Assembly (NCBI GenBank): GCA_030652245.1
Contig: JAUSBB010000138.1
Location: 1-50,799 of the forward strand
Reading direction: 5' to 3'
DNA from: Rhodocyclaceae bacterium
Lineage (GTDB): Bacteria > Pseudomonadota > Gammaproteobacteria > Burkholderiales > Rhodocyclaceae
DNA: 50,799 nucleotides
The position numbers and the translations under genes are program-made. The notes under the pieces are model-generated. The model had not been told where the DNA came from. It saw only the letters and a list, made by a program, of their open reading frames with translations, and did no database searches. Positions 1 to 50,799 of the stretch are shown here, one piece after another (position 1 is the first letter of the stretch; each line of letters starts with the position of its first letter).

Positions 1-259
1 CGTTGACCAATGCCTGCAGCGCGTTGCGGTCCATCACCCACAGCCCCTGCCGGACGCTCGGCAGGTAGGCGGATTCGATCTCGAGAAAGCGTAGCTGGAT
101 GTCGCGCATTTCGCGGTCGTATTCGAGATACAGCTGCGCTGCGGTGATGAAGGTGGCGATAAAACCGCTGGCCAGCAGCGTCAGCAACACCAGACGCTTG
201 GCCAGGGAGCGCCTGCCAGGAATGGGCGTGGCGGGCGCGATTGGCTCGATGGGTGTCAT
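1..259 (-). CDS. N-terminal part of a membrane-bound signal transduction protein with a periplasmic CHASE-like sensor domain (runs off the window)
   Basis: Hand translation from ATG at 259: MTPIEPIAPATPIPGRRSLAKRLVLLTLLASGFIATFITAAQLYLEYDREMRDIQ..YLPSVRQGLW. TM helix followed by a sensor-like segment; ATGA overlap with the stop of the upstream SBP gene. Confidence 0.65.
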   Translation of the reverse strand, partial: MTPIEPIAPATPIPGRRSLAKRLVLLTLLASGFIATFITAAQLYLEYDREMRDIQLRFLEIESAYLPSVRQGLWVMDRNALQALVN

Positions 260-993
260 TTGCCGGGAAGGCTGGGCAGGCTCTGCGCGGCGATGCGCTG
301 GTAGGTGCCGTCAGCTTTCATGGCGCGCAGTGCCCGCGCAGCCGGTTCCACCAGGCGGGCATGTTTTGTATGCAGATACATGAACATCTCGGTGGTGGCG
401 AGCGGCGGTTGCAACATCTTTGCCTTGATGCCGCGTTCGCGGATGATATGGTTGCCTTGCCAGCGTTCGAAAAGGATGACATCCGCACGGTCCTGGGCGA
501 GGAGGGCGAAGAGTTGGTCGGCCTCCTGCACCTTGGTGACCGGCGTGTCGGGCAGCAAACCTGACTCGAAGATCTTCCAGCCGTTGATGTAGCCCACCTG
601 GTAATTCTTGAGGGTGTCGAATCCCGTGGTGGCAAACCGGACGCTAGTGGCATAGGCGACAAATTCGTTGTCGATGATCTTCTCGTCGATGCGTACCAGG
701 TTGGGGTAGAGCTTTTCCAGTCCGCGGATACGCAATGCCATGCCATCGTCGATGCCATTGTTGGCATTGATTAGCGCCCGCTCGGCGGCGGGGTAGCGGA
801 CAGCCTCGGCTTCGATGCCGATGCGCCGGAACACCTCGGGAATCAGCAGGTCAAGGAAGCCTTTCTTGTCAGGCAGGAAATACGGCGCGCCGACGCCACT
901 GTTGAGGCGTAGCGGTTCGGCATGGAGCGGTAGCGCGAGTGCGGGCAACAGAATAAAAATAATGGCGCGCAGCCATCGGATGATCGGTCTCAT
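256..993 (-). CDS. Periplasmic substrate-binding protein (SBP family 3-like)
   Basis: Signal peptide; G-F-L-D-L..EVFRRIG, P..RAL..AN.G..DG and MKADGTYQRI motifs typical of this family. Confidence 0.8.
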   Translation of the reverse strand: MRPIIRWLRAIIFILLPALALPLHAEPLRLNSGVGAPYFLPDKKGFLDLLIPEVFRRIGIEAEAVRYPAAERALINANNGIDDGMALRIRGLEKLYPNLVRIDEKIIDNEFVAYATSVRFATTGFDTLKNYQVGYINGWKIFESGLLPDTPVTKVQEADQLFALLAQDRADVILFERWQGNHIIRERGIKAKMLQPPLATTEMFMYLHTKHARLVEPAARALRAMKADGTYQRIAAQSLPSLPGK

Positions 994-1086
994 ATGGCGA
1001 TGGTAACAAAAAAACCTTGGACGGCACGGGGTTGTCGGCGACGCGGAGCGTGCGCTGTTTCTTTGCTGCCTGAGGGGCGGCTCGCG

Positions 1087-2433
1087 CTACTTTTTCGTAG
1101 GCGGATTTTTCGGTAAAGGCTTGGCCGTTTTCCTGGGGCTCGGCTTGGCTGCTGGTTTCGTGGCTGGCGGATCCGTTTTTTTGGCTTTTTTGCCTTTAGC
1201 GGCAATTGCTTTTTCGGGTGGTAACTTCGGCAGCGCGCGCGAGACTTGCTCGTGGCTTGTCTTGCTGCCTGGCCGCGGTACCAGCAGGTTGAGCCCGGGG
1301 CCGATCTTGGTGCGCGGGGTGATGCCATTGATCTGCTTGAGTCTGGCCACATCGATGCCGCGCTGGACAGCCAGTTTGTCCAGTGTCTCGCCGCGTTTCA
1401 GCGTGTGAGTCTGCCAGTTGGATAAAGGCATGTCCTGCGCGGTGTGGCGCTCCAGGTTGGCGTGAAAAGTGTCCACCTTGCCGACCGGCAGCACCAGCGG
1501 ACCGGCCTGGTGGCCGTTCATCACCGGGCGGTGATAGGCGGGATTGAGCAGGATGAAGTCTTCGATCGACATTTCGGCCAGACGCGCGGCGACGGCGACA
1601 TCCATGCGACCCGGCTTCAGGACGGTTTCAAAATAGGGCTCGTTGGGGATGGCGGCAAGATTGAAGCCGAACAGTTCCGGTTGCGCGATGATGTTCTTCA
1701 GCGCCTGCAGCTTGGGCTCGTAATAGCGCGTTTCGGTCGGCATTGTCAGGCTGGCGTAATCGGTGGGCAACCCTTTGGCCTGATTCTTGGCAATGGCGCG
1801 GGCGACGGCGTTCTCGCCCCAGTTGTAGGAGGCCAGCGCCAGATGCCAGTCGCCGTGCATTTCGTAAATGGTCTGCAGATAATTCAGCGCGGCATCGGTC
1901 GAGGCAATGATGTCGCGCCGTTCATCCACCCACCAGTTCTGGTCGAGATTGTAGGACTTGCCTGTGGAGGGAATGAATTGCCAGATGCCGAGCGCTCGCG
2001 CCGAGGACAGCGCCAGCGGATTGAAGGCGCTTTCGACCATCGGCAAGAGCGCCAGTTCGGTCGGCATGCCGCGTTTTTCCAGCTCGACGACGATGTGATA
2101 AAGGTAACGGCGGCCGCGCTCGACGAAGATGCGGCGCAGCATGTCCGGACGGTTGAGATACCATGACTGGCGATCCGCCACCAGCGGGCTCTTCAGATCG
2201 GCCATGCCGAAGCCGTTGCGCATGCGCTGCCAGAGATCGTCCGGCGTGACCGTCAGATCGATCAGCGGCGGCAGGGGCGGCGGATCTTCGATGACTTCCA
2301 TCGGCAGCGCGCGCGCGGACGGCGTCATCATCCGCTCGGTCGACGGCAACTGATCTTCAGCCGCATGTCCGGCTGTGGTGCTGGCAAGCAGGCAAATGAC
2401 CAGCAACAGCCGAACGTTGGTGATGAGGAACAT
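1087..2433 (-). CDS. mltD: Membrane-bound lytic murein transglycosylase D (SLT + LysM)
   Basis: LPMVESAFNP, WQFIPSTG, LASYNWGE and a LysM domain (HTLKRGETL). Start reassigned to MFLITN (signal peptide). Confidence 0.88.
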   Translation of the reverse strand: MFLITNVRLLLVICLLASTTAGHAAEDQLPSTERMMTPSARALPMEVIEDPPPLPPLIDLTVTPDDLWQRMRNGFGMADLKSPLVADRQSWYLNRPDMLRRIFVERGRRYLYHIVVELEKRGMPTELALLPMVESAFNPLALSSARALGIWQFIPSTGKSYNLDQNWWVDERRDIIASTDAALNYLQTIYEMHGDWHLALASYNWGENAVARAIAKNQAKGLPTDYASLTMPTETRYYEPKLQALKNIIAQPELFGFNLAAIPNEPYFETVLKPGRMDVAVAARLAEMSIEDFILLNPAYHRPVMNGHQAGPLVLPVGKVDTFHANLERHTAQDMPLSNWQTHTLKRGETLDKLAVQRGIDVARLKQINGITPRTKIGPGLNLLVPRPGSKTSHEQVSRALPKLPPEKAIAAKGKKAKKTDPPATKPAAKPSPRKTAKPLPKNPPTKK

Positions 2434-2659
2434 GGGTAAACCGGGTTCTGCGGAAGGCGCCGAGTTTAAGCGACTTGGCGGTTGAAAGCCAGCTAGCGCC
2501 AATGCCATCAGGCAGTCGATTGGCGGTCGTGATTCCCCCTGCAACTGATTGCCTGCGGGAATCCACAATGGCCGCGGCGTTGGCGGCGGTGCATAATCGC
2601 GCCGCGACATGCTGCTTTGCCAAATCCGCTTTGCCAAACAATACCCGAGGAGATCCAAC

Positions 2660-3664
2660 ATGAAGATGCGCACGCTTGCCATCGGCCTTGCCGCCGCGAC
2701 CTTTTCGCTGGCCGCGCTGGCCCAGCAACCCATCGTGATCAAGTTCAGTCACGTCGTCGCGGCGGATACGCCCAAGGGCAAGGGTGCCGAGTTCTTCAAA
2801 ATCAAGGCGGAAGAGATGACCAAGGGCCGCGTCAAGGTCGAGGTCTACGCCAACAGCACCCTGTATAAAGACAAAGAGGAAATGGAAGCGCTGCAACTTG
2901 GCGCCGTGCAGATGCTGGCGCCGTCGCTGTCCAAATTTGGGCCGCTCGGGGTCAAGGAATTTGAAGTCTTCGACCTGCCCTACATCTTCGACGGCTACGA
3001 CAGCCTGCGCAAGGTGACGCTCGGCCCGGTCGGCCGGCAGTTGCTCGACAAGCTTGATGCCAAGGGCATCAAGGGTCTGACCTACTGGGACAATGGCTTC
3101 AAGTCCATCTCGGCCAATACGCCGATCAAGTCGCCGGCCGATCTCAAGGGCAAGAAAATGCGCATCCAGTCGTCAAAGGTGCTTGAGGAGCAATACCGCA
3201 CGCTCGGCGCGATTCCGCAGGTGATGGCCTTCTCCGAGGTTTATCAGGCGCTGCAGACCGGCGTGGTGGATGGCACCGACAACCCGCACTCGAACCTCTA
3301 TACGCAGAAAATGCATGAAGTGCAGAAGCACATGACCATCACCGACCACAACTACCTGGGCTATGCGGTAATCGTCAAAAAGAAATTCTGGGATGGCCTG
3401 CCCGCCGACATCCGTAAGCAGCTCGACGACGCAATGGAGCAGTCGACGCGCTATGCCAACCAGTTCGCCAAGATCGACAACGACAACGCGCTGGAGATGG
3501 TGCGGAAATCCGGCAAGACGCAGATTTATACGCCGACCAAGGAAGAGCTCAGCGCCTTCAAGAAGGCGATGGTTCCGGTGCATAAGAAGATGGAGTCGCG
3601 CGTCGGTAAGGAAACCATCGACGCGGTGTACAAGGCCACCGGCTTCAATCCGGCCAAGCTCTGA
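2660..3664 (+). CDS. dctP: TRAP C4-dicarboxylate transporter substrate-binding subunit
   Basis: IKFSHVVA.DTPKG, YWDNGFK, FSEVYQALQTGVVDG; RBS GAGGAG upstream of ATG 2660. Confidence 0.93.
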   Translation: MKMRTLAIGLAAATFSLAALAQQPIVIKFSHVVAADTPKGKGAEFFKIKAEEMTKGRVKVEVYANSTLYKDKEEMEALQLGAVQMLAPSLSKFGPLGVKEFEVFDLPYIFDGYDSLRKVTLGPVGRQLLDKLDAKGIKGLTYWDNGFKSISANTPIKSPADLKGKKMRIQSSKVLEEQYRTLGAIPQVMAFSEVYQALQTGVVDGTDNPHSNLYTQKMHEVQKHMTITDHNYLGYAVIVKKKFWDGLPADIRKQLDDAMEQSTRYANQFAKIDNDNALEMVRKSGKTQIYTPTKEELSAFKKAMVPVHKKMESRVGKETIDAVYKATGFNPAKL

Positions 3665-3680
3665 CCTGGTCTGAATTCTC

Positions 3681-3711
3681 CCGCAGCACGGCGCCATGCG
3701 TCGTGCTGCGG
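3681..3711 (+). other. Intercistronic hairpin between dctP and dctQ
   Basis: CCGCAGCACGGCGC-CAT-GCGTCGTGCTGCGG inverted repeat without a U-tract; probably stabilises the dctP mRNA (inference). Confidence 0.5.
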
Positions 3712-3730
3712 CGTTCGTTCGGGGAACCCG

Positions 3731-4432
3731 ATGTTAAATAAAGCACTGAATCATCTCGAGGAACTGCTGGTCACGTTCCTCATCGGCGCTGCCACCCTCA
3801 TCATTTTCATGGCGGTGGCGCACCGTTATCTGGCGGGCCTGGCCATTCCCGGCGTGCAGGACTGGCTGCTGACCCTGAACTTTGGCTGGGCGCAGGAACT
3901 CACCATCATCATGTTCGTCTGGATGGCCAAGTTCGGCGCGGCCTACGGCGTGCGCACCGGCATCCACGTCGGCGTCGATGTGCTGATCAACCAGATGTCC
4001 GACAGCCGGCGCGGCAAGTTCATCATCTTCGGCCTCCTGGCCGGCGCGTTCTTTACCGGTGTCATCGGCACCCTGGGGGCCCATTTTGTCTGGGAGAACG
4101 GCGCCAACTACAGCATTTACACGACGCTGGGCATTGCCACCGGCGATCTTTACGCCGGCCCCACCACCCCCGATCTCGAATGGCCGACCTGGATTGTCTA
4201 TTCCGCGATTCCGCTCGGTTCCTATCTGATGTGCTTCCGTTTCTTGCAGGTCATGGCGAATTTCAGGCGCACCGGCGAGCTGCCGCACCACGAGCACGGC
4301 CACGTCGAAGGTATCGAGGAGGATCAGGTGCCGGTGGATGTCAACCCCTACAGCATGGACGACGACCTCCACCCGCAAGACCTCAAACATAACCCGGACG
4401 GCACGAGCAAGCAGGCGAGGAAAAACCCATGA
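3731..4432 (+). CDS. dctQ: TRAP transporter small permease
   Basis: WAQEL..FVWMAKFGAAYGVRTGIHVGVD; four TM segments. Confidence 0.92.
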   Translation: MLNKALNHLEELLVTFLIGAATLIIFMAVAHRYLAGLAIPGVQDWLLTLNFGWAQELTIIMFVWMAKFGAAYGVRTGIHVGVDVLINQMSDSRRGKFIIFGLLAGAFFTGVIGTLGAHFVWENGANYSIYTTLGIATGDLYAGPTTPDLEWPTWIVYSAIPLGSYLMCFRFLQVMANFRRTGELPHHEHGHVEGIEEDQVPVDVNPYSMDDDLHPQDLKHNPDGTSKQARKNP

Positions 4433-5712
4433 GCGCCGCGATTATCTTCTTCCTCCTCGTTACCTTGATGCTGACCGGCATGCCGGTGTCGATCTCGCTC
4501 GGCCTGACGGTGCTGATCTTTCTCTTCGGCTTTACCGAGGTGCCGCTCGAGGCGGTGGCGCTCAAGCTGTTCACCGGCATCGAGAAGTTCGAGATCATGG
4601 CGATCCCGTTCTTCATCCTCGCCGGCAACTTCCTCACCCATCGCGGCGAGGCGCGGAGCATGATCAATATTCCCACCGCGATGGTCGCTCATCTGCGTGG
4701 CGGGCTGGGGCTGAGTTCGGTGTTCGCCTGCGCCCTGTTTGCCGCGGTGTCGGGCTCCAGCCCGGCGACGGTGGTGGCGATCGGCTCGATCATGTTGCCG
4801 GCGATGGTCAGGGCTGGCTACCCGAAACGCTTCGGCGTCGGCGTTGTCGCCTCCGCTGGTGGGCTGGGCATCCTGATCCCGCCCTCGATCGTCATGGTGA
4901 TGTATGCGGTGTCCACCAACAGCTCGATCGGGGCGTTGTTCATGGCAGGGGTGATTCCCGGCCTGTTGCTGGCGCTGTTTCTCGGCGTCACCACCTGGTA
5001 TCGGGCCTGGCGCGGCAATTATCCACGCGAGCCGGTGCATTCCTGGGGCGAGCGCTGGCAGACCTTTCGCAAGTCGGTGTGGGGCCTGTTGCTGATCATC
5101 GTCGTCATGGGCGGCATCTACAGCGGAATCTTTACGCCGACCGAGGCGGCGGCGATGAGCGCGGTCTATGCTTTCATCATTGCGGTGTTCGTCTACCGTG
5201 ACCTCAAGTTTTCCGACGTGCCCCGGGTGCTGCTCAATTCGGCGAACATGAGCGCGATGCTGCTCTACATCATCACCAACGCGATGCTGTTCTCCTTCAT
5301 TCTCACCAACGAGCAAATTCCCCAGGACATCGCCCAGTGGTTGCTGGCATCCGGCCTCGGCATGATTGGCTTCCTCATCGTGGTGAATATCCTGCTGCTG
5401 CTGATGGGCAATTTCATGGAGCCCTCGTCGATCATCCTCATCACCGCGCCGATCCTGTTCCCGATCGCCATGAAGCTCGGCATCGACCCGATCCATTTCG
5501 GCATCATGATCGTCGTGAACATGGAAATCGGCATGATCACCCCGCCGGTCGGCCTGAACCTTTACGTCGCCAGCGGCATCAGCAAGATGGGCCTGACCGA
5601 GTGCACCATAGCAGTCTGGCCCTGGTTGCTGACCATGCTGGCGTTCCTGATGCTGATCACCTATGTGCCGGAAATCTCGATCTGGCTGCCGCGCACGCTG
5701 GGCATGATGTAA
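4429..5712 (+). CDS. dctM: TRAP transporter large permease
   Basis: AIPFFILAG, SGSSPATV, LGILIPPS, GMITPPVGLNL. Confidence 0.93.
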   Translation: MSAAIIFFLLVTLMLTGMPVSISLGLTVLIFLFGFTEVPLEAVALKLFTGIEKFEIMAIPFFILAGNFLTHRGEARSMINIPTAMVAHLRGGLGLSSVFACALFAAVSGSSPATVVAIGSIMLPAMVRAGYPKRFGVGVVASAGGLGILIPPSIVMVMYAVSTNSSIGALFMAGVIPGLLLALFLGVTTWYRAWRGNYPREPVHSWGERWQTFRKSVWGLLLIIVVMGGIYSGIFTPTEAAAMSAVYAFIIAVFVYRDLKFSDVPRVLLNSANMSAMLLYIITNAMLFSFILTNEQIPQDIAQWLLASGLGMIGFLIVVNILLLLMGNFMEPSSIILITAPILFPIAMKLGIDPIHFGIMIVVNMEIGMITPPVGLNLYVASGISKMGLTECTIAVWPWLLTMLAFLMLITYVPEISIWLPRTLGMM

Positions 5713-5826
5713 TCGCCCGCCCCCCTTCGCCCCCCTCTCGGGGGGGTTCTTATCGGCTCGCTGTGCTCGCGTATTACGGGGCGCTTTTCTTGGCAGCGGA
5801 GCGGATTGCGGCTGGCGCCGCGTGCC

Positions 5827-5857
5827 GCGTTTGCTTGGGGCGGCCCGGCGCAAACGC
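5827..5857 (-). repeat. Structured repeat, copy 1 (core CGCCGGGCCGCCCCAAG in a stem), intergenic
   Basis: + strand reads GCGTTTG-CTTGGGGCGGCCCGGCG-CAAACGC; same core as the copies in recC and recB. Confidence 0.85.
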
Positions 5858-5891
5858 TATGCTGTTTTCGCGGTAGCGCCAGCCGCCCCTC

Positions 5892-5920
5892 AAAGCCCGG
5901 CAATGCCGGGCTTTTTTCTT
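5892..5920 (+). terminator. Rho-independent terminator of dctPQM
   Basis: AAAGCCCGGC-AAT-GCCGGGCTTT followed by further T residues. Confidence 0.8.
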
Positions 5921-6000
5921 TGGCCACCGCCGGGCCAGAGTCCAAACTGCGATAAAATCGCTACCCTTTTGTTTTACTTACCAATCTGCTGGAGAAAAGA

Positions 6001-6420
6001 ATGGCAACTGAGCGCACCCTGTCGATCATCAAACCCGATGCCGTGGCCAAAAATGTGATCGGCAAAATCTATTCCCGCTTCGAGACCAACGGCCTCAAGA
6101 TCGTCGCTGCCCGCATGGCCTGGTTGTCCGAGCGCGAAGCCGGCGGCTTCTATGCCGTGCACAAGGATCGCCCCTTCTTCAAGGACCTCGTGCAATTCAT
6201 GAGCTCCGGCCCGGTGATGATTCAGGTGCTTGAAGGCGAGGGCGCCATCGCCAAGAACCGCGACCTGATGGGCGCCACCGATCCCAAGAAAGCGGCAGCC
6301 GGCACGATTCGCGCCGATTTCGCCGACAGCATCGACGCCAATGCCGTGCATGGCTCCGACGGCCCGGATACCGCCAAGGTGGAAATCGCCTACTTCTTCC
6401 CCGCGCTGAGTGTTTTCTAA
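6001..6420 (+). CDS. ndk: Nucleoside diphosphate kinase
   Basis: [27 protein letters not shown]. Confidence 0.98.
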
Positions 6421-6430
6421 ACGCTGATTA

Positions 6431-7573
6431 ATGGTCAATCTGCTCGATTTCGATGTTGAAGGCCTGACCGCCTGGTTCGCGGAGCGGGGCGAGAAGCCGT
6501 TTCGCGCGCACCAGTTGTCGCGCTGGATGCACCGTTTCGGCGTGGATGATTTTGGGCAGATGACCGATGTGGCCAAAACGCTCCGCGCCAGGTTGGCCGC
6601 GGAAGCCGAGATTCGCGGCCCGCTGCCCTTGCGCGACAGCACCGCCGCCGACGGCACGCGCAAATGGCTGCTGGATGTGGGTAATGGGAACGCCGTCGAA
6701 ACCGTCTTCATTCCGGAAGCGAATCGCGGCACCCTGTGCATTTCCAGTCAGGTCGGTTGCGCACTCGAATGTTCGTTTTGCTCGACCGGCAAGCAGGGCT
6801 TCAACCGCAACCTCTCCACCGCCGAGATCATCGGCCAGCTCTGGCATGCCAATCGGATGCTGGGCGCGGTCAAACAGCCGGGTGTTGATGACAGTGGCGA
6901 ACGGGTCATCAGCAATGTCGTGCTGATGGGCATGGGCGAACCGCTGGCGAACCTCGACAATGTTTCGGCCGCCCTGCGCCTGATGCTCGACGATCATGCC
7001 TACGGGTTGTCGCGTCGCCGTGTGACGGTCTCCACGGCCGGACTGGTGCCGGCCATCGATCGGCTGAAGGATAGCGTGCCGGTGGCGCTGGCGGTATCCC
7101 TGCACGCGCCCACGGATGCGTTGCGTGACGAGCTGGTGCCGATCAATCGCAAGTATCCGCTCGCCGAACTGATGGCGGCGTGCCGGCGTTATCTTGAAAA
7201 AGCGCCCCGCGATTTCATTACCTTCGAATACGTGCTGCTGGCGGGCATCAATGACAGCGACGCCGCTGCCCATGCCTTGCTGCAACTGACCCGCACGGTT
7301 CCCTGCAAGTTCAACCTGATTCCATTCAATCCATTTCCCGGTTCCGACTACCGGCGGCCGAGCCCAGAGCGGGTGCGCCGCTTCCAGGAAATATTGATGA
7401 ATGCCGATGTCGTTGCCACGGTGCGCAAGACGCGCGGCGACGGCATCGACGCAGCCTGCGGGCAGTTGGCCGGACAGGTTCAGGATCGCACCCGGCGGAC
7501 CGCGAAGACGGCGGGCGCATCGCTATCCGGCACACGCACGATTATTCCGATTGCGCAGGAGGTGCATGCATGA
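6431..7573 (+). CDS. rlmN: 23S rRNA/tRNA m2A methyltransferase (radical SAM)
   Basis: [30 protein letters not shown]. Confidence 0.97.
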
Positions 7574-8364
7574 TGCGCAAACCGGGCTTATTTTTGCTGG
7601 CACTGTTTTTGACGGGTTGTGCCGGCGCCCCTGTCGGCGACGCTGATGTCGGCAGCGTCGAGCAGGCTGTTTCCCGCCAGACGGCCACGAGCGAAGCCGG
7701 CCAGCGCGCCAAGGTGCATACCGAACTGGGCCGCTACTATCTGCAGGCAGGAAACTACGATATCGCGCTCGAGCGGGCGCGTATCGCGATCGATGCGGAG
7801 AACGGCTATGCGCCCGCCCACAACCTGATGGCGTTGGTTTATATGGCCCTGGTACGCAATCCGTTGGCGGAGCAAAGCTTCCAGCGGGCCTTGCAACTGG
7901 CGCCGGGCGATCCGGAAATCAACAACGACTACGGCTGGTTTCTCTGCCAGACCGGCAAGCCGAAGGAGTCGCTTGCCCATTTCAGGCTGGCTATCGGTAA
8001 CTCGCTTTATCAGGCGCCCGGCAAGGCGCTCACGAATGCCGGACTGTGCGCCCTGATGATCCAGGATGACCGGCAGGCCGAGGACTTCATGTCCCGTGCG
8101 GTGCGCATCGATCGCGCCAATTTGACCGCGCTGTTCTGGCTTGCCGACATCGCCTACCGCGGCAATCGGCTGGCCGAGGCGCGGCAGATCATCAAGGAAC
8201 TGCATGCCCGGCTGGATCCCACCGCGGAGTCTGCCTGGCTGGCATTGCGCATCGAGCGCAAGCTGGGCGACCGTGAAGCCGAGGCGCGCTTTACCGGCGT
8301 CCTGCACCGTAAATTCCGCAATTCGCCCGAGCAGCAAAAATTGTCGCGCGGAGAGTTCGATTGA
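7570..8364 (+). CDS. pilW: Type IV pilus biogenesis/stability lipoprotein PilW/PilF (TPR)
   Basis: Lipobox LTGC, TPR repeats, NNDYGWFLC; conserved position between rlmN and rodZ. Confidence 0.9.
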
Positions 8365-9359
8365 AAGACGAGCCGCAATTTTCTCCGCTTGCGGAGGATG
8401 CGACAAAAGTCGGCGCTGGCGGGACGGCGTCAGCCGGCTCGCCCGGTGAAATGGAGACGGCGTCAGCCGGCACGCCGGGTGAAACGGGGATGGCGTCAGC
8501 CGAATCGCCGGGTGAAATGGAGCCGGCGGCTGCCACTGCCACAGTCGGCCAGCGACTGCGTGCCGCACGCGAGGCGGCCCATTTGTCTGTTGCCGAGGTG
8601 GCCGACTCAATCAAGTTCAGTCCGCGTCAGATTGAACTGCTTGAGGCCGATGACTACGCTGGACTGCCTGGCGCCACCATTGTGCGTGGCTTCGTGCGCA
8701 GTTACGCCCGCTTGCTCAAACAGGACGCCGATCTGCTGTTGCATGTGCTGGATGCCGATACCCCCATTGCGCCAGCCGAAGTGCGCGCCCCCGGCAACAT
8801 GGGCGTTGCCAACGAGCCGGGCAAGCGGCAGTGGTCACCCCTGGTGTCGGCGACGATAGTCCTGGCGCTGGCCGCCCTGCTGCTGGGCCTGTGGCATTTC
8901 CTGGTCCCGCCGCTGGCGACGGAAACGGTTGTTGCGGCAGGTAGCCGGCTCTGGTCGGCGCCGCGCGCCTTGTTGTCGCCCGCGCCCGCCACCGAACCCG
9001 TGCCTGCCGTTCCCGCGCCGGCAGCCGCAACGCTGGAGTCAAGTGCGACGGTTCCGCCAGCGGCCGCGCCGGTTCCCGCTGAAGCTGGCAGCGCGCCGGC
9101 CGCGGTCGGCGCTGCGGTTGGCGAAATTACCCTGCAATTTGTTTTTCACGGACGCTCCTGGGTTGAGGTCGGCGATGTCACCCGGCAGAAGCTGCATTCC
9201 GCCGAGAATCCCGCTGGCAGCCGTTTGACGCTGACCGGTCGTCCGCCCTTCGATATCGTCATCGGCAATGCCGGCAAGGTTGCGCTGACCTACGCGGGTC
9301 GCCCGATCGATCTGGCGCCCTACACGCGCGCCGAAGTGGCGCGGCTGACACTCGAATAA
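8361..9359 (+). CDS. rodZ: Cytoskeleton protein RodZ (HTH, TM, C-terminal domain)
   Basis: [10 protein letters not shown]...[11 protein letters not shown], single TM, SWVEV...IGNA; start codon uncertain (TTG). Confidence 0.88.
8405..8428 (+). repeat. 24-bp intragenic motif, copy 1 (rodZ)
   Basis: AAAAGTCGGCGCTGGCGGGACGGC; reads KVGAGGTA. Confidence 0.92.
8421..8528 (+). repeat. 33-bp tandem repeat x3.3 in the rodZ N-terminus
   Basis: Units 8421-8453, 8454-8486, 8487-8519 encode [11 protein letters not shown] / [11 protein letters not shown] / [11 protein letters not shown]. Confidence 0.9.
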
Positions 9360-10609
9360 TGAACGCTACGGATACTCCGGTGCGTCGGTCGACGCGCCGC
9401 GTCATGGTCGGCAATGTCGCCGTCGGCGGGGGGCTGGACGGCGCGCCAGCCGCTCCGGTGGTCGTCCAGTCGATGACCAACACCGACACCGCCGATGTGT
9501 TTGCCACCAGCCAGCAGGTGGCGGAGCTTTACCGCGCCGGCTCGGAGGTGGTGCGCGTCACCGTGAACACCCGCGAAGCCGCCGCCGCCGTGCCGAAAAT
9601 TCGTGATCGGCTCGAGCTGTTAAACCTTAATGTGCCCCTGGTCGGCGACTTCCATTTCAACGGCCACAAGCTGCTGACGGAAGTGCCCGAGTGCGCCGCG
9701 GCGCTGGCCAAGCTGCGCATCAATCCCGGCAACGTCGGCAAGGGCGCGCGGCGCGACGAACAGTTCGCCAAGATGATCGAGATTGCCGGCAGGTACCAAA
9801 AGCCGGTGCGCATCGGCGTTAACTGGGGCAGCCTCGATCAGTCCTTGCTGGCGCGCCTGATGGACGAAAATGCAAAGCGCGCGGAACCCAAGGACGCGAC
9901 GGGACTGATGCGCGAGGCGATGGTCGCCTCGGCGCTCGAATCCGCAGCCCGGGCCGAAGCGCTCGGCCTGCCGGGCAATGCCATCATCCTGTCCTGCAAG
10001 GTTTCCGGCGTACAGGACCTGATCGCGATTTACCGCGACCTGGCCAGGCGCTGCGACTATCCGCTCCACCTCGGACTCACCGAAGCCGGTCTGGGCAGCA
10101 AGGGCATCGTCGCCTCGACCGCCGCGCTGGCGGTGCTGTTGCAGGAAGGCATCGGCGACACCATTCGCGTCTCGCTCACGCCCGAACCCGGCGGCGAGCG
10201 CACGCGCGAAGTCATCGTCGCCCAGGAAATCCTGCAAACCATGGGCCTGCGCGCTTTCGTGCCGATGGTGGTGGCCTGTCCCGGCTGCGGCCGCACCAGC
10301 AGCACCGTGTTTCAGGAACTCGCCCAGGATATTCAGACCTATGTGCGCGAGCGCATGCCGACATGGCAATTGCATCATCGCGGCGTGGAGAACATGACGC
10401 TCGCCGTGATGGGCTGCGTGGTCAACGGCCCCGGCGAGAGCAAGCATGCCAACCTTGGCATTTCGCTGCCCGGCACGGGCGAGGAGCCGGTCGCGCCGGT
10501 CTATGCCGACGGCGCGCGCATCACTACATTGCGCGGCGAGAACATTGCCGCCGAATTCAGAGCCATCATCGATACCTACGTCGCCAACAAATACCCTCTG
10601 CATTCATGA
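9359..10609 (+). CDS. ispG: (E)-4-hydroxy-3-methylbut-2-enyl-diphosphate synthase
   Basis: [40 protein letters not shown]. Confidence 0.97.
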
Positions 10610-11910
10610 GCCAGACCCTGCAAGCCATCCGCGGGATGAACGACATCCTGCCCGCCGACGCCGAGCGCTGGGAAGCCTTCGAGGAACTGATCCGCGACTG
10701 GCTGACGGCCTACGGCTACCGGCCGATCCGCATGCCGCTGGTCGAGCCGACCCCGCTGTTCGCCCGCGCCATCGGCGCCGTCACCGATATCGTCGAAAAG
10801 GAGATGTACTCCTTCACCGACAGCCTGAACGGCGAGCAACTGACGTTGCGCCCCGAAGGCACGGCCTCCTGCGTGCGCGCCGTGCTGCAGCACAACCTGT
10901 TGTATGACGGCCCCAAGCGGCTCTGGTACCTGGGCCCGATGTTCCGCCACGAACGGCCGCAGAAGGGTCGCTATCGCCAGTTTCATCAGGTCGGCGTCGA
11001 AGCGCTCGGCCTGACCGGTCCGGACATCGACGCCGAGCAGATCATCATGTGTTCTCGGCTGTGGGACGACCTGGGGCTGAACAGCGATGGCAGTATCAAG
11101 CTCGAAATCAATTCGCTTGGCCAGTTGGACGAGCGCGCAGCGCATCGCACCGCGCTGATCGCCTATCTGGAAAACCACGCCGACCAGTTGGACGAAGAAG
11201 CCCGACGACGGCTGCACAGCAACCCGCTGCGCATTCTCGACACCAAGAACCCGGCGCTGCAGACGTTGGTCGAGGGGGCGCCCAAGCTGATCGACTATCT
11301 GGGCAGCGACTCGCTCAAGCATTTCGAAGGCGTGCAGCGGTTGCTGAAAGATGCGGCGATTCCCTACCGCATCAACCCGCGTCTGGTGCGCGGGCTCGAC
11401 TATTACACTCTCACCGTGTTTGAATGGGTGACCGAGCGACTCGGCGCGCAGGGCACGGTGTGCGCCGGCGGCCGTTACGACGGCCTGGTCGAGCAGCTTG
11501 GCGGCAAGCCCGCGCCGGCCTGCGGTTTCGCGATGGGCATCGAACGGCTGATGGCGCTGCTCGAAGCGCAGGAAGGTTTCATCGCGCCGCCCGCGCCGGA
11601 TGTGTATGTCGTGCATCTCGGCGAGGCCGCGCAGCGGCTGGCTTTCCGAACGGCCGAAATGTTGCGGGATAGCGGCTGCGCCGTGTTCACCCACATGGGC
11701 GGCGGCAGCTTCAAGGCGCAATTCAAGCGCGCCGACGCATCGGGCGCGCAACTGGCGGTGATTATTGGCGACGACGAAGCCGCGAAGAATGAAGTGACCA
11801 TCAAGCCGCTGCGCGTAGCGGCTGAGCAGCAGCGTGTGCCGCTCGATGAACTGACGATCCGTGTCGGCGAATGGCTGTACGGCGCCGACGAAGAAACTAC
11901 CGAGGAATAA
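10606..11910 (+). CDS. hisS: Histidine-tRNA ligase
   Basis: [35 protein letters not shown]; start at MSQTLQ. Confidence 0.97.
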
Positions 11911-11924
11911 GCGAGGAAAAACAC

Positions 11925-12569
11925 ATGGCGACCTACGATCTCGAAGAGCAGGAACAAATCGAAGAACTCAAAACCTGGTGGAAGCTGCACGGCACCTTGA
12001 TCACGGCCGTGGTCGTGGCGCTCGCCGTCGGCGTGGTCGGCTGGCAGGGCTGGCAGTGGTGGCAGCGCGGTCAGGCGGCACAGGCCGGGCAACTGTTTGG
12101 TGAATTGCAGCGCTCCCTGGTGCAGCAGGATGCCAAGCGCGTGCGCCTCCTGGCCGGCGAGTTGATCGACAAGCACGCGGGAACCGCCTATGCCGGCATG
12201 GCCGCCATGCTCTCGGGCAAGGTGCTGGTCGATGTCGGCGACCTCAAGTCCGCGCAGGCCCAGTTTGGCTGGGCCGCCGAGCATGCCAAGGACCCCGGCC
12301 TGCGCGATCTGGCGCGCCTGCGCCAGGCCATCGTGCTGGCCGAGGAGGGCAATCATGATGCAGCGCTGCAGCGACTCGCCGTTCCGCCAGCGCCGACTTT
12401 CAAGACCCGCTATCTCGAAGTGCGCGGTGACATCCTGATGGCGCAGGGCAAGCCCGCCGAAGCGCGCGCCGCCTATGACGAAGCGCTCAAGCTGTTGCCG
12501 GCCGAATCCGTCGGATCGCCCTATCGTGAAATTCTCGAAGCCAAACGGGATTCAGGAGGTGTGGCGTGA
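11925..12569 (+). CDS. yfgM: YfgM-family TPR membrane protein
   Basis: YDLEEQEQIEELKTWW, TM, TPR; lies between hisS and bamB. Confidence 0.9.
   Translation: MATYDLEEQEQIEELKTWWKLHGTLITAVVVALAVGVVGWQGWQWWQRGQAAQAGQLFGELQRSLVQQDAKRVRLLAGELIDKHAGTAYAGMAAMLSGKVLVDVGDLKSAQAQFGWAAEHAKDPGLRDLARLRQAIVLAEEGNHDAALQRLAVPPAPTFKTRYLEVRGDILMAQGKPAEARAAYDEALKLLPAESVGSPYREILEAKRDSGGVA
12378..12401 (-). repeat. 24-bp intragenic motif, copy 2 (yfgM)
   Basis: + strand GCCGTTCCGCCAGCGCCGACTTTC = reverse complement GAAAGTCGGCGCTGGCGGAACGGC; reads AVPPAPTF. Confidence 0.9.
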
Positions 12570-13741
12570 TGGCGCACTGGCGTGTCGGGCTTGTTTGTGC
12601 CGTGTTGCTGGGCGCAGGCGGTTGCTCAAGCATCAGCTCGACGGTTGACAAGCTCAACCCATTTTCTTCGTCCGCGCCCAAGGTGAAGCCCGCCGAACTG
12701 GTGGCGATCAAGCCCAGCGCCGAGATGACGCGTCTCTGGCAGGCCAGCATCGGCAACGCCGGCGAGTTCGTGTTCACGCCTGCCGTGGTCGGCAACAGCG
12801 TCTATGTCGCGGCCAAGGACGGTGCGCTGGCGCGCTTTGATGAGGGTCGTCAGGTCTGGAAGATCAGCACCGGGCAGACGATCTCGGGCGGCGTCGGCGC
12901 CAGCGACAAGCTGGTGGTGGTCGGCACCGCCAAGGGCGCTGTGCTGGCATTCCATGCGGCGGATGGTCGCCCGGCCTGGACGGCGCGCGCGAGTTCCGAG
13001 ATTCTCGCCGCCCCGGCGGTCTCTGGCGATCTCGTCGCGGTCAGAAGCGGGGATGCGCGCATTTTTGGATTCGAAGCAACGGATGGCAAACGCCGCTGGG
13101 TCTATCAGCGCAGCACGCCCGCGCTGGCCCTGCGTTCGCCGGTCGGCGTCACGCTGACGGAAAGTGCGCTCTATGCCGGCTTCCCCGGCGGCAAGCTGGT
13201 GGCCGTGGCACTCAACAATGGCGCGGCGCTGTGGGAGAGCGCCGTCGCCTTGCCGCGCGGCGTCACCGAACTGGAACGGATTGCCGACGTCGCGAGCGAT
13301 CCCGTGGTGGAGGGCAGGAGCGTCTGCGCCGTCGCCTATCAGGGGCGGGTTGCCTGTTTCGACACCGGCAATGGCGCGCTGCAATGGGCGCGCGACGTGT
13401 CATCCATCAATGGTCTCGACATCGGCAATCGCGCCCTCTACGTCACCGACGAGAAAGACGCGGTGCACGCTTTCGACCGCGCCAGCGGCGCCAGTCTCTG
13501 GAAGCAGGACAAGCTCGCCCTGCGCGGGGTGTCGCGGCCGCTGGCCGTGGGGCGCCACATTGCCGTTGCCGACTTTCAAGGCGTGGTGCATCTCCTGTCC
13601 GCGGCAGACGGCGCTTTTGCCGCGCGGCTCACCACCGATGGTTCGGCGGTTGTCGCTGCGCCAAGACGCTTGGGCAACACGGACGACAGGTTCGTTGTGC
13701 AGACCAGGAATGGCGCCGTCAATGCGTTGGTCATAAAATAG
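12566..13741 (+). CDS. bamB: Outer membrane protein assembly factor BamB
   Basis: Lipoprotein signal (GGC), PQQ-type beta-propeller repeats, TELERIADV; synteny. Start is GTG 12566 or ATG 12569. Confidence 0.93.
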   Translation: MMAHWRVGLVCAVLLGAGGCSSISSTVDKLNPFSSSAPKVKPAELVAIKPSAEMTRLWQASIGNAGEFVFTPAVVGNSVYVAAKDGALARFDEGRQVWKISTGQTISGGVGASDKLVVVGTAKGAVLAFHAADGRPAWTARASSEILAAPAVSGDLVAVRSGDARIFGFEATDGKRRWVYQRSTPALALRSPVGVTLTESALYAGFPGGKLVAVALNNGAALWESAVALPRGVTELERIADVASDPVVEGRSVCAVAYQGRVACFDTGNGALQWARDVSSINGLDIGNRALYVTDEKDAVHAFDRASGASLWKQDKLALRGVSRPLAVGRHIAVADFQGVVHLLSAADGAFAARLTTDGSAVVAAPRRLGNTDDRFVVQTRNGAVNALVIK

Positions 13742-15067
13742 ATGCTCCCCACACTGGCCATCGTAGGCCGCCCCAACGTCGGCAAGTCCACGCTCTTCAA
13801 CCGGCTGACCAAGACGCGCGATGCGCTGGTCGCCGACCAGCCCGGCCTGACGCGCGACCGTCATTACGGTCACGGCCGGCTTGGCGATCGTGCGTTTCTC
13901 GTCATCGACACCGGCGGCTTCGAGCCGCAGGCCACCGAAGGAATCGTCCATGAAATGGCGCGCCAGGCCGAGGCGGCGATTGCCGAGGCGGACGCGCTGC
14001 TGTTCATCGTCGACTGCCGCGTCGGCCTCACGCCACAAGACCGGGTCATCGCCGAGCGGCTGCGCAAGTCCGGCCGGCCGCTGCACCTGGTGGTCAACAA
14101 GGCCGAGGGCATGAACCGCGACGTGGTCGCCGCCGAATTCCACGAACTCGGTTGCGGCGAACCGCGCGTCATTTCGTCGGCCCACGGCGAGGGCGTGCGC
14201 GAATTGCTCGAATTCGTGCTGGCGGATTTTCCGGCCGAAGAGCGCGCGGCGGACGACAGCGGCGGCCCGCGCGTCGCCATCGTCGGGCGCCCCAACGTCG
14301 GCAAGAGCACGCTGATCAACACGCTGCTCGGCGAAGAGCGCATGATCGCTTTCGACATGCCGGGCACCACGCGCGATGCCATCGCCACGCCCTTCGAGCG
14401 GAACGGCAAGCACTACACGCTGATCGACACCGCCGGCCTGCGCCGCAAGGGGCGCGTCTTTGAAACCATCGAGAAATTTTCGGTGGTCAAGACGCTGCAC
14501 GCCATCGAGGCGGCCAACGTTGTCGTGCTGATGGTCGACGCGAGCCAGGATATTTCCGATCAGGATGCGCACATTGCCGGCTTCTGCATCGAGGCGGGCC
14601 GCGCGCTGGTGCTGGCGGTGAATAAATGGGACGCCATCGACGCCTATCGCCGCGAGCAGATCAAGCAGGACGTCGCCCGCAAGCTCAATTTCCTGGGTTT
14701 CGCGCGCGTGCATCACATCTCCGCGCTGAAAGGGCAGGGCGTGGCGGGCGTGCTGCAATCGGTCGATCGCGCCTACGCCGCCGCGATGGCCAAGCTGACC
14801 ACCCCCAAGCTCACCCGCGTGTTGCTCGATGCCGTGCAAAAGCAGGCGCCGCCCCGGCATGGCAATGTCCGCCCCAAACTGCGCTATGCGCACCAGGGCG
14901 GCAGCAACCCGCCGATCGTCGTCATCCACGGCAATGCGCTCGAACACGTACCCCCCGCTTACGTGCGTTACCTGGAGCACGTTTTCGTCGAGACCTTCAA
15001 GCTGCAAGGCACGCCGCTGCGTATTCAGTTCAAGGTCACCAAGAATCCTTACGTGGACAAAAAATAA
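13742..15067 (+). CDS. der: Ribosome biogenesis GTPase Der/EngA
   Basis: Two GRPNVGKS P-loops, DTGG and DTAG, KH-like C-terminus. Confidence 0.98.
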
Positions 15068-15076
15068 GGTGAAGCG

Positions 15077-15406
15077 ATGACCTATGTCGTGACCGAAAAC
15101 TGCATCAAGTGCAAATACACCGATTGCGTGGATGTCTGTCCGGTCGACTGTTTTCGCGAGGGGCCGAACTTTCTGGTCATCGATCCGGACGAATGCATCG
15201 ACTGCACCCTGTGCGTCCCCGAATGTCCCGCCGAGGCGATTTTTGCCGAAGAGGATGTCCCCGCGGCGCAACAGGACTTTATCGCCTTGAATGCCGAACT
15301 GGCCAAGCAATGGCCGGCCATCATCGAACGCAAGGACCCGCCGGCGGATGCGGACGAGTGGCTGGGCAAGCCCAACAAACGCAGCCTGCTCGACCGCTGC
15401 GGATAA
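15077..15406 (+). CDS. fdxA: Ferredoxin (7Fe, FdxA type)
   Basis: [18 protein letters not shown]...[13 protein letters not shown]. Confidence 0.93.
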
Positions 15407-15460
15407 AGTCGCGTGATAGACTGAAACCACCGTTTCCTGACCACTGACCACTGAACCCTG

Positions 15461-16594
15461 ATGTCCGGCAACACCATTGGCACGTTGTTTAGCGTGACTT
15501 CATTCGGCGAATCGCATGGTCCGGCCATCGGTTGCGTCGTGGATGGCTGCCCGCCCGGTCTGGCGCTGTGCGAGGCCGACATCCAGAGCGAGCTTGACCG
15601 GCGCAAGCCCGGTACCTCGCGCCATGTCACCCAGCGGCGCGAGGACGACAAGGTCGAAATCCTTTCCGGCGTGTTCGAAGGCAAGACCACCGGCACGCCG
15701 ATTGCGCTCCTGATCCGCAACACCGACCAGCGCAGCAAGGACTACGGCAACATCGCCCAGAGTTTCCGGCCGGGCCATGCCGATTACACCTACTGGCAGA
15801 AATACGGCATCCGCGATTATCGCGGCGGCGGCCGCGCGTCGGCGCGCGAGACGGCGGTGCGCGTCGCCGCGGGCGCCATCGCCAGGAAATGGTTGCACGA
15901 GCGTTACGCGATCACGGTGCGCGGCTGGATGAGCGCGCTGGGGCCGATCGCCATCCCGTTCGTCGATGCTACCGTCATCGACAGCAATCCGTTCTTCGTG
16001 CCCAATGCCGCCATCGTTCCCGAACTGGAGGCCTACATGGACCAGTTGCGCAAGGATGGCGATTCGGTGGGGGCGAAGATCGAGGTGACGGCGACCAACG
16101 TGCCGCCGGGCTGGGGCGACCCGGTCTATGGCCGGCTCGACGCCCAGATCGCCTATGCGATGATGGGCATCAACGCCGTCAAGGGCGTCGAGATCGGCGC
16201 CGGTTTCGCCGCTGTCGCCCAACGCGGCAGTGAACATGGCGACGAACTGACGCCGGAAGGTTTTTTGAGCAATCACGCCGGCGGCATTCTCGGGGGCATT
16301 TCCTCCGGACAGGATGTCACCGTCAGCATCGTCATCAAGCCGACGTCGAGCATTCGTCTGCCGCGCCGTTCGATCGACCTGGCGGGCCAGCCGGCCACGG
16401 TGGAAACCCATGGTCGCCACGATCCCTGCGTCGGCATCCGCGCCACGCCGATCGCCGAAGCCATGCTGGCGCTGGTGCTGATGGATGCGGCCCTGTTGCA
16501 CCGGGCGCAGTGCGCCGATGTGCGCTGTCCGACCCCGGCCATCCCTGGCAAATTGGCGGGCAAATTAGCTGGAAAATTGGCCGCCAAACCCTAA
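15461..16594 (+). CDS. aroC: Chorismate synthase
   Basis: [28 protein letters not shown]. Confidence 0.97.
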
Positions 16595-16656
16595 GATTTT
16601 GCCTGCTAGAATTCACCAATTCACAGCCAATAATTCGACAAACTCGGGAGGAAAAC

Positions 16657-16920
16657 ATGCGCATCGAGCACCACGACCTGTACAGCGAATTTCCGGAAAT
16701 GCGCGATGCCATCGACACCCTCAGGGCGAAGAGCGGGCATTTCGCCGGGATGTTCGGCCGCTACGACCGACTGACCGGCAAGGTCGAGAATCTTGAAGAG
16801 CATGACATGCCCGTTGCCGACTTCACGCTGGAAGACATGAAAAAAATGCGCGTCAGGCTGAAGGACGAGATTTATCAGTTGCTGCTGGTTTTCCGGATCG
16901 GCCAGAAGCACTGCGTCTGA
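16657..16920 (+). CDS. Small YdcH/DUF465-family protein
   Basis: HHDL..EFPE..I..L...HFA..F..Y...K.RVRLKDEIY; RBS GGAGG. Confidence 0.75.
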   Translation: MRIEHHDLYSEFPEMRDAIDTLRAKSGHFAGMFGRYDRLTGKVENLEEHDMPVADFTLEDMKKMRVRLKDEIYQLLLVFRIGQKHCV

Positions 16921-16994
16921 TTACCGCTGGCGTTTTTTTCGCCGGCCGGGGCGCCCGGCTGATCCCTGTCCGCCCCACCTAACCTAGGCGTCGC

Positions 16995-18143
16995 ATGCCG
17001 GTCTCTCCCCTTGGACGCTTGGGCGTCTGGTATTTTTTCTACTTCGCCTTTGTCGGCGCTTTCGCGCCGTTTTTCACGCTGTATCTCCAGGATGTCGGTC
17101 TCTCCGCTTGGGAGATCGGCGTGCTGATGTCGGTGCCGCAGGTGATGCGTCTGGTGGCGCCGAACCTGTGGGGACTGTTGGCCGACTACATTGGGCAGCG
17201 GGTCAGGATTGTGCGTCTGGCCGCGCTGTTCTCGGCACTGGGGTTTGCCGGCTTCTTCTTCACCCGGGATTACGTGCCGATGTTGCTGGCGATGGCCCTG
17301 GTCTGGTTTTTCTGGAGTGCCGCGCTGCCCCTGGTCGAGGCCATGACGCTCGATTATCTGGCGGAACATCCCGACCGCTACGGACGGATTCGCCTCTGGG
17401 GTTCCGTCGGCTTCATTGTCAGCGTGATGGTTATCGGCGCGCTGCTCGACTACCTGCCGATTGCCGCGCTGCTGTGGGCCATTCTGGCCATTCTGGCGAG
17501 CGTGCTGGCGAGCGCCCTGACCCTGCCCGATGCAAAAGTCGGCGCTGGCGGGACGGCGCCGCCACTGGGCAGTCTTCTCAAGCGCCCCGAGGTGCTGGCG
17601 TTACTGGCGGCGTGCTTTTTCATGGCGGTTGCCCACGGCCCGCTCTACGTCTTTTATTCGATTCATCTGGTTGATCACGGCTACGGCAAGATGGCGGTCG
17701 GCCTGTTCTGGTCACTCGGCGTGCTGGCTGAGATTGGCGTATTCATGGCCATGCCACGCCTGATGCGGCGGGTGTCGTTGCGCCGCATCCTACTGGCGAG
17801 CTTTGCCCTGGCGGTATTGCGCTTCCTCCTGATCGGCTGGGGGGCGGATTCGCCGGTGCTGTTGGTCATCGCGCAGCTCCTGCACGGCGCGACCTTCGGA
17901 GCCTACCATGCAGCGGCAATGGCGGTGCTGACGCGCTGGTTTGTCTCAAGGCAGCAGGCGCGCATTCAAGGCATTTACGGCAGCCTTTCATTCGGCGCTG
18001 GCGGCATGGTTGGCGGCATTGTCAGCGGCGCGGCCTGGGGTAGTCTGGGCGCCGGAATCACCTACACGCTGGCCGCGCTCTTCGCTGTCTGCGGCTGGTG
18101 GCTGGTTTGGCGCAGCCCGGCCGCGGCATGGCCTGTGAGATAA
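16995..18143 (+). CDS. MFS transporter (HcaT/PPP-like)
   Basis: About 12 TM segments; YGRIRLWGSVGF, QLLHGATFG. Confidence 0.88.
   Translation: MPVSPLGRLGVWYFFYFAFVGAFAPFFTLYLQDVGLSAWEIGVLMSVPQVMRLVAPNLWGLLADYIGQRVRIVRLAALFSALGFAGFFFTRDYVPMLLAMALVWFFWSAALPLVEAMTLDYLAEHPDRYGRIRLWGSVGFIVSVMVIGALLDYLPIAALLWAILAILASVLASALTLPDAKVGAGGTAPPLGSLLKRPEVLALLAACFFMAVAHGPLYVFYSIHLVDHGYGKMAVGLFWSLGVLAEIGVFMAMPRLMRRVSLRRILLASFALAVLRFLLIGWGADSPVLLVIAQLLHGATFGAYHAAAMAVLTRWFVSRQQARIQGIYGSLSFGAGGMVGGIVSGAAWGSLGAGITYTLAALFAVCGWWLVWRSPAAAWPVR
17534..17557 (+). repeat. 24-bp intragenic motif, copy 3 (MFS central loop)
   Basis: AAAAGTCGGCGCTGGCGGGACGGC; reads KVGAGGTA. Confidence 0.92.
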
Positions 18144-18185
18144 TGAAAGTTCATGTGCCGGATTGCTGTTTTTAAGGAGACGATT

Positions 18186-18308
18186 GTGAAAATATTGATG
18201 CTCATCCTCGCTGCCGCCGCCTTCATCCTGGCCGGTTGCAATACCGTGCAGGGCATTGGCAAGGACATCGAAAAAGGTGGCGAAGCGATTCAGAAGGCTG
18301 TCAAGTAG
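18186..18308 (+). CDS. Entericidin A/B family lipoprotein (40 aa; absent from the ORF track)
   Basis: GTG start after AAGGAG; [40 protein letters not shown] with the LAGC-NT..G.G.D signature. Confidence 0.88.
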
Positions 18309-18373
18309 ATGCGGGTAGCCGGTGCCGGTTGGTCGCACCGGACAATCCTGCTTATTCACATAGGAAAATCTTA

Positions 18374-19426
18374 ATGAAAATTTGTGTCCTCCCGGGCGAC
18401 GGTATCGGCCCGGAAATTACCGCCGAGGCGGTGCGCGTACTCAAGGCGCTCGACTTGAAAATCGAGATGGAAGAGGCGCTGCTGGGCGGTTGCGCCGTCG
18501 ACGCCACGGGCAACCCTTACCCAGAGGCGACGCAGAAGCTGGCGCGGGTGGCCGATGCGGTGCTGCTCGGCGCCGTGGGCGGCCCGCAGTGGGATAGCCT
18601 GCCGCGCGAACAACGCCCGGAGCGCGGCCTGCTCGGCATCCGCAAGGATCTCGGCCTGTTCGCCAACCTGCGTCCGGCGATTCTTTATCCCGAGCTCGCC
18701 AACGCCTCGACGCTCAAGCCCGAAGTGGTGGCCGGTCTCGACATCCTGATCGTGCGCGAACTGACCGGTGACATCTATTTCGGCCAGCCGCGCGGCATCG
18801 AGGTCAGGAACGGCGAGCGCGTCGGCTTCAACACCATGATCTACTCTGAAAGCGAGATTCGCCGCATCCTGCGCGTCGCTTTCGAAGCCGCCATGAAGCG
18901 CAACAAGAAGGTCTGTTCGGTCGACAAGATGAACGTGCTCGAGTGCACCCAGTTGTGGCGCGACGTCGCCATCGAAGTGGGCAAGGAATATCCGGAGGTC
19001 GAACTGTCGCACCTGCTGGTCGACAACGCCGCCATGCAGTTGGTGCGCGCGCCAAAGCAGTTCGACGTGATGGTGACCGGCAACATGTTCGGCGACATTC
19101 TTTCCGACGAAGCCTCGATGCTGACGGGTTCGATCGGCATGCTGCCCTCGGCCTCCCTCGATGCCAACAACAAGGGTATGTACGAACCTTCGCACGGCTC
19201 GGCGCCGGATATTGCCGGCCAGGGCGTGGCCAATCCGCTGGCGACGATTCTGTCGGCCGCCATGATGTTGCGGTATACCTTTGCCAATGAAGCGGCCGCG
19301 CAGCGCGTCGAGGGCGCGGTGAAAAAAGTGCTGGCGCAAGGCTTCCGTACCGGCGATATTTTCGAGCCCGGCACAAAGCGCGTGGGCACGCGGGAAATGG
19401 GCGACGCCGTGCTGGCGGCGCTGTGA
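18374..19426 (+). CDS. leuB: 3-isopropylmalate dehydrogenase
   Basis: [30 protein letters not shown]. Confidence 0.97.
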
Positions 19427-19454
19427 TTGATCTTAATAAGTGTAGGTGAATGTC

Positions 19455-20576
19455 ATGAAGAAAGTAGGTCTGGTGGGCTGGCGCGGCATGGTTGGCTCGG
19501 TGCTGATGCAGCGCATGCGCGAGGAAAACGATTTTGCCCTGATCGATCCGGTGTTCTTCACGACATCGAACGTCGGCGGACAGGCGCCCGCCGAAGCCGG
19601 CGGCGCACCCTTGAAGGATGGAATGGACATCGCAGCGCTCAAGCAGATGGACATCATCATCACCTGCCAGGGCGGCGACTACACCAAGGCGGTGTTCGGG
19701 CCGCTGCGCGCCAGCGGCTGGGATGGCCTGTGGATCGACGCGGCATCCAGCTTGCGCATGGCCGACGATGCGATCATCATCCTCGACCCGGTGAACCTCG
19801 ATGTGATCAAGGCGGGGCTGGCGCGAGGCGTGAAGAACTACATCGGCGGCAACTGCACGGTGTCGCTGATGCTGATGGGGCTGGGCGGCCTGTTTCGTAA
19901 CGACCTGGTCGAATGGGTTTCCGCCATGACCTACCAGGCGGCCTCCGGTGCCGGCGCCCAGAACATGCGCGAGCTGATCGCCCAGATGGGCGTGCTGCAC
20001 GATGCCGTCAAGGCCGAGTTGGCCGATCCCGCCTCGGCCATCCTCGACATCGACCGCAAGGTGGCCGAGACCATGCGTTCCGCCTCGTTTCCGACCAAGA
20101 ACTTCCGTGGCATGCCGCTGGCCGGCAGCCTGATCCCGTGGATCGACGTCGCCGTTGAAGGCGGCCAGTCGAAGGAGGAATGGAAGGGCGGCGCGGAGTG
20201 CAACAAGATTCTCGGCCGGCCGGCGTTTCGCACCGCCGGCAGCATCCCCATCGATGGCCTGTGCGTGCGTGTCGGCGCCATGCGCTGCCATTCGCAGGGC
20301 TTGACCATCAAGCTCAGGAAGGATGCGCCTCTGGATGAGCTTAGCGACATCATCGCCAAGGGTAATGACTGGGTGAAGGTCGTCCCCAACGAGCGCGAGA
20401 TTTCCGAGCGCGAATTGACGCCAGCCGCCGTCACCGGCACGCTGACCGTGCCGGTCGGGCGTCTGCACAAGTTGGCGATGGGGCCGGAGTATCTGGGGGC
20501 GTTCACCTGCGGCGACCAGTTGTTGTGGGGCGCGGCGGAACCCTTGCGGCGCATGTTGCGAATTTTGCTCGCTTGA
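19455..20576 (+). CDS. asd: Aspartate-semialdehyde dehydrogenase
   Basis: [31 protein letters not shown]. Confidence 0.97.
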
Positions 20577-20728
20577 ATGAAGATGGCAAGGTAATGCAAA
20601 GGTTGAGCTTGCACCGTTAAGGCCATGATGTTATTTTGCTTTCCGCCAACATCCGCTGACGCGGGTGCTTGGCCTGCTCCAAAGCTGCGTTTGAATGTGG
20701 TCTAACCAGTCCCCAGCGGGGAGGCATT

Positions 20729-23629
20729 GTGAATAAACCAGGCAAATCAACGTCAACCAAGGCATCACTGCGGGTATCGCTGCTGACGGCATTGCTGACA
20801 TCCGCTTTTGGTGTCGCGGGTGTTTCAGATGCGCAGGCGGCGGGCCTGGGCAAGCTCACCGTGTATTCGGCCATTGGTCAGCCGCTGAATGCCGAGGTGG
20901 CGTTGACGGCGACGCCGGAAGAAATGTCTGCGCTGTCGGCCAAACTGGCTTCGCACGACGACTTCAAAAAAGCCGGCATCGAATTCATGTCGGCGCTCTC
21001 CGGTTTGCGCTTGAGTGTGGCAAAGCAGCCGGACGGCCAGCCCGTGCTGAAGTTGACCACCGAGCGGCCGCTCAATGAGCCTTTCCTGCATTTTCTCGTC
21101 GAATTGAACTGGACTGCGGGCCGTTTGGTGCGGGAATACACCTTCTTGCTCGACCCGCCCGAAATGCTGCAGGCGGCCAGACCGGCCTCCGTGGTCACCC
21201 CCGTGGTTCCCCCTGTTTTCCCGCAAGCAGTGCCGGTGCCCACCGTCCCCGCCAAGGCGCAGGCCGAACCCCGCCCCGTGCGTTCCGCCGATGCCGCGCC
21301 GGCCGTGGTCGCCAAATCCGCCAAACCCAAACCGCGCGCCGTCCCGGCAAGCGAACCGTCGGTCGTCATGCCAAGTACCGGAGGGCGTCAGGTCAAATCC
21401 GGCGATACCCTGAGCAAAATTGCCTTGGAGAACAAGCCGGCGACCGTCGGCCTCGACCAGATGCTGGTGGCGCTGTTCAACAGCAACCGCGAAGCCTTTG
21501 ACGGCAACAACATGAACCGTCTGCGTGCCGGCAGGATTCTGCGTCTGCCCGATCCGGGCGAGGTGGCTGGCGTCGATGCTGGCGAGGCGCGCAAGTTGAT
21601 TGTTGCGCAGACCGCCGATTTCAACGCTTACCGACGCAGCCTTGCCGGCGCCGCCGCGCTGGCGCCGGCCACCGAGACGCCGCCGCAGCAACGCGCCGCC
21701 GGCAAAATCAAGCCGCAGGTCGAGAGCAAGGCGCCGCCTGTCGCGGCCAAGGACAAGCTGGAGGTTTCGCCCACCGAAGCCGCCAAATTCGCCGGAGCTG
21801 CCAAAGCCTCTGGCGCAGCGAGCAAGGCCGCCCTTGAAGAAGATTTGATTGCCCGTGACAAGGCCTTGCGCGAGGCCTCCGGCCGGATCGCGGAACTTGA
21901 AAAAAATCTCGAAAATCTCAAGCATCTGGTTGAACTGAAGAGTCAGGCCGGCGCCCAGGTGCAGCAGCAGGCGCAGGCCGCCTTGCCCAAGCCCGCGGAA
22001 GTGAAGAAACCCGAACCGGCGCCGACCGTCAAACCAGTCGCGGAGCCTGTATCGGCGCCACCGCCCGCCGTTGCGGTGAAACCGGTCGAGGCCGCAGCGC
22101 CCGTTGCAGAAAAGCCAGCGGAAGCTCCACCAGAAGCCAAACCGGCCGAACCGCCGCCCGTAGCCGTCGCACCGCCCCAGCCCGCGGCGAAAAAACCGGC
22201 TGCTCCGCCACCGCCGCCACCGCCGGAACCCAGCTTTATCGAAGAAAACCCCGAGCTTGTTTTTGGCGGCGGCGGTTTGCTCGCCCTCCTGCTCGGTTAT
22301 CTGGGCTTTTCCGCCTATCGCAGGAAAAAGCAGGCGCGGGAAGAAATTGCGCAGCATGATGAACCCGGCGTTGCCGGCGCCCTGGCGGCGCGCCCGGGTG
22401 CGGTAGCCGGCGCGGCCAGCGAAAGCGTGGATAGCGGTGAAGTTTCCATCCAGGGCGACTTCAGTGAAGGCGGCGTGCTGACGACCGCTGAAAGCGTCGA
22501 TCCGGTCGCCGAGGCTGAAGTCTACATGGCCTACGGTCGCGACAGCCAGGCCGAGGAAATTCTGCAAGAAGGTCTCAAGACCGATCCAACCCGCACCGCC
22601 ATTCATCTCAAGCTGCTTGAGCTCTATGCCAATCGCAAGAGCGTGCCACGCTTTGAATTTGTGGCGAACGAACTGCATGGCCTGAATGGCGGCAAGGGGC
22701 CCGACTGGGACAGAGCTGTCGCGCTGGCGGCGGGCCTGGGCTTGACAGGCGGACTGTTCGCGGTTGTGGCGGTGGCGAGCCCGGCGGTCTTCGCTCCTGC
22801 CGAAGCGGCTCTGGCAGCGGAAGCGCAACCCCCTGCCGAGGAGGAGGTCGGTTCTTTCGATTTTGATCTCGATCTTGGTACCGCCAGTGGGGTCAGTGGA
22901 GTCAGTGGATTAGCGGTTGCCGCGGAACCGGCTGGGCAGCAACCCGCGGCTGAAGCGGCGGGCCTCGACTTTGATTTTGATCTGGGTTCCCCTACGCAAA
23001 ATCCGCCGCCGGTCGCGATGGCTGAAACTGCGGCAGTTGAAGGCAATGTTGTTGACTTTTCACTGGATATCGGCAGTTCGACCGAGGCCCCGGCAGTGGA
23101 ACCCGCAGTTGCCGCTGGCAATGAGATCGAATTCGATCTTGATTTAGGTTCGGCCCAGGTAACTCCGGTCGCCGTCGAGATTGCGGAACCTGTTGCAAAA
23201 AGTGGTGCGGGCGAGCTTGATTTCGACTTCGATCTGGAGTTGGGGGCCGAAGAGCCAACACCGGTCGGGGTCGAAACCGAGCCCCGCGCAACCGCAACGG
23301 GTGCCGAGCCTCTTGTCGCGCTTGATCTTGCGGGAATCAATTTCGATTTGGGCGAGACGGGTTCCAAGGCAGAGCAAGGTGCGCCCGCCGAGGAGGCAAC
23401 CGAGATGGCGGAAGAGGCAGCGCCAGCGGTTGAGCAGGATGCAGCGTCCAAAGAGGTTGCCGCGGAAACGGATGACTCGGAAGTGGCGACCAAGCTGGAA
23501 CTTGCCCTGGCCTATGAGGAAATGGGTGATCGGGAAGGCGCACGCGAGTTGCTGAACGAGGTTCTCAACGAGGGTAGCCCAGCCCAGCAGGGCCAGGCGC
23601 GCGCGCGACTCGATCAGTTGGATCTTTGA
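20729..23629 (+). CDS. fimV: FimV/HubP polar landmark protein
   Basis: GLGKLTVYSAIGQPL, LysM-like segment, coiled coil, TM, acidic FDFDL repeats, C-terminal TKLELALAYEEMGD; GTG start after GGAGG. Confidence 0.92.
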   Translation: MNKPGKSTSTKASLRVSLLTALLTSAFGVAGVSDAQAAGLGKLTVYSAIGQPLNAEVALTATPEEMSALSAKLASHDDFKKAGIEFMSALSGLRLSVAKQPDGQPVLKLTTERPLNEPFLHFLVELNWTAGRLVREYTFLLDPPEMLQAARPASVVTPVVPPVFPQAVPVPTVPAKAQAEPRPVRSADAAPAVVAKSAKPKPRAVPASEPSVVMPSTGGRQVKSGDTLSKIALENKPATVGLDQMLVALFNSNREAFDGNNMNRLRAGRILRLPDPGEVAGVDAGEARKLIVAQTADFNAYRRSLAGAAALAPATETPPQQRAAGKIKPQVESKAPPVAAKDKLEVSPTEAAKFAGAAKASGAASKAALEEDLIARDKALREASGRIAELEKNLENLKHLVELKSQAGAQVQQQAQAALPKPAEVKKPEPAPTVKPVAEPVSAPPPAVAVKPVEAAAPVAEKPAEAPPEAKPAEPPPVAVAPPQPAAKKPAAPPPPPPPEPSFIEENPELVFGGGGLLALLLGYLGFSAYRRKKQAREEIAQHDEPGVAGALAARPGAVAGAASESVDSGEVSIQGDFSEGGVLTTAESVDPVAEAEVYMAYGRDSQAEEILQEGLKTDPTRTAIHLKLLELYANRKSVPRFEFVANELHGLNGGKGPDWDRAVALAAGLGLTGGLFAVVAVASPAVFAPAEAALAAEAQPPAEEEVGSFDFDLDLGTASGVSGVSGLAVAAEPAGQQPAAEAAGLDFDFDLGSPTQNPPPVAMAETAAVEGNVVDFSLDIGSSTEAPAVEPAVAAGNEIEFDLDLGSAQVTPVAVEIAEPVAKSGAGELDFDFDLELGAEEPTPVGVETEPRATATGAEPLVALDLAGINFDLGETGSKAEQGAPAEEATEMAEEAAPAVEQDAASKEVAAETDDSEVATKLELALAYEEMGDREGARELLNEVLNEGSPAQQGQARARLDQLDL

Positions 23630-23682
23630 CCCTCGGGTCACCGCAGCCACGGCGTTGCCCGACGCCGTGGCCCAGCTCCCCG

Positions 23683-24276
23683 ATGTGGCATCCGGTATCG
23701 CTGTTGCTTTCATGGCTGGCCTTTGCCTTGATTTTGCAATGGTTGCCGCCGCCTCTGCTGATGGGGCTCGCTGCGTTGTGTCTGGTTCTGGCGCTGACCC
23801 TGGCGGCCGAACGCAGTCGTAACCTGCTCATGCGTTCGCGCTGGTTGCTGTTGTCGCTGGCCGTGTTGTTCCTGTTGCTTACCCCTGGTGAATTCCTGCC
23901 GGGTATTGGCGGTGATCTGCGGCTGACCTACGAAGGGCTGTGGCATGCCGGGGAGCAATTGAGCCGCTTGCTGGCGATGCTGGCCAGTCTGGCCTTGCTG
24001 CACCAGCAGGTGGGTACGTCGGGTCTGCTGACGGGTCTTTATTGTCTGCTGAGACCGTTTGCCTGGCGAGAACGCACGGTGGTGCGCTTGATGCTGGTGC
24101 TCGAATTTGTCGAGCAAAAACAGCGGATCGACTGGCGGGAATGGTTCACCTTGAAGGATTCACACGTTACATCTCCCGAGAGTTTCAGTTTGCCAATGCC
24201 GCCGTTCCATTGGCAGGACAAACTGCTGATCGGCAGCTTGCTGGCAATGATTTCTGCTTTGGTATTCTGGCTGTGA
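23683..24276 (+). CDS. EcfT/CbiQ-like membrane protein
   Basis: HP-containing N-terminus, several TM segments, R..VRL.L.LE.V motif. Confidence 0.6.
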
Positions 24277-25067
24277 GAATCGCGCTCTGCGTCGAATACG
24301 ACGGTGCGGGATTCGCCGGCTGGCAGTCTCAGCCTTGCGGCAATACCGTGCAGGATGTCCTGGAGGCGGCGCTGGCGCGGATCGCCGGTGCGCCGCTCAG
24401 GGTCGTTTGCGCCGGACGAACCGATGCCGGGGTGCATGCGCTTGCTCAGGTTGTGCATTTTGATACCGCGCAGGAGCGTCCGGTCACGGCCTGGGTGCGC
24501 GGAACCAACGCCTTTTTGCCGGCGGCGGTGGTGGTGCGCTGGGCCGCGCCGGTTGCCGACGATTTTCATGCGCGGTTTGCCGCGCGCGGGCGCGCTTACC
24601 GCTACGTTCTGCTCAATCGACCCGAGCGCCCCGGCGTGTTTGCCGGGAAAGTGGGCTGGTGCCATCGTCCGCTGGATGTCGCGGCGATGCAGGCGGCGGC
24701 GGCCTGCCTGGTTGGCGAGCACGATTTTTCCGCTTTTCGGGCGTCAGGTTGTCAGGCCAAGTCCCCCGTCAAGACGCTATATCGCTTTGACATTGCCAGG
24801 GAGGGCGACCTGATCCTGTTCGACTGTTGCGCGAACGCGTTCCTTCACCATATGGTGAGGAATCTCGTTGGCGCCCTGGTCTATGTCGGCATGGGACGCC
24901 GCTCGCCGCAGTGGCTGGGCGATTTGCTGGCGACCCGTGATCGGCGCCTGGGTGCGCCGACCTATGCGCCGGATGGACTGTATCTCGCCGGGGTGGATTA
25001 CGGCGATGCGTGGGGATTGCCCCGGCAGGGACGTATCATGGCGCACTTACCCTTGCCTACTGACTGA
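24273..25067 (+). CDS. truA: tRNA pseudouridine(38-40) synthase
   Basis: [28 protein letters not shown]; GTG start. Confidence 0.96.
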
Positions 25068-25070
25068 ATC

Positions 25071-25697
25071 ATGGGTCGAACCCGTATCAAGATTTGCGGT
25101 ATCACCCGCGCCATGGACCTCGATGCCGCCCTGCGAGCCGGCGTCGATGCCGTCGGTTTTGTGTTTTACCCGCCGAGTCCGCGCGCGCTGTCCCTGGAGG
25201 TGGCCGCCGATCTGGTGCGGCGTGTGCCGCCTTTCGTGACGCGCGTCGGCTTGTTCGTCAATGCTGAGCCCGCCAGCGTGCGGCAGACTATGGCTGTCGC
25301 GCCTATCGATCTCCTGCAGTTTCATGGCGAAGAAAATGCGCAGTACTGCGAACAGTTTGGCTTGCCTTATCTCAAGGCGGCGCGGGTTCGCCCGGAACTC
25401 GATCTGCTAGAATTCGCCCGTGCTTATCCGTCAGCCCAGGGCCTGCTGCTCGACGCTTGGGTAGAGGCGTATGGGGGCGTGGGTCAATCGTTCGATTGGT
25501 CGCTGATTCCGGGAAATTTGCCGTTGCCAATGGTGCTATCTGGTGGTCTTCATGCAGGCAACGTCGCTGAAGCTGTAGCTAAAATACATCCTTGGGCGGT
25601 AGATGTCAGCAGCGGTGTCGAGTCTGCCAAGGGGGTCAAAGATGCCGACAAGATCGCCGCCTTCGTTGCGGCAGTGAGAACAGTAGATGCCAGATAA
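25071..25697 (+). CDS. trpF: Phosphoribosylanthranilate isomerase
   Basis: [21 protein letters not shown]. Confidence 0.96.
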
Positions 25698-26892
25698 TCA
25701 ATACAACATGCCCGACGATCATGGGCATTTCGGCAAATATGGCGGCATTTTTGTTGCTGAAACGTTGATACCCGCCCTAGCGGAACTTAACGCTGCCTAT
25801 GCGGCCGCCAAAGCCGATCCAGCTTTCCGGGCCGAGTTCGAGTACGAATTGGCTCATTACGTAGGTCGTCCCAGCCCGATCTACCATGCCAGGCGTTGGT
25901 CGGAACGGCTGGGTGGCGCGCAGATCTATCTCAAGCGCGAAGACCTCAACCATACTGGCGCCCACAAGATCAACAACTGTATTGGCCAGGCGCTCCTGGC
26001 GCGACGCATGGGCAAGCGGCGGGTGATCGCCGAGACCGGCGCGGGGCAGCACGGCGTCGCCTCCGCGACCGTCGCCGCGCGTTATGGCATGGAGTGCGTG
26101 GTTTACATGGGCAGCGAGGACATCAAGCGTCAGGCCGCCAACGTTTACCGCATGAAATTGCTGGGCGCCAAGGTAGTGCCAGTCGAGTCGGGGTCGAAAA
26201 CCCTCAAGGATGCCTTGAACGAGGCTATGCGTGACTGGGTGACCAATGTTGCCGATACCTTTTACATCATCGGCACGGTGGCGGGGCCGCATCCGTATCC
26301 GATGATGGTGCGCGATTTTCAGGCGGTGATCGGTCGGGAGTGTCTTGGCCAAATGTCGGCGCTGGCGGGACGGCAGCCCGATGCGGTGATTGCCTGCGTC
26401 GGCGGCGGCTCCAACGCCATGGGGATTTTCTACGACTACATTCCCGATGCGGCGGTCAAGCTGGTCGGCGTCGAGGCGGCGGGGCACGGCATGGCCAGCG
26501 GCAAGCATGCCGCTTCATTGACGGCTGGACGCCCCGGCGTTCTCCACGGCAACCGCACCTATCTGCTGCAGGACGCCAACGGCCAGATCATCGAAACCCA
26601 TTCGATTTCCGCAGGGCTCGACTATCCCGGTGTCGGCCCCGAGCATGCCTGGCTGAAGGACACCGGCCGGGCGGAATATGTCACCGTGACCGACGACGAG
26701 GCGCTGGCCGCCTTCCACGATCTGTGCCGCGACGAGGGGATCATCCCGGCGCTCGAATCAAGTCATGCGTTGGCTTATGCCACGCGACTGGCGCCGACGC
26801 TGCCGAAAGACAAAATCCTGCTCGTCAATCTGTCTGGCCGGGGCGACAAGGACATGCATACTGTTGCTGAAAAATCGGGGATTCAGTTCTGA
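25687..26892 (+). CDS. trpB: Tryptophan synthase beta chain
   Basis: [36 protein letters not shown]. Confidence 0.98.
26351..26374 (+). repeat. 24-bp intragenic motif, copy 4 (trpB)
   Basis: AAATGTCGGCGCTGGCGGGACGGC; different frame, reads QMSALAGRQ. Confidence 0.9.
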
Positions 26893-26894
26893 TC

Positions 26895-27712
26895 ATGTCA
26901 AGGATTACTGCAAAATTTGCCGAGCTTGAGTCGAGCGGCCCTCATGAAAAAAGAGCGGCCCTGATTCCCTTTATCACCGCCGGCGATCCCGAGCCCGGGC
27001 AGACGGTGCCGCTGATGCGGGCGCTGGTCGCGGGCGGCGCCGACATCATCGAACTCGGCGTGCCGTTTTCCGATCCGATGGCGGACGGACCGACGATTCA
27101 GCGGGCTTCCGAACGTGCGCTGTCTTTCGGCGTCAGCCTGCGCGCCGTGCTGGGCATGGTGCATGAGTTTCGCAAGACGGATGCGACGACGCCGGTGGTG
27201 CTGATGGGTTACGCCAATCCCATCGAGGCGTATGGTGCTGAAGCTTTTGCCAAGGATGCGCAGACTGCCGGTGTCGATGGCGTGCTGGTTGTCGATTACC
27301 CGCCGGAAGAATGCGCCGAGTTTTCGCGCCTGCTGAAGCAATTCGCCATCGATCCGATTTTCCTGCTGGCGCCAACTTCGGTCGAGTCGCGCTTTGCCGA
27401 CGTGGCCCAACTGGGCAGCGGTTATATCTATTACGTCTCGCTCAAGGGCGTGACCGGGGCGGCGACCATCGACCTCGACGAAGTGGCGCGGCGCATTCCG
27501 AATATTCGCGCCAAGGTCGGCATGCCGGTCGGCGTCGGCTTCGGCATCCGCGATGCCGCCAGCGCGGCCCGTATCGCCAGCGTCGCCGATGCCGTGGTCA
27601 TCGGCAGCAAAATCATCGAAACCATCGAACAGGCGCCTGCCGGAACCGCGCCGGCGTGTGTCACCGCCTTTCTGCGCGAAGTGCGCATAGCCATGGACAA
27701 AGGGGTTCAAGC

Positions 27713-27716
<4 letters not shown>
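26895..27716 (+). CDS. trpA: Tryptophan synthase alpha chain
   Basis: [26 protein letters not shown]. Confidence 0.97.
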
Positions 27717-28581
<865 letters not shown>

Positions 28582-28582
<1 letters not shown>

Positions 28583-29892
28583 TGACCGCCACGCCAGCTT
28601 GCCTCGACGACTGGCTGGATCATCTCGAACGTCTGCACCCGCGCGGTCAGGCGGGCATCGAGCTTGGGCTGGAACGCGTGCGGCAGGTCAGCGCTGTCTT
28701 GCAGCAGCGCCAGGACTGCCCGGTCATCACCGTGGGCGGAACCAATGGCAAGGGTTCGACCTGCGCCATGCTTGAGCGCATTCTGCTGGCCGCCGGCTAT
28801 CGCGTCGGCGTCTACACTTCGCCCCATCTGCTGCGTTACAACGAACGGGTGCGCCTGAATGGCGTGCCGGCGGATGACGCGGATTTCTGTGCGACGTTTT
28901 CCCGGGTCGAGGCGGCCAGAATCAACGCGGGTGATGTGCCGCTCACCTATTTCGAGTTCGGCACGCTGGCGGCCTGGGAAATGTTTGCCGTCGCCGGGCT
29001 TGACGCGATCATCCTTGAAGTCGGCCTCGGTGGCCGGCTGGATGCCACCAACATCTACGATGCCGACTGCGCGATTGTGGCTGCCGTTGGGCTGGATCAC
29101 ATGGATTATCTGGGCCCGACGCGCGAGCATATCGGGCGCGAAAAGGCCGGCATCTGTCGTGCCGGGCGACCACTGATCTGCGGCGATGCCGAGCCGCCGC
29201 AAAGTCTGATCGAAACCTGCCGTCTCGCCAGCGCCGACTTTTGGCAGATTGGCCGTGACTTCGGTTTTCTGAAGCAGGAAGGGCAATGGCAGTACTGGGA
29301 GAATGACGGCCGCAAGCTTGGTGGCCTGGCCTTCCCGGCCTTACGCGGGGATTGCCAGTTGCACAACGCCAGTTGCGCCATTGCCGCGCTGTATGCCTTG
29401 CATGACCGGCTGCCGGTTGCGGTGCAGGATATCCGGCGCGGCCTGGCCGAAGTCGCGGTGGCCGGCCGCTGCCAGGTTTTGCCGGGGCGGCCGCAGGTCG
29501 TGCTTGATGTCGCCCACAACCCGCAGGCCGCTGTGGCGCTTGCGGCGAGTCTCTCCGGCATGGGGTTTGCGCGAACCACCTGGGCGGTGTTCGGCATGAT
29601 GGCGGACAAGGACATTGCCGGCGTGATCGCGGCGATCCGTCATCGGATTGACCGCTGGCTGCCCTGCGATCTGCCGGGGCAACGTGCGGCGACTGCCGCC
29701 GACCTTGCCGAGGTCATCGCAAAAGTCGGTATTGGCGAGACGGCAGGGCAATTTTCTTCACCCGCGGCGGCGCTTGCCCATGCAGAAGAGAAGGCGGGCG
29801 ACGATGATAGAATTCTCGTCTTTGGATCGTTCCTGACGGTGGCGGGTGTGATGCGCCCGGATCCTGTTCAACCTCCTGGCCGCAAGACGTGA
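28582..29892 (+). CDS. folC: Dihydrofolate/folylpolyglutamate synthase
   Basis: GTNGKGS, YTSPHL, EVGLGGRLDATN, DVAHNP. Confidence 0.96.
29219..29242 (-). repeat. 24-bp intragenic motif, copy 5 (folC)
   Basis: + strand GCCGTCTCGCCAGCGCCGACTTTT; reads CRLASADF. Confidence 0.92.
29721..29744 (+). repeat. 24-bp intragenic motif, copy 6 (folC, degenerate)
   Basis: AAAAGTCGGTATTGGCGAGACGGC, 3 mismatches; reads KVGIGETA. Confidence 0.75.
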
Positions 29893-29893
29893 C

Positions 29894-30595
29894 ATGGCAC
29901 AAGAAGACAAGCGCAGCGAAACTGGTGGCGATGGCGGAAAATCCGGTGACGGCGGCCCGGCGGATGATGCGACGCTGCTGAAAAAGCGCGCACGGCGGCG
30001 CCTGATCGGCGCAGTGGCGCTGGCGCTCCTGGCCGCCATTGTTTTGCCGATGGTGATGGATCATCAGCCGGCGCCGCCCCTGAAAGATATTCAGGTACGC
30101 ATTCCCAGTCCGGACGAGGGTGTGACGCAGCGCGTGACCGGGAAACTTGCCGCAGTACAGCCCAAGGGCGGAAAGGTGGAAACGCAGGGGGCACCTCCCC
30201 CGGCCGAACCGGCGTCGCCCGTCAAGCCGATCAGCAAGGAAGCGCCGCCGGCACCGCCTAAACCTCCTGCCCCCGCCGAAAAACCCGAAGCCAAGCCCGT
30301 TGCCAAGGTCGAGCCCAAGCCCGAAGCGCAGGCAGAATCCAAGTCCGCTGCTGAGAAGAGCGTCGGCGAAGCTTGGGAGGTGCAACTGGGCGCCTATCAG
30401 AATCCGGCCAGCGTCACCATCCTGATCGGGAAGCTGAAGCAACTCGATTTGCCGACCTACACCGAAAAAGTTGATACCCCGAACGGGCCGCGCACGCGCG
30501 TGCGCGCCGGACCCTTTCCCACGCAAGAGGCCGCCGAGAAGGCGCGGGTGCGCGCCAAGATCATCGGCGTCGATGGCCCGGTGGCCAGAAAATAA
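29894..30595 (+). CDS. dedD: SPOR-domain cell division protein DedD
   Basis: RARRRLIGA + TM, Pro/Ala/Lys linker, SPOR domain (VQLGAY, RVRAGPF). Confidence 0.88.
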   Translation: MAQEDKRSETGGDGGKSGDGGPADDATLLKKRARRRLIGAVALALLAAIVLPMVMDHQPAPPLKDIQVRIPSPDEGVTQRVTGKLAAVQPKGGKVETQGAPPPAEPASPVKPISKEAPPAPPKPPAPAEKPEAKPVAKVEPKPEAQAESKSAAEKSVGEAWEVQLGAYQNPASVTILIGKLKQLDLPTYTEKVDTPNGPRTRVRAGPFPTQEAAEKARVRAKIIGVDGPVARK

Positions 30596-31099
30596 GTGAC
30601 GGTTTTTGATTTTGTCGTGATCGGGGCGGTGCTGCTATCCCTGACGGTTGGCGCCTGGCGCGGCGTGGTGAGTGAAATCCTGGCGCTGGTTGCCTGGGTA
30701 GTGGCTTTTCTCGCGGCGCGCACCTGGGCGACGCCGGCGGGTGGTTGGCTGGCGACCGGGCTGGCCGATCCGCTTGCGGAGCCGCTGATGCAGCAAGTGA
30801 CGGGGTTTGTTGCCATCTTTGTCGCCGTCCTGATACTGTTCGCCCTGGCGCGCTGGATGGCCTCGCTGTTGTTGCGGGCGGTCGGACTGGCGCCGCTGGA
30901 CCGGGTGCTGGGTTCGCTGTTCGGTATTGCGCGCGGAATTTTGGTGGTGTGGGTGGGGGTGTTGCTGGCCGGGCTGACCGCCCAGCCGCAACAGCAGTGG
31001 TGGCGGCAGGCGGTATTGGCGCCGCCGCTTGAAACGGCGGTGCTGGCGGCCAAGCCCTGGTTGCCGCCGGATTTGGCAAAACGGATTCGCTACCGATAG
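30596..31099 (+). CDS. cvpA: Colicin V production protein CvpA
   Basis: G.WRG.V.E, DRVLG.LFG.ARG; directly upstream of purF. Confidence 0.92.
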   Translation: MTVFDFVVIGAVLLSLTVGAWRGVVSEILALVAWVVAFLAARTWATPAGGWLATGLADPLAEPLMQQVTGFVAIFVAVLILFALARWMASLLLRAVGLAPLDRVLGSLFGIARGILVVWVGVLLAGLTAQPQQQWWRQAVLAPPLETAVLAAKPWLPPDLAKRIRYR

Positions 31100-31108
31100 G
31101 GTCGAACA

Positions 31109-32632
31109 ATGTGCGGTATTTTGGGCGTGGTAGCCACCACGCCGGTAAATCAGTTGCTCTACGACGGTTTGCAGGTTTTGCAGCATCGCGGTCAGGATGC
31201 GGCCGGCATTGCCACGGCGGAGGGCGGGCGCTTCCTCATGCACAAGGGGCCGGGGCTGGTGCGCGATGTGTTCCGCACCCGCAACATGCGCGGTCTGGTC
31301 GGCAACTGGGGCATCGGCCACTGCCGCTACCCGACGGCCGGCTCGGCCTACAACGCCGCCGAGGCGCAGCCCTTCTACGTCAATTCGCCCTTCGGGCTGA
31401 TGCTGGCGCACAACGGCAACCTGACCAATGCCGAAATGCTGAAGCGCGACATGTTCCTGCAAGACCTGCGGCACATGAACACCAACTCGGATTCCGAGGT
31501 GCTGCTGAACGTTCTGGCGCACGAGTTGCAGGTGGCCTCGACGAAATACCAGGTTGATGCCGAGACCATCTTCAAGGCGGTGGCCGGCGTGCATCGGCGC
31601 GTCAAGGGCGCCTATGCGGTGGTGGCGATGATCGCCGGCTACGGCCTGCTGGCCTTCCGTGATCCCTATGGCATCCGTCCGCTGGTGATCGGCAAGAACG
31701 AGACGCCGCTGGGCATGGAATACCTCGTGGCATCGGAGAGCGTGGCGATCGACACGCTCGGCTTCCAGTATCTGCGCGATGTCGAGCCTGGCGAGGCGGT
31801 GCTGATCGACACGCGCGGCCAGTTCATCAGCCGGCAGTGCGCGGCCAAGACCATGCATGCCCCCTGCATGTTCGAATATGTCTATCTGGCGCGTCCCGAT
31901 TCGCTGATCGACGGCGTCTCGGTGTATGGCGCGCGCGTCAAGATGGGTGAGTTTCTCGCCGACAAGATTCGCCACACCATGCCGCATCTGGCCATCGACG
32001 CGGTGATCCCGATCCCCGATTCGAGCCGGCCATCCGCGCTCGAACTGGCCCGGCGGCTCGCGGTGCCGTACCGCGAGGGCTTCGTCAAGAACCGCTATAT
32101 CGGCCGCACCTTCATCATGCCGGGGCAGGCTTCGCGCCGCAAATCGGTGCGCCAGAAACTCAATGCCATGGCGCAGGAGTTTCGCGGCAAGAATGTGTTG
32201 CTGGTCGACGACTCCATCGTGCGCGGCACCACCAGTCGCGAGATCATCATAATGGCGCGCGAGGCCGGTGCGAAGAAAGTCTATTTTGCTTCAGCCAGTC
32301 CGCCGGTGCGCTTTGCCAATGTCTATGGCATCGACATGCCGACGCGCGCCGAACTGATCGCCTCGCATCGCAGCGACGAGGAAATCTGCCGCGAGATCGG
32401 CGCCGATGCCCTGATCTACCAGGACCTCGATGCGCTGAAAGTTGCCGTGAGTTCCCTCAATCCGGCGCTGACGAACTTCGATACCTCGTGCTTCGATGGT
32501 CATTACATCACTAACGACATCAGCGCGGATTACCTGGCCAGTGTTGAAAGCGCGCGCGGCAAACCCACCCAGCAACACGACAGCGATGACGAAGGCGGCC
32601 AACTGGACCTTAACCTGGTGAGCTCCATATGA
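31109..32632 (+). CDS. purF: Amidophosphoribosyltransferase
   Basis: N-terminal [20 protein letters not shown]. Confidence 0.98.
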
Positions 32633-33804
32633 ACGAAAAACCGCAATATCAGCTTGATACCCTGGCGGTGCGCGCCGGCCAGGAACGCAGCCAGTTTGGC
32701 GAGCATAGCGAGGCGCTTTACCTCACCTCCAGTTTCGTCTTCGCCAGCGCGGCACAGGCGGCGGCGCGTTTTTCGGGTGAAGAGGAAGGCAACGTCTATT
32801 CGCGCTTCACCAATCCCACCGTCACCATGCTGCAGGAGCGGCTGGCCGCCCTGGAAGGCGCCGAGGCCTGCATTGCCACCGCCAGCGGCATGGCGGCGAT
32901 CCTGTCGACCCTCATGGCATTGCTCAAGGCCGGTGACCATATCGTCGCGGCGCGCGGCATCTTCGGCGCCAGCCAGCAGATGTTCGGCAACATCATGCCG
33001 CGCTTCGGCGTCACCACGACATTTGTCACCGGCAGTGCGCCGGCGTCCTTCCGGGCCGCGCTGCAGCCCAATACCAAACTCGTTTTCATTGAAACACCGT
33101 CGAACCCGCTCACCGAAGTGTTCGACATCGCCGCGTTGGCGGATATTGCCCATGCGGCGGGCGCGCTGCTCGTGGTCGACAACTGTTTCTGCACGCCAGT
33201 CTTGCAACGCCCGCTCGAATTGGGCGCCGATCTCATCATTCATTCGGCCACCAAATATCTCGATGGCCAGGGCCGCGTGCTGGGTGGCGCGGTGTGCGGC
33301 GGCAAGGGCCCGGTCGAGGAGGTTTTCAAGTTCATGCGCACGGCCGGGCCGACGCTCTCGGCCTTCAATGCCTGGGTCATCCTGAAGGGCCTCGAAACGC
33401 TCAAGATCCGCATGCAGGCGCAGTCGGCCAGTGCGCTCGATCTCGCGCGCCGGCTCGAAGCCTTGCCCGGCGTGGCGCGGGTGTTCTATCCGGGCCTGCC
33501 CTCGCATCCGCAACATGCACTGGCCATGCGCCAGCAGGCGACGGGCGGCGCGATTGTCGCCTTCGAGGTGAAGGGCGGGAGAGCGGAAGCCTGGCGCGTC
33601 ATCGATGCCTGCCGGATGCTCTCGATCACGGCCAATCTGGGCGACGTGAAAACCACCCTGACCCATCCGGCCTCCACGACCCACGGCCGCATTTCCCCCG
33701 AGGCGCGCGCCGAATCCGGCATCACCGAAGGCCTGCTGCGCGTTGCCGTCGGCCTGGAAGCCGTTGACGACATCGAAGCCGACCTGCGCCGCGGCCTGAG
33801 TTGA
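32629..33804 (+). CDS. metZ: O-succinylhomoserine sulfhydrylase
   Basis: [27 protein letters not shown]; purF-metZ synteny. Confidence 0.92.
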
Positions 33805-33834
33805 TCCCTGACACCTGATTCCTGATTCCCGAAA

Positions 33835-35016
33835 ATGAAACGTTCCCGCTTTACGCGTCGTACCCGACAGACCCCCGATACCGAGGAGTTGATCCGCCTC
33901 ACCACGCAACTCAGCCTGTCGGGTAGCCGGCTGGAAGATGAATTCTGGGAGCGCAGACTGGCCGGTCTGGTCGAGCGTCTCCTTGCCGGCAATGACGAGA
34001 CGGCGTTGAATGCCGCGCTCGATCATCTTTACGGCGCGGGTGGCCGCGCCTATGACGAACTGGCCGACATGGTCGAATCCTGCGCGGAGTGCCGCCACTA
34101 CACGATCGAGAGTGCCGGCGCCGATCAGGACGTGCTGCTGTTTGCCGCCCCGGTGCTGGCCTGGTCGCGCTACGCCATCCCCTCCGGGCCAATCCCGGCG
34201 GAGGTGCTGGCCACTTTGCGCGTGCAACTGCAGGCTCATGTGCTGGCCGCCAACGTGCGTTTTGGCCTGGCCGATTTCTTTTTCAGCCCGGATCAGTTGC
34301 CGCAAAGCTATAGCGACACGGCGGCGCTGACCGAAAAGCTGACCAAATCCGCCTTGCACGGCCGCGACATTAAGCTTGATTCGACGGAAATGCCCGAAAC
34401 GATCAACTTTTTGTCGGACACCCGTTATCTGATCGGCGTGCTCTGCGCGCCGGCCGGCGGGCCGCTGTTCCGCTGGCAGGAAGCGGACGGCAACCGCACC
34501 GAGGCGCACAAGCAGTGGCGCGGGCAGGGTGGCGAGGCCTTGCGCCCGCTCTTGCCCGCCTGTGCGCTCGAACCCTTGCTGCCGCAGTCATTCCATGCGG
34601 CGGTGCGTGAAGCCGACCGCGCCTCGCGGCCGTATTCGCTGCGCTCGGCCGTCTCCTTTCTGCAGACCACGCTAAACGTGAATGCCGCCAATCTGCACGC
34701 CGTGGTGGCGCCTTATTACGATCGGCAACTCGAAGAATTCCGCATCGGCTTCACCGTGGAAGCGTCATCCGACGTGGTGCATGGCGTGGTCTGGCCCCTG
34801 CTCGAAAACGAGGACGAGGCCGCCGAGACGCCCGGCCAGATCGAGGCCGTGCTGCGCGAGGCCGGCGTGGCGGAGGTGCTGGTGCTCGATCATCGCTTCC
34901 CGCTCGAATATTGCGACGATTGCGGCGCACCCTTGTATCCGAATCCGGATGGCGAGCCGGTGCATGCCGAACTGCCGGAACAGGAAGAAGAAGCGGCGCC
35001 ACGACATTTGCACTGA
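33835..35016 (+). CDS. Conserved betaproteobacterial protein (DUF2863-like) with C-terminal CxxC
   Basis: SGSRLED.FWE, GVVWPL, EYCDDCGAPLYP, C-terminal HLH; family recognised from memory. Confidence 0.7.
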   Translation: MKRSRFTRRTRQTPDTEELIRLTTQLSLSGSRLEDEFWERRLAGLVERLLAGNDETALNAALDHLYGAGGRAYDELADMVESCAECRHYTIESAGADQDVLLFAAPVLAWSRYAIPSGPIPAEVLATLRVQLQAHVLAANVRFGLADFFFSPDQLPQSYSDTAALTEKLTKSALHGRDIKLDSTEMPETINFLSDTRYLIGVLCAPAGGPLFRWQEADGNRTEAHKQWRGQGGEALRPLLPACALEPLLPQSFHAAVREADRASRPYSLRSAVSFLQTTLNVNAANLHAVVAPYYDRQLEEFRIGFTVEASSDVVHGVVWPLLENEDEAAETPGQIEAVLREAGVAEVLVLDHRFPLEYCDDCGAPLYPNPDGEPVHAELPEQEEEAAPRHLH

Positions 35017-35044
35017 GCATTTACACTAAGCATTTGCCTAATCA

Positions 35045-35641
35045 ATGACCGCGCCGTCGAGTCTCGATGAACTGATCGGGGCCTTGCGCTGCCTGCCCGG
35101 TGTCGGGCCGAAGTCCGCCCAGCGCATGGCCTACCATTTGTTGCAGCACAACCCGCAGGGCGCCGAGCGGCTCGGGCGCGCCCTGGACAACGCCCTCCGA
35201 ACCCTGCGCCGCTGCGACCGCTGCAATGGTTTCACCGAGGCGGCGATTTGCGATCGCTGCCTGTCTACCAAGCGTGATCCGTCGCAGTTATGCGTGGTCG
35301 AGATGCCGGCGGACCTGAACACGATGGAGCAGACGCACGCCTATCGCGGCTTCTATTACGTGCTGATGGGGCGCTTGAGTCCGCTCGACGGCGTCGGGCC
35401 GCGCGAACTGGCTTTCGACCGTCTGCTGGCCCGCGCTTGCGACGGCATGGTGAAAGAGGTGATTCTTGCCACCAACCTGACGCATGAGGGCGAGGCGACG
35501 GCGCATCACCTTGCCGAGATGCTGCACGCCCGGGGCATCAAGGTCAGCCGGATTGCGCGCGGCTTGCCGCTGGGCAGCGAACTCGAATATTCAGACGCCG
35601 CCAGCGTGGCGCAGGCGCTGCAGGAACGCCGGGACTACTGA
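35045..35641 (+). CDS. recR: Recombination mediator RecR
   Basis: [14 protein letters not shown]4 Zn finger, [15 protein letters not shown]. Confidence 0.96.
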
Positions 35642-35676
35642 TCGGCAACCTCATGGCAACCTCGCCCATTTAGTTC

Positions 35677-35705
35677 TTTAATAGCGTTACGCGCTTCGGT
35701 ATAAT
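35677..35705 (+). promoter_or_regulatory. Possible sigma70 promoter of petABC
   Basis: TTTAAT-17 bp-TATAAT about 50 bp upstream of petA. Confidence 0.4.
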
Positions 35706-35754
35706 CCGCTGGTTTTCCGAATCTGACGATAAAACAATACAGGAACCTCCCTCC

Positions 35755-36351
35755 ATGAGCTGTGACGATAAAATGGATTGCGGCAGGCGTCGCTTGCTGG
35801 TCGCGACCGCGACCCTGGGTGGCGTGGCCGGCGTGGCGGCGGCCATTCCGTTTGTCAGCACCTTTGCCCCTTCCGAGCGCGCCAAATCCGCCGGCGCTCC
35901 TGTCGAGGCCGATATCAGCAAGCTGGCGCCAGGCCAGATGATGACCGTCGAATGGCGCGGCAAGCCGGTGTGGATCATCCACCGCACCCCGGAAATGCTC
36001 GACACGCTGACCAAGCTGACCGACAAGATGGCCGACCCGAAGTCGGGGCGGCCGATGCAGCCGGGCTACGCCAAGAACGAGCACCGCTCGATCAAGCCGG
36101 AGTTTCTCGTCGCCATCGGCATCTGCACCCACCTGGGCTGTTCGCCATCGGAAAAGTTCAAGACCGGCGCCGAGTCGGGCGTCACTGACGACTGGCAAGG
36201 CGGCTTCTTCTGTCCCTGTCACGGTTCGGTCTTCGATCTGGCCGGCCGCGTCTACAAGAACATGCCGGCGCCGGACAATCTCGAAGTTCCCCCGCACGTT
36301 TTTCTGTCCGACGCCAAGATTCTGATTGGCGAAGACAAGAAGGGAGCCTAA
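35755..36351 (+). CDS. petA: Cytochrome bc1 Rieske Fe-S subunit
   Basis: Tat-like RRR signal, CTHLGC, CPCHGS. Confidence 0.97.
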   Translation: MSCDDKMDCGRRRLLVATATLGGVAGVAAAIPFVSTFAPSERAKSAGAPVEADISKLAPGQMMTVEWRGKPVWIIHRTPEMLDTLTKLTDKMADPKSGRPMQPGYAKNEHRSIKPEFLVAIGICTHLGCSPSEKFKTGAESGVTDDWQGGFFCPCHGSVFDLAGRVYKNMPAPDNLEVPPHVFLSDAKILIGEDKKGA

Positions 36352-36354
36352 GCC

Positions 36355-37653
36355 ATGGGCGCCACCCAAACCAATAAATACAAATCCGACGGTACGGCCG
36401 CTGGCGGCCTGCTGGAGTGGGTCGATGCCCGCTTCCCTTTGATGTCGCTGTGGAATGACCATCTGGCCAAGTACTACGCGCCGAAGAATTTCAACTTCTG
36501 GTATTACTTCGGTTCGCTGGCGATGCTGGTGCTGGGACTGCAGATCATCACCGGCATCTTCCTGACAATGCACTACAAGCCGGATGCCGCGCTCAACGCC
36601 TCCGGCATACCGGCGGCCTTTGCCAGCGTCGAATACATCATGCGCGATGTGCCCTGGGGCTGGCTGATTCGTTACATGCACTCCACGGGCGCCTCGTTCT
36701 TTTTCATCGTCATCTATCTGCACATGTTTCGCGGCATGCTCTACGGCTCCTACCGCAAGCCGCGCGAGCTGATCTGGATTTTTGGCATGCTGATCTACCT
36801 GTGCCTGATGGCGGAAGCCTTTCTCGGTTATCTGCTGCCCTGGGGCCAGTTGTCCTACTGGGGCGCGCAGGTGATTGTGAATATGTTCACCGCCATTCCG
36901 GTCATCGGTCCCGATCTGGCCCTGTTGCTGCGCGGTGATTATGTCGTTTCGGACGCCACGCTGAACCGTTTCTTCGCCTTGCACGTCGTCGCCATCCCGC
37001 TGGCTCTGGTCGGCCTGGTCGCCGCGCATATCATGGCGCTGCATGAAGTGGGCTCGAACAACCCGGATGGCATCGAGATCAAAAAGAAGAAGGGCCCGGA
37101 CGGCGTCCCGCTCGACGGCATTCCTTTCCATCCGTATTACACGGTGAAGGACATCGTCGGCATCGTGGCCTTCTTGATGGTGTTCGCAATCGTCATCTTT
37201 TTCATGCCGGAAGCCGGCGGCTACTTCCTTGAATTCAACAATTTCTATCCCGCCGATCCGCTGGTGACGCCGCCCCATATCGCGCCGCTGTGGTACTTCT
37301 CGCCCTATTACTCGATTCTGCGCGCCAACACGGTGAACTTCTTCTGGATCGATGCCAAGCTCTGGGGCGTGATCTTCATGGGTCTGGGGACGGTGATCTT
37401 CGCCTTTCTGCCCTGGCTCGACCGCAGTCCGGTCAAGTCGATCCGCTATCGCGGCCCGCTGTTCAAGGGTGCGCTGGCGATCTTCGTCGTCTGCTTCATC
37501 ACCCTCGGCGTCCTCGGCACCCTGCCGGCAACCCCCGGTCTCACGCTGATTGCGCAGGTCTGCTCCATCCTCTACTTCGCCTTTTTCCTGCTGATGCCGA
37601 TTTACACGTCGCTCGATAAATGCAAGGCCGAGCCGGAAAGGGTGACTGGATAA
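36355..37653 (+). CDS. petB: Cytochrome b
   Basis: RYMHSTGAS, GYLLPWGQ.SYW, RFFALH, P.WYF. Confidence 0.97.
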   Translation: MGATQTNKYKSDGTAAGGLLEWVDARFPLMSLWNDHLAKYYAPKNFNFWYYFGSLAMLVLGLQIITGIFLTMHYKPDAALNASGIPAAFASVEYIMRDVPWGWLIRYMHSTGASFFFIVIYLHMFRGMLYGSYRKPRELIWIFGMLIYLCLMAEAFLGYLLPWGQLSYWGAQVIVNMFTAIPVIGPDLALLLRGDYVVSDATLNRFFALHVVAIPLALVGLVAAHIMALHEVGSNNPDGIEIKKKKGPDGVPLDGIPFHPYYTVKDIVGIVAFLMVFAIVIFFMPEAGGYFLEFNNFYPADPLVTPPHIAPLWYFSPYYSILRANTVNFFWIDAKLWGVIFMGLGTVIFAFLPWLDRSPVKSIRYRGPLFKGALAIFVVCFITLGVLGTLPATPGLTLIAQVCSILYFAFFLLMPIYTSLDKCKAEPERVTG

Positions 37654-38363
37654 TGAAAAAACTGCTCATTGCACTGCTGTTTGTGCCGCTCCTGGCATTG
37701 GCCGCCGGTGCGGACGTTCGTCTGGACAAGGCGCCCGACCGCGCGCGCGATTTGCCCGCCCTGCAAAACGGCGCGAAAGTCTTTGTCAATTACTGTCTCA
37801 ACTGTCACTCGGCGTCCTATTACCGCTACAACCGCCTCACCGACATCGGCCTGACGGAGCAGCAAATCAAGGACAACCTGCTGTTCACCGCGGATAAGGT
37901 GGGCGAACCCATGACCATCGCGCTGCGGCGCGCCGACGCGAAAGCGTGGTTTGGCGTCGCGCCTCCCGATCTGACCTTGATCGCCCGCGCCCGCACTTCC
38001 GGGGCCGGTTCCGGGGCCGACTGGCTCTACACCTATCTGCGCTCCTATTACCGTGACGATTCCCGGCCGACCGGCTGGAACAACCCGGTATTCCCCAACG
38101 TCGGCATGCCGCATGTCCTGTGGGAACTGCAAGGCGAACAGGTCATGGGCGCCGACCACAAGCTGACGCTGGCCAAGCCCGGCCTCATGAAGCCCGCGGA
38201 TTTTGACGCCATGGTCGCCGACCTGGTGGGCTTCCTGACTTACATCGGCGAACCGATGGCCAATTTCCGCAAGGTGCTGGGCGTCGTCGTGCTGATTTTC
38301 CTTTCCATCCTGTTTATCGTTTCCTATGCGCTCAAGCGTGAATACTGGAAAGATATCCATTAA
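37653..38363 (+). CDS. petC: Cytochrome c1
   Basis: CLNCH haem motif, PPDL, MPHVL, C-terminal TM + EYWKDIH. Confidence 0.96.
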   Translation: MKKLLIALLFVPLLALAAGADVRLDKAPDRARDLPALQNGAKVFVNYCLNCHSASYYRYNRLTDIGLTEQQIKDNLLFTADKVGEPMTIALRRADAKAWFGVAPPDLTLIARARTSGAGSGADWLYTYLRSYYRDDSRPTGWNNPVFPNVGMPHVLWELQGEQVMGADHKLTLAKPGLMKPADFDAMVADLVGFLTYIGEPMANFRKVLGVVVLIFLSILFIVSYALKREYWKDIH

Positions 38364-38461
38364 CCCAATAGCGTGACCATACTGACATGGGACATCGAGA
38401 TATGAATCCACCCGTCCGTCGCGTGGTGCGTGATTCCGACTATTCTTGGGGAACGAGTGCC

Positions 38462-39058
38462 ATGATGAACCTGTACTCGGGCACGACCTGCCCGTTCAGC
38501 CATCGCTGCCGTATCGTTCTCTACGAAAAGCAGATGGATTTTCAGGTGATTGATGTTGATCTCTTCAACAAGCCTGAGGACATCGCCGTCATCAACCCGT
38601 ATAACCGGGTGCCGGTGCTGGTGGATCGCGACCTCGTTCTTTACGAGTCGAACATCATCAACGAATACATCGACGAGCGCTTTCCGCATCCGCAGTTGAT
38701 GCCGCCCGACCCGCAAACCCGGGCGAAGGCGCGGCAGTTGCTGCATACGATGGAACACGAGTTGTTCAGCCATATCGATGCGCTCGAACGCAACCTGAAG
38801 TCGGCGGACAAGTCGCGCGCGCATATTCGCGATCGACTGGTCGAGCTGGTGCCCCTGTTCGCCAAGCAGAAATTCCTCCTCGGCGACGATTTTTCGATGC
38901 TCGACGTGGCCATCGCGCCTTTGTTGTGGCGCCTTGATCACTATGGCATCGAATTGCCGAAGTCGGCGGCGGGCGTCATGAAGTTTGCCGAGCGCATTTT
39001 CTCGCGGCAGGGATTCATCGATGCGTTGACGCCGTCGGAAAAGGTGATGCGCCGCTGA
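38462..39058 (+). CDS. sspA: Stringent starvation protein A (GST-like)
   Basis: LYSGTTCPFSHRCR, NPYNRVP, DERFPHP. Confidence 0.95.
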   Translation: MMNLYSGTTCPFSHRCRIVLYEKQMDFQVIDVDLFNKPEDIAVINPYNRVPVLVDRDLVLYESNIINEYIDERFPHPQLMPPDPQTRAKARQLLHTMEHELFSHIDALERNLKSADKSRAHIRDRLVELVPLFAKQKFLLGDDFSMLDVAIAPLLWRLDHYGIELPKSAAGVMKFAERIFSRQGFIDALTPSEKVMRR

Positions 39059-39098
39059 TTTTGGCGGTGCATTGCCTGACGCATTTTCCTGTATCACG

Positions 39099-39518
39099 AT
39101 GGCATCCACCAAGCCTTATCTGATTCGCGCCATCCACGAATGGTGTCTGGACGAGGGCTTCACGCCCTACCTCGCCGTGCAGGTCGATCCGCAAACCCGC
39201 GTGCCGCGCGAGTTCGTCAAGGACGGGCAAATCGTCCTTAACGTCGGCGTCGAGGCCACCCATAAACTGCTGATCGGCAACGAAGAGATCAGCTTTCAAG
39301 CCCGCTTCAACGGTGCATCCTTCCCCGTGCTGGTGCCGCTCTCCGCCGTGCTGGCCATCTACGCGCGCGAGAACGGGCAGGGCATGGCCTTCGAAGCCAG
39401 CCCCGAAAATGCGCAGGGTGAAGAAGTCGGCGCTGGCGGGACGGCGAACCTGGAAGCCGCGACTGAAAAAACAGAGCCGCCCACACCCCGCGGCACCCAC
39501 CTGACACGCATCAAATAA
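39099..39518 (+). CDS. sspB: ClpXP adaptor SspB
   Basis: STKPYLIRA..EW, IYARENGQGMAF, C-terminal LTRIK. Confidence 0.95.
   Translation: MASTKPYLIRAIHEWCLDEGFTPYLAVQVDPQTRVPREFVKDGQIVLNVGVEATHKLLIGNEEISFQARFNGASFPVLVPLSAVLAIYARENGQGMAFEASPENAQGEEVGAGGTANLEAATEKTEPPTPRGTHLTRIK
39422..39445 (+). repeat. 24-bp intragenic motif, copy 7 (sspB tail)
   Basis: AGAAGTCGGCGCTGGCGGGACGGC; reads EVGAGGTA. Confidence 0.9.
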
Positions 39519-39521
39519 CAG

Positions 39522-39597
39522 TGGCGCCCCCAGCACGAATCGAACGTGCGACCCCCTTCTTAGGAGGAAGGTGCTCTATCCACTGAGCTATGGGGGC
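39522..39597 (-). tRNA. tRNA-Arg (CCT)
   Basis: Reverse complement GCCCCCATAGCTCAGTGGATAGAGCA-CCTTC CT CCT AA GAAGG-...GTTCGATTC...GGGGGCGCCA; 76 nt with encoded CCA. Confidence 0.95.
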
Positions 39598-39638
39598 AGA
39601 ATGCGTATTTTAACGATTACTTGGATCGGTGTTCGATC

Positions 39639-39815
39639 ATGAGTGACAGGTCAGTGGAAATAACGCCGCAATCCCGGGCTCCCCGACGCGGGTGGCGCGT
39701 CCTTGGCTGGTTGCTGCTGGGCGCCGTGCTCGGCGCGGCGCTGGTGGCCGCCTTCCTCGCCTACGGTCAGCCGGAACTGCTGCTGGAGCAGTTGAATCTG
39801 CGCTACTGTGGTTGA
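39639..39815 (+). CDS. Small single-TM hypothetical protein
   Basis: 58 aa; basic stretch, hydrophobic helix, then FLAYGQPELL..C. Confidence 0.5.
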   Translation: MSDRSVEITPQSRAPRRGWRVLGWLLLGAVLGAALVAAFLAYGQPELLLEQLNLRYCG

Positions 39816-40666
39816 CTGCCGGTCGTTTCGGCTGTTGGCGCTGCGTCGGGTTTGTCCAGCCCCAACCGGCGCATCACCGCTTCCTCGCTCAAGTGCAGCA
39901 ATTCGCCGATGGCCTTGTAGTCGTCCGGCAAGGCGGCATCGTCCCAGCCGTTGGCTGAGTGGCGCGCCAGGTCAACCGCGAGTTTGACGTTCCGCGCGCG
40001 TGGATGGTCGTCGTTGTCGTGATTCATCAGGGTAGTCAGCAACTCGGGCAGGCGCCAGGACTGGGCTAGTGCCAGTTTGATTTGATGGAGCGGGACGTTG
40101 AAAACTTCTGTTTGGACTGCGACCGAGCGTAGCGTCCGGTCGGCCTGGAGTCTTTCAGCAACCTGTACGGTGAGTTTCGGCGCAAAGCACCACATGAGAA
40201 TCTCTACGAAATCGTAAAGCAGGGTGGCAACGATCACTTCATCAACGTCGAGGTCGTGCCGATAGATCGCCCAGTCGCGCGCCCACAGCGCTGCCTTGCG
40301 CGCGCGGTTGATGGTTTTGAGCAGGCCGAGCAGGGCGCGCGGATGCGGCTTCAGTTGATCCTCGATCAGCGGTAGTTCCTGAAAGTCGCGGAAGAAGGGC
40401 TCCATGCCGATCATCATCAGCGCGCGTTCGATGGTGGTGATGTCGGTGTCGCGGTTCTTGTTGCGTTTGGCCTCGATATAGGCCAGCACGCGCAGCGTCA
40501 TCAGCGGGTCGTGAAGAATGACCGACGAAATAACGCGCGCGTTGGATTGGTTGGCATTGGCGCGCAATTCGGACAAGCGTTGCTCGGTGTGGCGCAGCAC
40601 GGGAATGCTCGCCTGGTTGAAAAAAGCCACCCAGGCGTCGAGATCGGGGAAAGGTTTATCAATCAT
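39803..40666 (-). CDS. HDOD-domain protein
   Basis: [18 protein letters not shown]...[14 protein letters not shown]. Confidence 0.85.
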
Positions 40667-40775
40667 CGGTGCATTATCGGCGCGGGTGCAGGCAGAAAAA
40701 TACGGAGCAGGCGGTTTTCATGCCCGCACATTACCTTGTATTGTCAGTTCGTTCCAGATAAAATCACGCCCCTTT

Positions 40776-40835
40776 CATCCTTGCCCCACCCGAACTGCAT
40801 GCGGGGGGGCTTCACCCAACCCAAAAGGAGCGTGC
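40776..40835 (+). promoter_or_regulatory. Probable rpsF leader (S6:S18 autoregulatory RNA)
   Basis: TCCTT-GCCCC...GGGGC...ACCC-AAAAGGAG; pairing would sequester the RBS, at the known location of this leader. Confidence 0.5.
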
Positions 40836-41264
40836 ATGCGACATTACGAAATAGCTTTTATCGTCCATCCGGACCAATCAGACCAGGTTCCCGCCATGAT
40901 CGAGCGTTACAAGACGCTTGTTACCGGCAAGTCCGGCGTCATTCATCGCCTGGAAGATTGGGGTCGTCGCCAGATGGCCTATCCGATCCAGAAAGTGCAC
41001 AAGGCGCACTACGTGCTCATGAACATCGAGTGCGACGGCGAGACCTTGACCGAGCTGGAAAATTCCTTCAAATTCAACGACGCTGTCCTGCGCCATCTGA
41101 CCATCAAGGCGGACAAGGCTGAAACCGCGCCTTCCCCGATGATGAAAGAGGAAAAGTCGCGTTCGTTCACCGCGTCGGCTGCGCCCGCCGAAGTTAAGTC
41201 GGCCGAGCTCAAGCCGGTCGAAGTCGCGGAGGTTCCGACTGCCAGCGTAGAGGCTGCCGCCTGA
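40836..41264 (+). CDS. rpsF: 30S ribosomal protein S6
   Basis: [25 protein letters not shown]. Confidence 0.97.
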
Positions 41265-41265
41265 G

Positions 41266-41568
41266 TTGGCTAATCGCACCGAGCTCGCAGGTCGGTTGCT
41301 GGAGCGAGGCATTCTGCGTTACACCCCGGCGGGTGTCCCGGTGATCGAATTCCGGGTCGTCCATGCGTCGGAGCAGATGGAAGCCGGAACCGCCCGCAAC
41401 GTCGAATGCGAGCTTGCCTGCGTAGCCCTCGGCCCAACCGCCCTGCTGCTCAAGGAAGCGTCACCCGGCACGGAACTGACTGTCAGCGGTTTTCTGGCCG
41501 CGAAGAGTCTGAAACAGAAGATGCCCGTGCTGCACGTGACCATGATCGAATTTGCAGAGACAATTTGA
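41266..41568 (+). CDS. priB: Primosomal replication protein PriB
   Basis: RYTPAGVP, H.S.Q.EAG, GFLA; lies between rpsF and rpsR. Confidence 0.93.
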   Translation: MANRTELAGRLLERGILRYTPAGVPVIEFRVVHASEQMEAGTARNVECELACVALGPTALLLKEASPGTELTVSGFLAAKSLKQKMPVLHVTMIEFAETI

Positions 41569-41583
41569 TAAAAGGATTTTGAT

Positions 41584-41862
41584 ATGGCTTTCAAGCCCAG
41601 TAGCAAAAAGAAAGACGACAAGACCAAGAACAAGAACCGCAACATGTTCAAGCGTCGCAAGTTCTGCCGCTTTTCCGCCGAGAAGATCGAGCAGGTGGAC
41701 TACAAGGACGTTGACCTGCTGCGCGACTTCATCAGTGAAAACGGCAAGATCATGCCGGCGCGCATTACCGGCACCAAGACGCGCTTTCAGCGTCAGTTGT
41801 CGACCGCCATCAAGCGCGCGCGTTTCCTGGCGCTCATGCCCTACACCGACCTGCACCAGTAA
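41584..41862 (+). CDS. rpsR: 30S ribosomal protein S18
   Basis: [22 protein letters not shown]. Confidence 0.97.
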
Positions 41863-41876
41863 CGAGGAGATAACCC

Positions 41877-42326
41877 ATGCAAGTGATTCTGATGGACAAA
41901 GTGGTTAACCTCGGCGGTCTCGGCGATGTCGTCCGCGTCAAGGAAGGTTATGCCCGCAATTTTCTGATTCCCAAAGGCTTCGCCAAGCGCGCCACCCCCG
42001 AGAACATGAAGGTGTTCGAGGCGCGTCGCGCCGAGCTGGAGCGCCTCTCCGCCGACAAACTGACCGCGGCGCAAGCCGTGGCCGCCAGGCTCGAAGGCCT
42101 GAAGGTCGAGATCGCCCGCAAGGCCGGCGTCGATGGTCGCCTGTTCGGTTCGGTGAGTCCCGCCGACGTTGCCGAAGCGCTGACCGCCCAAGGCGTCGCG
42201 ACCGACAAGAGCGCCGTGCGCATGCCGGAAGGTCTTTTGAAGACCATCGGCGAGTTCGTCCTCGAAGTTTCGCCCCATGCCGATGTCGTGGCCAAGGTAA
42301 CGGTGACGGTGGTCGGCGAGCAGTAA
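41877..42326 (+). CDS. rplI: 50S ribosomal protein L9
   Basis: LG.LGDVVRVKEGYARNFLIP, GRLFGSV. Confidence 0.97.
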   Translation: MQVILMDKVVNLGGLGDVVRVKEGYARNFLIPKGFAKRATPENMKVFEARRAELERLSADKLTAAQAVAARLEGLKVEIARKAGVDGRLFGSVSPADVAEALTAQGVATDKSAVRMPEGLLKTIGEFVLEVSPHADVVAKVTVTVVGEQ

Positions 42327-42345
42327 GCCAATCCTTGTTTCACCC

Positions 42346-42376
42346 AAAAAAGGGCTGCCTGCGGGTGGCCCTTTTT
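42346..42376 (+). terminator. Bidirectional-type intrinsic terminator after rplI
   Basis: AAAAAAGGGCTGCC-TGCG-GGTGGCCCTTTTT. Confidence 0.85.
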
Positions 42377-42398
42377 GTCGGCTTAGAATAGCAGTGTC

Positions 42399-45300
42399 AT
42401 GCTGCACCTTCATCTAAGTAATCGCCCCGACACGCTGGCCCTGGCGCAGGCGGCGTTGTTGCGCGCCGCGCCGCTGCCCTTGCTGGAAACCGAGCAGGTG
42501 GTGGTCCCGGCCACGGCGGTGGCGCGCTGGCTGGGGCTCCGGCTGGCCGACGAACTGGGGATCGCCACCCGGATTGCCTTTCCGTTTCCCGCCGCTTACG
42601 CCTGGCATCTGTTTGGGCGGGTGCTGGCGGAGGTTGCCGCGGTCAATCCGTTTGATCGCGCCGCGCTGCAATGGCGTCTGTTGCGCTTGTTGGGCGAGAG
42701 CACCGCGCCGGAGGTGCGGCGTTATCTGGCTGACGATGATGGCGTCAAGCGCTATGAACTCGCCAGCCGGCTGGCTGCCCAGTTCGATCGCTATCTCGTC
42801 GAGCGCCCCGACTGGATCGAGTGTTGGGGTGCGGGCAAGCTGCTGGGACTCGGGCCGGACGAAGCCTGGCAGGCTGGCGTGTGGCGAACCCTGATGAGCG
42901 AACTCAAGGATGTTGTCGCCGAGCATCCGCGGACACGCTTCATGGCGCAATTGCGGCGGGACGCCACCGCGCGCGCGCGCCTGCCGCGCCGGATTAGCCT
43001 GTTTGCCGTCGAGGCCATGCCCGCACTCTACTGGGAGGTGTTCCTCGGCCTGGCCGAATGGGTCGACCTGCATGTCTTTGTGCTGACGCCCTGCCGCGAA
43101 TACTGGGGCGACATCGACCGGGAGCGCGTGCGGCTGCGCATGACCATCGAAAACCCCGCGGCCGCCGCCTTGCTCGAAGCGGGGCACCCCCTGCTGGCCT
43201 CGCTGGGACGGGCGCGCCAGCATGTGGTTGCCCGGCTTGCCGAGGCGGGCGAGCGCCTGCCGACCCGGGAGCATCAGTATTTCATTGGTCCGAAGAAATA
43301 CGCCGGGCCGCCCCAAGTATTTCTTGGCCCCCTGGGGGGAGAAAGCCGCGCAGCGGCTTTTTCGGGGGGGGATCTTTTTACGCTGCTGGGGCGTTTGCAG
43401 GAGGATATTCTTGACCTCACGACCAGCGTTGATGTGCCGCTCGATGCTTCGCTGCAAATCCATGCCTGTCACGGCCCGCTGCGCGAAGCCGAGGTGCTGC
43501 ACGATGCGCTGCTGGCGCTGTTCGAGGCCATGCCTGACCTCTCTCCGGCGGATCTCCTGATTCTCACCCCCGACATCGAAACCTATGCGCCGGCCATCGA
43601 GGCGGTGCTGCTGCATGCGCCGGCAAAGCGACGCATTCCCTGTGTGGTGGCCGATCGCCCGCGGGTTGCCGCGCCGTTGTGGCGCGCGCTGCGTCGTCTG
43701 TGCGCGGTGGCCGAGAGTCCACTCGACGCCGAAAGCGTCATGGGCCTGCTGGAAGAGCCGGCCGTGCGGCGCGCCTTTGACCTTGCCGAAAGTGAATTGC
43801 CACTGTTGCGCGACTGGGTCGCCGTGGCGGGAATCCGCTGGGGCCTGGATGGCCGCGCGCGCGCGCGGCGCGGCTTGCCGGCGGAGGATGCCCATACCTG
43901 GCGGGCGGGGTTGCAGCGTTTGTTGTTGGGCGTCGCAATGCCCGATGTACCCGAACGTTTGTATGACGAGGTATTACCGGTGGCCGGCATCGAGGGCGGC
44001 CGCGCTGAATTGCTGGGCCGTTTTTCCGACTATCTCGAAGCCCTGTTTACTTTGGTACAGAAAGTCGGCGCTGGCGAAACGGCGTTGAAATGGGTCGATA
44101 CCTTGAGCGAGGCGCAGGAACGCTTTCTCGCCCCGACCGAAGCGGAGGAGGACGAAGCGCAACGCATCCGCGACGGGATCAAAGCGCTGGCAACGCATGC
44201 GCGCGCGGCCCGCTGCGAAACCCGGTTGCCGCTGGCCGTCATGCTGCGCGAACTTGACGCCGCGCTCACCGAACGGGCGAGCGCGCGGGCCTTTGCCTCC
44301 GGCGCGGCGACCATCGCCGCCTTGCAGCCCGGCCGACCGCTGCCGGCGCGGGTGCTGTGCCTGGTTGGCATGAACGACGGCGCCTGGCCGCGTCCTGACG
44401 CGCCGACCAGTTTTGACCTCATTCAGCGCCATCCCCGGCCGGGTGATCGCAACCGGCGCGGCGAGGAGCGTTATGCGTTTCTTGAGGCGCTGCAGTGCGC
44501 GGGCGATGCCCTCGTCATTACCTATACCGGCCGCGATTCGCGCAGCAATGTCGAATTCCCGCCCGCCGCGCCGCTCGCCGAATTGCTCGACACACTGGTC
44601 AAGATGACTGGTCGGGAGGCCGCGGCACTGGTGGTGCAACATCCCTTGCAGCCTTTCAGTGCGGCGTATTTCGATCGGTCCGCGCCGACGTTGTTCAGCT
44701 TCGATGCCGAACAATGCAACGCCATCCGTGCAGAACGTGCCGCCAGCCCATTTCTGGTCGAGACGCCGGTGCATGGGCCAGCCACAGCCGCTCCCCCGGA
44801 ACTTGAATTGCCGCGCCTGCAACGCTTTTTCGACCATCCCGTGCGCTTTTACCTGCGTGAGCAACTGGGCATTCATCTCGAAGAAAGCGAAGAGCTGCTC
44901 GAAATTCACGAACCCTTCATCACCGACAACCTCGACAACTACCGCCTGCGCGAGGCGCATTTTGCCGGCATCAAAGGGGGCGCGACGGCTGACGAAACCA
45001 GGCGTCTCGTCCGGGCGAAGGGCTGGCTGCCGCATGGCGTGGCCGGGGAAATCGCCAGCGCGGCGGCGCAGGAAGAAGCCCGCGCGCTCTGGCAATCTGC
45101 TCAAGCCTTCGTCATGGCCGAAGCCTTGCCGCCGCTGGAGGCGCGCTTCGACGACGGGCAGACGGTCCTTTCCGGTCGGCTGGATCAGATCACGGCAAAC
45201 GGACTGTGGCGTCTGCGCTTCGGCAGCGCCCGTCCGCAGGATCTGTTGCGCCTGTGGATCGATCATCTGCTGTTGCAGCTTGCCGCGCCGCCCGGCGTGG

Positions 45301-45665
45301 TGAAGCAAAGCGTGCTGCTGGCCAACAATGGCGTGACGGTGCTCAGTCCCGTCGGTGCAGCGTCCGTGCGCTTGGGGGAGCTTGTTGCGCTGTATCGACA
45401 GGGCCAGCACGCACCGCTGCCGTTCTATCCAAAAACCGCCTGGGCCTGGCTGGAAGGAAAATCGGGCTGGCGCGGCGTCTGGAGCGGCCTTAAACACCCG
45501 CCCCGCCCCGGCGAGCGCGATGATGCCTATCTGCGCTTAGTGTTGCGCGATCGGGCGGACGATCCGCTGGATGGTGGCGGCCCGCTGGGCCAGGAGTTCC
45601 AGCAACTGGCGCGGCAAATTTTCGGGCCGCTGCGGCAGGCCATGGGGAAAGCCGGCGATGCTTGA
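42399..45665 (+). CDS. recC: Exodeoxyribonuclease V gamma subunit
   Basis: SNR...L, PCREYWGD, HPLLASLG, HACHGPLREAEVLHD, PDIETYAP, HPLQPF. Confidence 0.93.
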   Translation: MLHLHLSNRPDTLALAQAALLRAAPLPLLETEQVVVPATAVARWLGLRLADELGIATRIAFPFPAAYAWHLFGRVLAEVAAVNPFDRAALQWRLLRLLGESTAPEVRRYLADDDGVKRYELASRLAAQFDRYLVERPDWIECWGAGKLLGLGPDEAWQAGVWRTLMSELKDVVAEHPRTRFMAQLRRDATARARLPRRISLFAVEAMPALYWEVFLGLAEWVDLHVFVLTPCREYWGDIDRERVRLRMTIENPAAAALLEAGHPLLASLGRARQHVVARLAEAGERLPTREHQYFIGPKKYAGPPQVFLGPLGGESRAAAFSGGDLFTLLGRLQEDILDLTTSVDVPLDASLQIHACHGPLREAEVLHDALLALFEAMPDLSPADLLILTPDIETYAPAIEAVLLHAPAKRRIPCVVADRPRVAAPLWRALRRLCAVAESPLDAESVMGLLEEPAVRRAFDLAESELPLLRDWVAVAGIRWGLDGRARARRGLPAEDAHTWRAGLQRLLLGVAMPDVPERLYDEVLPVAGIEGGRAELLGRFSDYLEALFTLVQKVGAGETALKWVDTLSEAQERFLAPTEAEEDEAQRIRDGIKALATHARAARCETRLPLAVMLRELDAALTERASARAFASGAATIAALQPGRPLPARVLCLVGMNDGAWPRPDAPTSFDLIQRHPRPGDRNRRGEERYAFLEALQCAGDALVITYTGRDSRSNVEFPPAAPLAELLDTLVKMTGREAAALVVQHPLQPFSAAYFDRSAPTLFSFDAEQCNAIRAERAASPFLVETPVHGPATAAPPELELPRLQRFFDHPVRFYLREQLGIHLEESEELLEIHEPFITDNLDNYRLREAHFAGIKGGATADETRRLVRAKGWLPHGVAGEIASAAAQEEARALWQSAQAFVMAEALPPLEARFDDGQTVLSGRLDQITANGLWRLRFGSARPQDLLRLWIDHLLLQLAAPPGVVKQSVLLANNGVTVLSPVGAASVRLGELVALYRQGQHAPLPFYPKTAWAWLEGKSGWRGVWSGLKHPPRPGERDDAYLRLVLRDRADDPLDGGGPLGQEFQQLARQIFGPLRQAMGKAGDA
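43293..43371 (+). repeat. Structured repeat, copy 2, in-frame in recC
   Basis: AAGAAATA-CGCCGGGCCGCCCCAAG-TATTTCTT, then CCCCC..GGGGG and GAAAGCCGC-GCA-GCGGCTTTT hairpins and a G-run. Confidence 0.88.
44060..44083 (+). repeat. 24-bp intragenic motif, copy 8 (recC)
   Basis: GAAAGTCGGCGCTGGCGAAACGGC; reads KVGAGETA. Confidence 0.9.
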
Positions 45666-48600
45666 ACGGCCTCCCTTTGATGTGACGCTCGCCGGCGTCG
45701 GCCTGGTCGAGGCGGGCGCCGGCACGGGCAAGACCTGGACGATCACCGCGCTGGTGTTGCGCCTGTTGCTCGAACAGAATCTGGAAATCGGCCAGATTCT
45801 CGTCGTCACCTACACGCGCGCCGCCACCGGCGAGTTGCGCGGCCGCATCCGTAAGCGGCTGATTCAGGCGCTGGCGGCGTTTGAGGCGGGGACGACCGAG
45901 GATGAATACCTGCAAGCGCTGCTGCTTCGGCATGATCCCGAACAGGCCGCTGCCCGGCTGCGGCTCGCCATCGAAAGCTTCGACGAAGCTGCCATCTTCA
46001 CCATTCACGGCTTTTGCCAGCGGGCGCTGACGGAAACGGCCTTCGCCGCCGGACAGCCATTCGAGCGCGAACTGCTCGCCGATCAGCAGGACATGCTGGC
46101 TGACGTGGCCCGCGACGCCTGGCGCAAGTTGCTGGCAACGGCATCGGCATCCTGGGCGCGCTGGCTGATCGAGGCATTGGGCGGACCGGACGGGCTGGTT
46201 CGCCGGGTGCGCTCCCATGTGGGTCGTATCGACGCAGAGATCCTGGCGCCGGACGCCGATGATCCGCAAGAGGCAGAACAGGCCTTTGCCGCCGCCTTTG
46301 CCACGGCGCGCCTGCTCTGGCAGGCCGATGCGGCGAAGATTTGCGCCTGGCTGGACGGCGCCAGGCTCCACCAGGCCAGCTATGCGCCGGAAAAAATGCA
46401 GCCCCGGATTGATTGGCTGGGGCAACTGTTCGCCGGCGAAACCCCGCTGTTTCCCTTGCCCGCTGCAGTGGAATTTTTCGGACTGGCAAAGATCACGGCA
46501 AAGCGCACCAAAACCAGCCCGCAACCCGAGCATGAATTCTTTGGCGCGGTCGACGCGCTGTTGCAAACGGCCGGGCGTCTCGAAACCGCGTATGACAATG
46601 CCGTGCGCCGGCTGCTGCATGACTTTTTGCGCACGGCCCGGCTTGAGCTGGCCGCCAGAAAACGCCGCAGCGGACAGATGGCCTACGACGACCTGCTCGC
46701 CGATCTGGCCCATGCGCTGCAAGAGCCGGCCGGCGCCGCGCTCGCCGGCAGTCTGCGCGAGCGTTACCGGGCGGCGCTGGTCGATGAGTTCCAGGACACC
46801 GACCCGCTGCAACTCGATATATTTTTTGGCATATTTGGGCAGAAATTCGGTCAGGAAGATCACCCGCTGATTTTTGTCGGCGACCCCAAGCAGGCGATCT
46901 ACGGTTTTCGCGGCGCGGACGTGTTTGCCTATCTGACGGCGCGGCGGCAGGCCGACGCACGCTACGTCCTGCTGGAAAATCGGCGCTCCGCTCCGCCCTT
47001 GTTGACGGCCGTGAATGCCCTGTTCGCGCGCCCCAATCCCTTCCTGCTCGACGACTTGCCATTCGAGCCGGCCAGGGCGGCGACCATGGAGCGCCAGCTT
47101 TGCCGCATCGACGATGGCCTGTCCCCGCTCACGCTCTGGTCGATGTCGAAACCAGGCGACGAGAAAAGCTTTACGAAGGAGGCGGCGCTGGGGATGGCCG
47201 CCACGGCAGTTGCAACTGACATAGCACGCCTGCTGGCGTTGGCGGCGACGGGGCGCGCCACGCTGGGCGCAGGGAAGGGAGGCGCGCGGGACGACGCGCG
47301 CAGGCTCGGCGGCGGCGACATTGCCGTGCTGGTGCGCAAGCATCATCAGGGCGAGGCGGTGAAGCAGGCCCTGGCGCGGCGCGGCATTGCCAGCGTCAGC
47401 ATGGGCGGCGGCAGCGTTTGGCACAGCATCGAGGCCGAGGAAATCGAGCGCTGGCTGCTCGCGGTGGCCGCCCCGTCGCGGGCCGGCCTGGTGCGGGCGG
47501 CGCTGGCGACGGTGCTGCTCGGCGCGGATGCCGGAGAACTCGCGGCCTGGGCTGACTCTGATCCGGCCTGGAGCGCGCGCCAGGGATCGTTCCACGACGA
47601 CTTGCTGCTTTATCGCGAGCGCGGCTTCATGGCGATGTGGCGTCGGCTGTTGCGGCGCGAGGGGGTGGTTGCCCGTGTGCTGGCGCGTCCCGACGGCGAA
47701 CGGCGTCTGACGAATTACCGCCATCTGGCCGAATTGTTGCAAGCGGCCGAACACGCCGGCACGCTCGACGTCGAAGGGCTGGCGCGGCATGTGGCGCGTG
47801 AGCGGGCAGGCAGCGAAGCCGAGGAGGCGCAACTGCGGCTGGAAAGTGATGCACAACTGGTGCGCATCGTCACCATCCATGCCGCCAAGGGTCTGCAATA
47901 TCCCATCGTCTACTGCCCCTTCCTGTGGGACGGGCCGGGCGCCGACGACAAGCATTGGCCGGTGTTTGCCCACAATATTGGCCCACCCCGCAAACCTTCG
48001 CTACGCTCGGTTCTCCCCTCAAGGGGCGAGAAACTCTTGGGGCGGCCCGGCGAGTTTCTAAACCGTGCCTGTCTCGATTTCGGTTCCGCGCAAATCGATG
48101 CGCTGAGGCAGCAGGCCGATCTAGAGGACGCCGCCGAAGAACTGCGCCTGGCCTATGTTGCGCTGACCCGCGCCGAGCATCGCTGCGTCATCATTTGGGG
48201 CAAGGTGAATCAATGCGCGCGCTCGCCGCTCGCCTGGCTCTTGTTCGCGCCGCGCACGGCGGATGACGGCGACGCCGGCAACCCACGCGCACAACTGGCC
48301 GACAGGCTGGACAATCTGGACGAGGCCGCTTTGCAGGCCGAGATTGCCGAACTGGCTGACAGGTTGAAGGGGGCGATGTCGATTGCGCCCTGGCCGGTGG
48401 ATGGCGCACCTGTCGTGGCGGCACCCGTGGCTGCGCAAGAACTGATGGCGCGGCCCTTCCTGGGAACGATTCCCGCGCCCTGGCGCATCAGCAGCTTTTC
48501 CAGCCTGGCGGCGCGGCTGGGCAACGAGGAGACGCCGGATCGCGATGCGGTGACGGTCATTGACGCCGTCTCGCCAGCGCCGACTTTTACAAACATTCAT

Positions 48601-49215
48601 GCTTTCCCACGCGGCACGCGGGCGGGCAGTTGCCTGCACGCCCTGTTTGAGCGGGTGGACTTTCAATCGTCCTCCGCAACCGGGCCGATTGCCGCCGCCG
48701 TGCTGGAAGAATTCGCTTACACACCCGAATGGCGCCCGGTGCTCGAACGCCTGGTGGCCGATGTCGTGGCGACGCCGCTCAATGCCGAAGGCCTGTGTCT
48801 GGCGCAAGTCGCGCGCGGGGAACGGCTGATCGAGCTGGAATTCACCTTTCCGCTGGGATCGGTAGCGGCGCGCGCCGGCTATATGAAGGGTTTCATCGAT
48901 CTGGTATTTCGTCACGACGGGCGCTGGTACATCGTCGATTACAAGTCGAACTGGCTGGGCGAACAGGCCGCCGACTACGCGTCGCCGTTTCTCGCGGAAG
49001 TGATGCGCGCGCATCGCTATGACCTGCAATTGCGCATCTATGCGGCGGCCCTGAAGCGCGCGCTGCATCTGCGCGAACCCGCTCTCGATTGGGCGGAAAG
49101 TTTTGGTGGCGTGTTTTACCTGTTCCTGCGCGGCATGGGTTCCGCCACGCATGCTGGGGTGTTTTTCACGCGGCCGGATGACGCGGAAATCGAAACATTC
49201 TGGAGCGCTGCCTAA
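45658..49215 (+). CDS. recB: Exodeoxyribonuclease V beta subunit
   Basis: EAGAGTGKT, DEFQDTD, GDPKQAIY.FRGAD, TIH.AKGL, YVALTRA, nuclease motif GFIDL...DYKSN. Confidence 0.95.
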   Translation: MLERPPFDVTLAGVGLVEAGAGTGKTWTITALVLRLLLEQNLEIGQILVVTYTRAATGELRGRIRKRLIQALAAFEAGTTEDEYLQALLLRHDPEQAAARLRLAIESFDEAAIFTIHGFCQRALTETAFAAGQPFERELLADQQDMLADVARDAWRKLLATASASWARWLIEALGGPDGLVRRVRSHVGRIDAEILAPDADDPQEAEQAFAAAFATARLLWQADAAKICAWLDGARLHQASYAPEKMQPRIDWLGQLFAGETPLFPLPAAVEFFGLAKITAKRTKTSPQPEHEFFGAVDALLQTAGRLETAYDNAVRRLLHDFLRTARLELAARKRRSGQMAYDDLLADLAHALQEPAGAALAGSLRERYRAALVDEFQDTDPLQLDIFFGIFGQKFGQEDHPLIFVGDPKQAIYGFRGADVFAYLTARRQADARYVLLENRRSAPPLLTAVNALFARPNPFLLDDLPFEPARAATMERQLCRIDDGLSPLTLWSMSKPGDEKSFTKEAALGMAATAVATDIARLLALAATGRATLGAGKGGARDDARRLGGGDIAVLVRKHHQGEAVKQALARRGIASVSMGGGSVWHSIEAEEIERWLLAVAAPSRAGLVRAALATVLLGADAGELAAWADSDPAWSARQGSFHDDLLLYRERGFMAMWRRLLRREGVVARVLARPDGERRLTNYRHLAELLQAAEHAGTLDVEGLARHVARERAGSEAEEAQLRLESDAQLVRIVTIHAAKGLQYPIVYCPFLWDGPGADDKHWPVFAHNIGPPRKPSLRSVLPSRGEKLLGRPGEFLNRACLDFGSAQIDALRQQADLEDAAEELRLAYVALTRAEHRCVIIWGKVNQCARSPLAWLLFAPRTADDGDAGNPRAQLADRLDNLDEAALQAEIAELADRLKGAMSIAPWPVDGAPVVAAPVAAQELMARPFLGTIPAPWRISSFSSLAARLGNEETPDRDAVTVIDAVSPAPTFTNIHAFPRGTRAGSCLHALFERVDFQSSSATGPIAAAVLEEFAYTPEWRPVLERLVADVVATPLNAEGLCLAQVARGERLIELEFTFPLGSVAARAGYMKGFIDLVFRHDGRWYIVDYKSNWLGEQAADYASPFLAEVMRAHRYDLQLRIYAAALKRALHLREPALDWAESFGGVFYLFLRGMGSATHAGVFFTRPDDAEIETFWSAA
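47981..48059 (-). repeat. Structured repeat, copy 3, in-frame (antisense) in recB
   Basis: Reverse complement AGAAACT-CGCCGGGCCGCCCCAAG-AGTTTCT-CGCCCCTTGAGGGG-AGAACCGAGCGTAGCGAAGGTTTGCGGGGTGGGC. Confidence 0.88.
48565..48588 (-). repeat. 24-bp intragenic motif, copy 9 (recB linker)
   Basis: + strand GCCGTCTCGCCAGCGCCGACTTTT; reads AVSPAPTF. Confidence 0.92.
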
Positions 49216-49252
49216 CTTTCATGGCGACAGTCACCACCCCTGATCATGAAAC

Positions 49253-49321
49253 CCGTCATTCCGGGCTTGACCCGGAATCCAGTGGTTTTCTTCTGGATAC
49301 CGGCCTACGCCGGTATGACGG
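49253..49321. repeat. REP/dRS3-like double-hairpin palindromic element
   Basis: CCGTCATTCCGGGCTTGACCCGGAATCCAG-N10-CTGGATACCGGCCTACGCCGGTATGACGG. Confidence 0.8.
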
Positions 49322-49446
49322 TACTGAGTGTCATGGCACTACGATAAGCCCGCGAGCGGCATGTTGATTGAAGATTTTCTGTCTGGCGATCTGCCTTGGC
49401 ACTTCAACCTATTTTTTAAGTTACTGGTTCAAGAAAATGCAACCAA

Positions 49447-49463
49447 TGTCGAGATTTTTTACA
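49447..49463 (+). promoter_or_regulatory. Putative enhancer (PrsR-type PEP-CTERM box)
   Basis: TGT-CGAGATTTTTT-ACA (TGT-N11-ACA), about 70 bp upstream of the sigma54 site. Confidence 0.6.
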
Positions 49464-49533
49464 GTTTCATTTTCTGCCAAATGTTCTGCCAAATGCCAAT
49501 ATATTTAACATATTGTATTATATAAACAAAATA

Positions 49534-49550
49534 CTGGCATGATTATTGCT
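49534..49550 (+). promoter_or_regulatory. Sigma54 (-24/-12) promoter
   Basis: CTGGCATGATTATTGCT: GG-N10-GC matching TGGCAC-N5-TTGC. Confidence 0.8.
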
Positions 49551-49662
49551 TGTAATGAGCTGATGACACAAGCGAGTTGGAAAAAACCCAAACATCAATC
49601 AACTTGTTCTTTCTGCTGCCATCCTTTATATGTTGTTTTGTAGACCTGAAAGGAGAATCCTT

Positions 49663-50256
49663 ATGAAAAAGGTTATGTATGCAATCGCGTTTTCATCGGC
49701 TCTTGCGACCGGTGCGGTTGAAGCCAGTTCCATCGCATCGGTTTCGCTTGATGGAGGGGATTACCTGCAGAGTATTTCGGTGTTGAACAATTCCTCAAGC
49801 ACGGCCAACATTTCTTCGGTGATATATAGCCTTGGGACGGCAGCAAATGGCATTGCGACATGGGACACACGTACCGGCGGTGGCGTAGCCAGCAACTTCC
49901 TGTCCGATCCTCAGTGGTTCCAGACTTTGACTTTCGGCAGCCTGTCGGTGGCGCCAGATGGTATTTTCAGTATTGCACCGTTCTCGCTGGACATTGACTT
50001 AATCCTCACGCTTTCCCCGCTTGATGTTACCGGTGGAACCATTGACTACGACGGCACCAGCCTTGCAAATGCCTTCGTCACTATTAACTGGAGCGATGGA
50101 TCAACCGGTACGCAAGCGCTTGCTCAAACCGGTTGGACAACCAATCAGAACTTCCGTATTTCTTCAGAGGGGGTAGTTCCCGAACCGGCATCGATGGCTC
50201 TCTTGGGTATCGGTTTGGCAGGTCTGAGCTTCATGCGCCGCAAGCAGCGCACCTGA
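49663..50256 (+). CDS. PEP-CTERM sorting-domain protein (197 aa)
   Basis: RBS AGGAG, signal peptide MKKVMYAIAF..VEA, Ser/Thr-rich body, VPEPASMALLGIGLAGLSFMRRKQR. Confidence 0.93.
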   Translation: MKKVMYAIAFSSALATGAVEASSIASVSLDGGDYLQSISVLNNSSSTANISSVIYSLGTAANGIATWDTRTGGGVASNFLSDPQWFQTLTFGSLSVAPDGIFSIAPFSLDIDLILTLSPLDVTGGTIDYDGTSLANAFVTINWSDGSTGTQALAQTGWTTNQNFRISSEGVVPEPASMALLGIGLAGLSFMRRKQRT

Positions 50257-50296
50257 TCGAGCTTGCTCAGGCAATAAAAATGGCGGCTTGAAGCCG

Positions 50297-50341
50297 TAAT
50301 GCCGTTCAGTTAAGGTTTTTTTTGAGGTAACGAACGGCATA
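50297..50341. mobile_element. IS4-type terminal repeat remnant
   Basis: TAATGCCGTTCAGTTAAG followed after about 12 bp by a decayed inverted partner TAACGAACGGCATA. Confidence 0.55.
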
Positions 50342-50364
50342 GCGTTTTGGCAGGGCTTTAACCA

Positions 50365-50394
50365 GACGGGGGCATTGACGCCCCCGTCGTTTTT
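50365..50394 (+). terminator. Intrinsic terminator downstream of the PEP-CTERM gene
   Basis: GACGGGGGC-ATTGAC-GCCCCCGTC-GTTTTT. Confidence 0.75.
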
Positions 50395-50717
50395 CCACGA
50401 TGGCGAATTGAAGCTGAGTGCGTAAGCGCACCAGATGGGCGGGCAACCTGCCCGGAGCCACCCCCCACCCGATTTACAGCAGATTAGGGACTCAATCCAT
50501 CCGAGAACGCGCCGTTTCCGCCTCGGGCAAACTGGTGACGTAATGCGATGACATCACGACGCATCCGTTCCTGCCGTTTGATAGTATCCATGTGGGCTGA
50601 CCTCCCGCGTTGCCGTGCCGTTGTCGATCAACTTCAGCAAAGCAACTCCCGGGCCGGTCAGCCCGTATGTCTTTCACCTATCGTAGTGCCATGGGGTACT
50701 GAGTGTGTTTCACGTTA

Positions 50718-50799
50718 ATGGCTAACGCAATCGTTGCCCATCTGTCGCACTATCTGGGCGGAGACGATCCCGCTGCCCGGCTGGCCGTGGCGCTGGCCT
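50718..50799 (+). CDS. Start of a gene running off the window, probably the exodeoxyribonuclease V alpha subunit (RecD)
   Basis: MANAIVAHLSHYLGGDDPAARLAVALA...; GC-rich composition resumes; expected recC-recB-recD order. Only 27 codons are visible. Confidence 0.45.
   Translation, partial: MANAIVAHLSHYLGGDDPAARLAVALA

Follow-up and report, generated by a model that had tools for sequence, protein, structure and literature searches.

A long, dispersed 25-base word in Rhodocyclaceae genomes as a putative DNA-uptake signal

Sequence-specific DNA uptake is described for just two, mainly mucosal, families in the account of PMC7811141, which characterizes their signals, the DUS of the Neisseriaceae and the USS of the Pasteurellaceae, by an origin through point mutation, dialects, an even distribution and scarcity within coding as well as acquired DNA, with a USS spacing of 1 kb and uptake-word cores of 9–10 bases. 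About half of DUS and USS are located in predicted terminators, as stated in bioRxiv 10.1101/2025.10.24.684340. The predicted USS receptor is ComN/PpdA, and in Legionella the loss of comEA is reported to cut transformation about 100-fold (PMC7811196).

The window analysed here, the whole 50,799-nucleotide stretch of Rhodocyclaceae contig JAUSBB010000138.1, carries nine copies of a non-palindromic word at the places and on the strands named in the original prediction, each with 0–3 mismatches, where 100 dinucleotide shuffles give an expectation of 0. A weight-matrix scan of the window at a threshold of at least 10 bits recovers the same nine copies and no others. A 20-base core is exact in eight of the nine copies and RR takes all four forms, both as predicted, while the word itself extends to 25 bases rather than 24, ending in a 3' G conserved at 82–83%. 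Nearly every position is 83–99% conserved, and the information content of ~39 bits falls to background on both flanks, giving the word sharp ends; its predicted fold is weak (−3.9 kcal/mol). Specifically, perfect copies lie in a rodZ-like gene (8405..8429, plus strand, 44.4 bits, reading KVGAGGTA) and in an MFS transporter gene (17534..17558, plus). Further copies occupy a gene between hisS and bamB that we take from gene order to be yfgM (12377..12401, minus, 39.2 bits), trpB (26351..26375, plus, reading QMSALAGRQ), folC (29218..29242, minus, reading CRLASADF), the C-terminal part of sspB (39422..39446, plus), recC (44060..44084, plus) and recB (48564..48588, minus), and a degenerate copy reading KVGIGETA lies in folC at 29721..29745 (plus, 25.8 bits). 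The rodZ-like copy is extended by three tandem 33-base satellite units (8430..8528, plus), each ending like the 3' tail of the word and preserving the frame of the rodZ linker. NCBIfam cut-offs are passed by trpB, folC, sspB, recC and recB, and a subfamily cut-off by the MFS gene; the rodZ match is below cut-off, and the gene at 12377..12401 has no NCBIfam match for the name yfgM. Both type IV pilus genes named in the original prediction are present as context with no copy inside, namely the pilus biogenesis gene pilW (7570..8364, plus, over the TIGR02521 cut-off) and a fimV/hubP-family gene (20669..23629, plus). In the window, tRNA alone was detected among non-coding RNAs, and a non-coding RNA reading of the word was rejected.

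Across the 2.27-Mb genome to which the window belongs (G000), the matrix identifies 470 sites (241 plus, 229 minus), or 1 per 4.8 kb, against 0 in the reversed-genome control, and exact 16-mers number 277 where an order-5 Markov model expects 0.145, in line with the hundreds of copies foreseen. The claim that copies are always intragenic is true of the window only, since 145 of the 470 sites are intergenic and 32 lie across a gene edge, gene-based counts that rest on the gene caller of this analysis. Spacers are thus favoured, non-coding DNA making up ~9% of G000. Use of more than one reading frame is likewise upheld, with six frames, very unevenly used, in place of the proposed four. Ribosomal-protein-like genes contain 0 sites against 1.8 expected, a difference too weak to use. 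As hints of enrichment in genome-maintenance genes, the sites in recB, recC, comM, comEC and comF are anecdotal; comEC, comF and pilD of G000 carry sites, and comM has one inside it or at its start at 8 of 9 loci from carriers, compared with 0 of 3 from non-carriers. No significant replichore polarity is observed on the complete chromosome G002, where the 0–2.0 Mb region holds 104 leading and 82 lagging copies (p = 0.12), and 20 sampled stretches hold 41 leading and 47 lagging copies of the word, compared with 44 versus 17 for a KOPS-like control.

Set beside the described uptake signals, the word displays strong over-representation, an origin mainly by point mutation, no significant strand or replichore polarity, relatively even spacing, lineage dialects and under-representation in both coding and newly acquired DNA, but it lacks their frequent inverted pairs acting as terminators. 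Convergent pairs in G000 come no closer than 251 bases, no inverted-pair terminator was found there, and samples of G113 and G120 contain one inverted pair each. As the DUS is portrayed in PMC7811141, bioRxiv 10.1101/2025.10.24.684340 and PMC3630211, the two share a non-palindromic form, occurrence on both strands and in genes as well as spacers, dialects, biased frame use and depletion from acquired DNA. With the USS, as presented in PMC7811141 and PMC12616744, the word shares an extended motif, a point-mutation origin, relatively even spacing and the signature of molecular drive. Unlike the DUS, which has 10–12 bases and is read by the receptor ComP, the word has 25, is sparse (1 per 4.8 kb) and free of inverted-pair terminators, is tracked by no ComP-like pilin in the genomes and loci covered, and occurs in genomes where ComEA is mostly not found. 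Unlike the USS, it has no AT-rich flanking tracts, its flanks staying at background, and its hosts are GC-rich and environmental; its density is about five times below the 1-kb USS spacing and its length far above the 9–10-base cores. Moreover, using query words that we take to be the established ones, G000 contains 2 copies of the canonical DUS against 5.4 expected and 5 of the USS core against 12 expected, so that the word belongs to neither. The cyanobacterial HIP1, an 8-base palindrome linked to methylation, is similar in being an abundant genome-wide word within coding DNA, but the present word is long, asymmetric and divided into dialects.

Of 83 Rhodocyclaceae genera sampled, 11 are enriched in the word, with genus-specific spellings, and 293 genomes from other families show it at background level. 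Within the family, 32 of 250 genomes contain it at high copy and its variation is codon-compatible, and on these grounds an adapter or assembly artefact is rejected. Records titled Sulfuritalea, Sulfurisoma and Rugosibacter contain 150–310 copies. Dialects found in genera g1, g27, g29, g90 and g97 keep two conserved blocks at fixed spacing, and the site recurs at 22 of 36 homologous positions in other genomes. Literature searches returned no description of the word.

This genomic pattern argues that the word is likely the recognition site of a putative DNA-uptake receptor. Of the original uptake-sequence proposal, the genomic predictions that were tested hold; the dialect that it proposes belongs to neither the DUS nor the USS. 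Word-carrying fragments would be imported and recombined preferentially, with a surface or periplasmic protein binding both conserved blocks, and biased uptake coupled to homologous recombination would fix base changes toward the word, which amounts to molecular drive. A second site within ~1 kb would add little and would thereby produce even spacing; pairs less than 1 kb apart number 32 against 76 expected, with no deficit beyond 1 kb. Changes in the receptor would shift the dialect. The anticipated depletion in acquired DNA is also observed: DNA of G002 shared with G000 carries 1 site per 3.4 kb and unshared DNA 1 per 6.4 kb (p = 0.004), and five phage contigs, selected for having a 16-mer match, hold 6 sites in 299 kb compared with 377 in 2.27 Mb. 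In addition, comM is split by 40–60 kb in 3 of 31 carriers, and the 39.6-kb splitting interval of G002 contains 0 exact copies against 3.8 expected.

Type IV pilus genes, comEC, dprA and comF are present, and comM occurs in relatives. Matches to comEC (45 of 45) and comM (49 of 50) are equally present in non-carriers, and neither therefore discriminates carriers. Of 31 carriers, 2 have ComEA over the TIGR00426 cut-off, as do 15 of the 38 non-carriers (p = 0.002 by Fisher's test, with kin that are not independent), and a search with PF12836 in one draft and four complete or near-complete genomes returns at most a Tex-sized protein. Since most carriers show no ComEA match, a periplasmic protein that replaced ComEA may, speculatively, perform the sequence-specific step. 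The ComP- or ComE-like pilin envisaged earlier did not emerge; no pilin family tracks the word in the loci inspected or among the ten genomes with listings. In searches with PF16732, PF07963 and PF12019 and across about 50 pilin loci, minor-pilin cassettes differ from carrier to carrier and turn up in non-carriers too. An isolated weak pilin match falls on a conserved gene, pilin-like and located between lepB and rnc, that non-carrier G149 also has, and the single PF16732 match over cut-off is a PilE-type gene after ispH, truncated by the contig end, with no cysteines in 124 residues and a similar pilin in non-carrier G043. No receptor candidate came from synteny at comEA loci or from listing basic secreted proteins of small size. 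We know of no competence experiment for the carrier group.

The missing ComEA (29 of 31 carriers) and receptor pilin would also suit a different reading, which we consider unlikely: the word as binding site of an intracellular chromosome-organizing, segregation or repair protein, for which SlmA, Noc and MatP are role models, with selection on cell fitness spacing the sites evenly and dialects following the protein. That the dialects keep their two conserved blocks a fixed distance apart, and that the sites are evenly distributed, fits such a protein. It accords poorly with copies in all 20 sampled G002 stretches, without restriction to ori or ter, with the persistence of 40–60 kb islands that are copy-free in the parts examined, and with nested lineages that lack the word (G011 and genus g51). 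Moreover, small mobile elements are dense in the word even within non-carrier hosts, and the word is asymmetric, whereas known sites of the SlmA, Noc and MatP kind are, to our knowledge, palindromic.

How the sites arise bears on an improbable third reading, in which a putative enzyme that nicks or recombines DNA would install the word at near-matches, by writing or repair, through conversion between copies, with satellites as by-products and the word having no benefit or uptake role. At the TrpB site most orthologues read QMPELAGRQ or similar with no gap in 30 sequences, and at the FolC CRLASADF site the length equals that of 26 of 27 orthologues. A tblastn search of plasmids with TrpB did no more than place that protein among Betaproteobacteria. 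The genus shows graded partial matches at both sites and non-carriers align without site-specific gaps, bearing out substitution rather than insertion in these two genes. At the FolC site at 29721 another carrier clade has its own site 13 codons upstream, and at the MFS site at 17534 a non-carrier orthologue is 2 residues longer. Non-carrier DNA supplies an orthologue for 42 solo in-gene sites, of which 17 show no length change, 21 differ by 1–5 residues and 3, the insertion-like ones, have at least 6 extra. By direction, 20 are longer, 5 shorter and 17 equal, compared with 84% equal in random windows. Build-up by substitution thus holds in the main, the sites arising mostly by overwriting of tolerant codons, but the skew toward small length gains makes substitution only part of the story. 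An enzyme would explain that skew, as well as the related 30–36-base unit that repeats the word's tail at 57 of the 470 sites and lies beside the word in 49 of its 52 occurrences, and ~39 bits is much for stepwise build-up. It would not explain why 397 of the 470 sites (84%) are solo, why partial matches at fixed sites are graded and codon-compatible, or why sites repel each other within 1 kb, which copying would not predict; furthermore, a crude motif scan found no transposase or nuclease gene flanked by clustered copies.

The solo majority, unfolded and overwriting codons, also sets the word apart from a MITE or REP-type repeat dispersed by insertion into genes, a possibility we regard as largely refuted and very remote. 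As in REP/REPIN and MITE repeats, short hairpin-forming satellites accompany a minority of sites, and all four composite in-gene sites are 4–10 residues longer than their orthologues. Terminal inverted repeats, conserved flanks and a stable hairpin are nevertheless absent, 39 of the 42 solo sites lack a gain on the 8-residue scale, and TrpB and FolC are gapless. Some composite repeats adjoin REP-like hairpins. Equally implausible is a polar signal of the Chi or KOPS type, or a gene transfer agent packaging site, which the window's RecBC genes and a middle that we take to be one base from E. coli Chi might suggest, but which, including the extended Chi-like signal once offered as an alternative, is contradicted by the lack of significant polarity, by recC matches that pass the cut-off in 5 of 31 carriers versus 19 of 38 non-carriers, by dialects g29 and g97 that lack the Chi-like middle and, for packaging, by PF03237 terminase, the one family searched, in 0 of 5 complete carriers.

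Returning to the uptake receptor, a bolder form of that reading, put forward tentatively, is a third, independently evolved uptake system, with a 25-base, ~39-bit self-signature, a putative receptor that has replaced ComEA, genus-level dialects that would act as gene-flow barriers among Rhodocyclaceae of freshwater and wastewater, and integron-like cassettes and small defence islands that would load up on the word to hitch a ride by transformation. A third case, in free-living bacteria whose word is far longer, has several dialects and is missing from nested lineages, would independently test molecular drive against selection for self-DNA, and would lead to a new DNA-reading protein with a long site. 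An intracellular partner, if that is what reads the word, would instead imply an undescribed chromosome-wide marking system. Under either the uptake or the intracellular reading the word offers a practical means of marking out DNA of recent acquisition, and it may be the key to transforming these denitrifying and sulfur-oxidizing bacteria.

The nine copies of the word that the original prediction placed in the window all lie where it put them, a weight-matrix scan recovers these nine and no further ones, and shuffled sequence yields 0. Five of its host-gene names score over NCBIfam cut-offs, whereas rodZ falls under its cut-off and yfgM has no match. The proposed length of 24 bp is corrected by seeding on either half across G000, the genome holding the window, which recovers the other half and defines a 25-mer, AAAAGTCGGCGCTGGCGGGACGGCG, of about 39 bits, with two sharp ends and background information beyond them. 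Its predicted fold is weak (-3.9 kcal/mol), and an Rfam search matches it to no family. Separately, a tRNA gene at 39525-39597 (-) of the window lies near a 287-residue ORF at 39803-40666 (-), in a stretch of lower GC; an NCBIfam search finds no family for this ORF.

The commonest 12- to 20-mers of the G000 assembly (2,273,462 bases, 214 contigs, 63% GC, 85% complete) derive from the word, whose exact 16-mer has 277 copies where an order-5 Markov model predicts 0.145. At a threshold of 19 bits or more, the matrix detects 470 sites (241 plus, 229 minus) and 0 in the reversed genome, bearing out the hundreds of copies foreseen. Our own gene calls (2,286 genes, 91% coding) put 293 sites inside genes, with uneven reading frames (115, 86, 43, 34, 11 and 4), 145 in intergenic DNA and 32 across a gene edge; the constant intragenic placement proposed is thus a feature of the window alone. 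Word pairs less than 1 kb apart are depleted (32 vs 76 expected, same count kept per contig), those beyond 1 kb occur at 0.98-1.18 of expectation, and no convergent pair is closer than 251 bases. Across G000 there are also about 100 copies of a distinct REP-like repeat that starts with CCGGGCCGCCCCAAG.

The word is real and lineage-wide. It is present in 23 of 24 members of G000's genus and at 0-1 copy in 16 other families. Of 250 genomes of the family, 21, from 7 of 83 genera, hold 38-469 copies of the exact 15-mer, and a gapped pattern brings in the genera g29, g41, g90 and g97, giving 32 carriers (genomes enriched in the word) in 11 genera; a non-carrier is a genome negative for the patterns searched. 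In 100-kb samples, the dialects, or lineage-specific spellings, read AAAAGTCAGTCC-..-ACGGCG in g29, AAAGTCAGCCG-..-ACGCC in g97 and CAAGTCGGCGCTGG-..-ACGGCGAT in g90. In 293 genomes from other families, G310 included, a looser pattern stays at the level of its control (top count 23 vs control 8). Titled records with the word are mostly Rhodocyclaceae. Copy counts are 150 for Sulfuritalea, 310 for Sulfurisoma, 274 for Rugosibacter and 640 for Propionivibrio; an Azonexus record has 5, and the counts for Thiobacillus, Tepidicella and Casimicrobiaceae are 1-5. In a four-protein tree, most carriers fall together in a group of weak support, within which non-carriers G011 and G074 are nested, and g29 lies outside it.

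An alignment of 30 TrpB sequences has no gap at the word site, where QMPELAGRQ or a close form is the usual reading in non-carriers and graded partial matches occur within the genus. Both FolC sites resemble this case, the second with 1-2-residue gaps in some orthologues, and a different carrier clade has its own FolC word site 13 codons away. For 46 of the 293 in-gene sites, the 1.04 Mb of DNA searched from non-carriers, chiefly G046, contained an orthologue. Of the 42 solo sites, which lack adjoining extras, 17 show no net change in length, 21 differ by 1-5 residues, three are longer by 6 or more and one is shorter by 9. The direction is skewed (20 longer vs 5 shorter), and among random windows 84% keep their length. 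The skew and this control together indicate that word sites favour indel-tolerant loops and that some gained residues; the predicted build-up by substitution instead of insertion is mainly borne out, though these gains show that it does not account for every site. Among 36 loci alignable across the site, the word is at the same place in G000 in 22.

Solo sites make up 397 of the 470 in G000. A further 57 carry a 30-36-base satellite unit that repeats the tail of the word (49 of 52 such units adjoin it); inside genes, every satellite has a length divisible by three (33 bases for 26 of the 29). Left extensions, either fold-back or REP-like, occur at 18 sites, two of which bear a satellite unit too. 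Satellites appear secondary to the word. In ispH on contig C5 of G000 (L257:303-1319), an in-frame insertion of about 30 residues consists of a REP-like hairpin flanked by one partial and one full copy of the word, and G005 contains several tandem arrays, one of which (L342, ~6,100-6,480) repeats a 54-base unit composed of inverted word halves. At C172:4470-5335 and C141:2606-3500 of G000, a small cassette, toxin-antitoxin-like in C172, sits between two word copies with duplicated flanks, an arrangement that suggests an insertion accompanied by a duplication at the word. The IMG/VR contig L176 (301-1649) carries five word copies, four at 316-base spacing, alternating with four hairpins, presumably attC-like, and forms an integron-like array of short cassettes, each with the word.

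Acquired DNA is generally poorer in the word. The lowest-GC fifth of 5-kb windows in G000 holds 48 sites vs 80-83 in the top three fifths, and 400 kb of G002 has one site per 3.4 kb in DNA shared with G000 and one per 6.4 kb in unshared DNA (p=0.004). Moreover, comM, detected in 49 of 50 genomes, carriers and non-carriers alike, carries a 40-60-kb interruption within a single contig in carriers G002 (C1 1,179,404-1,220,387), G123 (C1 459,969-521,998) and G232 (C8 240,984-285,551), and is split across two contigs in non-carrier G053. Such disruption by mobile elements is described for competent species in PMC12378983. The G002 interval (39.6 kb) contains 0 exact copies vs 3.8 expected (p=0.02), and 20 kb searched of the G123 interval contains none. 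Five phage contigs chosen for a 16-mer match hold six full-pattern sites in 299 kb. However, an island in non-carrier G074 (C1, L328, ~1,602,000-1,614,000) with seven copies in 11 kb runs counter to simple depletion; we read its ORFs as primase-like, helicase, methyltransferase, Abi-like and TIR-like, hence restriction/abortive-infection-like. Word clusters also occur in non-carriers G140 and G302. The complete G002 chromosome, whose GC skew switches near 1.0 Mb and 2.5 Mb (20 stretches), displays no significant polarity: of the exact copies over 0-2.0 Mb, 104 are on the leading and 82 on the lagging strand (p=0.12), and the 20 stretches give 41 leading and 47 lagging, against 44 vs 17 for a KOPS-like control.

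Part of the competence machinery is present. G000 encodes comEC, as do 45 of 45 genomes, carriers and non-carriers alike, together with genes that we take, from their motifs, to be pilQ, pilT, pilU, pilD, pilB-type ATPases, dprA, comF, recA and radA. No pilin co-varies with the word among the genomes and pilin loci compared; PF16732 matches a single protein, a truncated pilin of PilE type, and a non-carrier has a counterpart. recC exceeds its cut-off in 5 of 31 carriers vs 19 of 38 non-carriers; recC with recB (window 42399-49215) is patchy in the family (24 of 69 genomes over cut-off) and not found in close relatives G002 and G237. ComEA exceeds its cut-off in 2 of 31 carriers vs 15 of 38 non-carriers, and PMC7811196 puts the cost of its loss to Legionella transformation at ~100-fold. 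This absence from most carriers, the lack of terminator pairs and the unusual length of the word keep two other explanations alive. Binding of the word by an intracellular protein is accordingly conceivable, if unlikely, and an enzyme that writes it into genomes, drawing on the same three features, is more improbable still.

The traits of uptake sequences given in PMC7811141 agree with the pattern found. Biased uptake of word-bearing DNA followed by recombination, with receptor, uptake and drive all inferred, would be one process behind the abundance, overwriting, 1-kb repulsion, dialects and empty islands. A full-text search of mainly open-access literature returned no description of the word, and the three main-dialect strings had no match among the rows listed, all of which matched a fourth, 11-letter string in unrelated papers; Table S1 of PMC3630211 or wider motif surveys could affect this novelty. 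The word behaves like the DUS of Neisseriaceae and the USS of Pasteurellaceae but belongs to neither, and, provided that its likely function holds, it would represent a new form of uptake sequence.
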